From a virus: a DNA stretch of 64,000 nucleotides. The stretch lies in IMG/VR virus record IMGVR_UViG_3300045988_122854, one strand, 5' to 3'. Below are positions 1 to 64,000 of this stretch, one piece after another. Under the pieces are notes generated by a model. The model worked only from the letters and a program-made list of their open reading frames with translations. It made no database searches and was not told the DNA's origin. Within the stretch, counting starts at the first letter, position 1. Each line of letters opens with the position of its first letter. The position numbers and the translations under genes are program-made.

Positions 1-20
1 CTCCAAAGTAAATGTTTTGG

Positions 21-102
21 CAAGAGGGCAGGGACTCGAACCCTGGTGGGTATTAACCGTCGGTTTTGGAGACCGATGCAATCGCCGCTATGCGACCCCC
101 TT
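21..102 (-). tRNA. tRNA with anticodon CCA (Trp-type by anticodon) and an unusually long 14-nt variable region; CCA tail encoded at 18-20
   Basis: Hand-folded cloverleaf on the minus strand. Acceptor AAGGGGG/CCCTCTT (one G-U pair). D-stem GCA/TGC with an 8-nt GG-containing D-loop. Anticodon stem TCGGT/ACCGA with loop CTCCAAA, giving anticodon CCA. T-arm CAGGG-TTCGAGT-CCCTG. Discriminator G. U8, A14 and A21 present. Confidence 0.7.
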
Positions 103-126
103 GTATAAAACAAGACCTTAACTTTG

Positions 127-196
127 TCCGGAAAATGGATTTGAACCATTAACTTAATCTTAAATGATTATGACCTAACCTTTAGTCTATTCTGGA
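127..196 (-). ncRNA. tRNA-like cloverleaf (possible pseudo-tRNA or aberrant tRNA) with a 6-nt anticodon loop and an A-C mismatch in the acceptor stem
   Basis: T-arm AATGG-TTCAAAT-CCATT is canonical. D-stem GACT/GGTC with loop AAAGGTTA. Acceptor TCCAGAA/TTCCGGA pairs 6 of 7. Anticodon stem TAATC/GATTA closes a loop ATTTAA of only 6 nt, so no anticodon can be assigned. Confidence 0.4.
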
Positions 197-220
197 AGTT
201 ATTTTGCTGTAAAGGTCTTT

Positions 221-270
221 CTTTATTTTATAAATATATTATATATTATTTTTTTAAAAATGTCAAAAAA
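221..270 (-). promoter_or_regulatory. Copy of the conserved AT-rich phage promoter (minus-strand TTGACA-N17-TATAAT) positioned to drive the tRNA / tRNA-like pair
   Basis: On the plus strand, tgtcaa lies at 261-266 and attata at 238-243 with a 17-nt spacer. Same 45-bp motif as the other copies (13716, 15205, 16860, 18985, 19340, 22120, 24185, 25800, 29150, 31695, 34660). Confidence 0.6.
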
Positions 271-273
271 TTT

Positions 274-1152
274 TTAAGCCAAACCAACATTAAGCAACTG
301 GCAAAAACCTTCTAATTGATATTCTGGCTTAAAGAAATATGGAGTAATAGATTTCGCGCAATGATCTGCGCAATTGCGCCCAGAAATCTTAAAATTATTA
401 TATCCTTTTGGTAAATAAGTATTTAAAATTTCATCCATATAAATCATATCTTTATTATCAATTTCAGGAAAAATCGCTCCATTATTTTTCATAGTGGTAC
501 AATTACGCTGAGATTCATCAATCTTTTTAAATAAACTAAAATTTGCGAAAACATTATAATGAGTATAAAGACGAGGACAATCAATAGGACAACTTTCATC
601 TGCCAGAATTTCAATTCTTCCTCTTTTATCTTCTGGAATAGAATCAAGAAGTTCCCAATTTCTATTATGACGACGCGGAAGAACGATACTTTCATAATCA
701 TCAAGTGCTTTTACAAAATCATAATCTTCTTTTGCTGCTATGATGCTTTTAGTCAATTTATAATTAGGAAACTTATCTCGAAGATAACGCTCAAGAATAG
801 GAGAATTAACAATAATTTCATTAATACCATTATCAAAAAGTTTTAACATTTCATTACAGTATCTATCATAAACATCAGTTTCCTCCAAAAGCGGATTAGT
901 TAGTGTAAAACGCAAGATAATATTATTCTTTTCATAAAAATCACGCATCGCACAGAGATAATCAATATTATGTTCTGGGCGTCCATCCATAAATCCGCCA
1001 CCATTCCAAATCATATTAGGAAGACAACCATATACATATTTTACCTTGGCTTCTGGATAAAAAGCTTCTGGAGCAATTTCTTGTAATTCAAAAAGTTTAT
1101 CATATACTTCAAGCCCGTAATAAAATTCAGGGCAATTAAAATTAATATCCAT
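274..1152 (-). CDS. Hypothetical protein, last gene of the RiPP-like operon
   Basis: Intact 292-aa ORF immediately downstream of the YcaO gene, same strand, 11-nt gap. No recognisable motif. Confidence 0.55.
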   Translation of the reverse strand: MDINFNCPEFYYGLEVYDKLFELQEIAPEAFYPEAKVKYVYGCLPNMIWNGGGFMDGRPEHNIDYLCAMRDFYEKNNIILRFTLTNPLLEETDVYDRYCNEMLKLFDNGINEIIVNSPILERYLRDKFPNYKLTKSIIAAKEDYDFVKALDDYESIVLPRRHNRNWELLDSIPEDKRGRIEILADESCPIDCPRLYTHYNVFANFSLFKKIDESQRNCTTMKNNGAIFPEIDNKDMIYMDEILNTYLPKGYNNFKISGRNCADHCAKSITPYFFKPEYQLEGFCQLLNVGLA

Positions 1153-1163
1153 ATAATCTCCTA

Positions 1164-2810
1164 TTAATAATTTTTAATCATTTCTTTAAAATCTTTACTT
1201 CTAAATATATCATACATAGGCTCTAAAATACATTTTTCTACTAAGTATTTTCTATCAGTAATATGTTTAAAATCTTCATCAGTAAAAATATAATCAAATT
1301 CTTTAAAAATTTTAATCATATCTTCTTTACTATATTTTCTACTATGAACGTATGCTAATAAAGTTAAATATTTTTTATAATAAGGATAAAAACAACTAAC
1401 TGAAATATCTAAAGAAAATTCTTGATTTTCTAACAAATATCCTGTAGCATCTACATAAAGATTTTTAACGAACATCTCATTGGGTGTTAATAATACATTC
1501 TTATTGTTATAAGCCACTAATTGATCTCCATGAGTAAGCAAGCCACAGAATCTATCTACAATTTTATCAAAAGTAATATTATAATAATCAAGACAATATT
1601 TAATTACATCATATACTTTATTCTTATTTTTAAGATAGTTCTTAATAGCTAAATGTTTATTTTTAGTTATAGAAATTGCCTCTCCTGTTTCTTTAACCTC
1701 TTGGCATCTATCAAAAAAAGATTTCCACAAGCCATCAAGATTATCTACATAAATACTAATGGCAGTGATACCATCAATTAAAGACATATCAGCACAATAA
1801 ATATCAGCTCCAATATTAGTAGCAATCTTTTTATTATGCTCTAAAATTTCGTCATTGGAATAACTTTTATCAGTATAAGATAAAAATACATCTTTATTAA
1901 CAGTATCTACAAATTTCTTATTTAAAAATAAACTCTCAGGAAAAGTATTGAGATTCGTAATACAAGAACCACCATCCATAACCATATCTTCTTTATTTAA
2001 AGAATAATATGGAGATATAACTGAAGTCTTTCTTGTATCAAAAGAAAAACAATTTTGATACATTTCAGTACAAACACGTTCAACAGCAATCTCAAAAACT
2101 GGAAAAGCACCAAAATTAATAGCTACAGTGCCACTATATTTATTAATTAAAATTGCTACCATAACAGGAACATTATAAGTTCTTGACATATCAATAATAT
2201 AAAAATTATTATTATGAGACTTAATCGCACTAATAATATTTTTTAATTTTTCATCTTTAATACTATCTATATCATAAAAATAAAAATCTTTATTATCAAT
2301 ATCAATATAAAAATTACTTAAAACATAATGCTCGAAAATTTCAGATAAGCCTTGATTTAAGGCTTCATTAAAAGTATTGCCTGCTGCCATTCCCGAACTA
2401 CCATGATAACGTTGAAGAAGACGAGGATCCATATATAAAGTTTTATTAATGTTAACTCCTTTAAATGGCACTCCAAAAAATTCATTATTATAAATAGTTT
2501 TAAAATAATCCTCTAATAAACCATTATCTTTTTTATTTAAACGATCAAAAAGTTTATATAAAAGAGTATCTTTTCCCCCAAGTGCTTCTTCATAACTTAA
2601 AGGCTTTTCATTTTTAAATAAAGAATAACCATAATTTTTTTTATTTGATTCAATTTTTTCTGCACAAAGAAAAGGATTACAAAGATAGTGCATTCCATTA
2701 CAAAAACGTTCATACATTTCCGCATAACCAGAAGCTCTAGCAAATTCTTTCGTAACACCTTTACCATAAGTCTTTAATACAAAATGTCCTTTATATTCAA
2801 GGCTTAGCAC
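1164..2810 (-). CDS. YcaO-domain protein (cyclodehydratase / amide-activating ATP-dependent enzyme family)
   Basis: N-terminal KTYGKGVTKEFARASGYAEMYERF matches the YcaO signature GKGxT...A.AS..E..ER. 548 aa, GTG start at 2810 with GGAG 4 nt upstream. The in-frame upstream stretch also looks coding, so the true start is uncertain. Confidence 0.7.
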   Translation of the reverse strand: MLSLEYKGHFVLKTYGKGVTKEFARASGYAEMYERFCNGMHYLCNPFLCAEKIESNKKNYGYSLFKNEKPLSYEEALGGKDTLLYKLFDRLNKKDNGLLEDYFKTIYNNEFFGVPFKGVNINKTLYMDPRLLQRYHGSSGMAAGNTFNEALNQGLSEIFEHYVLSNFYIDIDNKDFYFYDIDSIKDEKLKNIISAIKSHNNNFYIIDMSRTYNVPVMVAILINKYSGTVAINFGAFPVFEIAVERVCTEMYQNCFSFDTRKTSVISPYYSLNKEDMVMDGGSCITNLNTFPESLFLNKKFVDTVNKDVFLSYTDKSYSNDEILEHNKKIATNIGADIYCADMSLIDGITAISIYVDNLDGLWKSFFDRCQEVKETGEAISITKNKHLAIKNYLKNKNKVYDVIKYCLDYYNITFDKIVDRFCGLLTHGDQLVAYNNKNVLLTPNEMFVKNLYVDATGYLLENQEFSLDISVSCFYPYYKKYLTLLAYVHSRKYSKEDMIKIFKEFDYIFTDEDFKHITDRKYLVEKCILEPMYDIFRSKDFKEMIKNY

Positions 2811-3007
2811 AAGACTCCAAGTAGTTGATTGTTCTTGACGTAAAGCTTCCTCAACACAAGTAAATCCGCGTCCCTCTAAAAAGTTTTTAATATTATTAAC
2901 TGTATCAATAGGACTTATTTCTTTATAATGTTGACTATAATTATTCGTATAAACACACCCTTTTCATTTATCTTATAATTATAATACATTATTTTTTATC
3001 AAAAATC

Positions 3008-3034
3008 AATTAAAACCTACTATAAAAGTAGGTT
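3008..3034. terminator. Hairpin aaaacctac-tataa-aagtaggtttt flanked by A/T runs; likely bidirectional terminator
   Basis: Perfect 9-bp inverted repeat with T-runs on both sides. Confidence 0.4.
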
Positions 3035-3041
3035 TTAATAA

Positions 3042-3584
3042 TTATTTATTTAATTTTAATAAATAATAACAATTAGGACATAAATATTTATTATCATTTG
3101 TTTTAAAAAATGGAATATTCTATCCATTAGATTTAGACTTTAAACCACACATTTCACATATTTTATTATCCTATTGTACTATTGGAATATTTACCGTAAT
3201 ATCAGGTTCAAAAATATTAGTAAGATTATTAAATATTTTTTCACTATAATTTAAAATCAAATTTTCATCATTCTAATAATCATACTAACAAATCTAATAA
3301 CTTATCCAAATACAATCTTTTAAATTAGATAGATCTATTTTCTCTATCGGTATAATTGTATTAAAGTTTATTTCATTAACTTCTTTAAAATTTATTTTTT
3401 CTTTTAAAATATACTATACCTAATAAATAATAAATCTGTCTTTCCTAATAATACCTAACTAAAAATAAATAAATAAAACCCAAAAATCATAAATACTATT
3501 CGGATCAAACCTTAATAGAAATTCTTTTAATAAAGTCCAAAAGTCAGACTCTACCTATCCAAAATGATGATCGGTAAATCTCAT
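3042..3584 (-). CDS. Hypothetical 180-aa protein with a C-terminal zinc-ribbon-like CxxC...CxxC; contains 9 in-frame TAG codons
   Basis: Frame checked codon by codon: ATG at 3582-84 overlaps the upstream stop as TAATG; TAA at 3042-44. In-frame plus-strand cta (minus TAG) at 3555, 3459, 3420, 3414, 3294, 3285, 3273, 3171, 3120. No TAA or TGA in between. Confidence 0.5.
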
Positions 3585-3784
3585 TAGCTTTCTCCTTTAT
3601 CAGATTTATTAAAACAAAAATGTAAATATTTATTTAAATCAGGAAGATTACCTAATTTTGGAGGTACATTAAATAAATAAGGTTTATCTCCTTTAGTAAA
3701 ATCTAAAAAATTATTTAGAAGAAAATAAACTTTTTCTTTATATTCTTGATAAGTTTCAATCATAAATACTTTCTCCTTTTCCAT
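3584..3784 (-). CDS. Small hypothetical protein (66 aa)
   Basis: ORF with ATG at 3782-84; overlaps the upstream gene's stop in an ATGATTGA arrangement. Confidence 0.4.
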   Translation of the reverse strand: MEKEKVFMIETYQEYKEKVYFLLNNFLDFTKGDKPYLFNVPPKLGNLPDLNKYLHFCFNKSDKGES

Positions 3785-5852
3785 CTAAATAATTTAAAAA
3801 CCATTCATAAGTAGGCACATAACACAATTCATTATTAAGATAATTTAATAATGAATAAATTTCATTTTTAATATCATCAAAATTAGTTATACATTCTCCT
3901 CTTAAAAGATTAAACTCAATTTTCTAATTTTTAATATCTTCTATAATCTGTTTATCTAAATTACATAAATTAGGAATATTATTAAAATCTTCTTTATTAT
4001 TAGATAAATTATACATAGTATATAATATATAATAAATTAAAAGAATAATCTTTTCTAAAAAATAATTATTTTCATATCCATAAAAAGAAGAATCTAAATC
4101 ACTTATTAATTTTATTTCATTAATAATTCTATAAAGATTTCGTCTTAAAGTACTTTGTTTGCGGTTTTCATCAATATTTTCCAATTTCAAAATATCAATA
4201 AAATTAGCAAAAAATACAATTATTTTATTAATATATCCTGTAATTACCATATTAGAATTAGAATGAGATAAACAATTAGGATTATCTTCTAACTAAGTTA
4301 TATAAAGACCTAAATTCTAATCTTCTAACTCATAAGATTCACCATAAATATCGCATCTATCTAAGAATATACTATCTTCTCCAAAGAAAAATTTTGAATA
4401 TTTTATATTATTCTTATTAAGAAAATCTCTTTTAAGAATTAAATTAATCTTTTCAACTGATTTATCAGCATTAACTATTTTAAATACCCCAAAATTTTCT
4501 TTGCTATATTTTATTGAATTATATAAAATTTCTAAAACATTATCATTTGAAAATAAATCATCAGAATCCCAAAATAACACATATTTATTAAAAGAATATT
4601 CTAGTCCTAAATTGCGAGTTAGACCAGGCCCTTTTCGTTTTAAATTCTTAAAAAAGAAACAAGGAAAATTTGCTTCATCAAATACTTCAATAAGTTTTTT
4701 ATCATAGAAAGAATGGTCACTAATAAAATATACACAACAATCTTTTATAATTGTTTGGGTAGATAAATTATTATACAAATTAATAATTTGCTAATCATTC
4801 ATATTATAATAAGGTATTATAATATCCATTTTTCCATCAATAAAACGAGTAAAACATTTTTTTAAATAATAAGTATTATATCTAAATTCAATTGGGCATC
4901 TATTTTCTTTAAATAGCTAATAATTTTCTAAAAAATTTTCTTTATCATTAACTAATTTTAAATAAAAATCATAATCTCTAAAATAAGCATCTTCCATTGG
5001 AACTATAAATTCTGATTTTGTATCATAATATTTGTGCCAAATCCAAGAAGCTTCAGACATAGTCCCATCGCAATATCTACAAATATTTTTAGGTTTAAAA
5101 ATGAAATTATGTAAATCATCTAAACTATTTATATCCTCTAACTGCAAATAATCGCTTTCGTCTTCTGGGATATTTACATTATATTTCTTTCTATAAATAT
5201 CCAAGTGTGCAGAAAATGGACATATATAAATTTTATAATTTTTTAAAGTAAAACAAGGTAACTAATGCGGACATTTATGAAAATATACTTCATTTATATC
5301 AGTAGTTCCTGCTTCATTTACAAGCTATTGTCGCATAAATAATCTTGAATTATGATTAAAACCTAAACCATGACTGTCTAGATACTCTATCGCTTTATGA
5401 TCGGTATATTTTCCATAAGTAGTAACATCAAATATTACTCCCATATCTTTATATTCTTTCTCATGTTTAAAAGCATCTTGTAAATGACACCCATTGCTTA
5501 ATATTTTAATTTCCACCTTATCTTTTGGGAAAACTTCTCTAGCAATCTAACATATTTCAAATAATTTTGGATGTAAAGTAGGTTCTCCACCTAAAATCAT
5601 AAAAAGTTTTATATTTGGAATTTTTTTATAAGCAAAAGTAATCTGATTGCGGAAATCATCTAAATCAATATACCAAGGTTCTGCTAAAGGGGAAAAATGA
5701 TTACATCCTGCGCAGTTAAGATTACAATGATCTACAATATGCATTTCTAAACTAACCCCATCATAGACCGATTTCCATACTGGATTAGTATAAGGAGGAA
5801 TCCCTTGATAATTTTTAGTTCTATCTATTTCCATATTTATTCTCCAAAACAT
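3756..5852 (-). CDS. Radical-SAM (N-terminal) / family-2 glycosyltransferase (C-terminal) fusion, or two translationally fused genes, read through at least 8 in-frame TAG codons
   Basis: N-terminus has CNLNCAGC (CxxxCxxC) and GGEP. From about 4836 downward: MDIIIPYYN ... KGPGLTRNLG ... FWDSDD (GT-A fold, DxD motif). One continuous frame from ATG 5850-52 to TGA 3756-58. The only internal stops are TAG at 5547, 5325, 5262, 4917, 4791, 4317, 4293, 3924. Confidence 0.6.
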
Positions 5853-6396
5853 TTATAATATTTCTATTATAATTAACTAGTTCTTTTATTTGGTTATCTC
5901 TTTCCTACAAAAAACATCCCGTGCAAATTTCATTTATATCATTTAAATCACTATGAAAAAATTCACAACGATGTATTTTTCTATTTAACTATTCACAATT
6001 TTTATCACACTTTAAAATCTATTCTTCTTTATCGTAAATAATTGGATGTTCTTCTTCAAATCGTAAAGTTAAATATAATTTAAATTCTAATTGTCCCTAA
6101 CTTGAATATAACATTGTTCTATAAAAAATAGATTTTACTGTAGATTCAAATGTAAATTTTTGTTTTTGACTAAAAATTAACTCAATAATTTTTATATCTT
6201 TATATTCTAAATCTTTTAATTGACTATATAGATAATTTAATGAAGAATATTCTATATCATTTGAATTATTTACAATTTTGCAAAAAGTAATTTCTTTTGG
6301 AAAATTTAATCCAAAAACAATATCATTACATTCACGCTCGTCAAACTTTACTGTTCTTAGTAAAGTTTGACGAGCATTATATAAATTAATTAACAT
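5813..6396 (-). CDS. Cys-rich hypothetical protein (about 194 aa) with one in-frame TAG
   Basis: ORF 6097..6396 continues through TAG at 6097-99 into a CDKNCE...HRCEFFH...CTGCF segment. TAA at 5813. Overlaps the radical-SAM gene start by about 40 nt in another frame. Confidence 0.4.
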
Positions 6397-6704
6397 TAAT
6401 GATTACGCCAATAGCCAGGAATTTTATATCCTAAAAAATGACGATAAATTAAATAATCTTCACTCATATTAGGACCTTCGTCTTCATTACAATTATCACA
6501 ATCGCAATTATCATTATCATTAATGCTAGAATTAACAATTTTTTTAATTAAATTATCAATAAGAGAATTAACTTCTTCATTTTCTCCATTATTTTCAATC
6601 CAATTTAAATAAATTACATATAATAAATCTTTATAATCTCCAACATTAGAAAGATCAAAAGTATCATCTAAATGCTGAATTTGTTTTTTCATTTCTTCAA
6701 TCAT
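6396..6704 (-). CDS. Small acidic hypothetical protein (102 aa)
   Basis: ORF; TAATG overlap with the next gene; ATGATTGA overlap with the upstream radical-SAM gene. Confidence 0.5.
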   Translation of the reverse strand: MIEEMKKQIQHLDDTFDLSNVGDYKDLLYVIYLNWIENNGENEEVNSLIDNLIKKIVNSSINDNDNCDCDNCNEDEGPNMSEDYLIYRHFLGYKIPGYWRNH

Positions 6705-8100
6705 TATAATACCCCAACTGACGGCATAAAGTAAGCCATTTTTCTTTGTCTACTTCACTCTTAAAATAATTTTTTTCAACTGCAATTTTAGTTAATCCCA
6801 ACTCGCAATAGGTCTTTGCCAAGAAAGTTAAATGTGTTTTATGTAATTTACAAACACTTTCCCCAGGAACAAATAAATCACCTGTTGCTTCATATTGAGC
6901 GCCTAAACATCCTTTTAAACAATAAGGATCAAAAGGACAAGTCGGACAGGCAATATTCATATGTGTATTATTCATTTTAATTACACTATATACAGTAGGA
7001 TTAATCGCAGTAATACCAACTACTTTATCATCTTTTACATCAAGACGTCCACCAAGGAATTGAGGGTAAGAAGTTCTATGACAAGGCGCAAATTCAAAAC
7101 TTGCTACATAAAAACAAGTCTGGTGTGAAATCGCACAAGTGTATTCTTCACTATCCCAAGTAGAAGTTAATCCAAGAGGATCATAATTTCCAAGACAAGG
7201 TAAAGAACCTTCTTCTCCATCTCCTAAGAAAATATGTCTTGCCAATTTATCTACAGACTCACCATTTTTATGGAATCTTACTTCAAACATATGAGTTAAA
7301 AATTCAAGATAATGATCTAATTTTTCATCAGTCCATTCATCATTACGGACTTCCAAATACATAGGTTGAAAATCATGAATGTCTTCACCAGCAAGATTAT
7401 ACTTTTCATATTGTTCGTCCCACCAATCAAAATTCTTAATAGCACTCTCAATATTACTTGGAGAAATCATAGGATGAATACCACAAGGATTTCTTTGAAG
7501 AAACTCAAGAATTTTAGTATAATAGCTATCATCTTTATCGCGCTCGCGCACACTATTATAAGGTCCATCTACCGAACAAGAAAGACTTATCTCCATATTA
7601 ATAGTTTTAAATCTAGTTAAAAGCTCTTCCATTCTTTCAGCTTTTTTATCATCAGTAGCAAAACTAAAATTATTTGGCATTACGATACGAGGATGAATAT
7701 TAAAAAGATTAGGATGTTCGTCATACAATTCTTTATAATATTTAAACATTAATTCAAATATTTCAAATCCAATATCATCATAAAATAAATCTCCAGCAAA
7801 AAGTTCCATTTCATGAAATAAAACTTTTCTTTCTTTGAAAATATAATTTAAAATAATATCAGTATTATGAATTAAAGTTTTATTGTTAGCCCGCTTTTCC
7901 ATGGGGTAAAGTTTATCTCCATACCGCGCGACATAACAATATTCACATTGTTGATTGCACTCAGGTCTTATAATAAGCTCAAAAGACTCCCCATTAATCC
8001 AGTATCCTTCCTCTTGATGGTCCCTATTAAAAATATAATTATCTACAAATTTTTCAAAGTATTTATTATTATCTAACTGACAACCTTCACTAATATTCAT
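6697..8100 (-). CDS. Radical-SAM / SPASM-domain enzyme (peptide-maturase type)
   Basis: CNQQCEYC (CxxxCxxC) near the N-terminus. C-terminal CPTCPFDPYCLKGC matches SPASM CxxCx5Cx3C, with additional Cys. 467 aa. TGA stop. Confidence 0.8.
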   Translation of the reverse strand: MNISEGCQLDNNKYFEKFVDNYIFNRDHQEEGYWINGESFELIIRPECNQQCEYCYVARYGDKLYPMEKRANNKTLIHNTDIILNYIFKERKVLFHEMELFAGDLFYDDIGFEIFELMFKYYKELYDEHPNLFNIHPRIVMPNNFSFATDDKKAERMEELLTRFKTINMEISLSCSVDGPYNSVRERDKDDSYYTKILEFLQRNPCGIHPMISPSNIESAIKNFDWWDEQYEKYNLAGEDIHDFQPMYLEVRNDEWTDEKLDHYLEFLTHMFEVRFHKNGESVDKLARHIFLGDGEEGSLPCLGNYDPLGLTSTWDSEEYTCAISHQTCFYVASFEFAPCHRTSYPQFLGGRLDVKDDKVVGITAINPTVYSVIKMNNTHMNIACPTCPFDPYCLKGCLGAQYEATGDLFVPGESVCKLHKTHLTFLAKTYCELGLTKIAVEKNYFKSEVDKEKWLTLCRQLGYYND

Positions 8101-9599
8101 TAATTACTTTCTCCTCTATATTCATTCATATTTTCAGTATTTTGGAACCATTCTTCTTCAGGTTTAAGTAAATTATTTTCTCTATCTACATACATAAATA
8201 GTGCTGATTGAGTTCTTAAAGTGCCTACACTTCTTAACAACGCACTACCAGAAGAAATAAAATTATTATAAGTACAAGCATCAATTTTTGTTGCAATTAA
8301 TGCCAATCTTAATAATTTATCAGGATTATATTTGTAAATAGAATTTAATTGATTACATTCATTTAGCATTTGTAAAGTATTTACAGTTGCTTGGAACATA
8401 AATGGGAAGGAATGTGTTTTATACATATCATATTTATATATAACTTTATTAATATCTTCTTCGCTATCAGTTAAAAGATTAACACAATCAGTTTTAGTGC
8501 GACGGGTATCTTTTCTTAATTGTGCGCCAATAGTTCCATCATCTTTAACATTATTGCCATCAAGATCAAACATAAAATTCTGGCAAGACATCATAGTACC
8601 ATCATAAAGTAATTTTAATTCATTAAAATTACCGCTACAGAAATTATTTCTAGAAGCTACAGTAATTGCTTCTTGATTTCCTTCCATAACCAATTTCATC
8701 AATTCTTTTGACGTAATAGGACGATCTTCTCCAGTAAATCCATGTAAATCTGAAAATACTTCTTCATATAAATGACGATAACCAATAATGATACCAACTG
8801 GAAGATGCGGGTCATGGAAATCACTTACATCAATATTAACAAGACGTTGTAAAAAAGACTCATATTCAATGCGTTCATCAACTGATCCATCTCTTGGATT
8901 CTCAGGACAAATTGATACACTACTATTTACTTCGACTCTTTGATTAAGATTAATATCAGCGAGTTCAAAACCAAAATTATCCAAATCTTTATAATAATCA
9001 TGAACTTTTTGAATTGTATCAAGTTCATGAATTAAAGCTCCAGAAAGAACACCATGTAATTGAATAGATACATTTACATTATGAAATTTAATTTTATTTA
9101 ATTCTTTAATTACAGTTGAAGCAGTCTCAAAGATTTTTTCATTATTAGCATTTCTAATATTATTGGTTGAGTAAGTGCCATCGTAAGAAAATTGAACTTC
9201 TAAAGCAAGTTCATTATTTGCTAATTCATCAACCTTTTTAATAAAATTAACAGTTCTTTCAGGAAAATCCATCCCATTGGTAGAATAATCAATATGATTA
9301 ATATTCGGGAAATAATTAAACCAATCTTCCAAATGATCGGTAAGAAGATGCAAGGTCAATGTAGGTTCTTGACCCCATAAAGTAAAACATTCTATTTTAT
9401 ATCTGTTAAGATTTAAACGCTTAAAAATACCTTTTACATTATTTAAAAAAGTACCATCGTTTAAAGCTTTAATAGTTTCATGTTGTAAATTTGCAGAGCA
9501 ATTATTTAAAGTATTTTCAATAAGACAATATTTACAATGTAAATTACATCCACATGAAGACACTAAAGATACTGCTCTAATATCCATTTCTTTAAACAT
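8100..9599 (-). CDS. Radical-SAM enzyme (second maturase; possible twitch/SPASM-like C-terminal Cys)
   Basis: CGCNLHCKYC motif and GQEP. 499 aa. Stop and start abut the flanking genes. Confidence 0.75.
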   Translation of the reverse strand: MFKEMDIRAVSLVSSCGCNLHCKYCLIENTLNNCSANLQHETIKALNDGTFLNNVKGIFKRLNLNRYKIECFTLWGQEPTLTLHLLTDHLEDWFNYFPNINHIDYSTNGMDFPERTVNFIKKVDELANNELALEVQFSYDGTYSTNNIRNANNEKIFETASTVIKELNKIKFHNVNVSIQLHGVLSGALIHELDTIQKVHDYYKDLDNFGFELADINLNQRVEVNSSVSICPENPRDGSVDERIEYESFLQRLVNIDVSDFHDPHLPVGIIIGYRHLYEEVFSDLHGFTGEDRPITSKELMKLVMEGNQEAITVASRNNFCSGNFNELKLLYDGTMMSCQNFMFDLDGNNVKDDGTIGAQLRKDTRRTKTDCVNLLTDSEEDINKVIYKYDMYKTHSFPFMFQATVNTLQMLNECNQLNSIYKYNPDKLLRLALIATKIDACTYNNFISSGSALLRSVGTLRTQSALFMYVDRENNLLKPEEEWFQNTENMNEYRGESN

Positions 9600-9640
9600 T
9601 TATATTATAAAACTCCTTTTTCTCAAAAGAATTAAGAACG

Positions 9641-10378
9641 CTATCTACCAGCGCCACTACGGTTTGTGCTATTAGAAGTATAAGCTCCTCTATTAGAACC
9701 TCTATAAGCACTTCTATAACCGTTATTACTACCATAATTAGAAGAACGATTACTATTATTACTACTATAATTAGAGCTTCTTACGCCATTATTACTTGAA
9801 TAATTAGCAGTATAATAGGTATAATTACTTGAATAATTTGAACTTCTATGACCATTATTACTTGAATAGTCTGAAGAGCGTTGAGCATTATTACTTGAAT
9901 AGTCTGAAGAGCGCTGAGTATTATTGCTTGTATAATAAGAACTATTATAACTATTATTACTTGAATAGTCTGAAGAACGCTGAGTATTATTGCTTGTATA
10001 ATAAGAACTATTATAACTATTATTACTTGTATAATCTGCACCACGATAACTATTATTACTTGTATAATTCGCTCCGTTATAGGCACAAATGCCATTTATT
10101 GTATCAAGTTTACTTCTAATTTCCTCTAAGGGGACTCGTTTCATAAGCTCACTAGCTCTTGGAGCGGTAAAATTAGAAAAAGTAGCCTAAGTTCCTACAT
10201 AAGAAACATTTCTTAAATTTTCAATTTCATTTTTTAAAGTAGTAATATCACTTTGTCTCGCATGACGCTCCCCATTTAAGGGAGCGGTCGTGCGAGTTTG
10301 AGAAAAACGAGTCTAAGCAGTATTTAAAGTATCATATAGAGCGCGAACATCACTCCATGAAATACGACTACCAGCCAT
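9641..10378 (-). CDS. Candidate RiPP precursor peptide: about 100-aa leader plus a Tyr/Ser/Asn-rich tandem-repeat core; 2 in-frame TAG in the leader
   Basis: ATG at 10376-78 preceded by AAGGAGAG at 7 nt. In-frame through TAG twice, into ...MKRVPLEEIRSKLDTINGICAYNG, then repeats of YTSNNSY / DYSSNN / RSSNYSSNN. The DNA shows 36- and 57-nt tandem repeats at 9780-10100. Lies directly upstream of two radical-SAM genes on the same strand. Confidence 0.55.
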
Positions 10379-10391
10379 TTATATTCTCTCC

Positions 10392-10808
10392 TTAATTTAC
10401 AGCCTCGGGAGTATAAGTTATATTAAGTTCTGCTACAGTATTATAACTATTAGCATATGACTTATCTCCAATATCATTATTATATTCAAAGACCATTTCA
10501 GCGATATTGGCAACATTTTTTTCAAAAACTTTTCTATAATCATTAGAAATAGTTAAATAATATACACCAATTTTAGCAACCTTTGAACGATCAAAATTTT
10601 CAATAAGTTGAGCAGAAACTTTAGGTAAACTTAAAGTTTCAACATCATAGCCTTCTGAATATTCACGAAGTCTAAAAGCATATTTAACTCCATTAGTTTC
10701 TCCATTAATACTTGTAGAAAAAACAACGGGACCAGTTATAATACTTTCAGTCTCCTTGCCTTCATTGTCAATAACAACTACCTTAAAGGTATTATTTAAT
10801 TCAGCCAT
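10392..10808 (-). CDS. Hypothetical protein (138 aa)
   Basis: ORF; its stop overlaps the precursor RBS. Confidence 0.5.
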   Translation of the reverse strand: MAELNNTFKVVVIDNEGKETESIITGPVVFSTSINGETNGVKYAFRLREYSEGYDVETLSLPKVSAQLIENFDRSKVAKIGVYYLTISNDYRKVFEKNVANIAEMVFEYNNDIGDKSYANSYNTVAELNITYTPEAVN

Positions 10809-10947
10809 TATTAAAATTCCTCCTAATAAAATAAATAATTAGGATATTATATATCCTATTTTTATTAAAAATTTATTTTATTTTATTTTTTAGTTTCGGT
10901 TAAACTAACTATTTATCATTTTTACTAAATAAATAATAACAAAAAAA

Positions 10948-10979
10948 AAGAGTAATGTCAAATGACATTACTCTTTAAA
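10948..10979. terminator. Hairpin agagtaatgtca-aa-tgacattactct in an A/T context
   Basis: 12-bp perfect inverted repeat just downstream of gene 10980..11285. Confidence 0.45.
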
Positions 10980-11285
10980 TTAATTCAATCCCAATCTCGC
11001 CATTAGGTCGGCGACATTTTTCTTTTCATCCACAGTAATTTCAACCTGCGTTTCTCCACCTGCGGTTGCCCCATCTTCAAAATTCAAAACATTTGAATCC
11101 GCGGTTGCACCTGCTTCACCGACCGGAGTCTTTGGGCATGTCATACTAATAGCAATCTGAATTCGCTCGCCATTTTCATTAGCCCAAAGGTAATACTTTT
11201 TATCTCTCTCGCCGATCCAGTCAGCGCCAAATGTTTCTGCCATTTTCTTGGCAATTTGTTCCTTTGCTACTGCGCCTTTAGCCAT
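10980..11285 (-). CDS. Hypothetical protein (101 aa); GC-rich gene in an AT-rich context
   Basis: ORF; local GC clearly above its surroundings. Confidence 0.5.
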   Translation of the reverse strand: MAKGAVAKEQIAKKMAETFGADWIGERDKKYYLWANENGERIQIAISMTCPKTPVGEAGATADSNVLNFEDGATAGGETQVEITVDEKKNVADLMARLGLN

Positions 11286-11297
11286 ATCTAATTCTCC

Positions 11298-12728
11298 TTA
11301 ACTAAAATTATGTATAAAGTCTTTTAAAGACTTAAAATTATCAACTTTTTCTTCACCAGCATCTCTAAAACACCAAGGACATAAATACATATCAGTCCCT
11401 TTGTGATAGTGAATATCTTGCGTATAATATAAATTATTACAACACTCACATCGTTTACAATAAGTGTCCGCACAACTATCGCAAACTAATTCATTCTCAT
11501 CGCCTACGGAATTTGCTTCATCAATAATTATACGAGAACCACAACAAGAGCAATAACCATAATTATCGTCCTCGTCTACTCCATAACTAAATTCACAATC
11601 TCCACATCGCATATATTCCCCATTTTCAATCATAGTCTTACCGCACTGTAAGCAAGGGACATCCCCACCAATAGACCAATGAGGAAGATCACCCTCTCGT
11701 GGATAATAATATAATTTTAAACTATAAATAGGTAAATAACAAGAAGAATAAAGCAAATCATTATAGTGAAGAGTATAATAACCCGCATCATCAACAATCT
11801 CACTAATAGGATACAAGCGAGATAAAATGAGAATCCACGTTTCCGCTAATCCAATAGTCTCTTCACCAAAAGAAGTAGCACTCATTCTATTAGGGATACT
11901 ATTAATGCCCCCATCTACCCATTCGCGCAACTGAAAAGTCTTATCAAAAGTATTGATAATATCTTTAATCTTAATTAAAGCATTAGTTGTCATAAAAGGA
12001 TACTGGCGCCCGGCCATCAGACCGCGTCGCTTATCTTCCATATATAAAAGCATACGCCACTTCTTAGAATTCCAAAGAACATCTTCAGGGAAATGCGGAA
12101 GCTTCTGATTGTCCGCTCCGCGCAAATAGCAAATAAAAGTGCTTTTATCTACCATGTAAGATAAATTTCCTGCTCTATATTCGCCGTCAAGCGCATGACA
12201 AGAGCGCCAATTGTAAGTATTTTCACTCACACTTAAAAAATCCAAAGGATGAACTGAGAAACATAACGTTCCTTCAATCTTATCCTCTTGGATAATGCGA
12301 CTTGCGTAATTCTGAATATCTTCCAAAGAACGCGGATTCTCTTCAAAATACTTAAAAGCCTTAACTAATTTCATTCCTCTTGGAATCTTTTTATCCTTAT
12401 AAAAATAAGTGTCAATAACTGTATTATCAAAAAATCCTTCTTTGTTTGTAAAAATAAAATCTTTTAAGTCTTCATTATTATAAGTATAATTAATTGTTTC
12501 AAGAAACTCTTCAAGACGATGCTCTTTAGTTTTATCATCTAAGGAAAAAGATACCCTTTCCGGCCATTCATAAATTAAATGGCCATGGAAAAATTTAATT
12601 AAGTCTTTTTTGGCTTCGAGGAATCTTTCGAATAGTTCTTCTGTTTTTGGATTACTGATTCCTTGGGAGTAACTGATGACTTTGTTGAACTGTTCTCTAA
12701 TGCTTTCGATGTCGAAGTCATATGACAT
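11298..12728 (-). CDS. Large hypothetical protein with a C-terminal cluster of zinc-ribbon motifs (paralog of 15237..16841)
   Basis: Start taken at ATG 12726-28 with GGAGGA upstream. C-terminus CLQCGK...CGDCE...CSCCGS...CDSCADTYCKRCECC...CPWC. Shares a WNSK(K/R)WR(M/E)L and ...GEYR.G... core with 15237..16841. Confidence 0.6.
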   Translation of the reverse strand: MSYDFDIESIREQFNKVISYSQGISNPKTEELFERFLEAKKDLIKFFHGHLIYEWPERVSFSLDDKTKEHRLEEFLETINYTYNNEDLKDFIFTNKEGFFDNTVIDTYFYKDKKIPRGMKLVKAFKYFEENPRSLEDIQNYASRIIQEDKIEGTLCFSVHPLDFLSVSENTYNWRSCHALDGEYRAGNLSYMVDKSTFICYLRGADNQKLPHFPEDVLWNSKKWRMLLYMEDKRRGLMAGRQYPFMTTNALIKIKDIINTFDKTFQLREWVDGGINSIPNRMSATSFGEETIGLAETWILILSRLYPISEIVDDAGYYTLHYNDLLYSSCYLPIYSLKLYYYPREGDLPHWSIGGDVPCLQCGKTMIENGEYMRCGDCEFSYGVDEDDNYGYCSCCGSRIIIDEANSVGDENELVCDSCADTYCKRCECCNNLYYTQDIHYHKGTDMYLCPWCFRDAGEEKVDNFKSLKDFIHNFS

Positions 12729-13705
12729 TTGACTAATCCTCCAATACAATCTTTACAATACTCACTGTGTGGGTTCGCAGGGTCAATTTCAAATGCCTCT
12801 TCACACTCCGCACACCATTCAACATTACTGGGAATACAATCAGGGCAATAAAAACATGTATGTCCATCTAGTCCCTTTACTGGAAATGTTTCATATTCAC
12901 TAAATAACTGACCGCATCCTTTACAATGAACGTAGAATCCATCGCCATCAGTTGGAAAATTCTTACAAATATTATCGAACCAAATACTATGATAATCACG
13001 ATAATATTCAAAATCAGGAATATCTTTCTCTTGGAGCATGCGGATTACCTTATTAATTGTGTCAAAAAGAGCACCCGCATTTAATGTTTCAATGCGATTA
13101 TGTTCGTTTTTATAACCTACTGAAAGATTTACACCACAAATTTTCCATTCGGGACATAAAATACTAATATCGCTAAACGTGCCAAAATCCTCTACAAATC
13201 CAAAAGACTCAATGTAGTCCATAAACTTAGGATTGTAAAGGTCATAAAACACACAATCATTTGTGCCTTGTCTATCTAATTGAATAATATATTTCAAATC
13301 AGGAAACGGACAATCAAAATACTGTAATACTAATGCTTCGGCGCCTAATCCACCAATTTCTTCATCAGTGGTAAAAATAATAGAAGGGCGCAAAGACGTA
13401 TTCCTCAAAATATGAAGAATTGCATATACTCCCGCTCTATCATCCGCACCAAGACCATCGGGCGACCAAAGCACATTTTTTCTTGTGTCATAATATAAAT
13501 CTTTGACCGGTTTCTCAAACACAGTATCAAGATGAGCTACTAAGGCAATCGGAATATCGCCGACCGCACAAACATACTCTTTAGTAATAACTACTTCGGT
13601 ATATTTAGATTTCAATACATCGGCAACATATTCTCTTAACTCTTCTTGTGTTGAGCGAACCAGATATTCAAATAACCAAAGTTCATTAGTTTTAAAACCT
13701 CTCAC
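12599..13705 (-). CDS. M20/M28/M42-family metallopeptidase-like protein with C-terminal zinc ribbons
   Basis: HLDTVF and GADDRAG motifs typical of dinuclear zinc peptidases. C-terminal HCKGCG...CFYCPDC...CAECEE...CKDC. Its 3' end overlaps the next gene by about 130 nt in another frame. Confidence 0.5.
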   Translation of the reverse strand: MRGFKTNELWLFEYLVRSTQEELREYVADVLKSKYTEVVITKEYVCAVGDIPIALVAHLDTVFEKPVKDLYYDTRKNVLWSPDGLGADDRAGVYAILHILRNTSLRPSIIFTTDEEIGGLGAEALVLQYFDCPFPDLKYIIQLDRQGTNDCVFYDLYNPKFMDYIESFGFVEDFGTFSDISILCPEWKICGVNLSVGYKNEHNRIETLNAGALFDTINKVIRMLQEKDIPDFEYYRDYHSIWFDNICKNFPTDGDGFYVHCKGCGQLFSEYETFPVKGLDGHTCFYCPDCIPSNVEWCAECEEAFEIDPANPHSEYCKDCIGGLVKCHMTSTSKALENSSTKSSVTPKESVIQKQKNYSKDSSKPKKT

Positions 13706-13715
13706 AGTTTATTCT

Positions 13716-13766
13716 CCTATCTTTTATCTTATATTTATATTATAACATTATTTTTTTTATTTGTCA
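13716..13766 (-). promoter_or_regulatory. AT-rich TTGACA-N17-TATAAT promoter (minus strand)
   Basis: Plus-strand tgtcaa and ttataa with a 17-nt spacer. Confidence 0.5.
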
Positions 13767-13801
13767 ATTGAGTCCTCTTCCGCCTCGGAGATAGGATTAT
13801 T

Positions 13802-14557
13802 CTACTTACTCTCTTGAACTGCTTTATCTATAACACGAGAGAATATAAACGCGGTTTCACAATAATGGCAAGTGCCTTGACGCTGACAGCGCTGACCGCA
13901 ATTGATGCGGTTGGGGCCAAAATCTTCGGGAATTCCACGGTTATCCGCATTATAATTTAGGTTCGTTAATAAAAGGTTTAGATTACCTTGCCAATGACCG
14001 CTTTGATAAATATCCAAAAGCACGGCTTCCTTAGAGAGCGCGGGCTCGTCAAATTCTAATGTCGAGACATATGTTCCGTAATAATCTACATCTTCCGGTC
14101 GGACGTAGGAACCGCATATTCCATTTTCTCTTGGAAGGTTATCATCATAGCATTTATTCGCAATCATACGAATTGGAACTTTTGCTTGCTGATTTAATTG
14201 TCTCAGATCAAACGTAAGCGGTGCCCCGATGAAAAGTTCACTAACTCCAAGATCAAGGAGAACGCGGACTTCCGCCCATGTAGTAGCAGGATAAGCGAAA
14301 TAATACTTTACATCAATATTACATCCATTGCGGGTAAGCATATCTTCAAATGCTACAATAAGATCGACTTTATCTTTAAATGAATCGATCTCTTCCCAGT
14401 TTACTTCTTCACCTTTGCGGATTCGGATAATATATCGTTTATCAGGGAATTTCTAAATCATATCATACATAATGTTTATATCATTATAATTAACCATAAG
14501 CTCATCAGCCTTCTCGCGGACAACATCAGGTTGACGCACGGAAACACAATATTTCAA
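13802..14557 (-). CDS. Hypothetical protein (about 251 aa) with one in-frame TAG
   Basis: ORF 13802..14341 extends in frame through TAG at 14453-55 to a TTG at 14555-57 with AAGGAG 9 nt upstream. TGA just upstream. Confidence 0.4.
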
Positions 14558-14687
14558 ATTATATCACTCCTTTATAATATAATTATAACAAAAAACTCCA
14601 ATTTTGTCAAGAAAATTCTAAACGGCTTTTTACTTTTGGACTTTCGGTATATGCGGCCAGCACCGGTCGGAGTAGATGGCAAGAAAA

Positions 14688-14728
14688 AATGAGCTGAAAA
14701 AACTTTCAGCTCATTTAATCATTTAGTT
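14688..14728. terminator. Hairpin atgagctgaaa-aaac-tttcagctcat
   Basis: 11-bp inverted repeat immediately 3' of gene 14730..15146. Confidence 0.5.
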
Positions 14729-14729
14729 C

Positions 14730-15146
14730 TCAGTCCTCGAAAGCGACCTTACGATAAGCCACTTTCTTTGAAGCCTTACCGCCATCAGCGCCCGGAACGG
14801 AAACCTCAGTCTTCTCCGCGCGGTTCTCGCTCACAAGAGTGCGGAGACGATAGCTGGCACGCTGCGCGGAAACGCTCTCATCGCCGAGAGCCTTGACGAT
14901 CTCAGGGATGGTCATAAACTCATCGTCATAAAGAACATTATAAATCTGCTCAGTCAGCTCATCGCCCTCAGCACGCTTGGCGGCTGCACGCTCCTTAGCC
15001 TTGGCAGTCTTCTTATCAAGCAACTCAATCTCATGCTCGCAAAATGCGATCACGTCATTGGGATCATACTTGATCTCGCCAGTCTTCATAGCCTCGATAA
15101 TTGCGGTCAGATAGTCGCGCTTAGATACTTTAATTTCATTAGTCAT
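14730..15146 (-). CDS. Hypothetical protein, member of a 3-copy paralog family (with 36212..36589 and 38831..39211); GC-rich
   Basis: Shared blocks: KRD(Y/R)..A(I/L)(I/L), (V/M)(I/V)AF(C/I)EHEIELL.KK and ...SAQRASYRLRTLV versus ...SNQRVSALLRQMI. Confidence 0.55.
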   Translation of the reverse strand: MTNEIKVSKRDYLTAIIEAMKTGEIKYDPNDVIAFCEHEIELLDKKTAKAKERAAAKRAEGDELTEQIYNVLYDDEFMTIPEIVKALGDESVSAQRASYRLRTLVSENRAEKTEVSVPGADGGKASKKVAYRKVAFED

Positions 15147-15236
15147 AATTTTTACCTTAACCTTTCATAAATAACAATTTTATTTTTAGGAAGTATTTCT
15201 TCCTTTACCTTACATAAATATTATATATTATTTTTT

Positions 15237-16841
15237 TTAAAAAATCAAAGAAGGTCTTTGATTTGGGTTAGTGCCATTAACCCAAGAAATAAATTCCTTT
15301 TCATTAATGTCAAAGAGGTCTCTGCCCTTTTCAGTGAGAGTTTCTCCATCGACATAATAATTGGTGCGCCAACCATCTCTATCTTCTTCAATTTCACCAG
15401 TGAAGAAAGTCTTTACTTTTTTATCTTCACAACAATCCCAACAAATATCCGCATAAAATCCGACTGGCTTCTTCTGGAATCGAAGGCGGATTTGTTTCAT
15501 ATCATCATAATCTTTGCGGACTTCACAACAAGGACAAACTTCTGTGCTTTCATCATAACAATAAACACAATAAGTTTTTCCATTGACATTATAAGTGTCA
15601 TCGATATAAACAATATCGCCACACTTATCACACTTTGTCGCACCAGAACAACTCGGGCAAACAGTCATTTCCGCGTTATTCTCTCTATCATCGAAGAGAG
15701 AGTCATCAAGAAGCTCTCCGCAACACATACACTCAGATTCACCCGAATAATTAAGGTCAATACTATCATCAGCACAGACCTTAGTGGAAATATAAGCGTT
15801 ATGATCTCCGTAGATGTCATTATACATAAAATTGGTGTCAAGATTGAAATATACACTTGCATCAAGCTCACCAATAAAGTTAATGCTATAATTATGAATC
15901 TGATTCAGATACTGAGTATAAGGACCAAAACCAAGATTCTTCTCAGTAAGTTCCTTAATCCAAGAAAGACAAATGCTTTCAAGATTTTCATTACAATAAG
16001 GATAACCCTTAATACCAAGAATAAGGTGCTCGTCTACGATGAAGAGCTCGCGCCAACGCTTACTATTCCACATAACAGGCTGACCGTTCTTATACCAAAG
16101 TTCCATATCCTTATCAGATTTGAGATAAGCTTCAAGGATAATAGGAGAGTTCATCATTTCAACGGTTCCCTGACGATACTCACCACCGCCATTCTGCCAT
16201 CTCATACAAGAGTCCCAGCCGCAGTTATTATCACTCATAGTGATATAATCGAGAGGATGGATAGAAAGACAAAGCTCACCAGAAATATTCTTCTGATTAA
16301 GGAACTGAGAATGAGCGATACGGAACTTCTCATAAATATCGCGGTCAATATTCAAAATATCACTCATCTTACCAAGCATCTTACTAAGCTTCATACCCTG
16401 ATTAATCATAAGAGTTTTATTGTTATAGGTAAGTTTAAAAGACTCCCTATCATAAATGTTAGACATTAAAGCCTCAACATTCAAAAGATTTGCCATAGTA
16501 AAATATTGGTTATCAGTAAGAGCCCCCTCACGATAAAGATTCTCTACTCCCTCATAAAAAATATTTCGGAATTCATACCCATCGCCATTTCGACCGAAAT
16601 AATCATAATAGTCATCGCTCATATCTTCATAGGTGCGAGAATAATTTACCTTACGAGAAATGATAAGATTATTTCCAAGCATCTTATAAAGACTCTGCTT
16701 ATTATAAGACCAAAAGCGAAGAATATAATCAAGCGATGCTTTCATATCAGAGCTATCTCCGCCAAGTCCCGCAAAATTGCGGATATACCATTCAATCTTT
16801 TCGCAATCTTCTTCGGAAAGGAGTTCAAATAAATTAGCCAT
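15237..16841 (-). CDS. Large hypothetical protein with C-terminal multi-zinc-ribbon (paralog of 11298..12728)
   Basis: 534 aa. C-terminus CMCCGE...CPSCSG..CDKCG...CVYC...CPCCE...CWDCCEDKK. Confidence 0.6.
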   Translation of the reverse strand: MANLFELLSEEDCEKIEWYIRNFAGLGGDSSDMKASLDYILRFWSYNKQSLYKMLGNNLIISRKVNYSRTYEDMSDDYYDYFGRNGDGYEFRNIFYEGVENLYREGALTDNQYFTMANLLNVEALMSNIYDRESFKLTYNNKTLMINQGMKLSKMLGKMSDILNIDRDIYEKFRIAHSQFLNQKNISGELCLSIHPLDYITMSDNNCGWDSCMRWQNGGGEYRQGTVEMMNSPIILEAYLKSDKDMELWYKNGQPVMWNSKRWRELFIVDEHLILGIKGYPYCNENLESICLSWIKELTEKNLGFGPYTQYLNQIHNYSINFIGELDASVYFNLDTNFMYNDIYGDHNAYISTKVCADDSIDLNYSGESECMCCGELLDDSLFDDRENNAEMTVCPSCSGATKCDKCGDIVYIDDTYNVNGKTYCVYCYDESTEVCPCCEVRKDYDDMKQIRLRFQKKPVGFYADICWDCCEDKKVKTFFTGEIEEDRDGWRTNYYVDGETLTEKGRDLFDINEKEFISWVNGTNPNQRPSLIF

Positions 16842-16914
16842 ATCTTATCAACCTCTTTTTAATATCTTTCTTAACCTTATAAATATATTATAATATATTT
16901 TTTTATAAAAATAA

Positions 16915-16950
16915 AGAAAGCCCTTTGCGGTCAATCAAAGGGCTTTCTTC
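16915..16950. terminator. Hairpin aaagaaagccctttg-cggtcaat-caaagggctttctt
   Basis: 14-bp perfect inverted repeat downstream of gene 16971..18323 and upstream of a promoter-motif copy (16860-16910). Confidence 0.55.
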
Positions 16951-16970
16951 TGAAAGGGGTTTTATTATAT

Positions 16971-18323
16971 TTACTTACAAAGATTACCCATGAACATGAG
17001 CGGAAGAAGATCATCCGCGTTCTTGGAGTCCTTCATAAGGAAATACATCATCATAGGATTCTTAGAAAAATCCATACCACTCTGACCGCCCATCATAGAG
17101 AGCATCAGCATGGTGTTCATATCGAACTCGCCACTATTCTCACTCATCATGAGGAAGGGGAGCATATTGCCAAACGGCGCATCCGGAGTGGGCGCATCAG
17201 AAGTCATGTTAAAGAGAGACACGACCTTCGTTGCGAAGTTGAAACCAAACGGAGACTTGGTAAGCAGAATCTTCTTCTCCTCACCAGCCTGCGGGTCAAT
17301 CGCGGCCATACCCGTCTCAGCGACCTCAATCACAAACATTGCCTTGCGGTTGTGAATCACAATGTCGCCAACCTTAACGTCCTTGATGGCAACCGGCATC
17401 TTGTAAAGGAACTTACCGCCATCAAAGTTGAAGATATCAACGTCGATAATCTCCTTACTCTCAGGGTTGTAAGAAACCCAAGTGCCATTCGCGTTCTTTA
17501 CGGCCAGGCCATACATAGACATACGAATGTTATCAGTGGTACAGGGGCCAAAATCAAAATTAAACGCCTTCATTTTCTTATTTCCTTTCTTATCATCAAC
17601 ATTATTATTAAATGTATTTTGTTCGTTCAAAACTTTATTGATTCGATCATCAATATAATCGTTATCAATCATGGCGCACTTATCTTCAATTGCGTCAATT
17701 CGACCACCAAGTGTAGTAGTAGCAATATTACCACCTGCAAAAATTGTGTTAGAATCAATTGAAGCAACCTTTCCAGTTATACAATCATCATCAGAGACTA
17801 CTGTAATAGGTGTGGCATTTAATTCTCCAAGAATCTTCTGAGCTTCTTCATCGGAAATAGTATTCGCACAAGAAAATTCTGTGCTCCATGTTCCCTTGTC
17901 ATACACTTTAATATAATCAAGGTTATCACAGGTTTTTCTTATATTATTATTCTTTTCAGTAGTCTTCTTTGCCCTACGCATCTTATATTCAAGAAACTTT
18001 TCAGAACATTCAATCGCATAATCATTCGTAAAAATATTACAAACATTATCAGCTAAAAATTCACCAAAAGAACCGTCATCAGCATTGGCAAAGAAAGAAT
18101 TCATAATGTAAGTATCAGGAAAAACATCAAAGAAAATTTTGCCATTAAGATCAGATTTAACGACAATCCTAACGCTATTCTTAGAAGTCTTTAACTTACG
18201 CCAAAAGACATAATCAAGCTTATGATACTTACCATCTTGAACTGCTTGACTAAATTTATCTAAAATTTTATCAAAAATATTAGGTGGGAATTTATAAGTT
18301 CCCATTACATTAGTTTCAGCCAT
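16971..18323 (-). CDS. Hypothetical 450-aa protein with a methionine-rich C-terminus
   Basis: C-terminal 55 aa contain about 14 Met (MNTMLMLSMMGG...MMMYFLM...MFMGNLCK). Confidence 0.55.
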   Translation of the reverse strand: MAETNVMGTYKFPPNIFDKILDKFSQAVQDGKYHKLDYVFWRKLKTSKNSVRIVVKSDLNGKIFFDVFPDTYIMNSFFANADDGSFGEFLADNVCNIFTNDYAIECSEKFLEYKMRRAKKTTEKNNNIRKTCDNLDYIKVYDKGTWSTEFSCANTISDEEAQKILGELNATPITVVSDDDCITGKVASIDSNTIFAGGNIATTTLGGRIDAIEDKCAMIDNDYIDDRINKVLNEQNTFNNNVDDKKGNKKMKAFNFDFGPCTTDNIRMSMYGLAVKNANGTWVSYNPESKEIIDVDIFNFDGGKFLYKMPVAIKDVKVGDIVIHNRKAMFVIEVAETGMAAIDPQAGEEKKILLTKSPFGFNFATKVVSLFNMTSDAPTPDAPFGNMLPFLMMSENSGEFDMNTMLMLSMMGGQSGMDFSKNPMMMYFLMKDSKNADDLLPLMFMGNLCK

Positions 18324-18744
18324 TTAGTCTCCTCTCCACTTCTCGTCGGATATATTCCATATCACTATCCGTCAGAGTGAGTTCAGTCTGAAAACTTGTG
18401 GCGCCCGCACTAATTTCCTTGATAATTCTTTCAAGTTCCTCAGTATGATTCGCATAACACATAAACAAATTATCCATTACTCCATCCACTCCAATGTATC
18501 TTTATCGTCCCAAAAGAAATCAAACTCAGTATGCGCTTTGCCGTCCTTATCTTTCTTAATAAGGATATCCATCATATGAGCATGAATACCATCTTCGGGA
18601 TAATCCACTTCCCAAATTTCACGAATCTTATAACGAGAATCGTGCGGAATAGCTAAATGGGTAATGAATTCCTCGGGAGTCCAAGTTTCAGTAGCCGTGC
18701 AAAACACCAAGCCATAGTGCTCACTATGAATTGCGATTACTCTT

Positions 18745-18981
18745 TCAATCATTGTTATCCTCTCCTAATATATCACAAATTGCCTGATGACTAAATATAA
18801 TCTTTGCTCCAAAATAAGGAGCAGTTTCATCATCAGTGATAATAATTTCCGCGAAAGCAATATCGTATTTATAAAAAATTACAATACGCTTAATTGCTTC
18901 TAAATAATCAGAGGCTACCATTACACCCTGAAATTCTTTTTCTTCTGGATCGGTTGTATGGACTATGTAATAATACTTCAT
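18745..18981 (-). CDS. Small hypothetical protein
   Basis: ORF behind a promoter-motif copy at 18985-19050. Confidence 0.4.
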   Translation of the reverse strand: MKYYYIVHTTDPEEKEFQGVMVASDYLEAIKRIVIFYKYDIAFAEIIITDDETAPYFGAKIIFSHQAICDILGEDNND

Positions 18982-19050
18982 TACAAATAACCTCTTTTCT
19001 TATTTTCTATATATATTATATATTATTTTTTTAAAAATGTCAAAAAGATC

Positions 19051-19335
19051 TTACCAATCACAACACACAAGCATACTTTTGTAATCAGTATAACAAAAGA
19101 ACTTGCGAAGTTCCGCATAAACGCGGTTCACATTGGCAAAAATTTCAAATTCATCTTCATCGCAGGTAGACAAATCTTCATCATTATCCACAAAATGAAT
19201 TTCTACATAACTATCATAGTCAAGAAGAAATTCCACCACATCATTTATATCATCCTCAGTCCAATCAGGAAAAGTGTCATGAAGCCATTCAATGAACTGG
19301 TCATAACGCACAACCGGCTTAGAAATATAAGTCAT
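19051..19335 (-). CDS. Small acidic hypothetical protein
   Basis: ORF behind a promoter-motif copy at 19340-19400. Confidence 0.4.
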   Translation of the reverse strand: MTYISKPVVRYDQFIEWLHDTFPDWTEDDINDVVEFLLDYDSYVEIHFVDNDEDLSTCDEDEFEIFANVNRVYAELRKFFCYTDYKSMLVCCDW

Positions 19336-19416
19336 ATAAAAAAAGTCCTTTCTTAACTTTCTATAAATATTATATAATAATATTTATAAAAAATCAAAAA
19401 AGGACTTTTAATTTAT

Positions 19417-20088
19417 TTAATTATTGAATAAATCAGTATCAATGATGGCGAAGTTCGCACGATGGATATATACTGCCTTACCATCAATCATCAACTGAGT
19501 AGTCTTAGGAAGATTCTTCGGAATGTCCCAAGAGACGTTATCCCCTACAAACATACAAATGGGGTCGCCCATCTGGGACTGAATTACCACAATCTTACTG
19601 CCGGAATCCGCATTGTTTAAATTCTTAGACTTCAAATACCACCAAGAAAGATCCCAATAATCATTCCAACGGCGGTCGGTAGGCGTGGAAATGCTAGCTC
19701 CATTGCCACTATTAGTCGAGACTTCCGCAGGAATGTCTACATCATACTGAGTGAGACGGCTATCAGCAAAAACAATAGTAGAACCGCAACTCTCAATACT
19801 CTTACCATCAATATCGACGCTTACAATGGACGAAAGAGAATAAGAACTAACCCAATGACCGTCCGTGCTATAAGCCCATTCCTTTACCTTATTGGGCTTA
19901 ATGTCAAAGGTCTCACCCTCGCATTGAAGCCACTGAGTACCATAATTGTCATAAAAGGTAGCAAGGAAAGAAAGCTTAACATCGCCATCTTCCGGCTCAG
20001 CAGTGATTGTAGTTGCTTCTGGACCACCGCACGCAGTCAATGAAAGGCAAAGGATAATTGCAATAATACCACAAATAAATTTCTTCAT
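19417..20088 (-). CDS. Putative lipoprotein (223 aa)
   Basis: N-terminal MKKFICGIIAIILCLSLTACGG: signal peptide with an L-T-A-C lipobox. Confidence 0.6.
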   Translation of the reverse strand: MKKFICGIIAIILCLSLTACGGPEATTITAEPEDGDVKLSFLATFYDNYGTQWLQCEGETFDIKPNKVKEWAYSTDGHWVSSYSLSSIVSVDIDGKSIESCGSTIVFADSRLTQYDVDIPAEVSTNSGNGASISTPTDRRWNDYWDLSWWYLKSKNLNNADSGSKIVVIQSQMGDPICMFVGDNVSWDIPKNLPKTTQLMIDGKAVYIHRANFAIIDTDLFNN

Positions 20089-20261
20089 AATTTAATGCTC
20101 CTTCGGATTATTTTCCATATACTTCTTGATACGTTCACCATTGAATCGAGAGGGACATTTGAGACAAATATAACTATTATAATAGTCGCACCAGTGCTTC
20201 TCTGTCCCATCAGGATTCAGAGTAGGATTCAGCGTATCATACGCACAATACATCTTATCAG

Positions 20262-20984
20262 TCATTGTTTTACCTCACTACATCTTGTTAATGTGTTAAT
20301 CTTTACATTCTTACGAACATCTTGCGACTTCACAGTTCCGCGAATGTGATAAGTATTTCCAACAATCCAATCACTCTTGGAAGAAGTAATCCACATAAAC
20401 TGATTACCGTCGGCATCGCTCATAGAATAAGCAATAGTATGACCATATTTGCTTTCAAGAGCGTGCTTATCATCAATTTTCACGGTAATGTCAATGCGGT
20501 CGCCGATATTACCGATCCACTGAGCCAAGCTTTCGTCATACACAAGGGCATCAACCGCGTGCTTTACCACTTCTTCACGATAAAGTTCGCCGTCTGCTCC
20601 GCCGACCTTATCCCAATCAAGACGAATCGGTTCAACGTCTGCGGGAAGCGCAGGAATCTCATCACATGAGCGGAAATACCAACCCCACAACCGCGTATAA
20701 CGTGCGGAACTCATCTTGAACCAATCATTCTCTTCATCACAATTACCTTTGAAAATCGTGATGTAGCCCGCGTTGCCAAATCCAAGAACTTGACGATGCG
20801 GAGCCATCTTAGTTGCTACCTCTTGGGATTTTTCAGGGTAAAGCTTAGCATACTCCGCGTCTTCATACCATCGAACTTGTCTCACATTAAGAGTTCGGGG
20901 ATGCTGAACCTGAATATACTTTTTGCCACCGGAAATATAAACATCACCGATCACTTTATACGACTGAAAACTCGGAGCTACCAT
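20262..20984 (-). CDS. Hypothetical protein (240 aa)
   Basis: Intact ORF. Confidence 0.45.
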   Translation of the reverse strand: MVAPSFQSYKVIGDVYISGGKKYIQVQHPRTLNVRQVRWYEDAEYAKLYPEKSQEVATKMAPHRQVLGFGNAGYITIFKGNCDEENDWFKMSSARYTRLWGWYFRSCDEIPALPADVEPIRLDWDKVGGADGELYREEVVKHAVDALVYDESLAQWIGNIGDRIDITVKIDDKHALESKYGHTIAYSMSDADGNQFMWITSSKSDWIVGNTYHIRGTVKSQDVRKNVKINTLTRCSEVKQ

Positions 20985-22378
20985 ACTTTACACCTCCCAC
21001 ATGCTATGTATATTAAAATGTTTTTCGTACTGTAAGATATAAGCTTCAAGTGTTTCATACTTCTTAGAGCTATTATACTTATTATATAGCTCAAAAGAGC
21101 ATTTCATATCATCAAAATAATCTTCAATGGACAAATCATGATAAACACAAGTCCAAAGGAAATCTTCATAAGTTCTTTCTTCATAAAAAGAAAGAAGCAT
21201 TTCATATGCGTCTGAAAGATCACTGCAAGCTAAAATGGGATAAAACTCATTATATACTAAGTGAACTCTTTTCATAAGATTGTCTGCTCCTCAATATAAT
21301 ATTCATGGCTCTTAAACTGAATTGCAAAACCTTCGGTTGTGATATAGGGAGACTGCATTGCTTGAAGCTTGCCATACCAATCTTTCAAATCAGCAACCTC
21401 ACTCCACCACTTTTCCGGCTTAATGGTAAGATAAGAGCTGGTGAATCGGACGGTATCACTAAGGAATCGCTCATACATTGCTTCCTCTTGGAGAGAAAGA
21501 ACTGTCTCCTGAGCGTCATCAATAGTTTCTGTAAGAAGAACAATCTCCTCGGTCTCATTATCCCTAATAGCGTAAATCGTTTTCATAATTAAAACTCCTT
21601 ATACTTTTCATATTCTTCTTCCGAGACTTCCCAAACATTGTATCCACATTCGGCAAGATAAGCATCATACTCATCATGGAAGTCTTCTTCGCTTTGCTGA
21701 TCCCACCATTCCATAGCATCATCTTCAACACAAGACTCCGCGTATCGCTCCATATCTCTTTCAGTACCTTTGAAGAAGTGATCCATAGTCTCACCGCAGT
21801 AGCAGGTATATGTTTGAATATGGTAAAATTTAATTTCCATATTAATCCTCCATCAGATAATCAAATCCATAACCGCACAAATGACCTTCCTCAATCCAAG
21901 AGACAAAGCAAGCACCGCCTTCTTTATTAGGCCATTCGGAGCAAGAGAGATTCCATTGCTGAGATGCACGTTTAGCCTGAAAGTATTCAAGAATTTTATC
22001 AACTGCGCTCTCGTCGCAAGTCATTACATCATAACCGCCATGGCCATACTCAACGCAAATATTCTCAATATCTTCTTCAATTTTAGAATAAGGAATATTA
22101 ACAGTGCCAAGCATAAGCGTCTCTCCTTTTTTTATCTTCTCTTTAACTTTCTATAAATATTATAATATATTTTTTTATAAAAATAAAGAAAGACCTTATG
22201 ATTTACATAAGGTCTTTAATCATCGCCATATTTATCATCGTAAGCGTTCCAAAAACAGCAGAATGCCAGAACCAACCAAGTAATTAGCGCGAGAACCGCA
22301 ATCTCTACGCCGACACCTTCCATAATATTAAGGCAAGCACCGGCGCATAAAACAGAAAAACAAAGCCCGCCTAAAATA

Positions 22379-22564
22379 TTACTTTTCATCAGGAGGGTCC
22401 TCCGTGTCTTTTTCTTCGGCGATAAAGTCATACCAATAGATAAAAGCAATAGCACCAGACAAAAGTACCGGAGTAATCCAAGGAATAGGATGCCCATGAA
22501 TTCCCTCTAAAAGAAGGAACGTTGTAAGAAAAGTATAACACCCAGCAATAAGAAATTTTGTCAT
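22379..22564 (-). CDS. Small membrane protein
   Basis: Hydrophobic 61-aa ORF; a second hydrophobic ORF (22216..22386) follows. Confidence 0.35.
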   Translation of the reverse strand: MTKFLIAGCYTFLTTFLLLEGIHGHPIPWITPVLLSGAIAFIYWYDFIAEEKDTEDPPDEK

Positions 22565-23017
22565 AAATTAATTCCTCCGACAATCGCTAGCATCAAGAAA
22601 ACCAGAAGCAGAAATTATTCCGGCAAAAGCTACGGTAATAGGCCAAGGGATAGTGTCTCCTGACGCCCCAACAAAGGTAAAAAAGATAGCCAGAAGTCCA
22701 TAAGCAACGCCAATTACAATACCAACTTTCACAGCTCAAACCCTCCATACATCATAGCCTGAGAAGAGAAGCGAAGCAAACCAGCGATCATTTCGCGGTT
22801 CTTAATATCTTTTTTGAGAGTCTCAGGGCAACAACCCGTGGTTTCCTCGACATAGGAGACAAGTTCCGCATTGAGCTCACGAGCTTCCGCGAGTTCTTTC
22901 TTCGCGGTTTCCAGTTCCTTTTGGGCTTCCGCGAGTTCGCGACAAAGTTGAAGATTACGCGCTTGAAGCTTAGTCTTTTCGCGTTCAAAAGCGAGATCCT
23001 TCGCGCTCTTCTTATAC

Positions 23018-23620
23018 TTACTCGTTGCCATTAAGGTTCATCTCCTCTTCATAAAGTTCCTTATAAATCTGAGTGGTTTCGGGATAGCAAAACACATTAT
23101 ATTGATTATAATACTCAGTAGCAAAGTGTTCCTCAAATGTTTCAATCTGAGCGTCAATCTCAGTATTAGAATATCCACTTACTTTGATAAACACAGGATC
23201 GCCAACACGATTGCGAGTCAAAGAATTAAAATAATCAATGCGATAATACTCAGTCCGCATTTCTTCATTATCCTCTTTATCGTCAAGGCCGTTGGCTCGA
23301 TCCCAAAGAGTATCAAGCATCTGCCCGTAAGGGAAGAACCCAAACTCAGGGAACTTCTTACCGAAGACCATTTCAATGCCTTCGGGATACTCTTCAAACT
23401 CAGACGTCTCAAAGGCGCTAAGGAAATCATCGACATTGTCATATTCAATTTCCTCATTGGAGCCGACGTAATAGATAAACGGCTGACCGCACTCCATGTC
23501 CGCAATAATCGCATTTACGGTTGCAACATAATGTTCATATTCCTTTTCGTCCATAATGGAGAAACCTTCAACGGTCATTTCATCAGCCCAGCTATCAGTA
23601 TAACGAACACAATAAAACAT
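23018..23620 (-). CDS. Acidic hypothetical protein (200 aa)
   Basis: Intact ORF. Confidence 0.45.
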   Translation of the reverse strand: MFYCVRYTDSWADEMTVEGFSIMDEKEYEHYVATVNAIIADMECGQPFIYYVGSNEEIEYDNVDDFLSAFETSEFEEYPEGIEMVFGKKFPEFGFFPYGQMLDTLWDRANGLDDKEDNEEMRTEYYRIDYFNSLTRNRVGDPVFIKVSGYSNTEIDAQIETFEEHFATEYYNQYNVFCYPETTQIYKELYEEEMNLNGNE

Positions 23621-24417
23621 ATTGATTACCCCTTTACAATCTTAATAAACATCAATGCCTTCAACCGCATTTTTGCAATTCCAAAGAATTTCAAAAGCCT
23701 TTTTGATATTTTCAGTGTTAACTAACTTGGCAGAAGAGAGATCTATTGCATCAAAAGCTTCTACGGCTTTATCTTCTTCAAGGTCTTCATAATGAACAGT
23801 CTTAGCAAGATAAGTATCACAATGTCGGAACGCAATCTTATTAACGAAAGAACAAAAACTATACTTATGAGTAATATTTTCATAAACGACAAATTTATCG
23901 TGATAGCCATCATCAAAAACAATTACACGAATAATATTATCCATAATAGCAATATTCTCCATAATTATCATTCCCTTTCTTTCATTAACATTTGTTGCTT
24001 ATTCCTTTACAGACCTAATAAAACTTTCAAGAATTGAAATGTTCAAAGTAAGTTCGTCAAGCTCATCACTATCAATGACACCTTGCCAATCAAGCATATC
24101 AACATAGGTGTCAATTGTTTCAAGAGCCTTAACCGCATCTTCCTTAGTAAAGGGCTTTTCTACCAACTTCATAATTATCATTCCCTTTCTTAACTTTCTA
24201 TATATATTATATATTATTTTTTATAAAAAATCAATAAAACTCTTTTTTGGAGGTATCATACATCAAGAGCCACAGCGTATATAATATAGCCTATTCAAGT
24301 TTGTTAGCAGAACTATCATACCCACTTATAATCTAACCTTATTGAATAGCACCCTTGGGCGGTATGGACTGAAACTTTATCCTATTGGGGAAGAGAATGC
24401 CCTTCCAGAGTTTTATA

Positions 24418-24981
24418 TTAAGTATCAATTTTTACCCCTTTACTTCTATTACATTTCCAGCAAAGAGTTTGAAGATTTTCAGGCACTGAGGCTCCCCATT
24501 TAGATACAGGAATAATATGATCTACTTCAAGAAGAAGATTAGGTTCTTTGGCAAGAGAATTACCACACTTTTGACAAGTATAGTTATCTCTTGCCAAAAT
24601 CATAGGACGTAATTTTTTTGCTTTATTACGTTCTTGCTTAATCCACTCAGGTGGAGGGGTAATATCCATTTCATCATCATTGTCATTACGGACTTCGCCT
24701 TTATTATTTATATAATAATAATGATTAATTACCTTAGGAGGTTTTTCTTTTTTAGTTGGATACATACCTTTTTCTTTTAACTTTTTACAAATAAAATAAG
24801 TTAAAGAAACTGAACCAACTAATAAAATACAAGTTCCAAAATCAGTAGCTTGTCCCTCGATGCAAAAAGGAGCTCCAATAAAATACATAGGAGCCATAAC
24901 TACCGCAGTAGAAAATATCCAAATAAAAAACCACATATTTAATACCTCCAATATTAAGTATTGTGGATATCTACACAACAA
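24418..24981 (-). CDS. HNH endonuclease with an N-terminal transmembrane segment
   Basis: CQKCG...EVDHIIPVSKWG...ENLQTLCWKCNRSKG (HNH motif). Confidence 0.75.
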   Translation of the reverse strand: MLCRYPQYLILEVLNMWFFIWIFSTAVVMAPMYFIGAPFCIEGQATDFGTCILLVGSVSLTYFICKKLKEKGMYPTKKEKPPKVINHYYYINNKGEVRNDNDDEMDITPPPEWIKQERNKAKKLRPMILARDNYTCQKCGNSLAKEPNLLLEVDHIIPVSKWGASVPENLQTLCWKCNRSKGVKIDT

Positions 24982-25893
24982 TACTCGTCAATAAAGAGAC
25001 TTCTACCGAGGTTCGCAAATTCGCAGTCAAGCTCACTAACGGAAAGCCCAGTGTTATCGCGGACAGGCCAAACTTCCCATTCAATGCCTTCCTCTACCTC
25101 TTCTAGGTCGTAATCCTCAAAGGCATGACTATAACCGTCGATTACATCATAAGCCATTCCTTTGCCAATATCATCAGCTTCTGCGACACTATCAACCTCA
25201 AAGACACCACCAGTATTGATACCGTGGAGTCCGCAATAGACGCTTTCATAAGCATAAATCATTACAACCATTAGGTAATTTCCTTATCAACTTCCATAAT
25301 CTTTACATAGTAGTCGCCGTAGCCGTGAACGAAAAACCCATCAAATGAAGGCTTTTTACAATATGAGATAGACTTATTTTTTTCCCAACGTTCTTGCGCT
25401 TCCTTTTCTCTCTTTCGTCCTGCTTCAAAAGCCTTTTCCTCAGTAGAATAAAGGCCAAGCACCGCGGTATCATCACCGCCAAAACTATCATAATGATAAC
25501 AAAGAGCATAAACAGTCATTAATGACATACCTCCGTATAATAAGTTCCAAGAGAGCCATCTGCATTAATCCAAGAGACAATCAGCACATAGACCATTTCG
25601 ATGCCGATTGTATCGAAAACGCAGGGAATTTCAATATTATATTCGCGGATTCGGCCTTCACCCTTAGCCTTAGAGAAAAGAATCTCAACCGCGTTGGCGA
25701 TATGAACGCCATCCTTAGAAACGAGCATTGCGTATTCATCATCTTCTGGATCAGTATACTTTCTACCAATCAGATCCCAAAGCTCTACATACATAATTTT
25801 TATTTTCCTTTCCTTAACTTTCTATATATATTATATTATATTTTTTTATAAAAATAAAATAAGGACTTATGAATTAACATAAGTCCTTATTAC

Positions 25894-26304
25894 TTAATTC
25901 AGCTCAATAAATTCAAGCCGATCAACATATTCTCCGGAATAGATCTTCAACCAAGGGTTTGCGCGATTAGCTTTTGCGCTCGCAAGGTCTTCATTATATT
26001 CCTGAATTTCTTTATAAAGTTCAGTTGCGCCAATGTTGTTATCATTATCAGTATAATCCTGTTCGAGTCGCCATTCAAGAGCTTCTCGACGAGTTGTATA
26101 TTTCTCATAAAGAGCATCACTATACACATTTTCATTGATAACCACAACAGTAGAAAATACCATTACGATTCCAAAGATAATAGTGCCAATGATGCCGATA
26201 ATCGAACTAATACAACCAAGAGCAGAATATTTATCCAAACCCCAAGCTGCAAGAGCGATAAAGCCCGCAAGCACAAGAATAAAAACTACATAAAGCATAA
26301 CCAT
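25894..26304 (-). CDS. Membrane protein (136 aa)
   Basis: Two predicted transmembrane helices at the N-terminus. Confidence 0.4.
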   Translation of the reverse strand: MVMLYVVFILVLAGFIALAAWGLDKYSALGCISSIIGIIGTIIFGIVMVFSTVVVINENVYSDALYEKYTTRREALEWRLEQDYTDNDNNIGATELYKEIQEYNEDLASAKANRANPWLKIYSGEYVDRLEFIELN

Positions 26305-26752
26305 CTTCTCCTTAATGAATAAAATATTGAATTACTCCATACACTCCTGATATGATTGGGAGCGTAGAGATTATAAGTAGCAAACTTCCAGTAATGACAC
26401 AAGTGTTAATTAAAAACGTATCTTCAAAAGGATCAGCACCATCGGCAAGCTTGAAGATATATAAAGCAAGCCTTATTACGATTAATCCAAGAATAATTTC
26501 TATAATAAATCCTACCATATATCCTCCTCCTTAATCTAAGTCATCAAACAAAACGGATAAAATGCCAAGAGCGCAAAAACAAAGAACTATTACTTTAAGC
26601 ATAAAAGACTGACTGAATAAAGCCGGCAAACAGGCAAAGCAACATGCCCATACCGCAGTAATAATACTTCTCTTTGAGAGACATAGTATCATCATTCAGC
26701 AAATCCATATACATAAAGCCGAAAAATACTAATATAATAAATAGCATAATAA

Positions 26753-27493
26753 TCATTTCTCCCATATCTTTTTACCTCCTCGCTTCTGCTTTCTCTTGGT
26801 CGCGGTGTCAATCGTCTTTCTATGGACGCTCCCGATCTTCGCAGTCGGACCATTTTTCATGAACTGATTCAAGTTTAAAGGGGCGGGGCCAAACACATCC
26901 ACACAAACATTCTTATGATAGATGTCCGTCTCTTTATGATTGTGGTCGTGGCCGTGAAGATCGAGAGCCCAGTCCTGCTTAATCGGTTCGTGAGAAAGCA
27001 TAAGTTTCTCACCAATAAGGAGCGCGCCATCATATACCTCGTCAAAAAGACCGTTATCTGCGGAAATCTCCCAATATTCAAAGGGAGTATGGAAATCAAA
27101 TCCCGAATCAATAGAATACTTACAATCAGGATAAAGACGCTTCATTTCCATAAGCGCTTCGTCCTTTTGATACTGATCCATAGGGAACTTTTTCTTGATG
27201 ATTTTGCGCTTATAGTTTTCAGATCCCGCGTCGTGGTTGCCTTTGATAAGAACCTTATAACCGGCGCGCAGTTTCCGCACATAGGAGATCGCACCTACGT
27301 CACCGAGATGAATTAATAGATCGCTTCGACCGCTCTTAGAATTAATTATTTTAACAATTTCTTCGTCGGAAGGACGATTATGAATTCCCTGATGAAGATC
27401 TTCGTCTCCAAAATGAGTATCACTAATAACCCAACAAGTTTGTAGATTTTTCCATCTATCTAAAAAACTTTCATAGACACCAGGTAAATTCAT
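26753..27493 (-). CDS. Calcineurin-like metallophosphoesterase (lambda PPase / NinI-like Ser/Thr phosphatase)
   Basis: ISDTHFG (DxH), LGDVG and GNHD motifs in canonical order. Confidence 0.75.
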   Translation of the reverse strand: MNLPGVYESFLDRWKNLQTCWVISDTHFGDEDLHQGIHNRPSDEEIVKIINSKSGRSDLLIHLGDVGAISYVRKLRAGYKVLIKGNHDAGSENYKRKIIKKKFPMDQYQKDEALMEMKRLYPDCKYSIDSGFDFHTPFEYWEISADNGLFDEVYDGALLIGEKLMLSHEPIKQDWALDLHGHDHNHKETDIYHKNVCVDVFGPAPLNLNQFMKNGPTAKIGSVHRKTIDTATKRKQKRGGKKIWEK

Positions 27494-27505
27494 AATTATT
27501 ACTCC

Positions 27506-28435
27506 TTAACAAATTCTAAAAGTTGTTGTATCCAATTTCAAATCATTAATTGATAATTTATCTAAATGAAAATATGGGATTCTAATTAACGGGATGTTAT
27601 TTTCTTTACACCATTGATTTTTAAAAGCATCATGTTCTTTTGTTTTTTCAAACTTTTCTAATGTATTCCAACCAGTTCCAGATTGATAATGCTATATTCC
27701 ATCAAATTCAATTAAATAAGAATTATCAATATAAAAATCAAATTTAGCTTTATGGTTAGTATCCTAAAATTTACAATTTTCAAAAGTTTTTTCACAAATA
27801 TACTAAATATTATGTTCTTTTAATAAAGAGATAATTTTTTCCTAACCTGCTGATTGTAAACAACCACAAGATTTACTTTGTCCTTTTCTTAAAGTAGTTC
27901 CTGATACAATTTTTTGATTGCCACAAGAGCATTGGCATAACCACATAGCAGTATTATGCTAATTAGATCCACTACGTTTTAACACTGTCCATCGACCAAA
28001 AGTTTGTCCTGTTAAATCAATTGTTGTAAGTTCACCGATCTTTTTATGAATATAACAACCACATGAAATAACGGCGCCACTTACTAAACCATCTTTACGA
28101 ATACTTTTAATAGTTCCACAATCACACTAACATTTCCAATAAGTATGCCCTTTTCCTTCTGTTCTATCATATCCTAAAACTGTTAGCATACCGAATTTTT
28201 TGCCTGTTAAATCTTTTAACAATTTTAAACGTTTCTAACATCCGCATGAAGTGGTATGATTTGAAGTTAAATGAGACGCAGAAACTACTGTTTTATTACC
28301 ACATTCACATTGGCATAACCAATATGGTCCGTTCCTTGGGTCTTCAACTCGATATAAAACTGTTAATTTTCCAAAATGCTAATTAGTCAAATCTTTTGCT
28401 CGGCCTACTGGAATCTATTTATAAATTTTTTCCAT
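27506..28435 (-). CDS. Three zinc-finger repeats plus a C-terminal DUF559/Vsr-like PD-(D/E)xK endonuclease domain; 9 in-frame TAG (homing-endonuclease-like)
   Basis: ATG 28433-35 with AAGGAG upstream; TAA at 27506-08. Three repeats of LTVL...YW.CQC.CG...SCGC. C-terminus KFDFYIDNSYLIEFDGI[TAG]HY resembles the DUF559 FDF...IE.DGxQH motif. No minus-strand ORF of 60 aa or more is called here, because TAG occurs every 60 codons or fewer. Confidence 0.5.
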
Positions 28436-30020
28436 AAAATCACTCCTTTTCTATTATATGTATAAATAGAAAAGGATAAAATAATAAAATTTGTCCGAAA
28501 TCGCCAACCTGATTATTCAACCGGCCTCCTTAAAATGTGTAAGCATTAAATTTATACATATAAAACTCGCCATCCATAAGAAGAAGTCTATCAGCTTCTT
28601 TTCGATGATCAATCATCCACCAGCCAGGCTTAGGAAGAGGGAGATCGAAGTATTCGATTCGTTGCGTTTCCATAATATCTTCTTCAATTGCGCCTTGAAG
28701 GAAAGCGAGGTAAAGTTCTTGCGCTTCTGCTTCCGAAATGTTGGCGAAGGTCCAAGACTTACTGGTCATTTCATCTTCGATTTTATAACAAGTAATTTCT
28801 TTCATAAGTCCTCCTTACATTTCAACCGCATCAACGAAATCAATGAAAACATCATCGGCGACGTTATTCATCATATTAAGATAAGAAGAGAATCTCTTAG
28901 TCCAATCGCCGGTCATCTCGCCGTGGTAGTGATACCAATCATAATCGGAATCTTTCTGAATTGCTTCAAACTGATGTTCCATAAGGCTATCATCGACCAT
29001 ATCTCGACAATACTCCATAAACATTTCCTGCATATCGGCTTCGGACGCATTCAGGAAATAGAAATTATGGTCTCCGGCCGTATCACAAAGAATACCAATG
29101 GAATGAATTTTAATATTAGAATTAGAAGTAGTCATAATTTTTATTTCCTTTCTTTACTTTATATATATATTATATATTATTTTTTATAAAAAATCAAAAA
29201 AGGATTTGCGGTTTGCGCAAATCCTTTTAAAGATTAGAGAACGGGAGCATAATTATAATAAATAATCATATCTTCCAATGCATCTTTGTAAAGTCTTGTA
29301 TCAAATTTATGACAGTGGAATCGTTTCTCGACATTCTCTTCGATTGCGGACATAGCGATTTCGAGAGCGTCAGATTCACTTACGTTTGTAGCACAGTAAA
29401 TCTCATCATAAGGCGCGTCATAAACGAATACGACAGGCATATGCTTCATATATTATTCCTCCATTAATTGATTTTACCCAAAATTTTTGTTATAATATAT
29501 TTAGAAATTAAAAGATTTCAATCGCGTTTTCAAAAAGATTGAGGAATTCATCAGCCACTTCGGAAGTTGCGAGAAGGCTTGTAGAAGAACCGCCATACCA
29601 ATCAATATGAATGCGCGTGAGTGGACTACCGCCCGCCTCCGCAATCTCATCCGCATACTGTTCAGAGTCAACCGCGGAAAAGCTAACGCTATTGATGTTG
29701 TTAGTATTGATAAGATACTTAATACCGCGGAAGTTGCGTAAAATTACAGTCATATAAATGCCTCGTCAGATACAAAATTTTTGAATTGCTTTATAACTGC
29801 GGTGCCATAGGGATCACCATCGGAAAAAGTGTATTCATAATGAGATTTATCTCTCATATAGATTTCAAGGTCTATTCCAGGAGTCTCGGTAGAGATATCA
29901 TCATCATCTGAGTTATCCATAGTGATGCGATTAGCCACGATCGAGATAATTTCGTTTATGTTAAGAAAAACGAAGTCGCCGTTAGACATTTTTAAATAAA
30001 TTAATTCACCTTTGTTCATT

Positions 30021-30620
30021 TCACTTCTCCACAATATAGTCTTTCGCTACATCTGTTCCTTCTGGAATATAAAGATAAACCCGCGCTGATTTAGAACAGA
30101 TAAAGAACCACTCTCTCCAATCGCCATAACGAGGGATACGCTTTTCAACGTGCGGAACCTGATTAGAGTAAACAACTACTGTATCATTCACGGGATAATT
30201 CTTAGTGCTTGTAATGCCATCAGCGCTAAGCGTAAGATAAGTGTAGTAAACACTTTCACCCTCGAATGCGCGGTAAGTATAGATACAGCCATCATCATCC
30301 ATACTTGTTAGCTCTTGGGCTTCCGTAATCGTATAATCGTATTTGGAATAATCCTCTTTAACAGAAGACATCATAACTCCACCAAACATACCTACGGCAA
30401 GATAAAGACAAACGCCGATCCAAAAGGCAGGAATAATTTGACGGGGAATCTCAACGCGGTCGCGGTGAGACCAATTGCGGAAGCGCTTGGCCTTAGGATC
30501 GGAAAGAGTGCTGTAATAGCCATAACTACAATATGCAGAATGAATGGCGAAAATCAGAAAAATAATTAAGGTCGGTAGAACAAATCCGCCCACGAGCGTT
30601 TTCAAGAAGAAGATAAGCAT
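30021..30620 (-). CDS. Membrane protein (199 aa)
   Basis: Multiple hydrophobic segments. Confidence 0.45.
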   Translation of the reverse strand: MLIFFLKTLVGGFVLPTLIIFLIFAIHSAYCSYGYYSTLSDPKAKRFRNWSHRDRVEIPRQIIPAFWIGVCLYLAVGMFGGVMMSSVKEDYSKYDYTITEAQELTSMDDDGCIYTYRAFEGESVYYTYLTLSADGITSTKNYPVNDTVVVYSNQVPHVEKRIPRYGDWREWFFICSKSARVYLYIPEGTDVAKDYIVEK

Positions 30621-30634
30621 ATTTAAAAACTCCT

Positions 30635-31084
30635 TTAAAGAATAGGTTTAAGTTTATCGCAACAATTGAAATCTCTCATACAGCCATTTTCTTCGCTGAA
30701 ACAAGGACAACCATTTTGGCAAGTATTACGAACAATGTCGGGATTACGGACATTCATAACGGTTTGCATATTTCCAACGATTTCTCGCTTTTGGATCATT
30801 TTCGGTGTGTCGGGAGAATCATTAAACGCGCAGTTCACATTTTGTTCACAATTTGCGCATGTGCTAAGTTTTGCCCAACATTTATCGCAATAAGTGTTGC
30901 CTTGATCGTCGATGATCATTTGCTTATGGAAAATTGGAGTATGACATGCTTTACAAGTGTAATATTCACCGCAAAGAAAATTATCGCAGATCGCATGATT
31001 TGGGTCCATAGTGTTGCCTGTGATTTGACATAATCCGGTCGTTGGCCGGTAATAACCGCAGTTATTACAATAAAAAGTCATCAT
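30635..31084 (-). CDS. Cys-rich hypothetical protein (about 25 Cys in 149 aa)
   Basis: Multiple CxxC pairs; no radical-SAM CxxxCxxC motif. Confidence 0.45.
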   Translation of the reverse strand: MMTFYCNNCGYYRPTTGLCQITGNTMDPNHAICDNFLCGEYYTCKACHTPIFHKQMIIDDQGNTYCDKCWAKLSTCANCEQNVNCAFNDSPDTPKMIQKREIVGNMQTVMNVRNPDIVRNTCQNGCPCFSEENGCMRDFNCCDKLKPIL

Positions 31085-31350
31085 AGCGTTTTAGCAGAAT
31101 ATGGAGCATCTTCGCCGTCAAACTTTAAAATCTTATCGGCGAGTTCGCGGTTAACGCGCAAAGGGCCATCTTCAAGAGGAGTAAATGCGATAGTGATAAG
31201 ATCGTCGAAGTATTCTTCGGCCCAACGACCAGCTTCTGCGAGGGTTTCCGCGAAGATAAAACCGCACGTGAATCTATCTATTTTGTCATCTTCGTCCCAA
31301 TAACGTGCTTCATAATAAACAGGATACTGCTTCATATTATTCTCCTTTCT

Positions 31351-31701
31351 TTAAGAGATTGTAGAGATTAGAAAAATCTCGGGATCATCAAGGCTTTCGA
31401 TGGGGATTTTAAGAAACTTCGCGTATGCTTCTTTCATTGTGTCATTAAGGCGATAATATTCCTGCGGAGCAATGAAGATGTTGTCGATGCGGACGGCCTC
31501 TCCCGCGGAAGACTCACCGAGAAGATAACCGAAGATAGGATTTTCGTCGTTGTCATAGTAGCTTGCGCGATGCCAATAACCTTCCTCGGTAAGCTGTTCG
31601 ATAGCCTCAGTCATATTGTCATAATTTTCAAGAAGGTTCTTGGGGACTTTATAACCGCACACGAGCTTAGAACCAAAATCAACAGACATATTACTTATCA
31701 C
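31351..31701 (-). CDS. Hypothetical protein (116 aa); first gene after the divergent junction
   Basis: ORF with a promoter-motif copy at 31695-31760. Confidence 0.45.
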   Translation of the reverse strand: MISNMSVDFGSKLVCGYKVPKNLLENYDNMTEAIEQLTEEGYWHRASYYDNDENPIFGYLLGESSAGEAVRIDNIFIAPQEYYRLNDTMKEAYAKFLKIPIESLDDPEIFLISTIS

Positions 31702-31841
31702 CTTTCAATAGTTTTTCTTTATTTTATATTTATATTATATATTAAAATTTAATAAAAATCAATAAAGAATAATTTTGTAGGACAAATTAAGATAAAGTTG
31801 TAAGAAGTATTTTTATGTATTAATGAAAGGATGTGAATAAA

Positions 31842-31994
31842 TTGAATAATGGTGATATGACTACTATGACAATTAGAATTTCATAGAGTGATAAAGATAT
31901 TCTCACTGAGATGGGGAAAGAATTAGATTTGAGTTTGTCTTATATTGTAAGACAAGCGCTTAAAGAATATATAGCAAATCATAGCAAATAAAGG
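31842..31994 (+). CDS. Ribbon-helix-helix (CopG/Arc/ParD-like) DNA-binding protein, about 50 aa, 1 in-frame TAG
   Basis: ...ISQSDKDILTEMGKELDLSLSYIVRQALKEYIANHSK: a beta-strand followed by two helices, typical RHH. Start TTG 31842 or ATG 31857. Confidence 0.5.
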
Positions 31995-32008
31995 AAGGTA
32001 TTGAACAA

Positions 32009-32209
32009 ATGGAAAATCAAAATACAAAGAAGAATATGATAGTATATTCTCTTAAAGTAATGGAAAAATTAGTGGAAAGAGGACATTTCCCTTTGTAGAT
32101 GATGCCGAACCCGAAGTTCCCGCAATATAATTGTTGGATATTCTCCGTCGACGAGAGCTTTTTAGCTGACTTTGAGGAGGTTTAGGGGGAGGGGAAACCG
32201 CGTGAATAA
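32009..32209 (+). CDS. Small hypothetical protein (66 aa, 2 TAG)
   Basis: AAGGAAGG RBS 10 nt upstream of ATG 32009; TAA at 32207-09. Confidence 0.4.
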
Positions 32210-32771
32210 TCATTTTACGTTTTGGGAAAATATGAAAGATAGTATAGATTTATATGATGATAACCCTGTTCTTAAATGTGAATTATATGATACTTTAATT
32301 GAGTTTGGTTTATATGGAACTATGCCCGAAGAGGGTGAATCAAATTATCGAGATAAAATGGTATTAATTTAGAGTTTAGCACCTTCTATTGAGAATTCCC
32401 GCAATTATATTAAAAATGCTTCTGAGAGTGGTAAAGCTGGTGGGAAGAAAACTAAATATGATGGTGATGATATAGTTAGAGCTGTTAAAGAAGCAACTAA
32501 AAGAAAAAATAGAGTTCCAACTCGTCAAGAAGTAGTTGATGTTTTTGCTGAGTTGACTGGATAGACTATGAATGTTAGAACTTTTTCTCGTAGATGTAAA
32601 GATGAAGAGAAATATAGAATCAGTCAAGAAGTTCTTAGAGGGACATCAGGGACATTGGGGACAAAAGAAATGTCCCTAGGGACACGAGAGACATTAGGGA
32701 CGTCAGAGACGTCAAGGGACATTGGGGACATTTTGAGGGACACGAGAGACACAAACACTTGGGAATTTTAA
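32202..32771 (+). CDS. HTH-containing protein (about 189 aa, 2 TAG). Its 3' third encodes GT(S/R)ETLGT repeats from a GGGACAT heptamer array; possible replication-initiator or partition-type DNA-binding protein
   Basis: GTG 32202 preceded by GGGGGAGGGG. Helix-turn-helix-like VPTRQEVVDVFAELTGQTMNVRTF. Same frame through TAG at 32373 and 32562 to TAA at 32769. Confidence 0.45.
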
Positions 32772-32930
32772 TTAATTTTAAATGAGAGGGACACGAGAGA
32801 CATGAGGGACATGAGAGACAAAAGCTTTAGTAAGTAGAGATTATGTCCCTATGTCCCTCATGTCCCTAACGGGACAAGAGAGACATGAGAGACATAATGT
32901 AATAAGTTATGTCCCTGACGTCCTTCGGAC
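32640..32930. repeat. Array of about 20 copies of the heptamer GGGACAT / ATGTCCC (variants GAGACAT, GGGACAC, GGGACGT) in both orientations; candidate origin, iteron or centromere-like site
   Basis: Direct reading: gggacatcagggacattggggac...atgtccctagggacacgagagacattagggacgtcagagacgtcaagggacattggggacat, followed after the stop by the inverted orientation (atgtccctatgtccctcatgtcccta). Confidence 0.6.
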
Positions 32931-32975
32931 GCAGGAACAATATGGAGATTTTTTTGAGAGTAAAAGGAGTAAAAT

Positions 32976-33272
32976 ATGAGTTATAGTTATACAGATATAA
33001 GAGGCGGAAAAGGGAACCCGTCTATTGTTAAATTTAGAAGAGGAACACAAGAATAGTTTGATAAGTTAGATAAGACAGGTATGATAAAACCTGATTTATA
33101 TATGAAAGATGATACTCTTTATTTAGTTATTCCAGATGATATGAAACCAATAAAGGTAAAGTATGACGATAGAAAAGTAGAATGGGATAAATCAGGTGTA
33201 GGAACTTTAATTAAAAATAATGATAAACCTGAATCAATAGAAGAGAATCCATTCCTACAAGATTATATTTAA
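32976..33272 (+). CDS. Hypothetical protein (98 aa, 1 TAG)
   Basis: AAAAGGAG RBS; ATG 32976; same frame as ORF 33081..33272. Confidence 0.45.
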
Positions 33273-33497
33273 CTCGGATACTACGTATCCTCGTTGATAG
33301 GGGTATTATTGACTTCGGGCATAAATGCCCTCGTTTATAGGGGTATTATTTGATTTATAATAAATAATATATTATAATATAAATAATAAAAGAAAGAAAT
33401 AGAATTTTGAAGTGGAATACCGGGGTAGATTATTTCTACATAGAGTAGGGGTATTTACTCCGGGAAGCATTTTAAATAATGAAATGAAAGTAAGGAT

Positions 33498-33905
33498 TTG
33501 AAAACTGAAATGAAATTTACGATTGAAGAATTAAAGAAGAATAATGGAGAAAAGGTAGGCGTCTTCCGCAATTGGAATGTAATTGCTACTACTAAGAAAG
33601 AGTTTTTTAATAGGGAGAATACGCAAGGCGCATATCTTATCTGGGACGATTGTAATAAGTTGGTTTTTAATGGTAAGGTTGTTGGTCGAATTACCGAGAA
33701 TGGTAAGGTTGAATATATCGAGAGTGAATATAGATATGTGAAGCCTGTATTAGAGGAGAAACCGCAGGTTATGAATTCTGTTGCTCCTGGATCTGATGAT
33801 GTGGATCTTAGTAAGAGAACGCTTGCCGATGACATTCTTGATAGTGCGTTTAAAACAAAGTTGGAGGAGTTGCTTGTAGATTCGAACACTACGTGTTCTC
33901 ATTGA
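33498..33905 (+). CDS. Hypothetical protein (135 aa)
   Basis: Intact ORF. Confidence 0.45.
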   Translation: MKTEMKFTIEELKKNNGEKVGVFRNWNVIATTKKEFFNRENTQGAYLIWDDCNKLVFNGKVVGRITENGKVEYIESEYRYVKPVLEEKPQVMNSVAPGSDDVDLSKRTLADDILDSAFKTKLEELLVDSNTTCSH

Positions 33906-33916
33906 GGAGGGTATTA

Positions 33917-33991
33917 TGACTAGTGTTATTTGTTTTTTAATTGGTGTAGCTGTTGGATATTGTATATGGAACGCTGGAAGAGATCGATAAT
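33917..33991 (+). CDS. 24-aa hydrophobic peptide (MTSVICFLIGVAVGYCIWNAGRDR)
   Basis: Strong GAGGAGGG RBS 5 nt upstream of ATG; single predicted transmembrane helix. Confidence 0.35.
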
Positions 33992-34172
33992 AGATCTATA
34001 TTGGTTGATTCGCTTCTGGATAACAATTAAGCTGATGGGTTCGGAATCGGAAGACGTGGAATAAAATTAATATAATTAATTAAGATTGTTGAAAATCGTG
34101 GTTGTGCCCTGCCGATCGGTTTAACCAATCACCAACCACATTTCCTCGTCTCCGTCTCCGATCTCCGAACAT

Positions 34173-34212
34173 AAAAAAAAAGAGAGACTTTTTTCAGTCT
34201 CTCTTTTTTTTT
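34173..34212. terminator. Bidirectional rho-independent terminator aaaaaaaaagagagac-ttttttca-gtctctcttttttttt
   Basis: 8-bp GC-containing stem flanked by A9 and T9 runs; lies between convergent gene blocks. Confidence 0.7.
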
Positions 34213-34276
34213 ATTAAGCAATTCTTGGTGAAATTGTCAATTCTTAGGATGAAAAATATCTCACCCGACACATTGT

Positions 34277-34654
34277 TCACTTATTGATGAAAGTATTCAA
34301 AAAATCGGCAATTACATCATCATCGGTTTTCTTGACCTTCTTAACCTTTACCGGCTCACTCTTGGGGAAAAGCACGTCAAGAAGATCGTTAACCCCGGTC
34401 ATAAGACCGTAAACCTCAGCAAAGATATTCTCCACATCAGATGCGGTCAATGCGGAATCCTTGTAGCCATTAAGAGCAGCATACTCGTTAATCCGATCGG
34501 CGATTTCCTGCGCGAGCGCAGTCTTCCGATCGGCCTGCTTGGATTCCTTCTCCACCTGCTTAACCGCAGCATTCAGAGACTTAGCCATCTCGTCCGCAAT
34601 AGTCTGAGCGTCCTCACCATTCTTCAAACGAGCAATAATATCATTCATATCCAT
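34277..34654 (-). CDS. Hypothetical protein (125 aa)
   Basis: ORF behind a promoter-motif copy at 34660-34725. Confidence 0.45.
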   Translation of the reverse strand: MDMNDIIARLKNGEDAQTIADEMAKSLNAAVKQVEKESKQADRKTALAQEIADRINEYAALNGYKDSALTASDVENIFAEVYGLMTGVNDLLDVLFPKSEPVKVKKVKKTDDDVIADFLNTFINK

Positions 34655-35170
34655 ATGAATACCTCTTTTCTTATTTTCTATATATATTATATACTATTTT
34701 TTTAAAAATGTCAAGATTTTTTTGGATGAAAACATACGTGTGAAACAATGTAAGGACGAAGCAATTTTTAATTAATTATAAAGGCATATGATCCTACGCG
34801 GGCTTAAAAAAGTCTTTTTTTACTATTATAACATATTTTTTATAAAAAGTCAATTTTCGGGATTTTTTTGGGCCATATGAGAGGGTGCTAGAAGTATGAA
34901 AAATTTTGCATATGGGTATACCGATCGGAAACTCGGCCCGCGACGTTCCACCGCGGGCCGGCCAAATAGACTGAGTATTCCGGGATTTTAGTCTGAGTCT
35001 ATTTTAAACACTTTTTTCGCGCGAAATTTGCTAAACCTATAATTATTCCGAAATTCCGCCCGGAGCGTCAGTGATCGGGCGGTCCATTATACCACATTTT
35101 CCGATCGGTGTCAATAGGCAAAACGCACAAAAAAATCAGCAGGTTTTTAGTCAACCTGCTGATTGAATAT

Positions 35171-35587
35171 TTATGCAAGAAATGCGTTTACAATTTCATC
35201 GAAAACCGTGGGGTTAATGTCCACGTTAAAAAAGCGGTCGTTCTTGCGGAACGCTTTGGGGTATCGTCTAATCAGTTCCGCACGCAATGCGCTTTCCGCG
35301 CCCTCGGCGGGATAATCGCCACAAGAACGGATTCGATGAACTTCCACGCGCGTGATAGAATACTTTTTCGCGTATTCGCCGATTTCATCACGCAAGCGCC
35401 CTACAACGTCTTTTGCGGAAGTGCCTACCTTGTTAAATTCAAGTTCATTGTTGTTGTAAAACTTGAAAAAGTAGACCGCTTGAACGTCTTTCAGATTCTC
35501 GCCACAATTAGGCATAAACTCCATTGAAACAGGCGGTCTACCGTCCTTAAATCGGCGTAGCTTAATAGTAATTTCTTCCATTGACAC
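35171..35587 (-). CDS. Hypothetical protein, possible T5orf172 / GIY-YIG-like domain
   Basis: VYFFKFYNNNELEFNKVGTS...VVGRLRDE pattern; weak. Confidence 0.35.
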   Translation of the reverse strand: MSMEEITIKLRRFKDGRPPVSMEFMPNCGENLKDVQAVYFFKFYNNNELEFNKVGTSAKDVVGRLRDEIGEYAKKYSITRVEVHRIRSCGDYPAEGAESALRAELIRRYPKAFRKNDRFFNVDINPTVFDEIVNAFLA

Positions 35588-36211
35588 AAAATCCTCCCTA
35601 TTGATTGAGGTTTACCATCGTTCTCTCAACCATTATTTTTTGCACTTTTTGACTTGTTTTTGGGTGAAAAACCGCATTTTTCAGCGGTTTTTCACCCTTT
35701 TTCATCAGTTTTTGGGCTTTCGCTTCTGAATCAGGGTCAATTCGTAGTCATTTTCGCCCACATGGAACGCAATCATGCGCTCCACATTCGTAATTTCTAC
35801 GTTTTCGCACGCATTTTCGCTGTTTTCTCGCAAAAAAGTTGCAAGTTCAGCGATAATCGAGCGTTTTGTGGGGTTTTCCTTGCGCTGTCGCTTCTCAAAT
35901 TTATAAGCGGTCGGCGCTTTGCGTGTTCCGGTTTTAGAATACTTGTTAGCTTCTTTGAGCTTTTCCGCAGACAGGTCAAAGTCTTTGGCGATTCCATGGT
36001 CAATGTCATCATCGTCCATGAGAATTTCTTTTGCTTCCTCGGCAGTACAATCTAACTTTTTCATCAGATTGTCAATCTTTGCCTGAAAGTCCTTTTCACT
36101 CATTTTAGGCATTTTCTTTGCCCCCTTTCAAGTATGATTATAACACCGCCGTTAGCAAATGTCAAGAGAAATTTTTGGGAGCGCCTGATTTTTTTCAGGC
36201 GCTCCCCTGAA

Positions 36212-36589
36212 TCAGTGGGCGAGACGGAAGTAGGACTTGCGCTTGTCCACAATCTTCTCGACGCCGTTCGCTTCAATCATCTGACGCAGAAGAGCGGAAA
36301 CGCGCTGATTGGTGAGGTCGCCCAGACCGTCCACATTCTTGATGAGTTCGGTCACAGTGTAGAGCTTGTCAGGATTCGCGGACAGCTCGGCAAAGATAAT
36401 GTCCTTGTAGCCGTCGTTCGCAATCTGATTCGCGGTCGGCTTCTTATCACCGGCGTTCTTGCGAGCCAACAGGTCAATCTCGTGATTGATAAACTCAACC
36501 ATGGCGGGGTCAGCCTGAACCTCGCTCATTTTGAGCAGAGCCTCGAAACGGTCGCGCTTGGTGAGCTTCTTAACAGTAGAAGTAGACAT
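36212..36589 (-). CDS. Paralog-family protein (125 aa), copy 2
   Basis: About 70% identical to 38831..39211 over its full length. Confidence 0.55.
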   Translation of the reverse strand: MSTSTVKKLTKRDRFEALLKMSEVQADPAMVEFINHEIDLLARKNAGDKKPTANQIANDGYKDIIFAELSANPDKLYTVTELIKNVDGLGDLTNQRVSALLRQMIEANGVEKIVDKRKSYFRLAH

Positions 36590-36599
36590 AGTATCAATT

Positions 36600-37160
36600 C
36601 CTTTCTTTGCGGTAGGTCGCTACCCTTTTGATATATTGAGTATACTACATTTTAGAGTGCTTGTCAAGAGGTTTCGCAAACTTTTTACACGAATTACTAC
36701 CCCGACCTGACGGATAATTTATTGTTTGTTGGTTCAATCTATCTGTCAGCGAAAATCGCTTCGAGTATAGTTGGCTCAATCAAACTCACTTTCGCGTTCA
36801 ACGTTTGGCTTTACAACGTGGTGTATTATGTTTACTTCCTGTACTTTCTCAAGGTCGCGCGCCCTCGGATTTCTTGGGCTACTCCCTCTTGACATTTTCT
36901 ATTGTAGCACACTCGCTGGGATTTGTCAAGAGGTTTTCAAGAAAAAACTCATGAATTTTTTCTTTTATCCCGTGCGTTCCGCTCCGAAGAGACCTTAACG
37001 TAATAGGTGAACGGTCTATTGCTACTTCCAACCGTAGCCCCACACCGACCTGTGGCTCAGGGGTTTCCCTCTTGACATTATTCATTATAGCAGATTCCAC
37101 ATAGATTACAATTGACAAAATAACCAAATTACGGGAAAAAATTTTCTTCACTTTTGTGCA
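36600..37160 (-). promoter_or_regulatory. 560-bp non-coding leader with at least 3 tandem minus-strand promoters (TTGACA...TGcTATACT/TACAAT) and GC-rich structured segments
   Basis: No credible ORF (the 172-aa call 36879..37397 has implausible composition). Repeated ccctcttgacatt...tatagca blocks at 36880, 37060, 37170. Confidence 0.45.
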
Positions 37161-37313
37161 ACTTTTCTCTTGACAAAATTGGCGGGGTGTGGTATAATGG
37201 TGAATTCGGCCCGCTTTGGGCGTTAGCGGGCCGACCATTTTAACACAAAAATCCGCGTTTGTCAATAGGTAAAATAGACAAAAAAAACTGCCCATTTTTG
37301 GGCAGTTTTTCAT
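37070..37313. repeat. Face-to-face promoter / GC-hairpin module, copy A
   Basis: Plus TTGACA 37170-75 and TATAAT 37193-98. Hairpin cggcccgc...gcgggccg at 37207-33. Minus -10 (plus atttta 37237-42) and -35 (plus tgtcaa 37260-65), each with a 17-nt spacer. Terminator ctgccca-ttttt-gggcag at 37283-37311. Confidence 0.55.
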
Positions 37314-37314
37314 T

Positions 37315-37560
37315 TTAGTCCAGCAGGTTAATTTCTCCTGGAATTCTGAAAGAATCAGCGTCCAGTGTGGAATTGTAGTCCTCGGTAAAGAGTTCAATCA
37401 TTCCACATTCCATGACGTAATTCTGAACCGACCGCCGAACATTGTTCCAGAGGTCAGTCTTTCGGCTTTCCGCTCGGGCTTCCTTGGCTTCCTTTGCCTG
37501 AGCGATGAGTTCGTCCAGTTCTTCGTCAGTCATGTAATTAAAATCCAAATCCATTTTCAA
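37315..37560 (-). CDS. Small acidic hypothetical protein
   Basis: Intact ORF. Confidence 0.45.
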   Translation of the reverse strand: MKMDLDFNYMTDEELDELIAQAKEAKEARAESRKTDLWNNVRRSVQNYVMECGMIELFTEDYNSTLDADSFRIPGEINLLD

Positions 37561-37862
37561 AACTCCCCCTTAATGGCTTCTTTCCACGCGTCCCAGCCGA
37601 ACTTTCCCTCACTATCCAGCTTTTTGCCGATGCCTTTTGCGGTCAGTAGGTCAAGCTCGTCCGCGATTTCCTCTTCAAAGTTTACCCAAGAGTCGTAGGT
37701 CTGAATAATGACAATTTCGTCGGCTTCAAAGACGCCACCGCACTCGGCACAGATAACATAGTCATGGTCGATTAAAATGCCCATGTGAGGGTCATTGTCA
37801 TCAGGGACTACAAAAAGGACTTGTTTAGCGTTCATGTGAAACACCTCTTTCATTTGATACAT
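37557..37862 (-). CDS. Hypothetical protein (101 aa)
   Basis: ORF with 4-nt overlap to the next gene. Confidence 0.45.
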   Translation of the reverse strand: MYQMKEVFHMNAKQVLFVVPDDNDPHMGILIDHDYVICAECGGVFEADEIVIIQTYDSWVNFEEEIADELDLLTAKGIGKKLDSEGKFGWDAWKEAIKGEF

Positions 37863-37912
37863 TGATTATACCATAGGGAATAGGACTTGTCAAGCCCTAT
37901 TCCCTATTTTTT

Positions 37913-38689
37913 TTAGCCCATGTTTACAACGGGATTTTCCTTAATGTTTCGCATGAGCGCGCGCTGAAACTCGGTCGGCTTGGGGCGTTCCACCGTGGGA
38001 GTTTTGAAAAGGGACTTTTCCATAGTCTTGTGCTGTCGAACGCAATAGCGCAAAATCTCAACTTCAATGAGAACGTCTTCAAGTCCCGTATGCGATTCAT
38101 CAAAAGTGTCTTCGCCGCTGATAAAGCGATAGAGAATTTCTGCGGTAAAGCGGAGTTGTCCGTTCTTGGTCTTATAGCCGTTCTTTTCGCAATAGTCGCG
38201 ATAAGTAGGCATTTTGCCGATGACCTGTCGCGCCATTTTCAACGTGTCCCATATTTCAAGGTCGTAGGGGAAAAAATAGCGATACTTGCTTTTCGTGTCC
38301 CATCTTTGCGCGTTGTTGCAAGCGTTAAGGTCGAACCGCATATTGTGAGCGCACACAAAAGAACAGTTATAACGCTCGACGCAATCACAAAATGCCTTGC
38401 GGATTTCGTAAAGGTCAGCCATCACGCGCGAACCGTTCTTAATGTCCTCAACATAGCGGGGAATCTTGTCGGCGTAGTATGCGGACTGCATGAGGTCGCG
38501 CTCGTAGCAGAAAATATCTCGATTCACAAAGGAATAAGTTTCATAAACATTGCCCTTGGAATCAATAACCGCCCAGCCGAAGTCATAGGGAAGAACATTT
38601 GACATATCCAGCTTATCGCCGTCCTGAATGGTGTTCGCAGTTTCCGTGTCAAGCATAATACCGTAGTTTTTGCGCCTATCAATACCCAT
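37913..38689 (-). CDS. DEDDh 3'-5' exonuclease (DnaQ/epsilon-like)
   Basis: Exo I MLDTETA, Exo II VCAHNMRFDLNA, Exo III SHTGLEDVLI. Confidence 0.75.
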   Translation of the reverse strand: MGIDRRKNYGIMLDTETANTIQDGDKLDMSNVLPYDFGWAVIDSKGNVYETYSFVNRDIFCYERDLMQSAYYADKIPRYVEDIKNGSRVMADLYEIRKAFCDCVERYNCSFVCAHNMRFDLNACNNAQRWDTKSKYRYFFPYDLEIWDTLKMARQVIGKMPTYRDYCEKNGYKTKNGQLRFTAEILYRFISGEDTFDESHTGLEDVLIEVEILRYCVRQHKTMEKSLFKTPTVERPKPTEFQRALMRNIKENPVVNMG

Positions 38690-38830
38690 CTTATCGTCTC
38701 CTATTGGAAAAGTAGATTGAGGTTTACCATCGTTCTCTCAACCTCTGATAATAGTATAGCACTTTGCTATTGGTTTGTCAAGAGTTTTTTAATAGGGCAG
38801 GGGATTTTTTTATCCCCTGCCCTTTTCCCT

Positions 38831-39211
38831 TTACGCGAGGGAGAAGTAGGACTTGCGCTTGTCAACCGTCTTGACAACGGTGTTCGCGTCAATCATCTGA
38901 CGCAGAAGAGCGGAAACGCGCTGGTTAGAATACTCCGCAAGCTCGGGAACACCCTTGATGAGGTCGGTCACGGTATACAGCTTGTCAGGGTTGGCGGTCA
39001 TTTCGTCCAGAATGACCTGCTTCACAGCGTCATTCTCCATCTGCTTGGCCGTGGGCTTCTTATCACCCGCGTTCTTCTTGGCGAGCAGTTCAATCTCGTG
39101 CTCGATGAACGCCACCATGTCAGGATTCGCCTGAACCTCGCTCATTTTGAGCAGAGCCTCGAAACGGTCGCGCTTAGTGAGCTTCTTAGTCGTAGTAGTA
39201 GAAGTAGCCAT
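38831..39211 (-). CDS. Paralog-family protein (126 aa), copy 3
   Basis: See 36212..36589. Confidence 0.55.
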   Translation of the reverse strand: MATSTTTTKKLTKRDRFEALLKMSEVQANPDMVAFIEHEIELLAKKNAGDKKPTAKQMENDAVKQVILDEMTANPDKLYTVTDLIKGVPELAEYSNQRVSALLRQMIDANTVVKTVDKRKSYFSLA

Positions 39212-39229
39212 AGTATCAATTCCTTTCCG

Positions 39230-39620
39230 GTTTTTAAGACTGTCCTTGTCTTTGATGTAGTTATTATATCATAGGCGGAGCAGGCTGTCAATAGTTTTTG
39301 TAGATTTTTTTTAGGGGCGGTCGCGAGGTTTATTACTATACATCTTGTTTATACCTACCTTTATCTATAATCATAAACCAATTCATTTTACTAAACCAAA
39401 TCAATCTTTAAGGCGGTGGGCGAGCATCAGAAATCATCTTGTTTACCTCTTTTATTTGATGTATTCATTATACCCTACGTTGAGCGGTTTGTCAAGGGGT
39501 TTTTCAAACTTTTTTGAAAGTTTGTTCGGCACGCCACGCTTGGAACATTCCGTCGGATTTTGGTATAATGGCCAAGGGAACTGCCTTTCCGCAGGTCTTA
39601 CTCTTTCCTCCTGACATTAT
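39230..39620 (-). promoter_or_regulatory. 390-bp non-coding leader with tandem promoters, two mini-ORFs (10 and 9 aa) and a GC-rich structured segment
   Basis: Minus strand: TTGACA-N17-TATAAT at about 39250-39285; ext-10 TGCTATACT at about 39600; aggtaaacaagATG...taa (MISDARPPP) and aggtataaacaagATG...taa (MYSNKPRDRP). Confidence 0.4.
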
Positions 39621-39852
39621 GTAGTATAGCAGATTGGTATTGATTTGTCTATTGGCAAAATAACCAAATAACGGGAAAAAATAAAATTGAAATTTGTGCA
39701 AAATTTCTCTTGACAAAAATGCTGGCGGGGTGTATAATGGTAAATTCCGGCCGCGACATGCGTTGGCGGCCGGCCATTATATCACATTTAGATGGTTTTG
39801 TCAATAGTCAAATTAAACAAAAAAATCTCCCCAAAATTGGGGAGATTTTCAT
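39620..39852. repeat. Face-to-face promoter / GC-hairpin module, copy B
   Basis: Plus TTGACA 39710-15 and TATAAT 39733-38. Hairpin ccggccgc...gcggccgg at 39747-74. Minus TATAAT (plus attata) and TTGACA (plus tgtcaa 39799-804). Terminator at 39820-39850. Confidence 0.55.
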
Positions 39853-40128
39853 TTGAAATTAGTCAATGATACTAACTTCGGTCTTGACAGGCGTTACCAT
39901 CTTTTCGCGCGGGAACTCGCGAATCTGACCCGTTTCGAGGTTGACCGCATAGCAAAACTGCCAACCTCTTGATTTGAGGAACGGGGCTTTGTTGTTCCCA
40001 TCAATTTTAAGATACATACCCATTCCGCCCTCGCTTCTCAGTGTGGTGAACGTGCCACCGCACAGGATATTCATAATTTGGAGCTGACCCTTATCGCCAA
40101 AATTTACTTTCATTTTTTACTTCCCCTT

Positions 40129-40443
40129 TCAAAATTCTTCTAAGAAATGAATCGGTTTGTGATTTGGTCTGAAAAATGCCATTCCCTCATTGTAAAGAGA
40201 ATTAAACAAAAATTCGGGCACTTCAAACCATTCCGTACCACTAATGCGAATACCTAACTCATTTAAAGTCTGATGACAAGCATTTTCCATGTCTCGACTG
40301 CCCGCACAAGTGCTACGCATTATTGCTTTTGGATTGTGGCTATAATAGCTTTTGCGACGCTTTGAGAGGTTTTTAGTGCCATCGGAATAGCCAACTTTTA
40401 CTAAATGGCTATTGGCTAAATTATCCATCATCAAATACAGCAT
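40129..40443 (-). CDS. Hypothetical protein (104 aa)
   Basis: Intact ORF. Confidence 0.45.
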   Translation of the reverse strand: MLYLMMDNLANSHLVKVGYSDGTKNLSKRRKSYYSHNPKAIMRSTCAGSRDMENACHQTLNELGIRISGTEWFEVPEFLFNSLYNEGMAFFRPNHKPIHFLEEF

Positions 40444-40599
40444 TTTTACCTCACAGCAGATGGGTATTAACCCATTCTGCGGTCACAAGTCCAATTTCCT
40501 TAGAGACAACCGTTTCATAACGGTAATTACCACCGGCAGTTCGTCCGGTCACTTTGGCGAGAACGCCAAGGGTAAGCCAAAAATAAGGCATCATTTTTA

Positions 40600-40806
40600 T
40601 CACCCCTTTGAACCGACCGTAAAGAGCGAACGCAGAAGCAACAGAACAATCCAAATTGCGAGTGCCAGCTTCCACGAGAACACGATGACGAAAGTGCCGA
40701 TTGCGGTGATGCCGAGGGCGGGAAGAAGCCAGCAGAGAAGCCAGACAAAACCAGAGGTAAGCAGGAACGAAATTGCGAGAGACAACAGAATCAAAAGAAC
40801 AAACAT
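40600..40806 (-). CDS. 68-aa membrane peptide (two transmembrane helices); a 47-aa ORF (40451..40594) follows
   Basis: Hydrophobic sequence MFVLLILLSLAISFLLTSGFVWLLCWLLPALGITAIGTFVIVF... Confidence 0.35.
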   Translation of the reverse strand: MFVLLILLSLAISFLLTSGFVWLLCWLLPALGITAIGTFVIVFSWKLALAIWIVLLLLRSLFTVGSKG

Positions 40807-40861
40807 TTTATTTTCCCCTTTTCATTTGATGTATTTATTATACCATTGGAGTAGGGCTTTG

Positions 40862-41362
40862 TCAAGCCCTTTTCTCCAAAAGTTCCGAAAGTTTTTCGAT
40901 AATGTTTACTGCGGTCGGGTCGATGGTAGCGCCCAAGTGCCAACCATTCCGAACCTTTTCATTATCGTCAACCAAGATGGATACGTCGTAGCGGTCGCGC
41001 ACGCTGTCGGCCTTAGTCGCGCCATACTGGACGCCGTGGAAGTGGTCATAGTGGAAGCCCTGTTCTTCAAGCCACGCGCGCTTTGCTTCACGAACGGCGT
41101 TCTTGTATTCCTCGCTTGAATCCTTAGAGAGCCAAGTAATGATATTGATTTCCCAACCCTCGGCGCGGAGAAGTTCGCAAACTTCATTCAGTTCAGCCAT
41201 ATCACACATAGGAACGGCAGTTCGATAGGGCTTAGGATTTTCCGAACGGAGAAGCGCAAGCCAATCCTTGACGCCGTAGAGGTCAGCAATAGTGCCGTCC
41301 ATGTCAAAGTTAATGGAACGTCGAGTGGCTACAACGTGGGACTTGATGTAAATAATTTTCAT
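40862..41362 (-). CDS. HAD-superfamily 5'(3')-deoxyribonucleotidase-like protein
   Basis: Motif I FDMDGTIADL (DxDGT) and motif IV ILVDDN. Confidence 0.6.
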   Translation of the reverse strand: MKIIYIKSHVVATRRSINFDMDGTIADLYGVKDWLALLRSENPKPYRTAVPMCDMAELNEVCELLRAEGWEINIITWLSKDSSEEYKNAVREAKRAWLEEQGFHYDHFHGVQYGATKADSVRDRYDVSILVDDNEKVRNGWHLGATIDPTAVNIIEKLSELLEKRA

Positions 41363-41954
41363 AGATATTTACCCCTTTCCTTTACTGTATCTGTATTATA
41401 TCATACGTTTGCGCAGTTGTCAAGAGAAATTTTAGCAATTTTTCGCTTTATTTATCCATTCTTTCCATTGGTCTTCGGCAAACTTTTTATGCTCTTCCTG
41501 CCAAAGACCGCGTGCGATAACGTCTTTTACCGCGTCGTCAATGGAGAGATATTGGTCGAGAAGAACAAAGTCCTCGCAAAAGAACCGAGTTCGACCAAAG
41601 AATTTGCGGTTAGGGCGGATAACTTCATATACATAGATGAATAAAAAATCCCTATACGCTTCTTCACTGTACGCCTTGACCTCAAAGGTTCTTCCCTCAT
41701 ATTCATAAGTTTTCGGCTTACTCATAGTGCTTACCCCTTCCTTTACTATGCTTGTATTATACCACTATTGGATTTGCTTGTCAAGTGTTTTTTTCAAAAT
41801 TTTCGCGGTCTTTCTCAATACACGAAAGATAAGAAATTAAGCAAAATCAACACAGGAATAGCGTATACGATATTGAAAGAGTCCCACCCGAGACTTTCAC
41901 AGGAATAAGCAAAAATAAAGCCAAAAACGAGGCCAAAAATGCCGATTAAAATAA

Positions 41955-42218
41955 TCATTCTAAATCCTCTATATGACCGTAGTGTTCGTTGATATGCCAT
42001 TCAAGATAGGCATTAGTCGCAATCTGAATTTCTATATCTAACCAGTTATAAAAATCCTCGGGGTCGCGGGCCATGCGTTCATTAATAATATCAGCAAGAG
42101 AAACGCGATGAGCAAGGAATTCCGAAATATCAAGAGAATCCATAGAAGAAAGAAGCTCTTCCACACATTCTCCGCGAGTAGAGAACTTCTCAGTAGAAAA
42201 ATCGTGAGTGTAATACAT
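41955..42218 (-). CDS. Small acidic hypothetical protein (87 aa)
   Basis: Start taken at MYYTHD with AAAGGAAAGGGGA RBS; the upstream part of the longer ORF call is promoter/leader. Confidence 0.45.
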   Translation of the reverse strand: MYYTHDFSTEKFSTRGECVEELLSSMDSLDISEFLAHRVSLADIINERMARDPEDFYNWLDIEIQIATNAYLEWHINEHYGHIEDLE

Positions 42219-42239
42219 TGTTTGTATCCCCTTTCCTTT

Positions 42240-42485
42240 ACGGTAATCATAGTATAGCAGATTATTACATTCTTGTCTATTGGTAAAATGCCCAAATTCG
42301 GGAAAATAATTAGTTGGACTTTTGGCTAAATTTCCTATTGACAAATTGCTGGGATGGTGGTATAATGGAATTTCCGGCCGTGGCAGGCGCAAACGGCCGG
42401 CCATTTTATCACACTATTGGATTTTTGTCAATAGGCAAAATAAATAAAATTTTGAGACGAGATTTGGTTATCTCGTCTCAAAATA
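42240..42485. repeat. Face-to-face promoter / GC-hairpin module, copy C
   Basis: Plus TTGACA 42338-43 and TATAAT 42361-66. Hairpin ccggccg...cggccgg at 42375-42401. Minus -35 (plus tgtcaa 42426-31). Terminator at 42452-84. Confidence 0.55.
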
Positions 42486-42488
42486 TTT

Positions 42489-42941
42489 TTAACGTTCGGA
42501 CACAATGCTAAGGTAGCGGACAATCATGTCCATTTCGCAACCCTTGTCCTGCTGGTCGCAAACCGCATAACCAATGAGTTCGCCGTCTGCGGTAATCGGG
42601 TAAACGCCATAAGTGTTATTGAAAACAAACGGCTTTCTTTCGTATTCCCATTGGGTCGGAACATAGGCCGGATAGTTTTCCATACCCCGCAGTTTCACGG
42701 TAGTATCATAGATTGCGATGGGACGCAGGCCGGAATTCGACGCCATTGTAATAGCGGTTCGCAGAGCTTCTTCGGTCAGCGAACCAAGCACCGAATATCT
42801 CTTGAAGCAAACGCAGTCGTTGTCTTCAATGAAGATTTCGAGCGGGTCGCCCTCGCGAATCTTCAAAGTCCGGCGAATCTCTTTCGGGATAACCACACGT
42901 CCAAGGTCATCAATTCTGCGAATAATACCAGTAGCTTTCAT
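42489..42941 (-). CDS. AbrB/SpoVT/MazE-family (swapped-hairpin) DNA-binding regulator
   Basis: N-terminal MKATGIIRRIDDLGRVVIPKEIRRTLKIREGDPLEIF. Confidence 0.7.
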   Translation of the reverse strand: MKATGIIRRIDDLGRVVIPKEIRRTLKIREGDPLEIFIEDNDCVCFKRYSVLGSLTEEALRTAITMASNSGLRPIAIYDTTVKLRGMENYPAYVPTQWEYERKPFVFNNTYGVYPITADGELIGYAVCDQQDKGCEMDMIVRYLSIVSER

Positions 42942-43005
42942 TTTAATTTTCCCCTTTCACTTGATACGTTAAGTATAGCAGAACAAAAGGCTTTTGTCAA
43001 GCCCT

Positions 43006-43494
43006 TTATTCAAGATTTTTACTCTCATAAGCAGAAATTTTTCCATCACACTTATGTGCGATTTCCTTAACTGCTTTCGTCTGCTCTTGCGTGGAGCAAT
43101 AGCAATTAAACATCGTCCACTTACCCGCATAGAAGTAATTACAAGGAATGTCATAATCACTTACCATTAACTTTACAAGGTCGGCATTGTAATCTGCGGG
43201 AACGGCAAATTCGACTTTCCAAAGTTTATCTTTGCGGGCTTTCTCTTCAATCCACTTGACAAGGTAAACGCCTACGAAATTACAAACGGCAGTAATAGCC
43301 ATTTTTACCCAAATAGGCATACCGTCCGCGGAAGTCAGCACAATCACATAGGAATAAAAACCGTATGTAATAGCGTTGATGAAAGACGCGCTAAACTTTC
43401 CGCCCTTGACAGTCAAAATGCTTTTGATAGTTGACAGAATCACATTCACCGCCGTACAAAGCGCGAACAGAAGAATTGTATTCATTATTATCAC
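43006..43494 (-). CDS. Membrane protein (162 aa)
   Basis: 3-4 predicted transmembrane helices. Confidence 0.45.
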   Translation of the reverse strand: MIIMNTILLFALCTAVNVILSTIKSILTVKGGKFSASFINAITYGFYSYVIVLTSADGMPIWVKMAITAVCNFVGVYLVKWIEEKARKDKLWKVEFAVPADYNADLVKLMVSDYDIPCNYFYAGKWTMFNCYCSTQEQTKAVKEIAHKCDGKISAYESKNLE

Positions 43495-44039
43495 CCTTTC
43501 CTTTTTCTATTATAATAATAACATACTATAATAGAAATGTCAATAAAGAGTTTTTAATTTACTCTTTTAATTTTTCTAATAGGTCATCAGCACATTCATA
43601 GCTGATGCTCCGGCGGTCGCACTCGTTGGACAAAGGGCAACAGGCGCAGTCATTAAAAGTATCTACCCACATTCGAAGCCAATCTTCGAGCATATAGGTA
43701 TTGACTTCTTCATACATCATTCTTGACGCCATCTTTCCATTTTAGCTTCATAAGCCTGATGTTGTTTTTCCAGTTCAAAACCGCGCGCTATGGCAGACCG
43801 CGCAATATCGCTGATTTCTTCAAAATCTTCCGTGCAATAGATATTCTGATAGAAATATCTCGTTTTGAAAAACTTGCGGTTAGGGTGTACGACCTCGCGC
43901 ACGACTACATCAACCAAGCCATATCCACACCCTTCAACATAGACGCGGAATGTGCGGTTATTGAACTCATAAGTGCTGAACTTTTTCATTTTGTATTCCC
44001 CTTTCCCTTTGATGGTACTATCTTACCAAATTTTGGGAA

Positions 44040-44216
44040 TTTTGTCTATTGGCATTTTACACAAAAATTCGTGTGAAAATTTGTTGAACTTACCTCTTGA
44101 CAGAAAACTCGGCGCGCCACAGTCGTCCGCGCGCCGCCAATTTTATCACATTCAAGGAACTTTGTCAATAGTGAAATTAAACAAAAAAAATCTCCCAAAT
44201 TTGGGAGATTTTTCAT
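44040..44216. repeat. Promoter / GC-hairpin module, copy D (variant subtype)
   Basis: ttgaacttacctcttgacagaaaactc, then hairpin cggcgcgcc...ggcgcgccg at 44110-36, then tgtcaatag at 44163 and terminator at 44184-44215. Confidence 0.45.
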
Positions 44217-44749
44217 TTAGTTTTCTACGGCTTCGAGGTCGGCGAGAATGGGGACGAGCTTGTCTTCAAGAAGCGCGACACGTTCAATCATGTCATTTGC
44301 TTCTGCACCGCCCGATGGGTATCTCTTCTGAATACCGTATCGAGCCATTCTGCACACCGTTTCAACAACCTCGCTCAGTTTCTCATTCTTCATTTTTTTT
44401 ATCTCCATTCAATTTATTTTTTGGAAAGGGTGGCGGTTGTTTCAGGCACAACCGCCAAAGCCATAGGAAAGGGGGAGAAAAACACGAACAAAAGTTCGGT
44501 TTTGTCAAGGGATAATGAGTTCCGCGTCATAGACAGGCCGAACCATGCAAGGTGCGCCAAAGCAGTCGAGATTGTAAGTGTCCAAATTGAGAGCGTTCCA
44601 TTCTTCTGCGCCGGTATCTTCATCAACCACTGACGCGGTTTTGATGTAATAGACGTTTCCGGAAGCAGGGTCTTGAAAAATCATACCCTCGGGGAGGTCT
44701 TCAAATGCAACCATTTTGTTGCTATGCTTAACAGTAATTTTCATTTTAT

Positions 44750-45103
44750 TCACCCTTTATAATAGTATTTGTAAGCCCATTCAATGATTTCATGGCTCGT
44801 GGTAGTCCATTTTTCTTTATGGTTGTCAAACTTTTCCGCGCTTTTTTCAACATAATCATTATATTCCATGCGCGCGGTGTCGTATGCTCCAATAGCTACA
44901 AGCAAAGATTGTTTTGCTTTTTCAGCGTCAGACACGGCTTTCTTGCGGTCAGCGCCATCGGGGTAGAGGTTAATCACCCCTACGCGCGTAATGACTTGCC
45001 TTGTCTTTTCATAAAGGCGGTCGCGCTCTTCCCAAACTTTATAAATCAAATCGTCTGCATGACTTTCATATGGGTTGAAAGGCTTCTTTTTCTTACCGAA
45101 CAT
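44750..45103 (-). CDS. Hypothetical protein (about 117 aa)
   Basis: Start at MFGKKKK. The upstream part of the ORF call overlaps 45093..45431 in another frame. Confidence 0.4.
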   Translation of the reverse strand: MFGKKKKPFNPYESHADDLIYKVWEERDRLYEKTRQVITRVGVINLYPDGADRKKAVSDAEKAKQSLLVAIGAYDTARMEYNDYVEKSAEKFDNHKEKWTTTSHEIIEWAYKYYYKG

Positions 45104-45431
45104 TTTTCTTTTTCTCCTTTTCCTGTTTATTCCACATTTTATCGAAGAACGCATTTGCGAGGACACGCTTGTAAAGGTTGTCAGGCATGGGGCGCTCGCC
45201 GTGCTTGTTTCTCCATATTGCGGTGATTTTATCAATATCCGCGATATAGGCGGTAATGAGCGTGCCGTCCTTAGCGCTACGAATAAGCAGAATACCGGTC
45301 GTAGTGATAGTGTAAAGAACATCGTCCTCAACGCTGTCGATATACGGTTCGCCGATTCCTACATTATCGTAGATGAAGAGCAGGCGGTCAATGCGGTCTT
45401 GCGTGGCGTGTTTTGACATTTTGATAAGCAT
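45093..45431 (-). CDS. Hypothetical protein (112 aa)
   Basis: Intact ORF. Confidence 0.45.
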   Translation of the reverse strand: MLIKMSKHATQDRIDRLLFIYDNVGIGEPYIDSVEDDVLYTITTTGILLIRSAKDGTLITAYIADIDKITAIWRNKHGERPMPDNLYKRVLANAFFDKMWNKQEKEKKKNVR

Positions 45432-45722
45432 TTGTTTTACCTCTTTCTTTTCCTCTTGGATTGATTATATTATACCATATGGGGAGGGGCTTGTCAAGCC
45501 CCTTTAATATAATTGTTCCCCATCGTGGTAGCGCTCATATTCCGCTTCAAGGAAGTCGAGAATAGTTTCAAAGTCGTCTGCGTCTGCGGGGTCTGCAAAG
45601 GTCTTTTCAAGAACTTCGTTAGTGTGTCTATTGTAAACTCGAACCATATCCATTTTATTTACCTCTTTCTTGATTGTATATGTATTATACCATGCGGAAG
45701 GGTTTTTGTCAAGCCCTTTTTA

Positions 45723-45929
45723 TCAGAAATGATAATTTCTGATGATGGCGTCGAATTTGGGAGCATATACCTTTTCCCACTGTTCTTCAAGTGTCTGGTC
45801 ATTCGTACGATATAATTCCCACTGAACCGCGCCATAAGCGTTGTGCTTGAAAAGCTCGGCGTCGCTGGGCATCTGCTCGGCATAGAGAAGCTGGGTCTTG
45901 ATAAAAGAGTGAATGTTGTAGTTAGTCAT
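45723..45929 (-). CDS. Small hypothetical protein (68 aa)
   Basis: Start at MTNYNIH with GAGGT RBS; the upstream part of the ORF call translates the conserved promoter (CYTIIVPRE). Confidence 0.4.
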   Translation of the reverse strand: MTNYNIHSFIKTQLLYAEQMPSDAELFKHNAYGAVQWELYRTNDQTLEEQWEKVYAPKFDAIIRNYHF

Positions 45930-45987
45930 TTTATTTACCTCATCTTTCTGTTCCCTTGGAACAATTATAGTATAGCAAATGCTTAGG

Positions 45988-46195
45988 CATTTGTCTATTG
46001 ACGGATCGCACAAAATTGGGAAAAATAATTTGTGCAAATTTTCACAACTTTTTGCTTGACAAATTGCTGGCCCTGTGATATAATGGAAATTCCGGGCGCG
46101 TGGGCCGTGCGCGCCCGGCCGAATGACCATTGTTAAAATTTTAACAAAAATGAAATAGAAAGGGCGCGGTAATTATCGGCTACCGCGCAAACCAT
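45988..46195. repeat. Promoter / GC-hairpin module, copy E, plus a second hairpin
   Basis: Plus TTGACA 46055-60 and TATAAT 46078-83. Hairpin ccgggcgcg...cgcgcccgg at 46091-118. Second hairpin gcgcggta...taccgcgc at 46163-90. Confidence 0.5.
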
Positions 46196-46332
46196 AGTAT
46201 GAAAAATTTGTTTACTACTTCAAGAGGCTTACCATTTCCTCTTGACAAGATTATAATACCACAACGGGGCGAGTTTGTCAATAGTTTTTTGAAAAAAATT
46301 TTCAGGCGAGATAATTAAATCTCGCCTGAAAA

Positions 46333-46614
46333 TTACACGTCCCACATGGCTTCCGCAATCCAGAAGTATTCATAGCGGAGTTTGGACTGAATCGCAAACA
46401 AGGCGTCCGCAAGTTCTCCGCCGTCTCTATAATCTTCCTCGTCTGAAAGTTTCTGACTTTCTTTTGCAATTCTTTGAGCCAATTTTTCAATGGCGTCTGC
46501 CTGTTCTCTCAAAGCCTGCGGGATAGGTTTTTCATTCATTATTTGTTCCCCCTTTTCACATTTAACGCATTGAGCGTGTGTTCCGCACTTTCTATCACAA
46601 TAAGGACATTCCAT
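46333..46614 (-). CDS. Small protein with a C4 zinc-ribbon N-terminus (93 aa)
   Basis: MECPYCDRKCGTHAQCVKCEKG. Confidence 0.45.
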   Translation of the reverse strand: MECPYCDRKCGTHAQCVKCEKGEQIMNEKPIPQALREQADAIEKLAQRIAKESQKLSDEEDYRDGGELADALFAIQSKLRYEYFWIAEAMWDV

Positions 46615-46810
46615 TTTAGTTCCCCTTTCTCAACTCTTTTTTGAGTTCTTCCCATTCACCCGGATAAAGTTCAATGTTAGTGTTATCAATACACTTTCCA
46701 ATGAATTCAATCTGCTCCTCAGTAAATTTCATTTTCTTGTTTCCCTTTCCTTTGATACATTAAGTATAGCAGAAAAAGGGCTTTTTGTCAAGCCCTTTTT
46801 CTTATTTTTT

Positions 46811-47173
46811 TCAACTTTCTTTTCTAATGGAGTAGTAGCCCCTTTTTCCTTTTCCAGGCTTGTAAATCAACTTTCTATCAGTCCAGCAAAGCTGACTACA
46901 ATACCATGAAACGGTGGAGCAAGAATATTCCTTGCCGGTCTCACGGTAAAGAATAAACTGAATTTCCGTGGGGCGCAGGGGTTTTTCTGCCTTTGAGAGG
47001 ATATCGAGCATCATGTTTTTCATCATGGTGTTGCGGATTTCCTGTTTTCGCCTCTGCTCTTCTCTGGCTTCTTCGAATTTCTGGCAAGCCCGTTCCGCCT
47101 GAAATGCGTCCATTCCTGTAAAAGTGCCATTATCAAGGCATTTTCTCAAAAGACTATAAACTTCAAAGTTCAT
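46811..47173 (-). CDS. Hypothetical protein (120 aa)
   Basis: Intact ORF. Confidence 0.45.
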   Translation of the reverse strand: MNFEVYSLLRKCLDNGTFTGMDAFQAERACQKFEEAREEQRRKQEIRNTMMKNMMLDILSKAEKPLRPTEIQFILYRETGKEYSCSTVSWYCSQLCWTDRKLIYKPGKGKRGYYSIRKES

Positions 47174-47625
47174 CGTATCAACATTCCCTTTCCTTTATTA
47201 TGCCTTTATTATAACATCTGCTTTTGGATTTGTCAAAGGCCTTTTGGAAAAAGAGGGAAAAATTTTCCTTCTTTATTTATCCCCAATAGATCGAAAGAAC
47301 GTTTTCAATGTAGCTGGCTTTATAACCATAATTCTGCATGATATCTTTGCAAGCCTGCCTGACCTTCTTGTCATTTATTGAAGCAAGAGAACATTCGTAA
47401 AGTGTTTCTCCCGTTCCTGCTACTCGCTCAATTTCTGGCATGATATGGTCTTCGATGAATGCCCGCGCAAGGGCATTGTTTTTAGCTTGAATTTCTTTGC
47501 GGACTTCTTCGGCTTTGCGCGTCATTTCATAAGCATATTTAATTTCCATGGTGTTTTTCCCTTTCCTTTGATGTTTTTATTATAGCATATAGGGCTTGTT
47601 TTGTCAAGCCCTATATGCTATTTTT

Positions 47626-47934
47626 TTAGCAATAGGCGAGATTCCCGCGCGCCCAGCCATATACGCTAATTTGATTGCACGCCTTGCCAATTTCAAGCGC
47701 CTGCTTCTTGGTCTGCACCCTCTTAGACTTGTCAACATAATAGATGCCGTTCGCAAGCCACACACCGCAGTTTCCGCCGAAGTCCTTAACCGCGTTAATA
47801 GCTTCGCGGGCGGTCTTGCACTCTACGCCGTTGGTAGCGACCTGCCAGCCGGACTTGTAGTTGACTTTCTTGCCATATTTAAGGGTCATGCCGTCGTTTT
47901 CAGCGAGCTTGCGAATAGAACGAATGTTAATCAT
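47626..47934 (-). CDS. Hypothetical protein (102 aa)
   Basis: Start at MINIRSIRK with GGAAAGGGA RBS; the upstream part of the ORF call is promoter. Confidence 0.45.
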   Translation of the reverse strand: MINIRSIRKLAENDGMTLKYGKKVNYKSGWQVATNGVECKTAREAINAVKDFGGNCGVWLANGIYYVDKSKRVQTKKQALEIGKACNQISVYGWARGNLAYC

Positions 47935-47989
47935 GTTGTTATCCCTTTCCGGTTTGGTAGGTTTTCCTTCCCTTACTGTGATTATAGTA

Positions 47990-48175
47990 TAGCACCGATT
48001 CGGGATTCTGTCTATTGACATTATGCACAAAGGTTTGCCATAAAAATTGTTGAACTTGCCTATTGATACAAAATTCCGGCCGCGCCTGGCGTGCACGGCC
48101 GGCCGAATGAATATGCAAAATGGAGCGTATAAAAATTCAGCGGATTTTTATGCAATCCGCTGAATTTTTATTTTT
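47990..48175. repeat. Promoter / GC-hairpin module, copy F (variant subtype)
   Basis: Hairpin ccggccg...cggccgg at 48077-108; terminator aaaaattcagcggattttt-atgca-atccgctgaattttt at 48135-72. Confidence 0.45.
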
Positions 48176-48179
48176 ATTT

Positions 48180-48419
48180 TCAGCCATCAACGTAAATGAT
48201 AAGAACATCATCTTTGGCTTTCAAACCGCTAACCGGCAGTCCCAGCACCCATTCTTCACTTGCGCCCAAAACATCGCCGTTCAAAGTCATGCGACCTTTG
48301 CGGTCTTTGAGATAGCGACCGCAAGTGTTTTCATTTATCACTTCAATGCCGTTTCCCTCATAGAACATCAGCGCGCCCTTTACCAGACCAATCACATTTT
48401 TAACCATGCCCAAAGTCAT
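48180..48419 (-). CDS. Small hypothetical protein (79 aa)
   Basis: Start at MTLGMV with GAAAGAGG RBS. Confidence 0.4.
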   Translation of the reverse strand: MTLGMVKNVIGLVKGALMFYEGNGIEVINENTCGRYLKDRKGRMTLNGDVLGASEEWVLGLPVSGLKAKDDVLIIYVDG

Positions 48420-48847
48420 TTTTGTCAGCCTCTTTCGTTTTAATGTTGTTCCCCTTGGAACGATTATAGTATAGTATAAACTATAACAAAAGTCAATAGG
48501 TAAAATGACAAAAAGAATCGGCAGGATTTTGTGTATCCTGCCGATTTTTTTAATCTTCCCAACTCTCAATGACTTCACCGGTCATTGCATTGATAATGTC
48601 AACCGAGAGGACGTTGTCCGCGTCCATAAACTTCTGTCCGAGGGCATATGCGTTTTCCTGTCCCGCGACAGACACTTCATAGCGATAGCGGTTGTTATCA
48701 CCAGCCTTGTAGTTGTAGTAGTTGACAGAAACAATAAATAACATTTGGTTTATCCCCTTTCTTTTTATACTCTTATTATACCATAGATTCGGGATTTGTC
48801 AATAGGTTTTTCAAATCTTTTCAAAAAAAATAAGGGCGTTTCCGCCC

Positions 48848-49105
48848 TTAATTTTCATAAATAATAACATTATTTTGTAGCAGTTTCACGCGAGAATCTT
48901 CACAAAAGTGATAGGTAAAACTCACGGAGAGATGTTTGAGAAATTCGCGTCTCCATGTGCGGGACTTCGGTTCTAATTCAAAGAGAATGTAAAGCGTTTC
49001 CTCTAACCGGTCGAGGAAGTTTTCAGTGTCCGCGACGTTGAACTTGCCCGCGAATTTCGGAATAGGATTAGAAGTCCCAATAGTAATAATGTTGTAAGTT
49101 GTCAT
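48848..49105 (-). CDS. Hypothetical protein (85 aa)
   Basis: Start at MTTYNI with AAAGGAG RBS. Confidence 0.4.
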   Translation of the reverse strand: MTTYNIITIGTSNPIPKFAGKFNVADTENFLDRLEETLYILFELEPKSRTWRREFLKHLSVSFTYHFCEDSRVKLLQNNVIIYEN

Positions 49106-49904
49106 GGAAAAAATCTCCTTTTCATTTGATGCTTTTATTATACATGATAGTGTGGAACTTGTCAATACTTAAAATAGAAAAAAGAGAAGTTTTTCAACTT
49201 CTCTTTTTCAGTTTCTTTTCTGCCCATTCAATGAGCGCGCCCGCGGCGATTGTGCCAGTATAAATGAAAAGTAAAACTAAACCGTCATGTAAACTCATTT
49301 TAATATTCCTCCACATACTCTGTAAAAACAAGCTCCCAATCAGGGCCAAGATCCGGAGCTTTGCAGTATCGCGACTGTCGAATGTCATGCTCATTAGTAA
49401 TTTTGTTGATAAACTCGAATTCATACATTGTTGTTATCTCCTTTTCTTTATTGTATCTACATTATAGCAGATAACAGGGCATTTGTCAATACCATTTATA
49501 AAAAAATGTACGAGGTTTAATCCTCGTACATTTCCATTAATGATTTGATTTTTTCAATTGTATTCTCAATTTCTTCTACATAGTCGGCTTGCTCCTCACT
49601 TGCGCGCATTGCTTGTTCATATGCGTCATAGATAGCTTCGCACTGTTCACGGGTATATTCTTCTTCTGGCGCGTGCTCCATAGTGACGACTGCCGCCCAT
49701 GCAAGCGTTTCCGTATCGTCAAGATCATCGGCCTTTTCCGTGGCAGCGGTGAGTTCATGTTCGAGGCGCGTCTTTTCGAGCGAGAGGGTCTTGAGAAAAT
49801 CCTTGTTAGTCATTGTGGTGTATCTCCTTTTCTTTTGATACCTCTATTATAGCACTTCTGGACTGAATGTCAATAGGTTTTTGAAAAAAATATTTATTCA
49901 TCAG

Positions 49905-50130
49905 GGCTGTATAAATATTCATGTATAAATATTCATTTTCGGGTGCATAAAGGCGACTGGCATAATGCACAAATTCGTCTGAAAATTTTTGTGCAACTTG
50001 CCTATTGCAAAACTCGGCGCGCCGCGGCCCACGTCGCGCCGCCCAAATGAATATGTATGAATATGCAATGAATATTCATATGAATATTTATGAATCAAAA
50101 TGAAAAATAAAGAGAGAAGCTTAATAAGCT
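49905..50130. repeat. Promoter / GC-hairpin module, copy G (variant subtype), with about 9 AATATTCAT / ATGAATAT repeats
   Basis: tgtataaatattcatgtataaatattcat at 49905-32; hairpin cggcgcgccg...cgcgccg at 50013-40; atgaatatgtatgaatatgcaatgaatattcatatgaatatttatgaatc at 50043-98. Confidence 0.45.
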
Positions 50131-50480
50131 TCTCTCCATACCTTAATGATAACATCATCTGAAAAGTCATCATATGTATCATTGTCATTTATCCACAGCA
50201 ACAGGAAGTCATTATCATCAATATTCATATGTTCGACTTCCCACAGGTTACCCTGCTCGTCCAGTAGTGTGATAACGTCCTCATTTCGGGATTCGACTTC
50301 TGCGCCGACAAAACGAATACTTCCGCGTTCTGTGCCTGCGCCGCACCAATTGTCAATAACAGTGAGGTCATATGACTGCGGCGCTTCCTCACACGCTTCG
50401 GTGGTCTGGTTATGAGATACGAACATAGTAGCACTAATCAGAAGCGCAATAGCGAGCATATAGTTGATGATGTTTTTCAT
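50121..50480 (-). CDS. Secreted protein (119 aa) with an N-terminal signal peptide
   Basis: MKNIINYMLAIALLISATMFVSHNQT. Confidence 0.45.
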   Translation of the reverse strand: MKNIINYMLAIALLISATMFVSHNQTTEACEEAPQSYDLTVIDNWCGAGTERGSIRFVGAEVESRNEDVITLLDEQGNLWEVEHMNIDDNDFLLLWINDNDTYDDFSDDVIIKVWREAY

Positions 50481-50661
50481 GGTTCTTTCCTTTCTTCATT
50501 AAATGATAGCAATGAGCGACAAAAGAGCGACAGTGCTGGCAATGGCGCGAGCGGGCTTCTTACTGTCTACGCTATACACAAAATTATAAGCGCAGATAGA
50601 AGTAAGACAGATAATAGCAATAGTAGACATAATATACACCTCTTTTTATGGAGCGAGTGGG

Positions 50662-51141
50662 TTAAACCCACTCGCTAAACAGGTCGCGGATAACGTCTTC
50701 CCGCTCATCGTCGGGAAGCTGGTCAATCCCACATTCATAGGTGGTCAGAACGGTCAAGCGGTTGCCCACGCTGGCGTTCTCGCGTTCAAACTTGGCGCGC
50801 TCGCCCTCGCCGTGGAAGTAAGCAACATAATCGTAGATATCACCGAACTCATTATCCATGACGCTATACTCTACCACGATAAAGCGCGTGGTGTTCCATA
50901 CACTCGCAATAACTGCAAGGTCGCTGGCGAGTTCCTGCTCATAGCGCAAGCATTTAAGCGCGGTCGCAATATTGACCTTTTCTTGTTTGGCGCTGGCTTT
51001 TAACCATGTGCCCGTCATAGCTTGATATTTGGTCATGTGGTCAGTCACTTTGCGCTGACCCTCGCGCACCATATCGCGCGCCTTTTCTGCCATGTTGTTG
51101 ATATCTGCGCAAGTGTAAGAAGTGAGATTGATGATTTTCAT
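50662..51141 (-). CDS. Hypothetical protein (159 aa)
   Basis: Intact ORF. Confidence 0.45.
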   Translation of the reverse strand: MKIINLTSYTCADINNMAEKARDMVREGQRKVTDHMTKYQAMTGTWLKASAKQEKVNIATALKCLRYEQELASDLAVIASVWNTTRFIVVEYSVMDNEFGDIYDYVAYFHGEGERAKFERENASVGNRLTVLTTYECGIDQLPDDEREDVIRDLFSEWV

Positions 51142-51202
51142 AGTATGACCCTTTCCGCGCTATCGCGCTAATACGTTATTATTCTTCTGAATGGGAGAGA
51201 GG

Positions 51203-51583
51203 TTAACCTCTCTCCGCAATTTCCGTTTCCTGCTTGGCGCTCGCCCATGCGATGCTTGTGCGGGTGTTGCCTGCCTTGCGATATTCCTCTGCGCCTGCCG
51301 GAGTGCCGCCTAACGCGAGGGCATACGCCTGCCAGTCAATAGCGCCTTTTGCCGCCGTTTCGGTGTAAACAACGTGCTTGACTTCCCCTTGCTTTTGCAA
51401 AGAAAGCGTCAGAAAATCGGACTTTTCACTTGCCTTGTATTCCTTGCCCAAGTCCGCAAATAAATCTTTTGCGGCGGCTTTTGCGGCTTTTTCAGCCTTG
51501 CTTGCAATGTCCAGTGCTTCTTTTGCGTCAAGGTAGTTAATAAGCACGGCGCGCTGTTCATTCTTAATATCGACTTTTTTCAT
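51203..51583 (-). CDS. Ala/Lys-rich hypothetical protein (about 126 aa)
   Basis: Start at MKKVDIK. Confidence 0.4.
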   Translation of the reverse strand: MKKVDIKNEQRAVLINYLDAKEALDIASKAEKAAKAAAKDLFADLGKEYKASEKSDFLTLSLQKQGEVKHVVYTETAAKGAIDWQAYALALGGTPAGAEEYRKAGNTRTSIAWASAKQETEIAERG

Positions 51584-51867
51584 GGTGTTCAACCTCGTAT
51601 CATGTATTTGCTGTTCGGCGCTTGCGCCGTTCAGCATGGTTACATGGTAGCAGATTCAACCACGGAATACAAGTGGCAGATTGCACAAAAGTTTCTATTG
51701 ACGGGGGTCTGTTTTTGTGCAGCTCGACGAGCGCGGTTCGCTTGTAGTATACCTTTGCATTATTATCCAGCAGAGAATGAATAAAACCTGCATAGGGCGG
51801 GGTGTATTTCGGGAAAAATAAATTTTTATTCATCGTTTTTTCTTTTGCCTGATCAAAACGCAATCTA

Positions 51868-51965
51868 AATCAATTTTCAATTTCAAAATACGGGGAAAAA
51901 TAATAAATCAATTTTCAATTTCAGATTACGAAGAATAATTACTTAATTTTAAATCACGAAAAAAT
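51868..51965. repeat. Iteron-like direct repeats at the junction between the island and the AT-rich block
   Basis: tcaattttcaatttcaaaatacgggg / tcaattttcaatttcagattacgaag / taattttaaatcacgaaaaaa / taattttacgatttc. Confidence 0.45.
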
Positions 51966-52064
51966 AATTTTTAATTTTACGATTTCTTCTTCCTGCCCCT
52001 TTTAGGCTTCTCACCCCACATAAGAGTGTATAATCCAGAAGTGGCAGAATAAGTGGCTTTCTGC

Positions 52065-52440
52065 TGATACTTTTTAGCAACTGCCTTCAAGGGACTAAGT
52101 GGTTTCCGCATTTAATTTTTCCTCCATATATTTGATTAATTTATCTTTATATTTACAACTATCAATATATCTATTAATAGTATCTATATCATATTTTTCC
52201 ATTAAGTGTTCTAATATATATTTGTATTTGTTTAACTGGTATTCTTCTTGTTCTTCTTTGGTGCTTAATTGAGCCTTTTCCGCGTCTGATAAAGGTCTAT
52301 AAGTAATTGTTCTTGATCCATTATCTTTTTGCTCAATACGTATTGTTTTAAATAACTTCCAATCTCTTACAAAAGGGTCTTTATCTCTTGTTGCGTTAAA
52401 ATATTCTTGTTCTAATCTAAATATTACCGCATTTATCCCT
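52065..52440 (-). CDS. Hypothetical protein (about 125 aa) with 2 in-frame TAG
   Basis: Hand translation ...ITYRPLSDAEKAQLSTKEEQEEYQLNKYKYILEHLMEKYDIDTINRYIDSCKYKDKLIKYMEEKLNAETTQSLEGSC with TAA at 52065-67. The start was not located, so coordinates are approximate. Confidence 0.3.
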
Positions 52441-52977
52441 CTTACTTCAAAAGGCTAGTTCCGCCTCATCTTCAATATCCTCCCATTCAAATGTTCCATC
52501 ATCTAATTCATACACAAATGCTTGTTTATAAAATGATGAAACAATTCCATCATTTGTAATTCCTTTTGGACTATTTTTCGCATCATGAAAACAATTATAA
52601 ACAATTAGTCCTTGCGTTTCATATCGCGAAAAATCTACTGCCCTTCCCTCAAAATCATAATTATAAAATATGTTTAACAATAGCATACACTCATATTGCG
52701 CGATTGGCCATTTATTTAATTCTTTTTGCTAATTTGCCATTTTTTGGTATAATATCCAAAAAGCTTTTCTATATAACCATAAAAAAAGGAGTGATGCTAC
52801 TAATGCATAACTCAATAATACGATAAAAATAATTTCCATAAATACTCCTTTTCTTTTTCTTATAATAATAATAAAATAAAAATAAAGAAATGTCAAGTCG
52901 TAGCGCGTGCTTGGGCAAAAGTTATTTGTTTTGTTAAAAAAATTTTTAAATATAAAAAGAAAAAATTTTAAATGAAA

Positions 52978-53006
52978 CTTGACAAAAAAAATTTTTTCGA
53001 GTATAA
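52978..53006 (+). promoter_or_regulatory. Perfect consensus TTGACA-N17-TATAAT promoter for the rightward late/structural module
   Basis: TTGACA 52978-83, 17-nt spacer, TATAAT 53001-06, then GGAGGT RBS and ATG 53031. Confidence 0.65.
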
Positions 53007-53030
53007 TATAAATATAGACTGGAGGTAAAA

Positions 53031-54086
53031 ATGATAAAACTTGATTATTCTTTACAAACTCCAGAAGAAAGAAATCAATTAGTCGAACAAATTTTGGCTG
53101 ACAATCCAGATCCGCCTGAGAAATATTTAGAAATTTTAGCAGACTATTTGGTTCTTTGTATGGAGAAACAAGAAAAAAAGGAGAAAAAATTATTAACTGA
53201 TAATCGTATGGCTACAGTTAATAAGCGTGAGACTTCTTTTGAAGGTCTTGTTTCCCAACTCGAAAATGGCGAAGATGGAATTTATAATTTAATTACAGAT
53301 AATAGAAATACAATATTTCAACCACATATTACAATTACAAAAAAAGATTTAGAAGAGATACCAAGTTTAAATTAGTTAAGAGAAGCCATTAATGTTTGGG
53401 AGGCTAAATTAAAAGTAACAGAAGGCAAAGATGCTTTTGTTATTAAAAAGGCTCTTATTGAAATGCGTAAAGATTAGTATGTTATGAAAAATGCTTATCG
53501 TCGTCCAATAGTGCCTACAAAATTAACCAGATCAAAGTCTTATATTCCATTAGATGATAAAACATTTATTTTTGATGATGATGGTTTTCCCATTCCTGAT
53601 GGAATTAGTTTACTAAGACCTGAAATATGTTCTGCGGTTTTATGTAATTATTCCCGATTAAAGCAAGATAGTTGGGGCGAATATGATAAAGATTTATGGT
53701 ATTTAATGGAGGATTTTGATAAGCTTTGTGATAAAGCTTTAGCTAATTATCCTCTTTATGATAGAATCGTTGAATATAAAATTGATGGTTTACAAAATAT
53801 TGACATTCAAGAGAAAATACAAATGGAATTTGGTATTAAGCATAGTCTTGAATATATTTCAAGTTTATGGCGTAATAAAATTCCAAAATTAATTGCTTCG
53901 ACTGCGGAAGACGAATATTTAGATAATTATTATTTAAATGTTGAAAAAGGCAAATATAAAAAATGTAGTCGTTGTGGTAAAATAAAATTGGCTCATAATA
54001 AATATTTTAGTAAAAATAAAACAAGTAAAGATGGCTTTTATAGTATTTGTAAAAGTTGTCGAAATTCTAAGGCCAAAAAATCTTAA
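53031..54086 (+). CDS. Hypothetical protein (351 aa, 2 in-frame TAG) with a C-terminal zinc ribbon
   Basis: ORFs 53031..53375 and 53484..54086 are in one frame, joined through TAG at 53373 and 53475. CSRCGK...CKSCR at the C-terminus. Confidence 0.5.
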
Positions 54087-54135
54087 TATTGTCCTTTTGT
54101 TTATAATAAATAGTTGAAAGGAGAATATTTTATTT

Positions 54136-55323
54136 ATGGCTGAAACATATTATTGTGAAAAATGTAATCGTACAATGAATGGCACGGAATTCTATTCATC
54201 TAATAATTTAGAAAAATATCCTAATGATGGTAAATTTCCTGTGTGCAAAAAATGTATGACAATGCACGTCGATAATTGGAATCCAGATACTTATTTATGG
54301 ATTTTACAAGAAGCGGATGTTCCTTATGTTCCAGATGAATGGAATAAATTAATGGAAAAATATGGGCGCGATCCGCAGTCTATGACCGGTATGACAATTC
54401 TTGGACGTTATTTGTCAAAAATGAAACTCAAATAGTTTAAAGATTATCGTTGGAAAGATACAGAATTTTTATAGTAGATGGCGAATAATAAATTAGAACA
54501 AACTATGAAACGTCAAGGATATGATGCTCAATAGATTGCAACCGCTATTGAAAAAAGTTCTATTGCTATTCCAGAAGGAGAACTAAAAGAGCCGGTTTAT
54601 GCTCCACCACCTAATGCCCCTACGGAAGATTATTTTGCACAATAGAGTGGGGAAGTGGAACAAGAATTAGACTTAACTGATGAAGACCGCACTTATTTAA
54701 GACTTAAATGGGGTAAGACTTATAAACCTGAAGAATGGGTTAAGCTTGAATAGTTGTATGAAGAAATGATGGCTTCTTATGATATTCAAGGCGCCGGACA
54801 TAAAGATACGCTAAAATTAATATGTAAAACATCTTTAAAGGCAAATCAATTGATCGATATTGGTGATATTGAAGGTTTCCAAAAGATGAGCAAAGTATAC
54901 GATAGCTTAATGAAGTCTGGTAAATTTACCGCTGCTCAAAACAAAGCAGAATCAGGTGAATTTGTTGATTCAATTGGCGAATTAATTGAATTATGTGAAA
55001 AAGAAGGATATATTGAAAGATATTATGTTGAATAGCCACATGATAAAGTGGATTTAACTATTCAAGATATGCAACGTTATACTCGCACTCTTATCGAAGA
55101 TGAAACTAATATTAGCACAATGGTAGAAAAGGCTTTGCGCGAAAATGCCAAAGAAGATGAAGAGAAAGCAAAGAACGCGGAAAGCGATATCGTTGATGAT
55201 GCTGATTTAAGTATTGAAGAACTTGAAAAAACTATTAAAGATAGTGATTACGCGGATTTTGAGGAATTTAAAGAATAGGAATCTGCACAAGATAATGAGT
55301 TCTTATAGGGCTTGGATAAATAA
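54136..55323 (+). CDS. Hypothetical protein (about 395 aa, about 9 in-frame TAG); by position a possible small terminase subunit
   Basis: ORFs 54136, 54754 and 55048 are all in frame 1. TAA at 55321. N-terminal CEKCN...CKKCM zinc ribbon. Confidence 0.4.
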
Positions 55324-57062
55324 TGGCATTACAAGATTTACTGTAGTTAAGTGATAGCCGTAGAAAAATAGGGTTATCACCGGAGCGAGTAGAAGCGGTA
55401 ATGCCCACTATTCGCAAATACGTTGCCTTTTGGAGAGAATATCCTGATTTATTTGTAGATTTTATGGTGCGAGGAAGACGCACTGAAATAAAAGATGGAG
55501 AATTTAATTTTTATTTTTATTAGAGAGTATTTCTCCGTTCTGTTATGCGTTATTAGTATGTTTACGCGGTTTTCCCTCGTGCTTATTCTAAATCATTCTT
55601 GTCTGTTATGGCATTAATGATTAGATGTATTTTATATCCTGGTGCGCATTTGTTCGTTACTTCTGGAGGTAAAGAGCAAGGTGCTAGCATTCTTCATGAT
55701 AAAGTTCAAGAAATATGTGAACTTATTCCAAGCTTTAATCGAGAAATTGATTGGAGCCGAGGAAAAACTCTTGAAGGAAAAGATAAAGTTAGATATGTGT
55801 TTAAAAATGGTTCAGTTTTGGATAACCTTGCAGCTCGTGAAAGCACTCGTGGTTAGCGTCGTCATGGTGGACTAATGGAAGAATGTGTTGGTATTGATGA
55901 TGCCATTCTTCGTGAAGTTATTATTCCTGTTATGGCAATTTCTCGTAGAGCTAAAGATGGCACTACCAATGAACAAGAGCCATTAAACAAATCACAAATC
56001 TATATTACTACTGCTGGTTATAAGGGCACATTCCCTTATGATAGACTTATTGGTTTCTTAGTTCGTATGGTAACTTAGCCTGATCGTTGTATGGTATTAG
56101 GTGGAACCTGGCGAACTCCTGTTGCAGTAGGATTACAAAGTAAAACATTTATTACTGACCAAAAGAATGAAGGAACTTATAATGAAGCGTCATTCGAACG
56201 TGAATATGAATCTAAATGGTCAGGAACGGTCGAGGATGCTTTCTTTAATGGAGAGCATTTTGATAGAAATAGAAAACTGTTATAGCCTGAATATGAAGCT
56301 TCTGGACGTGCGGGCGCGCAGGCTTATTATGTGCTTTCTGTAGATGTAGGTCGTAAAGGATGCGATTCAGTAGTTTGTGTATTTAAAGTAACACCACAAG
56401 CTCAAGGTCCAGCTATTAAATCATTAGTAAATATGTATACTATGTCAGATGACCATTTTGAAGATTAGGCTATTAAATTAAAGAAATTATTTTATAAATA
56501 TAAAGCTAAAACTTTGGTTATAGATGGTAATGGTTTAGGTATTGGACTTTTAGATTATATGGTAAAATCTCAAAATGATGAAGATGGTGAATTTTTACCT
56601 GATTTCGGTGTTGAAAATGATGATGATGGATATTATAAAAAATATCGCACACCAAATACTCAATTTGATGCTATGTATGTTATTAAAGCAAATGCTCCAA
56701 TAAATACTGAATGTCATGCTAATGCTTAGACTCAATTACAGGCGGGTAAAGTAAAATTCTTAATAGATGAGAGAACAGCTAAAGAAAAATTATTAGCTAC
56801 TCAAAAAGGTTCAAAAATGACTCCTGAACAAAGGGCAGATTATTTAAAACCATTTACTTTAACCTCCATATTAAAAGAAGAAATGATGAATTTACGCGAA
56901 GAAAATGAAGGTATTAATATTATCCTAAAACAGGCGAATCGCGGAATTCGTAAAGATAAATTTTCGGCTTTTGAATATGGATTATATTATTTAAAACTTG
57001 AAGAAGATAAAAAGAAAAAACGTAAAAAGTTTAATGCGGCTGATTGGTGCTTTTTAAATTAA
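55323..57062 (+). CDS. terL: Terminase large subunit (about 579 aa, multiple in-frame TAG)
   Basis: ORFs 55599, 55875, 56091, 56514 and 56817 are all in frame 0. ...ARESTRG[TAG]RRHGGL... and a C-terminal RNase-H-like block LVIDGNGLGIGLLDYM. Lies immediately upstream of the portal gene. Confidence 0.55.
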
Positions 57063-57074
57063 GGAGGGTGGAAA

Positions 57075-57431
57075 ATGCGTGCTTCAAGAGGAGAAATTAA
57101 AATTGAAGAAATCTTAGAAGAAGCAGGACTACCTTTTAAAATGGAATATATCTTTCCAGATTTAAAAAGCCCAAGCGGGCGTCCGCTTCGTTTTGATTTT
57201 GTTATATTTGATGATGATGGAAAAATTGATTTCATTATTGAGTATTAGGGAAAATAGCATTATGAAGCCAGTTCTAAATTTGGCGGAAAACGCGGTTTAT
57301 ACCAGTAGCAATATAATGATAATCAAAAAAGACGTTTTTGCGCTTTACATGATTTTAGATTAATAGAGATTCCATATACCGACGAAAACCTTATTTCTTA
57401 TGATTATATAATGAAATTAGCAGGTTATTAA
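57075..57431 (+). CDS. Small DUF559/Vsr-like PD-(D/E)xK endonuclease (about 118 aa, 4 in-frame TAG) inserted between terL and the portal gene
   Basis: PLRFDFVIFDDDGKIDFIIEY[TAG]GK[TAG]HYE, homologous to the C-terminus of gene 27506..28435. Confidence 0.5.
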
Positions 57432-57444
57432 AGGAGGTGGAACT

Positions 57445-59094
57445 TTGGATACGCAAGATCGTAATGATTAGATTCATGCTAAAGGTTTTGATATTTATAA
57501 TGGTCGTTATGAATATAATTATAATGACACTATGGATTATGCCAATAGAAAAATAAAAGTTGGCACAAAAACTTTAGATGATGCTATTTTAAAACTTGGT
57601 GATTATAGTAAGATTAGATACCCAGGTCAAACTCGTATTATCACGAAACCTGATGTGCTTTGCGCGCTTGCGGAAAGAGATTTAAATGCTTTACGATATA
57701 TTTCTAATTTTTATTATGACATAAGTGGTGTATATCAACGAGTTTGTAATTATGTTGCTTTTTTATACCGCTATGATTGGTATATTGCAGCCGAAACTTA
57801 TGATGATAGTGTAAAAGAAGAAAAAGTTTTAAAAGATTTTTATAGAATGTTGAATTATTTTGATAATAGTTATATTAAAAAGATTTGCGGAGATATTGCT
57901 TTACAAGTCGTTAAAAATGGATGCTATTATGGATATATAGTTCCTTCAGAAAAAAATCTAATTTTACAAGAATTGCCAGTTAGATATTGTAGAACACGTT
58001 ATAGTGTAAATAATACCCCAGTTGTCGAATTTGATATGCGATTTTTTGATACTTTTAGAGATATGAATTACCGCTTAAAAGTATTAAAATTATTCCCAGA
58101 AGAATTTGCTAAAGGTTATGTTTTATACAAGCAAGGAAAACTTGCTCTAGAAGAAGCGGTTGGATGCTAGCATACTGGTAGTTGGTATGTTCTTGAGCCA
58201 GAAAATTGTATTAAATTTAATATTAATAATAGTGATGTTCCTATTTTTGTAAATTCCATTCCTACTATTATGGATTTAGATGCAGCGCAAGATCTTGACC
58301 GCAAGAAACAAATGTAGAAGTTGCTTAAAATTTTAGTCCAAAAGCTCCCAATGGATAAAAATGGTGATTTGATATTTGATGTTGATGAAGCTAGAGATAT
58401 CCATAATAATGCCGTTTAGATGTTATAGAGGGCTATTGGAGTAGATGTTTTAACTACATTTACTGATGTAGATTCTATTGATATGTCTGATAAGAATACT
58501 ACTACAACGACAGATGATTTAGCTAAAGTTGAACGTAGTGTTTATAATTCATTAGGTATTTCATAGAATTTATTTAATACTGATGGTAATATGGCTTTAG
58601 AAAAATCAGTATTAAATGATGAATCTACAATAAGAAGTTTAATTTTATAGTTTAATATATTCTTTAATAGGATTATTGAAAAAAAGAGTAGTAATAAAAA
58701 ATATAATTTTAGATTTTATTTATTAGAAACTACTCAAAATAATTATCAAACACTTTCTAAAATGTATAAAGAACAAGCGCAAATGGGACAATCAAAACTA
58801 TTGTCTTAGATTGCTCTTGGACATTCGTAGAGTTTTATTCTTAATGCAGCTCATTTTGAAAATGAGATTTTACATTTAAGTGAAATTATGATTCCTCCTC
58901 TTATGAGTTCTACTATGGGTAGTGAAGATATTTTGGGTTTAAAAGGTTCATCATCTAATAATAAAACTCAAAATAATTCAGGAAGCTCAGGTTCTGGAAC
59001 TGCTAAAGCTTCTAATGGCGAGGCAGGACGTCCGGAGAAACCTGATGATTAGAAAAGTGAAAAAACTATTCAAAATAAAGAAGCAATGAAATAA
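57445..59094 (+). CDS. Portal protein (about 549 aa, about 10 in-frame TAG)
   Basis: AAGGAGGTGG RBS then TTG 57445 (or ATG 57532). Single frame to TAA at 59092. Size and position after terL. Confidence 0.5.
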
Positions 59095-59103
59095 GGAGGA
59101 TTT

Positions 59104-60690
59104 ATGAAACATACAAGTATTAAATTAAATACACCTTGTGAGTTTATAAATATAACTCCTGTAAATCCTTTAATTTCTAAATGTCAAATTAAGGTTTGTT
59201 ATGTAGATGATAAACCTAATCGTAACAAAAGCGTAATTACTAAAGATGTAGCGACTGAGATGGCTAATAGCCTTCCTGGTAGTCCTATTGTTGGCTTTTT
59301 TAATGAGAATGCTGAAGATTTTGAAGAACATAATAGGATAATTGAATTATCTAACGGCGAATTTAGAATGAGAGATAATACTCGCCCTTATGGTTTCGTT
59401 GATCTTGGAGCTAAAGTTTGGTTTTAGAAATTTTTGGATGATGGTGTTGCCGAACGTGAGTATTTAATGACTGAAGGTTATCTGTGGACTGGTTAGTATC
59501 CTGAATGTAAACGTGTAGTTGATAAAGGGAATAATCATTCTATGGAGCTTGATGAAAAAACATTAAATGCTACGTGGGCAAAAGATAGTAATGGAAAGCC
59601 TTAGTTTTTTATTATAAATAAGGCAATTATTTCTAAACTTTGTATTTTGGGAGAAGAAAATGAACCTTGTTTCGAAGGTTCCCAAATCAATGTGAATTTT
59701 TCATTCGATGATGGTTTTAAGAACACTTTGTTCTCCATGATGAATGAACTCAAAGAATTTATGAAAGAAGGAGGACCCAAAGTGTTTACACAATATGCTG
59801 TTGAAATTGGCGATAGTTTGTGGAATTCTCTCTGGTCTTATGTTGAGACTAAATATCCTGGCGAGCCTAGTAGTTATTGTTCTATTTATCGCATTGAAGG
59901 CGTTTATGAAGATGCTGGACAAAAGTTTGCTATTCTTCAAAATAGACAAGACCAAAAATATTATCGCATGGACTTTTCTCTTACCGATGTAGAAGGCTTT
60001 GTTCCTTCTGACGCTTTAACTGAAGTAACTAAGTCTTATACTCCGGCAACAGAGCCTCAGTTTGCTCTTGCTGATATTGAAGCTTTTGAGACTGATTATG
60101 CTTCAAAGAAAAAGGCTGAGGAAGAGGACAAAAATAATAAATCTAACGGCCAAAACCCTGATAATAAATCAGAGGGCAATGATAATAAAAAGAACCCTGA
60201 TAACGGGGAACCCTCTAATAAGTCTGATAAAGGCGACAATGGCGAGAATGATGATGATAAAAAGAAAAAGAAAAATTATTCTCTTGAGGACGTTGTTGAA
60301 TATACTGAACTTAAAGCTCAGTATGATGAATTACAGACTAAATTCGCGGCTCTTGAAACTGAAAATAATAGCTTGAAAGAGCAAATTGCTCCACTTGCTG
60401 AATTTAAAAATGCTGCTGAAAAGAAAGATAAAGAAGATATGATTGCTAAATTCTATATGCTTTCTGATGAAGATAAAGCTGATGTTGTTGAAAATATTGA
60501 TAAATATTCTCTTGATGATATTGAAGCTAAATTATCTGTTATTTGTGTTCGCAACAAGGTGAGTTTCGACCTTGACGAAAATAATAAGCCCAATGGTGCT
60601 ACTACTTTTAATTTGAACAATAATGGTTCAGAAGATGATGATATGCCCGCTTGGGTGAAGGCGGCTTTTGCTACCGCCAACAAAAATTAA
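59104..60690 (+). CDS. Head morphogenesis / scaffold-like protein (about 528 aa, 3 in-frame TAG) with an acidic, K/D-rich coiled-coil C-terminal half
   Basis: ORFs 59104 and 59647 share a frame. Low-complexity KAEEEDKNNKSNGQNPDNKSEGNDNKKNPDNGEPSNKSDKGDNGENDDDKKKKK. Confidence 0.4.
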
Positions 60691-60707
60691 TAAGGAGGAC
60701 ATACTAA

Positions 60708-61625
60708 ATGTTTAAAGACTTTTTGAATAAGAATCTTCCTATTAAGTCTCAGGCAAAGTATGTTGAGTTTGGTTACGGTCAGGTCGAGCCTAATCACCTT
60801 TCCGCACAAAGAAATGCTCAAATCTATGCTCAACTTCCTGCCAATAAAGACATTGAGATTCTTGAAAACGGTCAGTTTGTAAAGTATGACTATGCTGCTA
60901 ATGGTAATGGTATTGGCGAAGTCAACTTCACTGGCGAAGGTGAATGGATGCTCGTTTATAACGAAATTAAGCTTTATCGTGATCATTATGATGGCAGTAA
61001 GCAGTGGGATTGTGAATTTGCTATGATTAAAGATGACTATCAGGCTCGTGTTTATAGTCCTTATGATTGGGAGCATACCGAGGTTGAATATGGTGGTCGT
61101 TTTTGGAATGGCGTTGATGAGAAGGGTCAAACCTATAAGTTAATCAATCAGACCGTTTCCGCAGATCAAGGTTTAAAGACTGTTACTATTGCTGGTCGTG
61201 TTTATGATGTTGATGAAACCGGCAAGTTTACTTATGATGGTAATGAATATACTCTTGATAGTAATCATCAGGTTGCTAATGTTCCTGTAAAGTATTATTA
61301 TGATAAGCTTCTTACTGATGTTCCTGATATGTATGAAATGAATTGGACTAATGATCCATACCATAAGTTAGGTATTTATCATGAGAAGTTCATGGAATCT
61401 GGCACTTCTATGGTTCCTCGTGTATTTAAGACCATGATTGGTGATCTTTATACTACTAATATGATTAATGAAGAGACTCTTGCTGTTGGAGATAAGCTTT
61501 CTCCTTCTGCTGCTACAAAGGGTATTCTTAGCAAAACTGGCGACGATTCAATGACCTGGCAGGTTGTTAAGGTTTATACTATGCCTGATGGTCAAAAGGG
61601 CGTCAAGGTAATGCGTATTAAGTAA
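60708..61625 (+). CDS. Structural (head) protein (305 aa, no TAG); strong RBS
   Basis: TAAGGAGG 8 nt upstream of ATG; codon usage is GC-richer than its neighbours, as expected of highly expressed genes. Confidence 0.4.
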   Translation: MFKDFLNKNLPIKSQAKYVEFGYGQVEPNHLSAQRNAQIYAQLPANKDIEILENGQFVKYDYAANGNGIGEVNFTGEGEWMLVYNEIKLYRDHYDGSKQWDCEFAMIKDDYQARVYSPYDWEHTEVEYGGRFWNGVDEKGQTYKLINQTVSADQGLKTVTIAGRVYDVDETGKFTYDGNEYTLDSNHQVANVPVKYYYDKLLTDVPDMYEMNWTNDPYHKLGIYHEKFMESGTSMVPRVFKTMIGDLYTTNMINEETLAVGDKLSPSAATKGILSKTGDDSMTWQVVKVYTMPDGQKGVKVMRIK

Positions 61626-61642
61626 GAAAGGAGAAAAGGATA

Positions 61643-62749
61643 ATGTTAGATAAAAATAATTTAATTGCTCTTATGAAGCAAGTTGCTAAGGCTGATCCTT
61701 CTGCTCCTGTTGCTTATAGTTATGAGGGAAAAAATCTTAGTTATGAAGCCTTAAATGAAACTCTTCGTAATGAAATGAATGAGTTGGCTGGTACTTATGC
61801 TCTTTATCGTGAAAATAAGAATCTTATTTTCTCTATGATTGAGCAAACTCTTGATGAGGTTCTTCCTAAGAAAGTTATTCAGCAATATGATCAGTTTGCT
61901 GAGGTTAAGACTTTCGCTCAGGGTGATAAGCCTATTTTCCGTCGTCCTCTTAATAATCGTGCTCGTGCTAAGCAGTTTGTAACTCGCGTTGGTCTTGCTG
62001 GTATTTATGAAGTCTTCAAGCTCGGACCTAAAGAGAATGAAGCCTTCGAGGTACGTACTAGCGCTATCGGCGGAGCTGCTCAGATTGGCTTCGAAGAGTT
62101 CCTTGATGGTCGTGTTGATTTCGGCGAAGTAACCAAGATCATCATGGATGGTATGGATGAACTTATTTATAAAGAAGTTGCTGCTGCTCTTAGATCTTCT
62201 ATCAATCAGCTTCCTCCTGCTAACCGCGTTGCGGCTGCCGGATTTGATGAAGCTGCTATGGATCGTTTGATCACTATTGCTTCTGCTTATGGTACTCCTA
62301 CTATTTATTGTACTTATGAGTTCGCTGTTAAGATGATTCCTCATGAGGCTTGGAGATATACTGAAGCTATGAAGAATGAGCTTTGGAATAATGGTCGTCT
62401 TGCTACCTACAAGGGCACTAAGGTTATTATTCTTGAGCAGGGCTTCGAAGATGAAACCAATACTCGTAAGGTTATTGATCCTGGTTATGCTTGGGTTATT
62501 CCTACGGGCGCTGATGGTAAGCCTGTAAAGATTGCTTTCGAAGGTGGTACTATTGTTGACGAGTTCAATAATTATGACCGTTCTCGTGAGATTCAGGTTT
62601 ACAAGAAAGTTGGCGTAGTTTGTATGCTTGCTAATAACATCTGTGCTTACGTTGATACTTCACTTCTTGGTCAGATGTATACTTGGAATTATGATGGAAT
62701 TACTGGTAAGGTTATCACTTATGATGGTCGCCTTGACGGTACTGTCTAA
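61643..62749 (+). CDS. Putative major capsid protein (368 aa, no TAG)
   Basis: Position downstream of the portal and scaffold genes, strong RBS, size; no motif-level confirmation possible by eye. Confidence 0.35.
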   Translation: MLDKNNLIALMKQVAKADPSAPVAYSYEGKNLSYEALNETLRNEMNELAGTYALYRENKNLIFSMIEQTLDEVLPKKVIQQYDQFAEVKTFAQGDKPIFRRPLNNRARAKQFVTRVGLAGIYEVFKLGPKENEAFEVRTSAIGGAAQIGFEEFLDGRVDFGEVTKIIMDGMDELIYKEVAAALRSSINQLPPANRVAAAGFDEAAMDRLITIASAYGTPTIYCTYEFAVKMIPHEAWRYTEAMKNELWNNGRLATYKGTKVIILEQGFEDETNTRKVIDPGYAWVIPTGADGKPVKIAFEGGTIVDEFNNYDRSREIQVYKKVGVVCMLANNICAYVDTSLLGQMYTWNYDGITGKVITYDGRLDGTV

Positions 62750-62835
62750 TTTAATATAAATTATTCCATGGGGAGAAGGGATTAAACTCCCTCTCCCCAT
62801 ATTTTTGTTTTATGAGTAAAAGGAGAAATTGAATA

Positions 62836-63429
62836 ATGATTAATAATGAAGATATTTATAATGTAAAAAATAGAAGCACTAGTGTAGTTGTTTATACTAT
62901 TCCTGATACTAATTTGCGTCGTGAATTTGCGCCCGGTGAGACTAAGCGTATTCCATTTGGTGAGTTAGAGAAATTAACTTATCAGGCAGGTGGTCGCGAA
63001 TTAATTGCTAATTTTTTACAAATTTTAGAGCCAGAAGTAACTCATACTCTTAATGTTCATACTGAACCTGAATATAATATGTCAGAGCAACAAGTTGCTG
63101 ATTTAATTCTTAATGGCTCATTAGATGCTTTCTTAGATGCTCTTGATTTTGCTCCTATTGGAATTATTGACTTAATCAAGAATTTATCTGTTAGCCTTCC
63201 TATTACTGATATTAATAAGCGTAGAGCTTTGAAGGAAAAAACTGGGTTTGATGTTGATAAAGCTATTGCTAATGATATCGCTAGTAAAGAAGAAGATACT
63301 ATTGTAGAGAAAGAGCCCGCGGTTAAGCGTCGTGTAGTAAGAGAAGAACCTACTACTCAAGGTCGTCGCACAAGCGGTTCTGGATATAAAGTAATTAATA
63401 AAACCGAGGAAACTTCCTCCAAGAAATAA
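62836..63429 (+). CDS. Hypothetical structural protein (197 aa)
   Basis: Intact ORF in the late module. Confidence 0.4.
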   Translation: MINNEDIYNVKNRSTSVVVYTIPDTNLRREFAPGETKRIPFGELEKLTYQAGGRELIANFLQILEPEVTHTLNVHTEPEYNMSEQQVADLILNGSLDAFLDALDFAPIGIIDLIKNLSVSLPITDINKRRALKEKTGFDVDKAIANDIASKEEDTIVEKEPAVKRRVVREEPTTQGRRTSGSGYKVINKTEETSSKK

Positions 63430-63449
63430 TTTATAGGAGGGCGATTAAG

Positions 63450-64000
63450 TGGGAACATTATTCTCAACTGTTTATAATCGCTTTCTAAACAAGGTTACTG
63501 ATGATATGTATCTGGAATTAACTCCCGAAAATACTTTAAGAGATTTATAGAATCTTATAATAGATGCTATTCCTGGATTTGAATTTCCGCGAAAAAATCT
63601 TTTAGATTATAATTTAGATGTCGCTACTATTAATGAATCTGATGCTGCACCTGATGATTTCATTGTAGGAACAGTATGGGGAGAGCTTCCAGAACCGGGT
63701 GAAGAACCTCAAGTTTTAGTTGATAGATCCAGTTTTAATTGTGATCTAACTGAAGAAGAAATTAATATTCTAGCTATTTTAATGATGTGTGGTTGGACGC
63801 AAAGACAGGTCACTTCAATTGAGAATACTCGAATGAAATATAGTGGCTCTGATTTTAAATTTACTTCTTAGGCAAATCATTTATCAAAGTTATTAAATTT
63901 GTTAGGTGAATGCCAAAGACAATCTCACCATATGTAGCGTTTATATAAACGTAGACGTTTAAACGACAAAGGTGAGTATGAATCTAACTGGGATGTATTT
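63450..64000 (+). CDS. Hypothetical structural protein (partial; continues beyond the window; at least 2 TAG)
   Basis: GTG 63450 after a GGAGGG RBS; reading continues to the window end through TAG codons. Confidence 0.35.

Follow-up and report, generated by a model that had tools for sequence, protein, structure and literature searches.

In the 64,000-nucleotide stretch of viral DNA analyzed here (hereafter, the window), a radical-SAM domain and a family-2 glycosyltransferase (GT2) domain are encoded, in this order, by one minus-strand reading frame (5852 to 3756) that consists of 698 sense codons and a terminal TGA and is punctuated by TAG codons. The frame lies among minus-strand genes between a protein with a repetitive tail (hereafter, REPEAT) and the start of a tRNA array (Table 1). 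The likely start of the fusion is the second ATG, at 5834 (codon 7), yielding a product of 692 aa, because this ATG has a GGAG 7 nt upstream, coincides with the start of the database gene call P0001 and places a 20-nt overlap with the end of the preceding gene. The 180-aa gene is the last one before a terminator-like hairpin at 3039–3009.

Table 1 Features of the fusion gene and its surroundings in the window.
Feature	Position (nt)	Strand	Remarks
tRNA array start: tRNA-Trp(CCA), 18–102; conserved odd tRNA-like element, 126–196	18–196	−	
~290-aa Cys-motif protein (CPxxCP)	274–1152	−	conserved, 1–3 copies per module
YcaO-domain protein	1164–2810	−	0 TAG; Pfam YcaO, E = 7 × 10−29
180-aa protein	3042–3584	−	9 TAG (5% of codons); C-terminal zinc ribbon
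Radical-SAM–GT2 fusion gene	3756–5834	−	692 codons; alternative ATG 5852 gives 698; TGA 3758–3756
C-terminal all-helical domain	3759–4292	−	least conserved part; TAG codon 643
GT-A fold family-2 glycosyltransferase domain	4293–4835	−	PF00535, invariant D/E columns, structural matches
GEDS stretch with ED motif	4371–4382	−	
DSDD (DxD) motif	4557–4568	−	
GPGxxRN motif	4611–4631	−	
GK(M)DIIIPYYN motif	4803–4835	−	
Helical linker between domains	4836–5042	−	continuous, conserved (Y288, Y291, P0001 numbering); TAG codon 312
Twitch-like auxiliary-cluster region	5043–5375	−	conserved C200 (LPC), C211 (ICPF), C258 and C261 (CRYC)
Radical-SAM core, aa 39–145 (698 numbering)	5418–5738	−	PF04055/PF13353, invariant alignment columns
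GGE SAM-binding motif	5580–5591	−	
CxxxCxxC (C43, C47, C50)	5703–5726	−	
TAG codons 102, 176, 197, 312	5549–5547, 5327–5325, 5264–5262, 4919–4917	−	698-codon numbering
TAG codons 354, 512, 520, 643	4793–4791, 4319–4317, 4295–4293, 3926–3924	−	698-codon numbering
Upstream partner, 193 aa	5815–6396	−	5 TAG; Cys-rich C-terminus; its stop is overlapped by 20 nt by the fusion frame from ATG 5834
Radical-SAM/SPASM-like protein, 467 aa	6697–8100	−	0 TAG; phrog_1802, E = 1 × 10−10
Radical-SAM protein, 499 aa	8100–9599	−	0 TAG in window phage; Pfam Radical_SAM, E = 2.2 × 10−6
REPEAT protein, 248 aa	9632–10378	−	3 TAG; N-domain ~110 aa, then 148-aa tail

A repeat-tailed protein was present in all 15 loci with a full-length or near-full-length fusion (called by BLAST clustering in 12 loci, by BLAST in L033, and read from translations in L001, L186 and L187), and in 15 of 15 the fusion was also accompanied by the 499-aa and 467-aa radical-SAM proteins and the ~290-aa Cys-motif protein. 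The REPEAT candidate, i.e. an N-domain with a repeat tail, precedes the two radical-SAM genes in every one of these loci. The 193-aa partner is kept beside the fusion, the standard-code locus L033 included, and YcaO is found in 6 of the 13 clustered loci as well as in L187. YcaO and ThiF are frequent module members, and in some modules additional GT2 or GT8 genes occur along with an FkbM methyltransferase. The assignment of the gene to RiPP tailoring in the first-pass annotation agrees with a RiPP-like neighborhood that comprises YcaO, two more radical-SAM genes and a repeat-rich putative substrate.

Matches of the 467-aa protein to SPASM and peptide-maturase models were weak. Searches of PDB gave no match for the 499-aa, 467-aa and ~290-aa proteins (single-sequence) or for the ~290-aa family (profile), and PHROGs held no family for the fusion, YcaO, the 499-aa protein or the small neighbors. 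A chorismate mutase gene in L003 and L186 had prompted the idea that the ~290-aa proteins are U32-type prephenate-dependent hydroxylases; only 1 of 14 members matched PF01136 (E = 5.7 × 10−4, below the cut-off), so that a 'peptidase U32-like' label is weak, and the idea, dropped given the empty PDB searches, is now at most a lead.

The REPEAT tail consists of Y[ST]SNN-type repeats (29% Ser, 22% Asn, 15% Tyr). REPEAT has no detectable family: its N-domain retrieved just 8 relatives, all of them close and unnamed, and the AF2 model of the protein is poor (pLDDT 36.8). The N-X-S/T sequons in the tail were rejected as a sign of N-glycosylation because a tail with this much Ser (29%) and Asn (22%) should contain such triplets through its composition alone.

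Reading frame, genetic code and source phage

The fusion frame contains exactly 8 TAG codons and no internal TAA or TGA, i.e. a TAG density of 1.15% (8/698), in agreement with the first-pass annotation, where at least 8 TAGs (about 1.2%) and no other stops were seen between the domains, on a strand that was left unstated. From the base composition of the strand, 55 TAA and TGA codons are expected in 698 codons (p = 2 × 10−25 for none), and the other five frames of the same stretch contain 33 to 107 such codons each; the stop-free frame is far beyond chance. A frameshift or sequencing error separating the domains had been named as an observation that would undo the fusion, but both domains lie in a single frame that needs no frameshift. 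In L188, a gene 100% identical to that of the window over 2,079 nt was called as a single 692-aa product. The segment from 5834 to 3756 is a single intact gene.

The TAG codons, and nothing further, would fit a decaying pseudogene, or an assembly or sequencing artifact, with the TAGs as true stops. However, apart from the probability given above for the absence of TAA and TGA, an independent 194-kb assembly has the identical sequence, copies that are 95–98% identical on other contigs have 8 TAGs each, invariant catalytic motifs are found downstream of TAGs, and the cluster of the fusion has 207 member sequences, so that this reading is excluded for practical purposes.

Two TAGs in the terminase of the window (aa 67 and 382) fall opposite Gln residues that are invariant in four standard-code phage terminases, and Gln occupies 9 of the 30 TAG-aligned terminase cells (background, 3.9%). 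Among orthologs of the fusion gene, TAG stands opposite CAA or CAG at 6 alignment columns. The 104 ORF calls of the window terminate with TAA (71) or TGA (33) and none with TAG, the TAG-free genes included; the standard-code relative L033 does use TAG as a gene terminator. Among the 41 window genes of at least 150 aa, 18 bear TAGs (8 in the terminase, 9 in the portal, 8 in the fusion). TAGs are commonest in the most A+T-rich genes of the phage, with a load that tracks the genome code and local G+C content; their positions drift among the fusion orthologs, and the standard-code relatives have none. At the sequence level, these comparisons bear out the earlier suggestion of TAG as Gln and show that the phage decodes TAG in this way (genetic code 15), the 8 TAGs of the fusion being ordinary Gln codons.

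The source is a ~194-kb human-gut tailed phage that, by sequence comparison, belongs to the SPbeta/phAss-like group. Its terminase is 45–47% identical to those of Enterococcus phages, Geobacillus virus E3 and phAss-1 (45% for the latter), and neither end of the window had a near-DNA match in INPHARED. The decoding of TAG as Gln has already been published for phAss-1, along with a predicted host among Gram-positive Clostridia (PMC10607447). Like the phAss-1/Phassvirus group, crAss-like phages and other recoded gut phages, the window phage has in-frame TAGs in the terminase and portal, TAGs aligned with conserved Gln, a mixture of TAG-free and TAG-rich genes, a human-gut source and a large tailed-phage genome, and tRNA(CUA) lies in a large tRNA array (here, in relatives). 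However, the phAss-1 genome is 136 kb, and the paper makes no mention of radical-SAM, glycosyltransferase or YcaO genes (PMC10607447).

Neither the window nor the adjoining 10 kb on its left in L188, into which the tRNA array continues, was found to contain a tRNA(CUA). In the 95% relative L190, tRNA(CUA) directly follows tRNA-Val(tac) in the array, and it also follows tRNA-Val in the arrays of the 58% relatives L113 and L172. The array order in L188 is the same as in these three genomes, and the L188 sequence ends ~250 nt past tRNA-Val; an exact 38-mer for leftward extension is absent from IMG/VR, and the leftward walk arrived at a suppressor in L190 alone. Synteny with these relatives suggests that the window phage has a suppressor tRNA(CUA) of its own. 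In an Rfam scan of the window, a single tRNA was the only match; ribozymes, riboswitches and other RNA families were not found near the fusion.

That recoded stop codons could hold back the translation of late phage genes is an idea already published for recoded phages in general. Ribosomes meet the first TAG of the fusion at codon 102 (codon 96 if counted from ATG 5834), so that production of active enzyme would have to wait for efficient amber suppression by a phage tRNA(CUA), and the fusion would be gated in the same way as the terminase and portal, by a property of the recoded genome. Such gating would be uneven, given that the two other radical-SAM genes in the same apparent operon lack TAGs in the window phage. 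Of the timing device that had been proposed for this gene, suppression gating stands as a general, published idea, whereas a gene-specific device is not supported because the TAG load follows the code and G+C content, and TAG positions drift.

Domain architecture and conservation of the fusion

When TAG is translated as Gln, Radical_SAM (PF04055; aa 39–145, E = 1.6 × 10−7) and Glycos_transf_2 (PF00535; aa 344–487, E = 2 × 10−9) are both above the Pfam cut-offs, which confirms the two domains that had been named from the sequence alone; Fer4_12 (PF13353) also matched. The defining motifs of the radical-SAM superfamily, CxxxCxxC and GGE, are present as CNLNCAGC (aa 43–50) and GGEP (aa 88–91; both in 698 numbering), and in a 42-member family alignment, G-G-E is invariant and the three motif Cys residues are at least 90% conserved. 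The region that follows resembles a twitch, i.e. a short C-terminal auxiliary [4Fe-4S] domain with conserved Cys and no full SPASM; the two auxiliary clusters with 7–8 Cys and the RRE element that mark SPASM/RRE peptide maturases were not found in the fusion. In the second half, DIIIPYYN, DSDD (aa 429–432) and ED show little or no variation among family members, as in inverting GT2 enzymes of the GT-A fold, and the C-terminal helical domain partly aligns with the helical extension of TarS and RmlT (269–276 aligned residues). The AF2 model of the whole chain has a pLDDT of 90.2 and a pTM of 0.89, with values of 86–94 (pLDDT) in the linker. The predicted product is a 692-aa protein with two putative catalytic halves, a radical-SAM domain with a twitch region followed by a GT2 domain with intact DxD and ED motifs.

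The same fusion, for which a database search had been suggested, does recur: strong homologs form 88 database clusters (456–886 aa, most 630–710), nearly all annotated with PF04055 and PF00535 together, and ~46 representatives at the 50% identity level match the fusion end to end. Homologs that are always split into two genes, which would have spoken against the fusion, are not what is seen: the standard-code copies in L033 (9905–11974; the assembly bears the title Clostridiales Family XIII bacterium PM5-7) and L187 (10001–12004) are single genes with no internal stop. In L007, a code-4 phage, the copy is punctuated by 4 TGAs, the first of which aligns with a conserved Trp. The alignments show that the predicted fusion is conserved as one polypeptide irrespective of the code of the genome.

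The first-pass annotation offered, as an alternative, an internal restart at MDIIIPYYN (nt 4823), by which the frame would give two proteins, a radical-SAM protein and a GT2. A GGAAAA does precede this ATG (nt 4829–4824), and the code-11 annotation in IMG lists a 101-aa 'radical SAM' and a 153-aa 'glycosyltransferase' fragment, but the GGAAAA abuts the ATG with zero spacer and the fragments are artifacts of TAG read as a stop. The restart Met is replaced by Ile, Leu, Val or Phe in most homologs (family consensus, GKIDIIIPYYN), conservation continues through the linker, and a GT started at this ATG would still face 5 TAGs; moreover, the standard-code orthologs are single uninterrupted ORFs and the model packs as one unit at the pTM given above. 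The proposed restart is not supported by these observations, and two proteins from this frame are highly improbable.

No NCBIfam family was above the cut-off for the fusion or five relatives, and a limited literature search returned nothing relevant on a radical-SAM/GT fusion, on phage RiPP modules like the present one or on SpeY. The enzyme family and the conserved phage module appear to be undescribed.

Sugar chemistry, acceptor and competing readings

The relatives of both halves suggest sugar-type chemistry. In a phmmer search, aa 28–261 of the fusion aligned to SpeY, including the Cys motifs of the auxiliary cluster, and the bacterial relatives of the radical-SAM half sit in glycan clusters (Campylobacter). 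In one genome, L077, the radical-SAM half and a GT2 are fused in the opposite order, next to an FkbM methyltransferase. SpeY (7wzv) and BtrN (4m7s), twitch radical-SAM carbohydrate dehydrogenases, are only ~21% identical to the fusion; furthermore, their solved chains are single-domain-sized (~320 and 214 residues), whereas the fusion adds a GT2 domain, and they belong to aminoglycoside pathways, whereas the fusion is a phage gene beside a repeat protein. Closest to the GT half are TarS (21.2), RmlT (20.9), AvpGT (18.8) and TarP (18.6); TarP was also matched by sequence profile (E = 7 × 10−20), and the fold matches SpsA as well. TarS, the prophage-encoded TarP and RmlT are wall-teichoic-acid GT2s with 16–22% identity to the GT half, but no trimerization or carbohydrate-binding C-terminal domains were recognized in the fusion, whose context is a peptide-modification-like module and not a teichoic-acid locus.

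We propose that a nucleotide sugar serves as the donor for a transfer by the GT half and that, before or after this step, the radical-SAM half removes a hydrogen from one of the sugar carbons, leading to oxidation or rearrangement of the sugar. SpeY and BtrN oxidize a carbohydrate hydroxyl in this way, and by analogy a single enzyme would install a modified sugar. The acceptor may be the Ser/Asn/Tyr(Phe)-rich repeat tail of REPEAT, a suggestion that rests on co-occurrence because REPEAT has no detectable family and a poor model. The two further radical-SAM enzymes, one of them SPASM-like, would modify the REPEAT peptide itself, so that the fusion, REPEAT and these enzymes would form a RiPP-like or protein-maturation module. 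Taken as a whole, an explanation that combines a single code-15 fusion gene, sugar-tailoring chemistry, REPEAT as the acceptor and gating at the genome level appears reasonably probable. Against this explanation, the enzymes with the most similar GT structures modify wall teichoic acid and not proteins.

For the neighboring genes, as distinct from the fusion itself, triceptide (three-residue cyclophane) systems offer a comparison. REPEAT has tandem aromatic-X-X motifs (Y-S/T-S, F-N-S, W-N-S, H-N-S), as defined for triceptides (PMC11499958), after a long N-terminal region, and the putative substrate is followed by radical-SAM/SPASM-like genes. However, the models for YhhB, PapB and SPASM matched weakly, with scores under the cut-offs, PDB gave no sequence match, and the low-complexity tail of the putative substrate (60–150 aa) is far longer than typical cores. 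Tentatively, the locus could represent an undescribed maturation module of SPbeta/phAss-like gut phages, kept across genetic codes, in which a long Ser/Asn/aromatic REPEAT is cross-linked by the two radical-SAM enzymes and the fusion adds a radically oxidized or rearranged sugar; the product would define a new class of glycosylated RiPPs or of hyper-modified phage proteins, and the fusion would be the first glycosyltransferase to carry its own radical-SAM domain for tailoring the sugar.

The TarS, RmlT and TarP structures being the closest, and the bacterial relatives of the radical-SAM half being located in surface-glycan clusters, the GT half might instead glycosylate a host envelope polymer (wall teichoic acid or a capsule-type glycan) as the prophage enzyme TarP does, with the radical-SAM half tailoring the sugar, for receptor masking or superinfection exclusion, and with REPEAT unrelated. 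The predicted host group, Gram-positive Clostridia (L033; PMC10607447), would suit this activity. We nevertheless regard it as unlikely because the fusion is always found in a module with the repeat protein and two SPASM-/peptide-type radical-SAM genes, often with YcaO and ThiF, and overlaps its neighbors within one apparent transcription unit, and because the module yielded no gene for polymer export or for a lipid carrier.

Another possible model is provided by the SunS/ThuS S/O-glycosyltransferases of glycocins (sublancin of SPbeta), which share with the fusion a GT2 enzyme, an SPbeta-like phage lineage and an adjoining putative peptide substrate. Neither specific relatedness to SunS/ThuS nor a Cys/Ser-bearing glycocin precursor next door was detected. 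Of the bifunctional maturase initially proposed, then, the single two-domain polypeptide holds but the SunS-type relationship does not, and a RiPP maturase in which the radical-SAM half cross-links a peptide and the GT half is a SunS-like S/O-glycosyltransferase is improbable.

Phages are known to glycosylate DNA, the module abuts a tRNA array in every phage examined, and the generic radical-SAM matches are to the nucleotide-acting MoaA, viperin and QueE; the module could, in principle, modify nucleic acid (either bases of the phage DNA or tRNAs encoded in the neighboring array), with a glycosylated, radical-SAM-tailored nucleotide made by the fusion. However, the matches to MoaA, viperin and pVip extend no further than the common N-terminal core and score far under the family cut-offs, the company of a conserved repeat protein and SPASM-like enzymes speaks for a protein substrate, and no nucleotide-metabolism genes were found in the module, which makes this activity very improbable. 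Prokaryotic viperin (pVip) was rejected as an identity for the fusion, the PADLOC match being confined to profile positions 2–87 of 257, i.e. the shared radical-SAM core.

Under the standard code, the fusion is deposited as an unrelated 101-aa 'radical SAM enzyme' and 153-aa 'cell-wall glycosyltransferase', a concrete case of recoding that hides whole enzymes and modules from genome mining. Fusions of a twitch radical-SAM domain with a GT2 have no curated family and recur in phages as well as bacteria, with either domain first; in the Rosetta-stone sense, this recurrence hints that sugars are acted on jointly by a glycosyltransferase and a widespread, so far unstudied subfamily of radical-SAM enzymes. 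The module (the repeat protein and three radical-SAM enzymes, with or without YcaO, ThiF, a methyltransferase and extra GTs) is present in phages with codes 11, 15 and 4, and its retention under three codes suggests that the phage pays for an elaborate post-translational pathway. Because standard-code orthologs exist in L033 and L187, the chemistry should be accessible in ordinary expression hosts.

The radical-SAM–GT2 reading frame

On the minus strand, the frame running from 5852 to 3756 comprises 698 codons and closes with a TGA (3758-3756). It contains exactly eight in-frame TAGs (codons 102, 176, 197, 312, 354, 512, 520 and 643) but neither TAA nor TGA before its end; at 23% G+C, chance alone would place 55 of these two codons in such a stretch (P of none = 2 × 10−25), and each of the other five frames contains 33-107. 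A Pfam scan of the TAG-as-Gln translation identified Radical_SAM (aa 39-145), Fer4_12 and Glycos_transf_2 (aa 344-487), all above the curated cut-offs, which bears out the first-pass annotation of both domains in one TAG-punctuated frame. Translation probably begins at the second ATG (5834): GGAG lies 7 bases upstream, there is a 20-nt overlap with the stop of the upstream gene, and the database gene call uses the same start.

When databases were searched with the TAG-to-Gln protein, 88 strong homologue clusters were found (456-886 aa, most of them 630-710), nearly all with PF04055 and PF00535 together; stand-alone radical-SAM proteins appeared only below E ~1e-25. In an exhaustive profile search, about 46 representatives, taken at 50% identity, matched the fusion end to end with identical domain order. 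The linker and both catalytic halves are conserved in a 42-member alignment, including the three Cys of CxxxCxxC, GGE, four further Cys, DIIIPYYN, GPGxARN, DxDD and ED, and the AlphaFold model is a confident single body (pLDDT 90.2, pTM 0.89).

The gene is written in three codes (code 15, code 4 and standard). Other recoded contigs (L001, L003, L185 and L186) have 5-16 TAGs in it, and the L007 copy has four in-frame TGAs as a sense codon (Trp), the first of which falls on a conserved Trp; thus, the module exists in code-11, code-15 and code-4 phages. In the radical-SAM neighbours of the L007 copy, a code-15 reading is interrupted by TGA or TAA. The standard-code copies, L033 (a 428-kb contig from an assembly titled Clostridiales Family XIII bacterium PM5-7, with other genes that end in TAG) and L187 (a 124.7-kb metagenome contig), have no internal stop. 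Homologues, these two included, encode the fusion as one gene, not as two. The first-pass alternative, an internal restart at MDIIIPYYN yielding a separate GT product, can practically be discounted: the family consensus, GKIDIIIPYYN, has Ile in place of this Met, other members have Leu, Val or Phe there, the GGAAAA taken for its ribosome-binding site adjoins the ATG with zero spacer, and the product would still require five read-throughs. A pseudogene is hardly credible either. The gene encodes one polypeptide, with its eight TAGs read through as Gln, and is almost certainly a single recoded gene for a bifunctional enzyme; the public code-11 annotation shows two genes here, a 'MoaA/NifB/PqqE/SkfB family radical SAM enzyme' of 101 aa and a 'glycosyltransferase involved in cell wall biosynthesis' of 153 aa, but this split is an artefact, not biology.

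Genetic code 15 and the tRNA array

The window comes from the genome of a tailed phage that uses genetic code 15. In-frame TAGs are also present in the terminase, portal, sigma factor, homing endonuclease and further genes, most small genes at 14-52 kb are TAG-free, and none of the ORF calls in the window ends in TAG (71 TAA, 33 TGA). In an alignment of the terminase with those of four standard-code phages (Enterococcus H1, Geobacillus E3, Alicyclobacillus KKP_3916 and Brevibacillus Sundance), all four have Gln opposite the TAGs at aa 67 (FYFY-x-RVFLR) and aa 382 (HFED-x-AIKLKK), and Gln occupies 9 of the 30 TAG-aligned cells overall vs. a 3.9% background. Among fusion orthologues (L005, L006, L012 and L013), TAG stands opposite CAA/CAG at six columns, and one such swap distinguishes the window gene from the 98%-identical L006 copy. 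Genes with lower G+C have more TAG (Spearman rho = −0.44, p = 0.004), and CAG is nearly missing from TAG-rich genes; both trends fit a drift of CAG codons to TAG (C to T), driven by A+T pressure after TAG had become readable. By its terminase the phage is related to Enterococcus and Geobacillus SPbeta-like phages and to phAss-1 (45-47% identity). For phAss-1, a host among the Clostridia has been predicted, and TAG-to-Gln recoding and three tRNA(CUA) genes are on record (PMC10607447).

A tRNA array begins at the left edge of the window; it comprises at least 19 tRNAs in L188, a 194,410-bp contig of human-gut metagenomic origin (Peru), whose fusion gene is 100% identical over 2079 nt. The L188 stretch examined ends about 250 nt past tRNA-Val(tac); in close relatives (L190, at 95%, and L113 and L172, at 58%), a tRNA with a CUA anticodon directly continues the same array. 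The suppressor tRNA is thus present in these relatives, and by synteny we infer it for the window's own phage. The TAG-recoded L113 array also includes an opal-suppressor-type tRNA (anticodon TCA), yet many genes of this contig still end in TGA. A 71-nt tRNA-like element, scoring under the Rfam tRNA gathering score, is always placed between the last gene of the module and the tRNA array, and is almost 100% conserved even among phages with only ~60% protein identity, with several changes in L005. A UUA anticodon would decode UAA (and UAG), which is hard to reconcile with a genome whose genes mostly end in TAA.

Recoding as such is already known, and the TAG puzzle is an ordinary one. Recoding as a translation gate in phages was reportedly first proposed by Borges et al. 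in 2022. In the hypothesis as summarised in PMC10607447, TAG-bearing (mostly late) genes remain untranslated until suppression is available. The earlier suggestion of a timing device agrees with this published idea for recoded phages generally, but nothing singles out the fusion gene. Only three of its eight TAG positions are common to the 58% orthologues; lineages differ in TAG load over the module (none in either stand-alone radical-SAM gene of the window, one each in L005 and 6-15 in L001, L003 and L015); and standard-code relatives have the same module without any TAG. If gated at all, the fusion gene is a passenger of the genome's code.

The HNH homing endonuclease gene, a mobile gene itself fully adapted to the recoded code, is an island amid TAG-free neighbours of 35-42% G+C. 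In the head/packaging block, the TAG-bearing genes are followed by two TAG-free ones, so that 'structural = recoded' fails at the single-gene level. The G+C content at 33-52 kb is roughly twice that of the module at 2-6 kb, a strong compositional mosaic for one genome that suggests parts of different origin.

The module around the fusion

We compared 15 loci with a full- or near-full-length fusion (the window, L001, L003, L005-L007, L012-L017, L033, L186 and L187). The fusion is invariably linked to a repeat-tailed protein and two other radical-SAM enzymes of ~499 and ~467 aa, the latter with weak SPASM and peptide-maturase similarity; a ~290-aa Cys-motif protein (one to three copies per locus) likewise occurs in 15 of 15. 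A U32-type assignment of the ~290-aa proteins failed to hold. Subsets of loci include YcaO, ThiF, FkbM methyltransferase, GT8-like or extra GT2, M20-like peptidase, transporter and chorismate mutase genes. The chorismate mutase (CM_2) gene, which adjoins a Na+/sulfate-citrate-type transporter at loci also carrying ThiF and GT8-like genes, could hint at prephenate-dependent chemistry.

The repeat protein combines a conserved ~110-aa N-domain with a 60-150-aa tail of aromatic-X-Ser-type repeats (FNS, YNS, WNS or HNS outside the window), the order being swapped in L001. Repeat number varies among close relatives (231-250 aa). Triceptide precursors have an aromatic-X-X pattern (PMC11499958), which the tail matches formally, a possible lead on the neighbours and not on the fusion.

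Between 10808 and 3042, neighbouring genes of the window overlap or lie almost end to end. In consensus scans, suggestive only, a hairpin-bearing promoter-like site (~10.95 kb) and a terminator-like hairpin flank this run. The weak hairpin ending the repeat gene recalls the layout of RiPP operons with attenuated read-through. The small zinc-ribbon ORF after the fusion gene is kept in close relatives only.

Features of the window and of related contigs
Feature	Contig	Coordinates	Strand	Details
71-nt tRNA-like element	window	126-196	-	ARAGORN 'tRNA-???'; 6-nt anticodon loop ATTTAA, readable as U-UUA-A
Further copy	L005	19071-19141		
Further copy	L006	15640-15710		
Further copy	L012	15567-15637		
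Further copy	L013	18966-19036		
Further copy	L188	10957-11027		
Sigma-70 consensus	window	238-266	-	TTGACA-17-TATAAT, perfect (12/12); immediately upstream of tRNA genes
Terminator-like hairpin	window	3039-3009		13 bp
180-aa ORF	window	3042-3584	-	9 TAGs (5% of codons, window's densest); 20% G+C; C-terminal CxxC...CxxC zinc ribbon
Repeat protein gene	window	9632-10378	-	248 aa; C-terminal 148 aa of Y[ST]SNN-type repeats (S 29%, N 22%, Y 15%)
Weak hairpin	window	9655-9637		repeat gene end, ahead of radical-SAM genes
Tandem DNA repeats	window	9710-10069		33/66/99 nt; encode repeat tail
Promoter-like site	window	10933-10976	-	module head; 11/12, extended -10 TG; overlapping 13-bp hairpin and T-run
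HNH homing endonuclease	window	27506-28435	-	phrog_374, E 4.6e-61; 9 TAGs; 29% G+C
Short ORFs (~40)	window	33000-52000	mainly -	50-260 aa; nearly TAG-free; 41-45% G+C
Head/packaging block, TAG-bearing genes	window	53031-60690	+	sigma factor, terminase, portal, next gene; 2-9 TAGs each
Terminase	window	55323-57062		8 in-frame TAGs
Portal	window	57532-59094		9 in-frame TAGs
Head/packaging block, next two genes	window	60708-62749	+	305 and 368 aa; phrog_4088, capsid position; no TAG
Fusion, code 4	L007 (IMGVR_UViG_3300028048_000052, 175 kb)	9923-12055		4 in-frame TGAs
CM_2	L003	5707-5964		
CM_2	L186	20055-20312		
tRNA (TCA)	L113 (contig shared with L012)	7726-7805		ARAGORN 'SeC'

Predicted activity

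In the fusion product, a radical-SAM core and a twitch-type Cys set are joined to a complete GT-A active site. In single-sequence phmmer, SpeY aligned to aa 28-261, a stretch that takes in the auxiliary-cluster region with its CP.S and CR.C.G Cys motifs. In aminoglycoside pathways, SpeY and BtrN each oxidise an aminocyclitol or sugar substrate at a hydroxyl. A stand-alone homologue of the radical-SAM half lies amid GT2, GT4, TupA-type ATP-grasp, aminotransferase and HAD genes in Campylobacter novaezeelandiae, and a Gastranaerophilales genome has this half and GT2 fused in reverse order, adjoined by an FkbM methyltransferase and another GT2. These bacterial relatives support carbohydrate work, and the radical-SAM half is probably sugar-directed. 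A SPASM or RRE peptide maturase was rejected as an identity for this half, and the first-pass picture of a cross-linker joined to a SunS-like glycosyltransferase is improbable.

We propose that the GT half would glycosylate the repeat tail at Ser/Thr, Asn or Tyr, that the radical-SAM half would oxidise or rearrange that sugar or its nucleotide-sugar donor, and that the two stand-alone radical-SAM enzymes may act on the peptide. An active enzyme would need efficient amber suppression, because a stop at codon 102 would give only a ~95-aa stub. The repeat protein, present at every locus, is tentatively the acceptor, at a little under an even chance. The main rival, TarP-like action on a host wall polymer, is unlikely, and modification of nucleic acid is very improbable.

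Neither the fusion nor its relatives scored above the cut-off of any curated NCBIfam model; the twitch-radical-SAM/GT2 fusion and its phage module are unnamed in Pfam, NCBIfam, PHROGs and the source annotations, and a literature search found no paper on either. The enzyme and module are a good lead, directly testable because standard-code orthologues exist. In L033 (JBNDKG010000001.1, 81-103 kb), the entire module, in standard code, adjoins a tRNA array; a resident phage or prophage is its probable carrier, which could serve as an experimental system and give a clue to the host.

Follow-up and report, generated by a model that had tools for sequence, protein, structure and literature searches.

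A putative homing-endonuclease cassette and a fixed Vsr-like nuclease domain in a phage genome that reads TAG as glutamine

Two genes of one phage genome that share a nuclease domain, one preceded by putative DNA-reading repeats and the other reduced to the catalytic part, raise the question of whether both are selfish homing genes and how long each has been in place. They lie in a 64,000-nt stretch of viral DNA (the window; IMG/VR record IMGVR_UViG_3300045988_122854), gene A on the minus strand and gene B on the plus strand between the genes for the terminase large subunit (terL) and the portal protein (Table 1). The initial annotation, which left the strand of A unstated, described both as homing-endonuclease-like. 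Weighing fold, conserved residues, polymorphism among relatives, cassette boundaries, fixation and constraint, we consider it likely that A is an active-looking homing-endonuclease cassette and that B is a fixed, bare catalytic domain, most probably useful to the phage.

Table 1. Coordinates of genes A and B, their neighbors and their parts within the window
Feature	Position	Strand	Description
Gene A	27506..28435	-	309-aa predicted free-standing Vsr/EDxHD-type homing-endonuclease gene; 9 TAG (Gln); TAA stop
Zn-cysteine module 1	28238..28393	-	residues ~15-66 of A
Zn-cysteine module 2	28055..28216	-	residues ~74-127 of A
Zn-cysteine module 3	27860..28021	-	residues ~139-192 of A
Nuclease domain of A	27509..27853	-	residues 195-309; pLDDT 91-96
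PE (phosphoesterase, Metallophos family)	26753..27493	-	no TAG; 42% GC; presumed target gene of A
PE replacement 5' segment	27318..27493	-	AT-rich; codons 1 to ~58; travels with A
Cassette leader	28436..28519	-	84 nt; starts right after TAAGGAGG, which precedes PE in empty-site genomes
Leader hairpin	28440..28479	-	12-15 bp, CCUUUUCUAUU ... AAUAGAAAAGG; overlies the site at which ribosomes bind to A
Gene B	57075..57431	+	118-aa standalone Vsr-like nuclease domain; 3 TAG
terL	55323..57062	+	579 aa; 8 TAG; PHROG terminase large subunit; upstream neighbor of B
Portal gene	57445..59094	+	549 aa; 10 TAG; TTG start; phrog_2739, E = 1e-81; downstream of B

Recoding in the window is partial: the late genes, terL and the portal gene among them, join once TAG is read as sense, and in a long block on the minus strand the majority of genes have no TAG. 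We translated all window genes with TAG as Gln. Among orthologs of A and B, TAG swaps with CAA or CAG within the same alignment columns, even at the invariant Gln of the DGxQH motif of both proteins, and this alternation indicates that TAG is translated as Gln. The authors of Phass-1, a related gut phage that NCBI files under 'Caudoviricetes code 15 clade', likewise demonstrated TAG = Gln, with suppressor tRNAs; tRNA calls within the window found no suppressor tRNA with a CTA anticodon. Judged by TerL, the nearest relatives among annotated records are the human-gut contig MT836163, itself without annotation (60% identity), the large Enterococcus siphoviruses H1, EF1 and VRE9 (47%, the comparison with H1 being to its annotated TerL), Geobacillus virus E3 (46%) and Phass-1. 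The window TerL, examined for the idea that B might supply a nuclease activity that it lacks, had no sequence match in PDB or Pfam; inspected by eye, it presumably keeps the typical nuclease-domain motifs.

Gene A is open through all of its sense codons, with no internal TAA or TGA, and the initial count of nine in-frame TAG codons proves exact (codons 7, 19, 67, 103, 159, 198, 211, 224 and 248), TAG thereby supplying 9 of the 17 Gln codons. Its protein opens with three repeats of ~60 aa that follow the pattern DLTGxxFGxLTVL...W.CQC.CG...SCGC and share 38-45% mutual identity, with 19 positions common to all three, and continues downstream with KFDFYIDNSYLIEFDGIqHY, much as first described (three repeats, then FDFYI...IEFDG-Q-HY). 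Across 47 homologs the W, CxCxCG and SCGC of every repeat are invariant (in module 1, W39, C41, C43, C45, G46, S63, C64, G65 and C66), and AlphaFold2 predicts Zn-cysteine module 1 as a three-strand-plus-helix unit (pLDDT ~90). The number of modules ranges from 3 to 5 among homologs, as expected of a modular DNA-reading array. In the nuclease domain, D233, E243, D245, G246, Q248 (encoded by TAG), H249, D269 and K272 are likewise invariant in the 47 homologs. The pN/pS ratio is ~0.27-0.46 in both the Zn region and the nuclease domain, so A is a functional gene under purifying selection.

These observations bear on the reading that A is a pseudogene or chance frame whose TAG codons are real stops, or else a DNA-binding regulator rather than a nuclease, which we regard as very improbable. 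Nine in-frame TAG codons under the standard code, the annotation 'transcription factor' given to repeat proteins of Bacillus phages DK1-3 and the replacement of a conserved Glu at codon 198 all speak for it; yet neither TAA nor TGA occurs in 309 codons at 29% GC, an invariant Gln is encoded by TAG in some orthologs and by CAA/CAG in others, pN/pS stays below 0.5 in both domains, and the nuclease residues do not vary among the 47 homologs.

The AlphaFold model of B, built from a 99% database proxy (P0121; pLDDT 95), adopts the Vsr-like variant of the PD-(D/E)xK fold instead of an HNH (beta-beta-alpha-metal) fold, and its best global Foldseek match is I-Bth0305I. The EDxHD family to which that enzyme belongs is defined by Glu170, Asp196, a variable x (Asn208, where Vsr has His64), His213 and Asp222, together with an extra acidic residue two positions ahead of x (PMC3239194). 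Matched by the order of motifs, the corresponding residues would be E7, D41, E56, Q58, H62 and D82 in B and Q198/E199, D233, E243, D245, H249 and D269 in A, giving a catalytic E, D, (x), H, D series in which x is D245 in A and Q58 in B, so that TAG58, a recoded codon of B, coincides with the variable position of the family. An enzyme of Enterococcus phage 113 carries Gln there as well, in the motif EYQGIQHYE, and Gln at x is therefore compatible with a working homing enzyme. At the first catalytic Glu position of A, codon 198 is TAG (Gln) and distant orthologs have GAA or GAG (Glu); homologs with Gln at this position carry an acidic residue shortly after it, at the next position in the window and P0003 (Glu199) and at the one after that in P0024 (Glu200), and the adjacent Glu199 may or may not compensate for Gln198. 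By predicted fold and catalytic residues, both A and B belong to the Vsr-like/EDxHD nuclease lineage, and A alone has the bipartite architecture of a homing enzyme, through its three Zn-cysteine repeats, B consisting of the nuclease domain only.

Database searches agree with this assignment. A and B, homologous across the whole nuclease domain as first proposed (27% identity, E = 2e-10), both match phrog_9084 'homing endonuclease', phrog_559 and phrog_7140 'intron encoded nuclease' in PHROGs (E = 1e-16 to 1e-29), and the three repeats of A match phrog_374 (E = 5e-61); with 5653 database homologs of A and 3134 of B, the similarity is not due to chance. The nuclease relationship proposed at the outset is borne out by fold and by PHROGs, whereas the DUF559 label is not: a Pfam run gave no DUF559 match to A or B at E <= 1, and DUF2726, of the PD-(D/E)xK clan, fell just under its gathering cut-off of 24.7 bits for B (23.6 bits) and lower for A (15.1 bits), some orthologs and longer homologs passing the DUF2726/DUF559 threshold that A and B do not. 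For A, a sequence search of PDB chains returned chance matches only, a profile search gave a weak match to T7 endonuclease I (E = 2), and Foldseek with the whole model, built from a 97% database proxy (P0001) and not from the window protein itself (pLDDT 90, pTM 0.52), returned uninformative matches to SH3, Tudor and kinase structures, A being a chain of small domains. An NCBIfam search yielded nothing meaningful and the PADLOC defence models no matches.

The family itself is established, and relatives already carry the label VSR homing endonuclease in phage annotations. EDxHD enzymes include the free-standing Hef of T4-related phages (PMC3239194), and the two window genes differ from I-Bth0305I and its family in several respects: neither lies in an intron or intein, each standing between complete genes (an Rfam scan returned neither an intron nor any other RNA in the vicinity of A or B); both use TAG as a Gln codon; and in place of the NUMOD/helix-turn-helix DNA-binding region of I-Bth0305I, A has its three Zn-cysteine modules. 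Comparable in layout to A are the group I intron-associated 'VSR homing endonucleases' of Enterococcus, Staphylococcus and Bacillus myoviruses, among them the product of ORF171 of Enterococcus phage 113, which is intron-encoded and interrupts terL. These enzymes also place three tandem Zn-ribbon-type repeats before a C-terminal nuclease, although their repeats differ from the CxCxCG...SCGC type of A; their nuclease motif, EYQGxQHYE...FGG...D..KR, is of the same subtype as that of B, and like B they are associated with the terminase gene region, but they are ~310 aa long, intron-encoded and sporadic, whereas B is 118 aa long, intergenic and clade-wide. The very-short-patch repair endonuclease Vsr of E. 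coli (1cw0) shares only 14% identity; it serves DNA repair, whereas A and B are found in a mobile cassette and a phage late operon, and we do not attribute its recognition of T:G mismatches to either.

Comparison of loci around the conserved neighbor PE in eleven close relatives (L005-L015) reveals that A is polymorphic. It is present at the same site in two of them (L005 and L006; 97% and 100% identity). Eight others (L007-L011, L013, L014 and L015) have an empty site, where the stop of the upstream gene, TAAGGAGG and the PE start lie within ~17 nt, and in L012 the junction is occupied by a paralog with 38% identity (4096-4968). That paralog makes use of the ribosome binding site and start context already in place. 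Further paralogs, 41-42% identical to A, occupy other intergenic sites in L007 (2044-2739) and in L014 (5918-6847), the latter counted as empty since its paralog lies downstream of PE; the variety of sites in L007, L012 and L014 indicates that several lineages of A-type endonuclease circulate in the clade.

The boundaries of the polymorphic unit can be read from the A-less L007, whose allele runs TTTTAAGGAGGATATAAATGATTCCTGG ... AATAGCAAAGCCGGTCGGAAAGATGTATTAATTCATCTCGGTGATGTAGG across the junction and the 5' region of PE. Its upstream flank is 99-100% identical to the window up to TAAGGAGG, gene A is lacking altogether, PE codons 1 to ~58 (a stretch of ~175 nt) drop to 55-64% identity, and identity returns to ~100% from TTAATTCATCTCGGTGA (LIHLGDVG) onward, which places the edge of the replaced segment with an uncertainty of ~25 nt. 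The divergent PE segment is AT-rich, as is A (29% GC, against 38-42%), and the low-GC island (22-33%) extends over ~27300..28500 between flanks of 38-45% GC. Orthologs of A with 56-74% identity in four other phages all stand directly upstream of a Metallophos gene in neighborhoods that otherwise differ; a 50% homolog has a different location, away from that gene. At two of the ortholog loci a truncated old PE 5' end persists just upstream of the endonuclease gene (L097:4769-4942, codons 1-51, E = 3e-12; L098:3807-3950, codons 1-42, E = 1e-7), with a complete PE downstream of it, and these remnants are the footprint of insertion within the target gene. Together the flank break, the low-GC island, the remnants and the Metallophos-adjacent orthologs indicate a unit of ~1.2 kb, made up of leader, A and replacement PE 5' end, that would have entered at or near PE codons 50-58 and left PE intact, which is how intronless homing that brings along a protective, co-converted flank should look.

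Sporadic presence (two filled sites, eight empty, one with a paralog) combined with a break inside PE is what a homing gene leaves behind, and such polymorphism with a co-converted flank further argues against a mere regulator. We therefore describe A as a mobile free-standing homing-endonuclease cassette whose cleavage is predicted, and whose candidate target site is deduced from the cassette boundaries. The initial annotation had taken A and B for residents rather than recent arrivals on account of their TAG codons, and for A neither half of this argument survives. Because a genome with nearly identical flanks lacks it, A appears to have been recently gained or lost in the window lineage, and its composition argues for gain over loss. 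Its TAG codons do not date its arrival, since A-family genes form low-GC, TAG-bearing islands in 8 of 8 loci, orthologs and paralogs with 1-9 TAG each in recoded phages, beside immediate neighbors that almost always have none. The cassette thus appears to circulate within a recoded phage population and to arrive already recoded.

Free-standing endonucleases such as SegF, SegG and MobE of T-even phages spread by intronless homing. A resembles them in adjoining its presumed target gene, in being polymorphic among close relatives and in its co-inherited divergent flank; it differs in its Vsr-like fold (theirs being GIY-YIG or HNH), in a cassette that replaces the 5' end of the target gene, the displaced fragment being kept in two relatives, and in that its cleavage is so far a prediction. 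By this model, the three tandem modules of A would recognize an extended DNA site and the cutting would fall to the C-terminal nuclease, so that during co-infection an A-less allele would be cleaved near the PE 5' end, around codons 50-58. Repair off A-bearing genome copies would bring in the ~1.2-kb cassette of leader, A and AT-rich PE codons 1 to ~58, and the replacement 5' end would both keep PE intact and render the new allele uncuttable.

Expression of A may also be timed. In recoded phages the amber suppressor is proposed to act late. A, TAG-bearing, lies inside a block of TAG-free genes, and if the suppressor is indeed late, a gene with 9 of 17 Gln codons as TAG would be completed only late. 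The TAG codons, possibly aided by the hairpin over the ribosome binding site, would thus confine translation of A to the phase in which the suppressor is available. The hairpin, which is reminiscent of how translation of some T4 endonuclease genes is controlled, is shared by the near-identical L005 and L006 and is not conserved in orthologs further away, and the fold of the whole leader has a modest z-score of -1.79. A sub-threshold Rfam match to a KRAS 3'UTR element (E = 0.65) is this hairpin, by chance. We also considered the leader as a relic of the displaced PE 5' end, but the evidence is marginal, a 14-nt match being equalled by 25 of 500 shuffles.

Gene B presents a different history. 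As the initial annotation noted, it is a standalone homolog of the nuclease domain lodged between terL and the portal gene. It starts 12 nt past the terL stop and ends 13 nt ahead of the portal gene. Each gene has an AAGGAGG ribosome binding site, that of B falling between the terL stop and its ATG, and the arrangement is operon-like. The motif FDFVIFDDDGKIDFIIEYqGKqHYE contains two of its TAG codons (58, 61 and 78), and E7, D41, E56, Q58 (TAG), Q61 (TAG), H62 and D82 are invariant among orthologs. Many database entries for B orthologs are fragments that end at residue 57 or 60, because standard-code gene callers cut at TAG58 or TAG61; TAG-bearing genes are in this way systematically missed or fragmented in annotations.

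The initial annotation took B for an inserted endonuclease gene whose presence or absence could be compared among relatives, and its distribution contradicts that picture. Of 80 IMG/VR loci fetched by TerL, 79 extend past terL, and in all 79 B stands directly upstream of the portal gene, always with ~118 aa. Further copies occur in MT836163 (70% identity to B), in Enterococcus phage H1 as H1_75 (50%) and in Phass-1 (40%), and as standalone orthologs (50% and 45% identity) in two standard-code phages with TerL 42% and 40% identical to ours, where it fills the same terL-portal slot within a YonG/YonD/YonB-type module. We found no empty terL-portal junction among the 79 loci or in phages with TerL down to 40% identity. 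Geobacillus E3 and Alicyclobacillus KKP_3916 share this TerL type yet lack B, so not every phage with this packaging module requires B, and we interpret it as an ancient acquisition of one large branch. An exhaustive representative search returned 11,878 family clusters, those above ~50% identity being standalone B orthologs and those below it mostly the C-terminal domain of multidomain proteins of 230-460 aa.

As for the junction itself, the initial suggestion that it is an insertion point for endonuclease genes was sound: a GIY-YIG gene lies between terL and B in L060 (5802-6533), a GIY-YIG/NUMOD gene lies between B and the portal gene in L073 (6165-6836), and a 359-aa protein of unknown family with a cytidylyltransferase-like gene is inserted in L080-L082 (L080:5735-7269). 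The junction is a genuine insertion hotspot, and B is retained in every locus with such extra genes. In the Enterococcus phages EF1 and EF5 (MF001358 / MF001361), the match to TerL falls into three pieces, an annotated HNH homing endonuclease lying in between, and this suggests that terL is intron- or endonuclease-interrupted there; both keep a B ortholog downstream of the split gene.

Constraint on B is stronger than on its neighbors. In 17 of 17 comparisons pN was lowest for B, intermediate for TerL and highest for the portal protein, with pS saturated. Synonymous sites of B are saturated like those of the neighboring genes, which together with the low pN locates the constraint in the protein, not in a DNA signal, and gives no sign of recent horizontal spread; conservation as a DNA-level signal such as a pac site is rejected on the same ground. 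All indications are that B is a fixed gene under strong protein-level selection.

Selfish endonuclease genes that reach fixation are expected to decay. The idea that B is an ordinary selfish free-standing homing endonuclease at fixation, kept by homing or marker exclusion among co-infecting relatives, draws on the fact that its family is a homing-endonuclease family, that the junction is a true hotspot for endonuclease genes, that an ortholog is annotated 'homing endonuclease' in Enterococcus phage records and that its catalytic residues are all intact. We nevertheless judge it unlikely: B is a gene that should be decaying and instead diverges less than TerL at nonsynonymous sites, its synonymous saturation equals that of its neighbors, no empty junction is seen in at least 79 relatives or in phages with TerL down to 40%, and, unlike family members that home, it has no DNA-binding domain. 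The homing label that suits A as a mobile cassette thus fails for B on distribution (79 of 79 loci), architecture and constraint. Since B shows neither the bipartite architecture nor the sporadic distribution, it should not be called a homing endonuclease and is better named a Vsr-like nuclease derived from the EDxHD lineage, from whose homing members it differs in being fixed and without a DNA-binding region.

A somewhat smaller chance attaches to B as a non-catalytic Vsr-fold protein, a nucleic-acid-binding or structural adaptor with a non-cutting role, for which the RNA-binding, non-catalytic RAP domains among Vsr-like folds offer a model and count against our preferred explanation. It accords poorly with E7, D41, E56, H62 and D82, which stay invariant amid synonymous codon turnover, and with the intron-encoded endonuclease that has the same EYQGxQH subtype; nor does Gln58 argue for loss of catalysis, x being variable by EDxHD definition (Asn in I-Bth0305I, His in Vsr). 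We therefore return to B as a bare catalytic domain that would have become established at the terL-portal junction in the ancestor of a large phage group, to be kept since by strong protein-level selection. For a gene that is fixed, that either shed a DNA-binding domain or never acquired one and that is more tightly constrained than TerL, domestication is the most economical reading, and the phage has probably recruited B for its own use.

What that work is may be suggested by its place in the late packaging operon, where a small conserved nuclease gene in a terminase/portal module is what one finds for terminase-associated nucleases. T4 endonuclease VII, for one, associates with the portal protein, a second precedent for a packaging-linked nuclease beside the HNH endonucleases. 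The latter, encoded beside terminase genes, are packaging cofactors of the HK97 gp74 type (PMC3592412, PMC12967558). They offer the closest analogy for B, being small (~120 aa), conserved, standalone members of the terminase-portal module with homing-endonuclease-type descent; gp74 has the HNH fold, whereas B is Vsr-like PD-(D/E)xK with a role proposed by analogy, and some phages with the same TerL type are without it. Position, late-operon expression and the HNH precedent make a packaging-linked role our leading guess for B, most plausibly as a nuclease partner of the packaging machinery in end formation or concatemer debranching.

A broader proposal has a separate part for each gene: B would be a domesticated domain in the packaging module of a large group of Firmicutes siphoviruses, the Vsr-fold counterpart of HNH packaging cofactors or portal-associated debranching nucleases, and amber codons would delay selfish endonuclease genes like A, holding back their translation until late in infection even within unrecoded early gene blocks. 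We advance it tentatively and think it rather less probable than not. The window pairs two stages of a selfish nuclease, a mobile cassette (A) and a long-fixed, stripped form (B), and for A it provides mapped cassette boundaries, a candidate target and a 5' replacement that spares the host gene PE. TAG-bearing islands of the A family among mostly TAG-free genes bear on recoding as an expression timer and on the movement of mobile genes within a recoded phage population. B is a testable candidate for a new packaging-associated nuclease, and because the cultured Enterococcus phages H1, EF1 and VRE9 carry a B ortholog in the standard code, its domestication can be put to the test.

Beyond the two genes, the base composition of the window is strongly mosaic. 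A gene at 50662..51372 (-) has 52% GC in a genome of mostly 25-42% GC. A TAG-rich cluster at 3042..6396 (-), with 20-23% GC beside TAG-free genes of 25-31% GC, looks like a further compositional island and encodes a 698-aa protein with a radical-SAM-like CNLNCAGCNH motif and a 180-aa protein in which TAG provides 9 of 10 Gln codons. Near the start of the window, 21..102 (-) is a tRNA by its Rfam match (49 bits) that ARAGORN calls tRNA-Trp (anticodon CCA, 85 nt, with a long variable arm unusual for Trp); a second ARAGORN call at 126..196 (-) has an abnormal two-base anticodon 'tt' and is without Rfam support. A 248-aa ORF with 3 TAG at 9632..10378 (-) consists over its C-terminal two thirds of a low-complexity repeat (YTSNNSY..SSDYSSNN..).

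What the first reader, a model, noticed from the sequence alone, without database searches (positions are those of the whole stretch)
32202..32930. GGGACAT heptamer array (about 20 copies, both orientations) overlapping the 3' end of an HTH-protein gene
Over about 300 bp the heptamer recurs every 9-10 bp (one helical turn). It runs first in one orientation inside the coding region, where it encodes GT(S/R)ETLGT repeats, and then inverted after the stop. This is how replicon origins or iterons embedded in initiator genes, and partition centromeres, look. The gene upstream has a helix-turn-helix. It may mark the replication origin, or a partition site if the element can persist as a plasmid.
Basis: seen in the sequence. 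Interest (0 to 1): 0.6.

Follow-up and report, generated by a model that had tools for sequence, protein, structure and literature searches.

The report
Probable phage replication origin array
A dense cluster of 23 copies of the six-base word GGGACA, at and just after the end of a DNA-binding protein gene in an uncultured gut phage, is most likely that phage's replication start site, of a kind already known from other phages and staphylococcal islands.

Summary
23 copies of GRGACR (18 forward, 5 inverted) lie in window 32640-32915, where 0.23 are expected (P~4e-38), mostly 9 bp apart.

The first 12 copies lie inside the 3' end of a gene at 32202-32771. The genome is partly TAG-recoded, and this gene has two in-frame TAGs. 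Its protein has a DUF6291-type N-domain, a three-helix HTH, a disordered tail encoded by the repeats, and a conserved aromatic C-terminus.

The same hexamer array follows this gene in every relative examined, down to about 30% protein identity. That includes relatives whose ORF stops before the array, so the array is a DNA element and not a by-product of a protein repeat. Among close relatives the G-GAC core never varies (0/92 positions), while spacers do (16/128).

The same array also follows PriCT_2+AAA_25 primase/helicase genes in Streptococcus prophage replication modules. It occurs there only when the primase ends in an HTH with the helix SEKT[IV]RRW (7/7 against 0/4), and that domain resembles the focal HTH (hhalign P=5.6e-5).

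This layout matches the tested SaPI origins and recalls lambda and SPP1. Best reading: an iteron origin bound by the adjacent HTH protein (confidence 0.58). The partition reading is not supported, and GC skew is inconclusive. It is a new variant of a known kind.

The parts
31842..31991 (+). Ribbon-helix-helix (CopG/Arc-type) gene, first gene of the + strand operon. It has one in-frame TAG at 31884. The start is uncertain (TTG 31842 or ATG 31857).
   Evidence: Pfam RHH_1 E=5e-7 and DUF6290 E=7e-7; PHROG Arc-like repressor. An RHH gene sits at the same position in relatives L008, L009, L012 and L057.
32009..32209 (+). Small 66-aa ORF of unknown function with two in-frame TAGs. Its stop overlaps the start of the next gene by 8 nt (GTGAATAA).
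   Evidence: Read-through translation; no Pfam or PHROG hit. A 59-68 aa ORF with the same 8-nt overlap is conserved in relatives.
32202..32771 (+). Focal gene, 189 codons, GTG start, in-frame TAGs at 32370 and 32565. The protein has a DUF6291-type helical N-domain, a GG motif, a three-helix HTH, a disordered repeat-encoded tail and a C-terminal ...NTWEF.
32640..32751 (.). Array block A, inside the coding region: 11 forward GRGACR copies plus one inverted copy (32671-32676). The inverted copy forms the 14-bp palindrome TGTCCCTAGGGACA. This block encodes the disordered tail.
   Evidence: Unit number varies in frame among close relatives.
32752..32787 (.). AT-rich spacer containing the TAA stop (32769-32771). 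It includes a 20-bp pure A/T tract that is 9 bp shorter in L001 and L003.
   Evidence: Sequence; alignment.
32788..32820 (.). Array block B: 4 forward copies at 9-bp spacing, with YGA spacers.
32844..32866 (.). Array block C: 3 inverted copies (TGTCCC), preceded by a purine-rich spacer (32821-32843) that is conserved across the family as aagaaagaagag-like sequence.
32871..32894 (.). Array block D: 3 forward copies. Together with block C it forms a divergent junction, TGTCCCtaacGGGACA.
32910..32939 (.). Terminal element: the last inverted copy (TGTCCC) pairs with GGAACA around a GC mini-hairpin that has a CTTCG loop. A T7 run and the next gene's RBS follow.
   Evidence: RNA fold -15.4 kcal/mol, z = -2.2. 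Equivalent hairpins with different stems occur in L008, L009, L011, L012 and L014, z = -1.8 to -6.5. No Rfam family approaches its gathering score.
32976..33272 (+). Next gene of the operon, 98 aa, one in-frame TAG, function unknown.
   Evidence: no significant Pfam or PHROG hit. A small gene follows the array in relatives.

Best explanation
The array is an iteron-type origin of replication, or at least the cognate multi-site binding platform for the protein whose gene it overlaps.

Proposed mechanism:
1. The three-helix HTH of the DUF6291-HTH protein reads the hexamer GRGACR. This is inferred.
2. Many copies of the protein load onto about 23 sites arranged as forward blocks, inverted blocks and two divergent junctions. 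This is inferred.
3. The conserved aromatic C-terminal tip (WEF here, FNF in most relatives) sits on a repeat-encoded disordered tether. It recruits a helicase or another replisome component, because the protein itself has no helicase or primase domain. This is inferred.
4. Opening happens at the adjacent AT-rich tract or at the terminal palindrome. This is speculative.

What is shown: the array is a conserved DNA-level element under selection on its G-GAC core. Its presence tracks one HTH type in two unrelated protein architectures, and one of those architectures is a primase/helicase inside a replication module.
For: (1) Enrichment: 23 copies against 0.23 expected, P = 4e-38.
(2) Conservation: the array is present after the gene in all close relatives (L001-L007) and in distant ones at 30-46% protein identity (L008-L014, L057, L060), with the same hexamer and the same block order.
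(3) DNA-level element: in L009/L010, L014, L057 and L060 the ORF ends before the array or reaches only its first copies, yet the array persists.
(4) Selection: among 5 close relatives the core positions G1, G3, A4 and C5 vary at 0 of 92 sites. Spacers vary at 16 of 128 (P = 1.2e-4). All 8 variable hexamer positions are the R positions.
(5) Replication context: in about 22 IMG/VR contigs of mostly 35-42 kb and in Streptococcus Javan prophages, the same array begins right after the stop of a PriCT_2+AAA_25 protein annotated 'replicative DNA helicase repA'. The module runs AAA_24, SNF2 helicase, primase, array, RusA.
(6) Covariation: 7 of 7 such primases ending in ..SEKT[IV]RRW.. carry 4-17 hexamers in the downstream intergenic region. 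4 of 4 with another helix carry 0-1, and Javan488 has different repeats (P = 0.003).
(7) HTH similarity: the focal HTH domain aligns with that primase C-terminal domain over all three helices (hhalign local P = 5.6e-5, probability 66%), sharing KT[IV][SR]RR.
(8) Synteny: other DUF6291 proteins occupy the lambda-O-like slot, after a CII-like gene in Nitratiruptor phage NrS-3 and after ERF/YqaJ in a Riemerella phage.
(9) Precedent: SaPI origins are 6-12 penta/hexanucleotide iterons immediately downstream of rep, with an AT-rich centre and oppositely pointing iterons, read by a C-terminal winged helix (PMC9371898). SPP1 oriL is embedded in gene 38 and is bound by that gene's product (PMC5737612).
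(10) Block GC skews of -0.18, -0.06 and +0.205 fit a replication term that changes sign near 31-34 kb. This is weak support.
Against: No recognisable helicase, primase, polymerase or loader gene lies within about 20 kb of the array in the window or next to it in relatives of the large phages.

The AT-rich tract is short (20 bp) and varies in length among close relatives, so no clear DNA-unwinding element can be named.

The operon's genes contain in-frame TAGs. In recoded phages TAG has been linked to late genes (preprint 10.1101/2021.08.26.457843, title and abstract only), which is an odd fit for an early initiator.

The lowest cumulative GC skew in the window is at 52.9 kb, not at the array.

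The window protein itself does not reach Pfam significance for DUF6291. The fold searches gave no replication-protein match.

The HTH-to-hexamer link rests on correlation only.
Confidence: 0.58

Rival explanations
1. The array is an operator or silencing platform. Multiple copies of the HTH protein or of the upstream RHH repressor bind it to control transcription: autoregulation of the operon, gating of read-through into the downstream genes, or insulation from the converging minus-strand block. Replication plays no part.
For: An Arc/CopG-type repressor gene heads the operon. The array sits between genes of one operon and ends in a conserved hairpin followed by a T run. No replication genes lie nearby. 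Fold matches are to transcription-factor HTHs.
Against: The streptococcal prophage arrays have no RHH gene beside them and follow a primase/helicase instead. More than 20 sites spread over 280 bp, partly inside a coding region, is far beyond ordinary operator size. The array lies at the 3' end of the binder's gene and not at its promoter. The promoter region at 31.7-31.85 kb carries no hexamers.
Confidence: 0.17
2. The array is a partition centromere or genome-anchoring site, like parC, parH or the omega-binding heptad arrays, for a phage that can persist as a plasmid.
For: Short repeats in direct and inverted orientation, with an RHH gene in the same operon, resemble ParR/ParG/omega systems (resemblance recalled from general knowledge, not tested here).
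Against: The operon's five genes encode 49, 66, 189, 98 and 135 aa. None can be a ParA or ParM NTPase. The array co-occurs with the HTH domain and not with the RHH gene. In the temperate streptococcal phages it lies inside the replication module.
Confidence: 0.05
3. The array is a packaging (pac/cos-type) recognition site, and the HTH protein is a small-terminase-like recognition factor. P1 pac, with its hexamer repeats inside pacA, is the comparison (recalled from memory).
For: The protein has an HTH, an oligomerisation-size helical domain and a conserved C-terminal peptide, which loosely resembles the architecture of small terminases (inference only).
Against: The large terminase and portal genes lie 22 kb away at 55320-59094. 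In Javan17 the small terminase gene is a separate gene about 2.2 kb downstream of the array. In the streptococcal phages the array's partner is a primase/helicase.
Confidence: 0.04
4. The array has no DNA-level function. It is a by-product of a low-complexity protein repeat that expands by slippage.
For: Unit number varies in frame among close relatives, and the tail is predicted to be disordered.
Against: More than half of the copies are non-coding. Relatives keep the array when the ORF ends before it. Distant relatives translate the same hexamer in other frames and orientations (NVP, GDK, RDI). The core is invariant while the spacers drift.
Confidence: 0.02

Closest known systems
SaPI replication origins (Staphylococcus aureus pathogenicity islands; Rep/PriRep self-loading helicases)
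   Same: Short penta/hexanucleotide iterons lie immediately downstream of the ORF of the protein that reads them. Copies occur in both orientations around an AT-rich segment. A small C-terminal helical DNA-binding domain recognises them, and specificity covaries between protein and iterons (PMC9371898). The streptococcal prophage version found here, PriCT_2+AAA_25+HTH followed by the array, is essentially this design.
   Different: The focal protein has no primase or helicase domain. It carries DUF6291 instead. Copy number is higher (23 against 6-12). The first dozen copies are translated. No long central AT-rich region is evident. There is no experimental evidence.
Phage SPP1 oriL / G38P replisome organiser, and phage lambda ori within gene O
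   Same: The origin is embedded in the gene of the origin-binding protein. The initiator has no enzymatic domain and recruits the helicase through partners. Iterons lie next to an AT-rich unwinding element (SPP1: PMC5737612; lambda: from general knowledge).
   Different: Those iterons are longer (about 19 bp in lambda; AB boxes in SPP1) and few in number. The helicase and loader genes sit directly downstream, whereas none is recognisable here. The focal protein shows no sequence or fold similarity to O or G38P.
RHH centromere/operator arrays (omega of pSM19035, ParG/parH, ParR/parC)
   Same: Arrays of very short repeats in direct and inverted orientation at sub-helical-turn spacing, with an RHH gene in the operon (recalled from general knowledge).
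   Different: No partition NTPase gene is present. The array tracks an HTH and not the RHH. In other phages it occurs inside replication modules.

Membership tests
Iteron-type replication origin | Multiple copies of a short specific sequence clustered in a few hundred bp | tested here: met
   23 GRGACR copies in 276 bp against 0.23 expected.
Iteron-type replication origin | Repeats bound specifically by a cognate initiator encoded nearby | not testable with these tools
   Indirect evidence only: covariation between HTH type and hexamer (7/7 against 0/4) and similarity of the HTH domains. Gel shift or footprinting is needed.
Iteron-type replication origin | Adjacent AT-rich DNA-unwinding element | tested here: inconclusive
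   A 20-bp pure A/T tract lies at 32765-32784 between blocks A and B, but it is 9 bp shorter in L001 and L003. The genome is AT-rich overall.
Iteron-type replication origin | Physical linkage to replication genes | tested here: inconclusive
   Met for the same array in streptococcal prophages, where it lies between the primase/helicase gene and RusA. Not met in the window or in large-phage relatives.
Iteron-type replication origin | Supports initiation of replication (autonomous replication, initiation mapping, marker frequency) | not testable with these tools
   GC skew is confounded by gene orientation and covers only 64 kb.
Pfam DUF6291 (PF19808) | Significant match of the N-terminal domain to the family profile | tested here: inconclusive
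   The window protein has no hit at E<=0.1. 11 of 19 aligned homologues do hit (best 4e-8), and precomputed hits exist on P0016, P0017, P0042 and P0049. Membership is therefore by transitive homology.
Partition centromere (type Ib/II par systems) | Adjacent ParA or ParM NTPase gene | tested here: not met
   Operon genes encode 49, 66, 189, 98 and 135 aa with no NTPase. None appears in the relatives' gene tables either.
Partition centromere (type Ib/II par systems) | Repeats co-distributed with the centromere-binding (RHH) protein | tested here: not met
   The same array occurs in about 22 viral contigs and in the Javan prophages without an RHH gene beside it.
Known RNA families (Rfam) | Match reaching the gathering score | tested here: not met
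   The best hits are spurious miRNA models at 21-26 bits against thresholds of 64-100.

The most novel reading that the evidence does not exclude
The three-helix HTH plus its GGGACA array may be a portable origin-recognition cassette. It would have been exchanged between two unrelated initiator architectures: primase/helicase in about 40-kb temperate streptococcal phages, and DUF6291 in 130-200 kb TAG-recoded gut phages. In the large phages the iterons are also translated into the initiator's disordered tether, so gain or loss of iterons changes site number and tether length at the same time. Because the specificity is shared, the large phage's protein could also act on the origins of resident prophages, or the reverse (cross-talk or interference).
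Probability: 0.15. Interest if true: 0.7.

Novelty: new variant of a known kind. Interest (0 to 1): 0.5.

Why it matters
If correct, it does four things.
1. It pins down a candidate origin and initiator for a group of large, uncultured, TAG-recoded human-gut phages that have almost no annotated genes in this region.
2. It gives a first functional hypothesis for DUF6291: an origin-binding, replisome-organising protein.
3. It identifies the probable origins of many Streptococcus (Javan) prophages, which are currently unannotated intergenic DNA after 'repA'.
4. It offers a clean example of dual coding, where iterons double as codons for a disordered linker.

The shared HTH/hexamer pair also hints that the window phage infects a member of the Bacillota. 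Practically, such arrays break short-read assemblies: contigs L004 and L005 end inside the array.

Tried and rejected
- Megablast of 22 kb around the locus, and tblastn of two family members, against 50,697 GenBank phage records found nothing.
- Pfam, NCBIfam and PHROGs give no function for the focal protein. There are only weak IS630-type HTH hits and an unknown-function PHROG.
- A profile search of PDB sequences found nothing meaningful.
- The search for related loci with the family alignment failed for lack of a conserved stretch.
- I looked for a specificity switch inside the DUF6291 family, meaning a different recognition helix with a different repeat. None was found: clades with ..KSIGRKG.. 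and ..KTVSRN.. still use GGGACA/GGACA.
- The genome contigs pattern scan mostly returned chance hits in high-GC genomes, plus unrelated REP-like palindromes (GGGACAaggtnccTGTCCCtnTGTCCC) between housekeeping genes of Bacillaceae.
- GC skew cannot place the origin.
- The primary SaPI origin papers (PMC1964853, PMC3804134) are not held. No paper mentions DUF6291.
- The phAss-1 group of TAG-recoded gut phages (PMC10607447) was considered as the source group. The window has no megablast match in the phage collection, which argues against a close relationship; I did not confirm that the phAss-1 records are in that collection.

Full report
**1. Observation**

The region was read directly. Exact GGGACAT occurs 14 times in the window. 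Ten of these (five per strand) lie in 32640-32915; shuffles give a mean of 3.97 and a maximum of 9 for the whole window. The degenerate core GRGACR occurs 23 times there (18 forward, 5 inverted). The remaining 63.7 kb holds 52 copies, which predicts 0.23 for this stretch (P = 4e-38). Twelve of the 17 gaps between successive forward copies are exactly 9 bp, and the extended unit is roughly aGRGACAyn.

The layout is as follows:
- Block A, 32640-32751: 11 forward copies plus one inverted copy, which makes the palindrome TGTCCCTAGGGACA.
- An AT-rich spacer holding the stop codon (32769-32771).
- Block B, 32788-32820: 4 forward copies.
- A purine-rich spacer.
- Block C, 32844-32866: 3 inverted copies.
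- Block D, 32871-32894: 3 forward copies.
- A last inverted copy at 32910-32915. It pairs with GGAACA around a small GC hairpin with a CTTCG loop (fold -15.4 kcal/mol, z = -2.2).

**2. The gene**

Standard-code ORF calling breaks the reading frame at TAG 32370 and TAG 32565. Across the window, many long frames become continuous only if TAG is read through. Examples are 8-11 in-frame TAGs in the large terminase (55320-57062, phrog_2 E = 5.7e-20) and the portal gene (57415-59094, phrog_2739 E = 1e-81). This is therefore a tailed phage that is partly TAG-recoded.

Database homologues of the focal protein were called with Q at these positions and are 86-100% identical. They come from human-gut contigs of up to 198 kb.

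Homologues begin M..FTFW.NMK. This supports the GTG start at 32202, which overlaps the stop of the preceding 66-aa ORF by 8 nt. The operon is: RHH gene (about 31842-31991; Pfam RHH_1 E = 5e-7), small ORF (32009-32209), focal gene (32202-32771), array, a 98-aa gene (32976-33272) and a 135-aa gene (33498-33905). It forms a short + strand island between two minus-strand blocks.

**3. The protein**

The window protein has no direct Pfam hit. However, 11 of 19 aligned homologues match DUF6291 (best E = 4e-8). An exhaustive HMMER search of 1.84 billion cluster representatives found only 22 related clusters, and a profile search found 44 proteins at 90% clustering. All come from metagenomes.

Every full-length family member ends in aromatic-x-Phe (FNF, FDF, FTF; WEF here). 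The segment between the HTH and this tip varies from 0 to about 70 residues.

**4. The array is a DNA element**

The tails of distant homologues are rich in GQN, GDK, NVP, DVP and GT. Their DNA shows why: the same hexamer, GGGACA/TGTCCC, is translated in whichever frame and orientation it happens to lie (NVP = AAT GTC CCn; GDK = GGG GAC AAA).

Loci of relatives at 30-46% identity (L008-L014, L057, L060) each carry 8-26 copies within a few hundred bp at or after the gene's 3' end and almost none elsewhere. In L057 there are 9 strict copies plus many GGACAA. The block order is the same as in the window, including the purine-rich spacer and the terminal hairpin.

In L009/L010, L014 and L060 the ORF stops before the array, and in L057 it reaches only the first copies. 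The array is there all the same.

Among five close relatives the core positions G1, G3, A4 and C5 are invariant (0 of 92). Spacers vary at 16 of 128 positions and carry indels (P = 1.2e-4). All eight variable hexamer positions are the two R positions.

In the coding block the spacers never form an in-frame TGA, whereas YGA spacers dominate the non-coding blocks. Both the DNA sites and the open frame are therefore maintained.

**5. The same array in replication modules**

A pattern taken from blocks C and D (TGTCCCTNTGTCCCTN{1,14}GGGACA) found 29 IMG/VR loci. Only three carry the DUF6291-HTH gene. About 22 others, mostly from 35-42 kb contigs, carry 9-17 hexamers that start right after the stop of a 750-800 aa protein, on whichever strand that gene lies. 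That protein is PriCT_2 + AAA_25 (E = 1e-31 and 8e-20). It sits in the module AAA_24, SNF2-type helicase, primase, array, small ORF, RusA.

BLAST links these contigs to 36 Streptococcus 'Javan' prophages, plus Paenibacillus, Enterococcus and Faecalibacterium phages. There the gene is annotated 'replicative DNA helicase, repA' and the array region is unannotated.

**6. Which protein reads the hexamer?**

The primases end in a small helical domain, ...FDGI.PV.L.D.VEYFST.DKPVSEKT[IV]RRW.... I examined eleven Javan prophages with homologous primases:
- Seven have the SEKT[IV]RRW helix. They carry 4-17 hexamers in the 320-470 bp intergenic region that follows.
- Four have other helices (KSVENYIKE, VKTVTRRLN, ERTVENYIQE, EKTVRNHLKE). 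They carry 0-1 hexamers, and Javan488 carries a different repeat instead.

This split gives P = 0.003.

A profile comparison of the focal family's HTH region with this primase domain aligns all three helices (local hhalign P = 5.6e-5, probability 66%). With whole-protein profiles the match is weaker (E = 1.3e-3, probability 18.5%). The two share KT[IV][SR]RR in the third helix.

The RHH gene is absent from the streptococcal modules. The simplest reading is that this HTH type recognises GRGACR and that the array is its loading platform. This is correlation, not proof.

**7. Comparison with known systems**

SaPI origins are described as 6-12 penta- or hexanucleotide iterons immediately downstream of the rep ORF. 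They have an AT-rich centre and at least two oppositely pointing iterons on each side, and they are read by a winged-helix domain in the C-terminal domain of the Rep helicase (PMC9371898). The streptococcal prophage arrangement is the same design, and the window's arrangement keeps the cis element and the reader domain.

SPP1 oriL is embedded in gene 38 and is bound by that gene's product, a replisome organiser without enzymatic domains that works through a loader and a helicase (PMC5737612). Lambda ori inside gene O is the classic parallel (general knowledge).

Other DUF6291 proteins occupy the slot where lambda O sits. In Nitratiruptor phage NrS-3 the slot follows a CII-like gene, and in a Riemerella phage it follows ERF/YqaJ, there fused to Phg_2220_C.

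**8. What does not fit**

- No helicase, primase, polymerase or loader is recognisable within about 20 kb in the window or beside the module in large-phage relatives.
- The AT tract is short and variable.
- The operon's genes contain TAG codons. In recoded phages TAG has been linked to late genes (preprint 10.1101/2021.08.26.457843, title and abstract only).
- The lowest cumulative skew in the window is at 52.9 kb, with only a local minimum at 30.4 kb.

Block skews are -0.18 (left, minus-strand genes), -0.06 (middle, minus-strand genes) and +0.205 (right, plus-strand genes). They fit a transcription term of about 0.12 plus a replication term of about 0.06 that changes sign near 31-34 kb. The middle block also differs in GC content (0.42 against 0.33), so this is weak support.

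**9. Rivals**

- An operator or silencing role is the main alternative (0.17).
- A partition centromere is disfavoured (0.05). There is no NTPase gene, and the array does not travel with the RHH gene.
- A packaging site is unlikely (0.04). The terminase and portal genes are 22 kb away, and the array's partner elsewhere is a primase.
- A pure protein-repeat by-product is contradicted by section 4 (0.02).

**10. Verdict**

The partition alternative is not supported, and the skew test is uninformative. It is a new variant of a known kind: a SaPI/lambda/SPP1-style iteron origin whose reader domain is fused to an uncharacterised DUF6291 module, with part of the iteron array translated into the protein's disordered tether. 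Confidence that the array is a specific protein-binding platform is about 0.9; that the adjacent HTH is the binder, about 0.7; that the function is a replication origin, about 0.58.

Noticed in passing
window 3042-6402 (-), 27506-28453 (-), 31842-33272 (+), 53007-60690 (+): Partial TAG recoding. These genes carry 1-11 in-frame TAG codons each, including the large terminase and the portal gene, while many other genes carry none. No suppressor tRNA(CTA) lies in the window; only tRNA-Trp (18-102) and an odd tRNA-like call (126-196) are present.
   Followed up: partly
window 274-10378 (-): A RiPP-like biosynthetic cluster in a phage. It comprises a Peptidase_U32-like gene (274-1152), YcaO (1164-2717, E = 1e-22), a radical-SAM + glycosyltransferase-2 fusion (3756-5852), a radical-SAM gene (8100-9599), a CxxxCxxC protein (6697-8103) and a Ser/Asn/Tyr-rich low-complexity 248-aa ORF (9632-10378).
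   Followed up: partly
window 33273-33460 (+): Three exact copies of TAGGGGTATT (33298, 33338, 33446). The first two each follow a small GC hairpin, and a roughly 60-bp almost pure A/T stretch (33350-33410) comes next. The region lies between the fourth and fifth genes of the operon, about 400 bp from the array. It could hold phage-specific promoters or terminators, or the true unwinding region.
   Followed up: partly
window 34277-52600: The middle minus-strand block has higher GC (0.42 against 0.33), weak GC skew (-0.06) and negative AT skew (-0.10) compared with its flanks. Its genes are almost all unannotatable. It may be a compositionally distinct module.
   Followed up: partly
L044 4732-5134 (Javan535), L046 3747-4117 (Javan17), L041 8535-8800 and about 20 other loci: Streptococcus prophages carry unannotated GGGACA arrays, together with AT-rich palindromes and GC hairpins, right after the 'repA' primase/helicase gene. 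These are probably their replication origins. Javan488 has different repeats (AGAAAAATACTAGTTAATTTCT) at the same place.
   Followed up: yes
L004 (ends at 3853) and L005 (ends at 6670): Short-read (Logan) contigs of close relatives end inside the array, so this repeat breaks assemblies.
   Followed up: no
L065, L067, L072, L073, L076, L079 (Bacillaceae chromosomes): Intergenic palindromic units GGGACAaggtnccTGTCCCtnTGTCCC lie between housekeeping genes. They look like REP-type elements and are unrelated to the phage arrays.
   Followed up: partly
window 11298-12752 (-) and 15237-16844 (-): Two large genes (476 and 534 aa) look paralogous by eye; no alignment was run. Both have Cys-rich zinc-ribbon-like C-termini and no Pfam or PHROG match. 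A 309-aa protein built of repeated CxC/CGC motifs with 10 in-frame TAGs lies at 27506-28453.
   Followed up: no

Follow-up and report, generated by a model that had tools for sequence, protein, structure and literature searches.

The window analysed here, a 64,000-nt stretch of viral DNA (IMG/VR record IMGVR_UViG_3300045988_122854), is that of a TAG-recoded, Clostridia-type phage, a distant relative of phAss-1, which is its nearest named relative and has been placed in the "code 15 clade" (PMC10607447). The source is an uncultivated gut phage of about 190 kb with Clostridia-type hosts. The region of interest is an island of about 39-44 small leftward ORFs (Table 1), in keeping with the original prediction of at least 35 such genes. 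Its ORFs end in 23 TAA, 16 TGA and 0 TAG stop codons, and no in-frame TAG occurs within it, as opposed to 8-11 in the long ORFs outside. The GC content is 0.39-0.46 over 34-52 kb, compared with 0.285 in the DNA adjoining on the right and, on the left, 0.32-0.42 at 11-34 kb and 0.19-0.29 at 1-11 kb. The reported rise in GC is real, although it is only modest relative to the left flank.

The minus strand of the island contains 33-34 predicted near-consensus sigma-70-type promoters (TTGACA, a spacer of 16-18 nt and TATAAT, mostly with a TG extension), a type that is infrequent in the remaining window; promoter-like sites number 78, versus 35.5 ± 6.7 in shuffled sequences. A promoter for each individual gene, as had been claimed, is not observed, several small operons being present.

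Some of the intergenic regions take the form of a module of about 250 bp, situated at the end of a transcription unit, about 87-132 nt before the next promoter. The sole invariant part of the module is a 27-nt GC hairpin, termed H27, which consists of a core (C-S-G-S-N-C-G, N13, then the complement) between the flanks TnGG and ARTTT. The pattern CSGSNCG-N13-CGNSCSG has 9 matches in the window, all of them within the island, where 0.01 would be expected by chance. The 27-nt GC-rich hairpins with loops that differ by copy are as originally described, and their stems vary as well. The earlier count of 7-8 copies rises to nine with a hairpin at 34934 that had been missed, and the 35.07 copy, previously considered degenerate, has a promoter of perfect consensus.

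Table 1. Coordinates of the island, its H27 modules (named by position in kb) and predicted associated elements. Pa and Panti, leftward and opposing promoters at the hairpin (the entries are the only consensus promoters adjoining a hairpin on the respective strand); Pb, second leftward promoter; T1, terminator.
Feature	Position	Strand	Remarks
Putative early-gene island	34277..51863	-	small leftward ORFs, near-consensus sigma-70-type promoters
H27, 34.94	34934..34960	-	no adjoining consensus promoter on either strand
H27, 35.07	35056..35082	-	leftward promoter only
Pa, 35.07	35114-35086	-	TTGACA-17-TGgTATAAT; -10 ends 3 nt before hairpin
H27, 37.2	37207..37233	-	face-to-face module
Pa, 37.2	37237..37265	-	TTGACA-17-TGtTAAAAT
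Panti, 37.2	37170..37198	+	TTGACA-17-TGgTATAAT; -10 ends 8 nt before hairpin
Predicted rightward RNA, 37.2	37203..37312	+	5' hairpin, linker, bidirectional terminator 37282-37311
H27, 39.7	39747..39773	-	face-to-face module
Pa, 39.7	39804-39776	-	
Panti, 39.7	39710-39738	+	
T1, 39.7	39821-39850		
Pb, example	39623..39651	-	TAGACA-17-TGcTATACT
H27, 42.4	42374..42400	-	face-to-face module
Pa, 42.4	42431-42403	-	
Panti, 42.4	42338-42366	+	
T1, 42.4	42449-42484		
H27, 44.1	44110..44136	-	leftward promoter only; on other side -35-like TTGACA abuts hairpin
Pa, 44.1	44168-44140	-	
T1, 44.1	44185-44214		
Pb, 44.1	44020-44049	-	
H27, 46.1	46092..46118	-	opposing promoter only
Panti, 46.1	46056-46084	+	
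H27, 48.1	48076..48102	-	no adjoining consensus promoter
H27, 50.0	50015..50041	-	no adjoining consensus promoter
Pb, other copies	37111-37084, 42279-42251, 45997-45969, 48014-47986	-	
PeSL-like intergenic unit, example	47582..47621	-	next promoter's -35 in loop; 3' arm reaches -10

The stem of H27 shows covariation. When two stem positions were left free in the pattern, 102 unique matches were obtained; both positions are Watson-Crick paired in 67 of them (12.9 ± 3.1 in shuffled sequences), with 10 dinucleotide types represented. An eighth pair (L1-L13) is likewise Watson-Crick in 91 of 109 copies, as compared to 54 expected. Among the inner pairs, G-U exceeds A-C by 9:1 and 15:6, which would favour an RNA in the sense orientation. 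The folding energy is equal on the two strands (24 versus 24 copies), so that the case for a sense-strand RNA depends on this modest G-U excess among related sequences. Further positions are fixed, namely S1, S3, S6 and S7 of the stem, the CG dinucleotides L5-6 and L9-10 of the loop, and the flanks (T at -4 and G at -2/-1; A, R, T, T, T at +1 to +5). A generic terminator needs none of these, suggesting that a specific factor may recognise H27.

Other phages and metagenomes had been proposed as a place to look for the hairpin with its convergent promoter pair. Of 146 IMG/VR loci retrieved, 95 contain H27 itself, whereas the pair occurs in only 5 of 78 diverse copies; a genome scan did not find H27 as a multi-copy family in any sampled bacterial genome. 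In 41 of 73 diverse modules a near-consensus promoter lies on the ARTTT side, 30-230 nt away and firing away from the hairpin, and the mirror-image arrangement occurs in none of the 73. The distances to the next promoter are quantised (about 87, 108, 122 and 132 nt), and the hairpin is accompanied by TCCCRAAA (47 of 78 copies) and TTGCACAA-type repeats (36 of 78). A conventional terminator directly precedes H27 in 42 of the 73 modules; in the others, the hairpin is located a median of 76 nt past the nearest upstream ORF. H27 is a real, widespread and strand-specific boundary element.

Each module is followed by a predicted leftward promoter, Pb, whose start would lie 87-132 nt past H27, so that its transcripts would lack the hairpin. 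Promoters at the hairpin itself are variable. Pa and Panti coincide only at 37.2, 39.7 and 42.4, and the face-to-face arrangement, originally ascribed to every module, is therefore confined to three of the nine; in these three the -10 boxes are indeed about 45 bp apart, and the geometry is kept in relatives. Modules 44.1, 48.1 and 50.0 have no plus-strand -10 box or spacer and keep only a -35-like TTGACA, TTGATA or TTGCAA. More than 60% of the diverse copies have neither promoter, and H27 is equally conserved without them.

Where Pa is present, a gap of 2-4 nt separates its -10 box from H27 (14 of 14 cases), and its canonical start would consequently fall inside the 5' arm. The hairpin of the predicted transcript would thereby be truncated, from about -18 to between -5 and -9 kcal/mol, in disagreement with the proposal that leftward mRNAs begin with a stabilising 5' hairpin. 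The -10 box of Panti lies 7-8 nt from H27 in 13 of 17 cases, distant phages included; its RNA would thus begin 0-2 nt before a stem of -14 to -23 kcal/mol. In the three face-to-face modules the predicted rightward RNA is about 105-115 nt long (z = -5.5, -5.5 and -7.2) and would fold into the hairpin at its 5' end and, beyond a linker rich in AU, the bidirectional terminator that serves the upstream gene. The proposed rightward RNA of about 100 nt thus holds as a predicted fold in these modules, and is not general.

In the ordinary intergenic units of the island, predicted terminator stem-loops and promoters overlap; at 8 of the 34 promoters, a stem-loop either encloses the -35 box in its loop or lies in the spacer. 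Relatives of the phage differ by cassette swaps with breakpoints within the terminator/promoter motifs. One relative (L009) lacks window positions 47599-45717, a 1.9-kb cassette difference with its crossover in a AGGGCTTGACAAAA shared at the PeSL-like unit of Table 1. Cassettes upstream or downstream of modules 42.4 and 44.1 are swapped among relatives at terminator/promoter edges, and in another locus (L008) the hairpin has been exchanged between modules. The original prediction recognised no described relative of this architecture; one exists in the promoter-early stem-loop (PeSL) cassettes of T4-type phages (Arbiol et al. 2010, PMC2839356; Comeau et al. 2014, PMC4122927), and the island is built in the same style in another phage lineage.

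Our preferred, tentative explanation is that the modules are composite terminator/promoter insulators to which the opposing promoter is an optional addition. It builds on the observed anatomy, covariation, polarity, distribution and recombination breakpoints; the early timing, the start sites and the termination or insulation activity are inferred. The island would be an early accessory-gene region transcribed by the host polymerase and assembled from small promoter-gene-terminator cassettes, whose regulatory sequences may double as recombination junctions, as in PeSL. The modules would represent the heavy-duty form of these junctions. H27, a polar stem-loop selected for its structure, would act in the sense (leftward) transcript as an attenuator or 3'-end-forming hairpin that blocks read-through from very strong upstream promoters, thus keeping the next, separately controlled promoter apart. 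Pa may have evolved in the AT-rich 5' flank of some copies, and its transcripts are proposed to escape the hairpin because they start in its 5' arm. Panti, where it evolved in the 3' flank, would contribute a short antisense RNA and obstruct polymerases head-on, strengthening insulation and perhaps also tuning Pa. Against this explanation stand the equal folding energy on the two strands and the fixed positions that a generic terminator does not need, as well as the restriction of H27 to only about half of the island terminators, at a spacing of about 2 kb. It also fits a canonical intrinsic terminator poorly, with two purines (A, R) between the stem and a short T run; 8 of the 9 window copies fail a simple terminator scan, the exception being 48.1 (10 pairs, tail AATTTTGTAT), and the T run is no stronger in copies without a conventional upstream terminator (4.48 versus 4.55 T in 10 nt).

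An unlikely alternative is that H27 protects or processes RNA ends, as a cap hairpin against exonucleases that would set early mRNA half-lives. The protected end could be the 5' end of Panti RNAs (full hairpin) or Pa RNAs (truncated), the 5' end that an endonuclease cut within the conserved U-rich-GG flank would leave on a downstream fragment, or the 3' end of an upstream mRNA cut at the conserved A-R-U-U-U. Both flanks are in fact conserved beyond what a generic hairpin needs, the predicted Panti RNA would begin almost at the stem, and even the truncated Pa hairpin would stand at the extreme 5' end. 5'-Terminal stem-loops shield Firmicute mRNAs against RNase J1, and T7 early mRNAs retain 3' hairpins after RNase III cuts, both of which are consistent with such a role. 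However, the main downstream promoter Pb yields predicted transcripts without the hairpin, and the processing step is purely hypothetical, since most modules have no promoter adjoining H27.

It is rather improbable that H27 functions as DNA, in the form of a polar protein-binding palindrome or an extruded cruciform or hairpin. It might, for example, be bound by a phage or host regulator that works jointly with the conserved TTGCACAA/TTGTGCAA repeats and the downstream promoter's TCCCGAAA motif. Other candidates are a REP-like site for gyrase or DNA topology, placed behind units with strong transcription, a site for priming or one resembling an origin, and a recombination hotspot. The equal stability on both strands, the invariant stem positions and loop CGs, and the fixed, quantised promoter distance with its co-occurring motifs are in line with this proposal, as are the short-patch hairpin exchange and a loop inversion (the 50.0 loop is the inverted 46.1 loop, with a 9-nt reverse-complement match), which are typical of DNA palindromes. 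A dimeric DNA-binding protein would not require the arms to covary between copies, however, and the G-U excess argues for RNA. The cassette breakpoints fall at promoters and terminators generally rather than specifically at H27, and the island proteins scanned include no product of an integrase, HUH nuclease or RAYT-like gene, nor did the genome scan show H27 as a repeat of any one bacterial genome.

The originally proposed function, mainly a convergent-promoter cis-antisense switch acting by interference or module-specific loop pairing, with a stabilising 5' hairpin on each RNA, is similarly doubtful. In its favour, three window modules have two closely facing consensus promoters; Pa and Panti are nearly invariant over 13-14 relatives, with a variable hairpin between them; and the nucleotide diversity of modules 37.2/39.7 (loop 0.35 versus 0.03-0.10 in the flanks) resembles that of antisense specificity loops. 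The predicted rightward RNA also resembles a small regulatory RNA, and the Panti-hairpin geometry recurs in unrelated contigs (e.g., L093 and L123). Yet the scarcity of paired promoters, the conservation of H27 without them and the predicted Pa start within the stem all argue against it. The antisense RNA and the Pa transcript would overlap by only about 30 nt, with neither coding sequence nor a ribosome-binding site included, and Pb also provides the gene below each module with a promoter of its own. An attC-like site, offered originally as a refuting alternative, is an unsupported reading of the modules.

Individual features of the modules resemble several known systems. The REP/BIME elements of enterobacteria and the GC clusters and ori elements of yeast mitochondrial DNA are short GC-rich palindromes with compensatory stem changes. 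Like H27, they are intergenic, past the 3' ends of transcription units in an AT-richer genome; H27 differs in being phage-borne, with a fixed length, perfect stems and no evident RAYT-type transposase. H27 resembles Rho-independent terminators in its stable GC stem with T residues behind it, its position after genes and its fixed polarity relative to transcription; it differs by the conserved A-R before the T run, by loops of 7-13 nt and by the single window copy that passes a standard scan, and the ordinary terminators of the island look different from it. Phage face-to-face promoters and cis-antisense RNAs include coliphage 186 pR/pL, P22 Pant/Psar with sar RNA, and lambda OOP. These are developmental switches present in one copy each, with an antisense RNA that spans a ribosome-binding site or coding region. 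As in the face-to-face modules, two strong promoters meet within a few tens of bp and a short antisense RNA (predicted here) ends at a terminator, making transcriptional interference plausible. In the island, by contrast, the pair is repeated, optional (three of nine) and situated over a non-coding hairpin only, between accessory-gene cassettes.

The host-takeover module of Bacillus phage SPO1 and the early genes in the long terminal repeats of Herelleviridae (PMC6873191, PMC12282133) are likewise clusters of small early genes in short operons with terminators; their ribosome-binding sites are strong, and so, to an unusual degree, are their host-type promoters (TTGAC-, TGxTATACT-like). The island showed no protein homology to SPO1 gp37-60, and these descriptions contain no H27-like element or opposing promoters for SPO1. 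In PeSL cassettes, as at the predicted promoters of the island, strong sigma-70-consensus early promoters are joined to GC-containing stem-loops, which surround the -35 box, lie within the spacer or follow closely on the -10 box. The motifs are clustered in a hyperplastic region of small ORFan genes, and the breakpoints of insertions, deletions and replacements between close relatives fall within them. PeSL cassettes belong to T4-like myoviruses and their description includes no opposing promoter, whereas the present island belongs to a TAG-recoded phAss-1 relative with a Firmicute-type host. Moreover, the PeSL stem-loops are heterogeneous, while H27 is one homologous 27-nt family with conserved flanks and loop positions, embedded in composite modules of predicted terminator, Pa, H27, optional Panti and Pb.

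A search of the window for GC-only stems recovered nine copies of a GC hairpin, each of exactly 27 nt (H27). The pattern CSGSNCG-N13-CGNSCSG matches those nine sites and no other in the 64 kb, against a chance expectation of 0.01, so that the repeated element is real and far beyond chance. The original prediction had placed two promoters facing each other across the hairpin in every module. At the sequence level this arrangement is present in three of the nine modules (37.2, 39.7 and 42.4, named by their position in kb) and not in the other six, since only those three hairpins have both a plus-strand and a minus-strand promoter beside them. Two of the remaining modules have only a leftward promoter, one has only a rightward promoter, and three (34.94, 48.1 and 50.0) have neither. 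Alignment shows that modules 44.1, 48.1 and 50.0 lack about 28 nt carrying the plus-strand -10 box and spacer, with a -35-like hexamer remaining beside the hairpin. The anatomy first described is real, and its description was over-generalized.

Coordinates of the features discussed in the text
Feature	Position	Strand	Remarks
H27 copies	34934, 35056, 37207, 39747, 42374, 44110, 46092, 48076, 50015		GC-only stem search
Near-consensus promoters at hairpins	37170, 39710, 42338, 46056	+	-10 box 7-8 nt from hairpin
Hairpin-abutting promoters	35114, 37265, 39804, 42431, 44168	-	-10 box 2-3 nt from hairpin
Hairpins with reverse-complementary loops	46092-46118, 50015-50041		modules 46.1 and 50.0
Promoters with TCCCGAAA-like motif (examples)	48014, 48802, 44049		also L043, L047, L039, L116, L127
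(A)TGTCARGAGG units	37076, 36893, 39615, 46246	-	also L019, L039, L066, L140
Leaders with hairpin GGTTGAGAGAACGATGGTAAACCTCAATC	38700-38745, 35595-35640	-	of genes 37913-38689 and 35171-35587
Weaker convergent promoter pair	39540-39569 / 39651-39623	+ / -	plus strand TTGGAA-18-TGgTATAAT
DnaQ-like exonuclease relative	37913-38689	-	phrog_20187; weak match to DNA polymerase exonuclease subunit
HAD phosphatase	40862-41362	-	resembles polynucleotide kinase/phosphatase or deoxyribonucleotidase
AbrB/MazE-type DNA-binding domain	42489-42941	-	Pfam PF04014, E = 3e-10
Paralogous pair	36212-36589 / 38831-39211		73% identity
Paralogous pair	41432-41725 / 43717-43989		36% identity
tRNA-Trp(CCA) gene and neighboring tRNA-like gene	18-102, 126-196	-	
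Gene with relatives in named phages	61643-62749		
37-nt GC hairpins	L009 809-845, L021 4609-4645		relative loci

H27 is a well-defined and widespread hairpin family. Related loci (22) were gathered via the exonuclease-like gene of the island. This hairpin type is present both in the 14 close relatives and in a second clade at 63% identity, always of 27 nt, with arms that differ and yet remain complementary. IMG/VR was scanned with a pattern that left the loop and two stem positions free, yielding at least 120 loci from dozens of metagenome datasets. Since this pattern did not require complementarity, covariation at the free positions is an unbiased test: among the matches listed, both positions are Watson-Crick paired in 67 of 102 unique matches, compared to 12.9 +/- 3.1 (maximum 25) with partners shuffled, and ten different dinucleotides occur there. 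In the 109-111 unique copies among the matches listed, stem positions 1, 3, 6 and 7 are fixed as C, G, C and G, respectively, positions 2, 4 and 5 covary, and CG predominates at loop positions 5-6 and 9-10. An eighth pair, between the first and thirteenth loop positions, is Watson-Crick in 91 of 109 copies among the matches listed (54 expected), and a ninth is partial. An asymmetric inner loop helix (L4-L11, L5-L10) was discarded, its positions being conserved without covariation. The flanks read T(-4)-n-G-G on the 5' side and A-R-T-T-T on the 3' side, where the A-R-T-T is partly imposed by the copy filter and is also present in about 95% of the unfiltered copies in the clade of the window. 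Among the matches listed, 95 of the 146 fetched viral loci contain at least one H27. In two relatives, L009 and L021, hairpins of 37 nt with H27 flanks stand where other relatives have the 27-nt form; these are rare length variants of H27.

In Rfam, tRNA was the sole match at the gathering threshold and only sub-threshold terminator-like matches appeared at E <= 1; no description of the hairpin family was found in Rfam or in the literature searched. A REP-like family of host chromosomes was rejected, as the genome-scan matches listed include no multi-copy host family. The majority of these matches are in GC-rich genomes and are probably chance or ordinary terminators, and the rest are in contigs, short or of phage size, from bins of Clostridia, Eubacteriales, Lachnospiraceae or Oscillospiraceae genomes. 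The phage-sized contigs matching the search pattern, among the matches listed, include L202/L263, L233, L231 and L238 (117-149 kb), binned with metagenome-assembled genomes of Eubacterium, Oscillospiraceae and 'Heliomicrobium', and their place in Clostridia-type bins hints at Clostridia hosts.

The polarity of H27 was judged by promoter direction in 73 diverse modules (similarity below 80%), the coding-strand heuristic being uninformative. In 41 of them a near-consensus promoter lies 30-230 nt away on the ARTTT side and fires away from H27; the mirror arrangement occurs in none of the 73, which makes H27 a polar element whose orientation follows transcription. The -35 box of this promoter lies at quantized distances from H27, of about 87, 108, 122 and 132 nt. 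A conventional T-tailed hairpin is found within 90 nt upstream of H27 in 42 of the 73 modules, and in the remainder H27 stands a median of 76 nt past the nearest upstream ORF. Promoters at the hairpin itself are less general: the leftward promoter abutting H27 (Pa) has counterparts in 14 of 78 diverse modules, and in all 14 the -10 box stops 2-4 nt short of H27; the opposing promoter (Panti) has them in 17, at 7-8 nt from H27 in 13 of these, and both occur together in five. A TCCCGAAA-like motif occurs in the spacer of the post-H27 promoter, or just upstream of it, in 47 of 78 modules, and in 36 the stretch from H27 to this promoter holds inverted TTGCACAA / TTGTGCAA repeats; taken together, they look like sites bound by a regulator. 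In some distant phages (L124, L056, L125, L061 and L140) H27 is followed by arrays of repeat motifs (GCTAAAGCGCTAA, TGTTAATTAAATAACTATCACAC and others) and by no sigma-70-type promoter; such arrays could be iterons or promoters for another polymerase.

Because most copies have no promoter beside them, are polar and stand after one unit has ended and before the following promoter, a function common to all H27 copies must operate either on RNA from sense read-through or at the DNA level. We lean, at slightly less than even confidence, towards an attenuator or insulator at junctions resembling the promoter-early stem-loop (PeSL) cassettes of T4-type phages (PMC2839356, PMC4122927). H27 would attenuate or insulate against sense read-through, Pa would be sited so that its own transcripts escape the hairpin, and Panti would serve as an optional reinforcement. 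The stems are of -13 to -23 kcal/mol and the tail carries on average 4.5 T per 10 nt. This reading has its weak points, however. The A-R followed by only 3-5 T is atypical for a terminator, and only one of the nine window copies passes a terminator scan; the T run, contrary to prediction, is not stronger where H27 stands alone; and the conserved positions in the loop and flanks suggest a specific partner. A bolder proposal, to which we assign a low probability, is that H27 is a previously undescribed and widespread polar structured element of many uncultivated Clostridia-type gut phages, read by a dedicated phage or host factor, with paired-promoter variants yielding self-contained sense and antisense hairpin RNAs and the rapidly changing loops acting as addresses specific to each cassette. 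The conserved flanks, the loop CG and the quantized distance to promoters with TCCCGAAA spacers would fit such a factor. If true, this would represent a new kind of early-gene control in phages, not a plain terminator.

Three rival readings concern RNA ends, an antisense switch and a site on the DNA. Among related sequences, inner pairs in the sense orientation show G-U over A-C at ratios of 9:1 and 15:6, an excess that is a hint of H27 acting as RNA on the gene strand; minimum free energies do not differ between the strands (24 versus 24 copies). With start sites inferred from canonical geometry, 7 nt past the -10 hexamer, Pa is predicted to begin 2-4 nt inside the 5' arm, so that the hairpin would weaken from some -18 kcal/mol to between about -5 and -9 kcal/mol, and the 5' hairpin expected on leftward mRNAs would persist only in truncated form. 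Protection or processing of RNA ends by H27 we regard as unlikely. Panti is predicted to start 0-2 nt before the complete hairpin and to give the anticipated short rightward RNA, of about 105-115 nt and ending at the bidirectional terminator of the upstream gene, which is predicted to fold into hairpin, linker and terminator (z = -5.5, -5.5 and -7.2). In the stem-loops that stabilise the 5' ends of Firmicute mRNAs, a stable stem stands only a few nt from the end, a placement that the predicted Panti start would give and the predicted Pa start, inside the stem, would not. The antisense switch originally envisaged would employ this RNA; as the primary function of the module it is quite improbable, most copies being promoterless. 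A DNA-level site we likewise consider distinctly unlikely. The integron attC site, named at the outset as a possible refutation, can be dismissed: H27 has perfect stems, a fixed length of 27 nt and TnGG/ARTTT flanks, in contrast to the imperfect hairpins with extrahelical bases, variable length and RYYYAAC/GTTRRRY cores of attC, and no integrase, which would be expected near attC, was found among the island proteins scanned.

Among close relatives, the loop is 3-10 times more variable than the flanks in modules 37.2, 39.7 and 34.94 (nucleotide diversity of 0.35, 0.35 and 0.23, respectively, versus 0.03-0.10), and not in the remaining modules. The loops of modules 46.1 and 50.0 are reverse-complementary over 9 nt (CGTGGGCCG) while their stems differ, a relation which is a small inversion of the kind that palindromes undergo; no other loop complementarity was found between modules or to other sites in the window. 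In the relative L008, the hairpin of module 37.2 is swapped for that of module 39.7. Exchange between modules and the loop inversion together show that much of the hairpin variation is recombination at the palindrome, beside which diversifying selection on the loop may also act.

The island that carries these modules has a GC content of 0.39-0.46 at 34-52 kb, compared to 0.285 just to its right and 0.19-0.29 far to its left; its contrast with 11-34 kb (0.32-0.42) is modest. At a cut-off of 1.5 penalty points from TTGACA-17-(TG)TATAAT, 33 minus-strand promoters were counted in the island, the remainder of the window having few. A second scan of the window gave 78 promoter-like sites, 22 of them a perfect 12-of-12, against 35.5 +/- 6.7 in shuffles. 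As first noted, many small leftward genes fill the island: about 40 ORFs of 38-258 aa with good ribosome-binding sites, the majority of which have no Pfam or PHROG match. The few products that do match a family are the AbrB/MazE-type protein, the DnaQ-like exonuclease relative and the HAD phosphatase. An all-against-all BLASTP of the island proteins gave only two paralogous pairs, showing that the cassettes between hairpins are unrelated and that the periodicity of about 2 kb does not stem from a tandem-duplicated 2-kb unit. In both pairs each member lies below a module at a similar offset; the pairs are what is left of segmental duplication inside the island. The modules have no near or distant DNA match in 50,697 GenBank phage records, where matches were confined to the gene of the AbrB-like protein and to one AT-rich stretch with a promoter.

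Other regulatory-looking sequences were observed in the island. Units of 100-250 nt, non-coding in appearance, start with (A)TGTCARGAGG exactly 5-6 nt past a -10 box, and this type of 5' motif begins units in distant phages as well. They have no Rfam match. Three of the four window units have ATG at the predicted start and could thus encode leaderless products of 18, 39 and 37 aa with the N-terminus MSRG/MSGG. In the units at 37076 and 36893, at least, the 5' GTCAAGAGG is an inverted repeat of the CCTCTTGAC found at the -35 box of the promoter that follows. In addition, an identical 29-nt hairpin, GGTTGAGAGAACGATGGTAAACCTCAATC, lies just upstream of the ribosome-binding site in two leaders, one of them that of the exonuclease-like gene, and may be a common translational operator. 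The further, weaker convergent promoter pair flanks a small CTGC/GCAG hairpin in the non-coding unit below module 39.7.

The best protein relatives of the conserved gene at 61643-62749 are in an unannotated human-faecal phage contig (58% identity), in phAss-1 (50%) and in large Enterococcus, Bacillus and Mammaliicoccus phages; close relatives of the window in IMG/VR are contigs of 160-197 kb. Phage phAss-1, filed in GenBank as "Caudoviricetes code 15 clade", has TAG-recoded late genes (PMC10607447), and the same recoding is visible in the window when TAA and TGA alone are taken to end translation. Beyond the island, long ORFs then contain many in-frame TAG codons (9, 8 and 11 at 54-59 kb, 8 at 3.8-5.9 kb and 10 at 27.5-28.5 kb), and TAG appears to be a sense codon in 1-33000 and 53000-64000. 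The 39 genes of the island (34277-51863), open under the standard code, end in 23 TAA, 16 TGA and no TAG, so that the island is readable under either code. This fits early genes in a code-15 phage, and we infer, from the analogy with other recoded phages, that the island is an early region, which would be transcribed and translated before recoding takes effect. Beside the tRNA-Trp(CCA) gene, the tRNA-like gene has an odd anticodon loop, with a two-base anticodon according to ARAGORN.

Many ordinary intergenic units of the island consist of terminator stem-loops enclosing the next promoter. For example, in the 47.6 kb unit, ATAGCATATAGGGCTTG-ACAAAA-CAAGCCCTATATGCTAT, the -35 TTGACA straddles the junction of 5' arm and loop, and the -10 box comes after the 3' arm. 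Between relatives, entire cassettes differ, and the junctions fall within motifs of this kind. Locus L009 lacks window 47599-45717 (four or five genes and module 46.1), with the crossover within the common AGGGCTTGACAAAA. In the group of module 42.4, two unrelated versions of the upstream gene with its terminator are found, which join where the terminator meets Pa; in the group of module 44.1, it is the gene downstream that switches, immediately past the -10 box of Pb, the second leftward promoter after the module; and the Pa spacer of module 39.7 has three forms, one identical to the spacer of module 44.1.

Such an island would show that the building and shuffling of early accessory genes by means of mobile regulatory cassettes is not limited to T4-type phages of Gram-negative hosts, and that the same cassette design would govern the code-neutral early region of TAG-recoded gut phages. 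H27 and its flanks would provide a simple searchable mark of cassette boundaries in hundreds of uncultivated phage genomes, which could help to delimit early and anti-host gene cassettes and guide promoter and terminator annotation where the host is not known. Should the insulating activity prove true, H27 could supply compact insulator parts for Firmicute synthetic biology.

The architecture, not recognized at first from described phage regulatory systems, is that of PeSL-type mobile regulatory cassettes, in a variant from a new phage lineage. Like the PeSLs, which bring sigma-70-consensus early promoters with AT-rich DNA upstream and whose promoter and terminator activities are known from experiment, the island has 33-34 near-consensus promoters on the gene strand. 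The stable PeSL stem-loop, placed about the -35 box, within the spacer or directly past the -10 box, has its equivalent in 8 of 34 island promoters, where a hairpin either occupies the spacer or holds the -35 box in its loop, and in five by way of an H27 located 2-3 nt past the -10 box. PeSLs cluster in hyperplastic regions of small genes of unassigned function, as do the roughly 40 ORFs here, and breakpoints of indels and replacements between close relatives fall within their motifs, as in the AGGGCTTGACAAAA junction and the swaps at terminator/promoter edges. PeSLs belong to T4-like myovirus genomes, whereas the window has its closest named relatives in phAss-1 and in large phages of Enterococcus and Bacillus; the island would therefore resemble the PeSLs in the way it works without belonging to them by descent.
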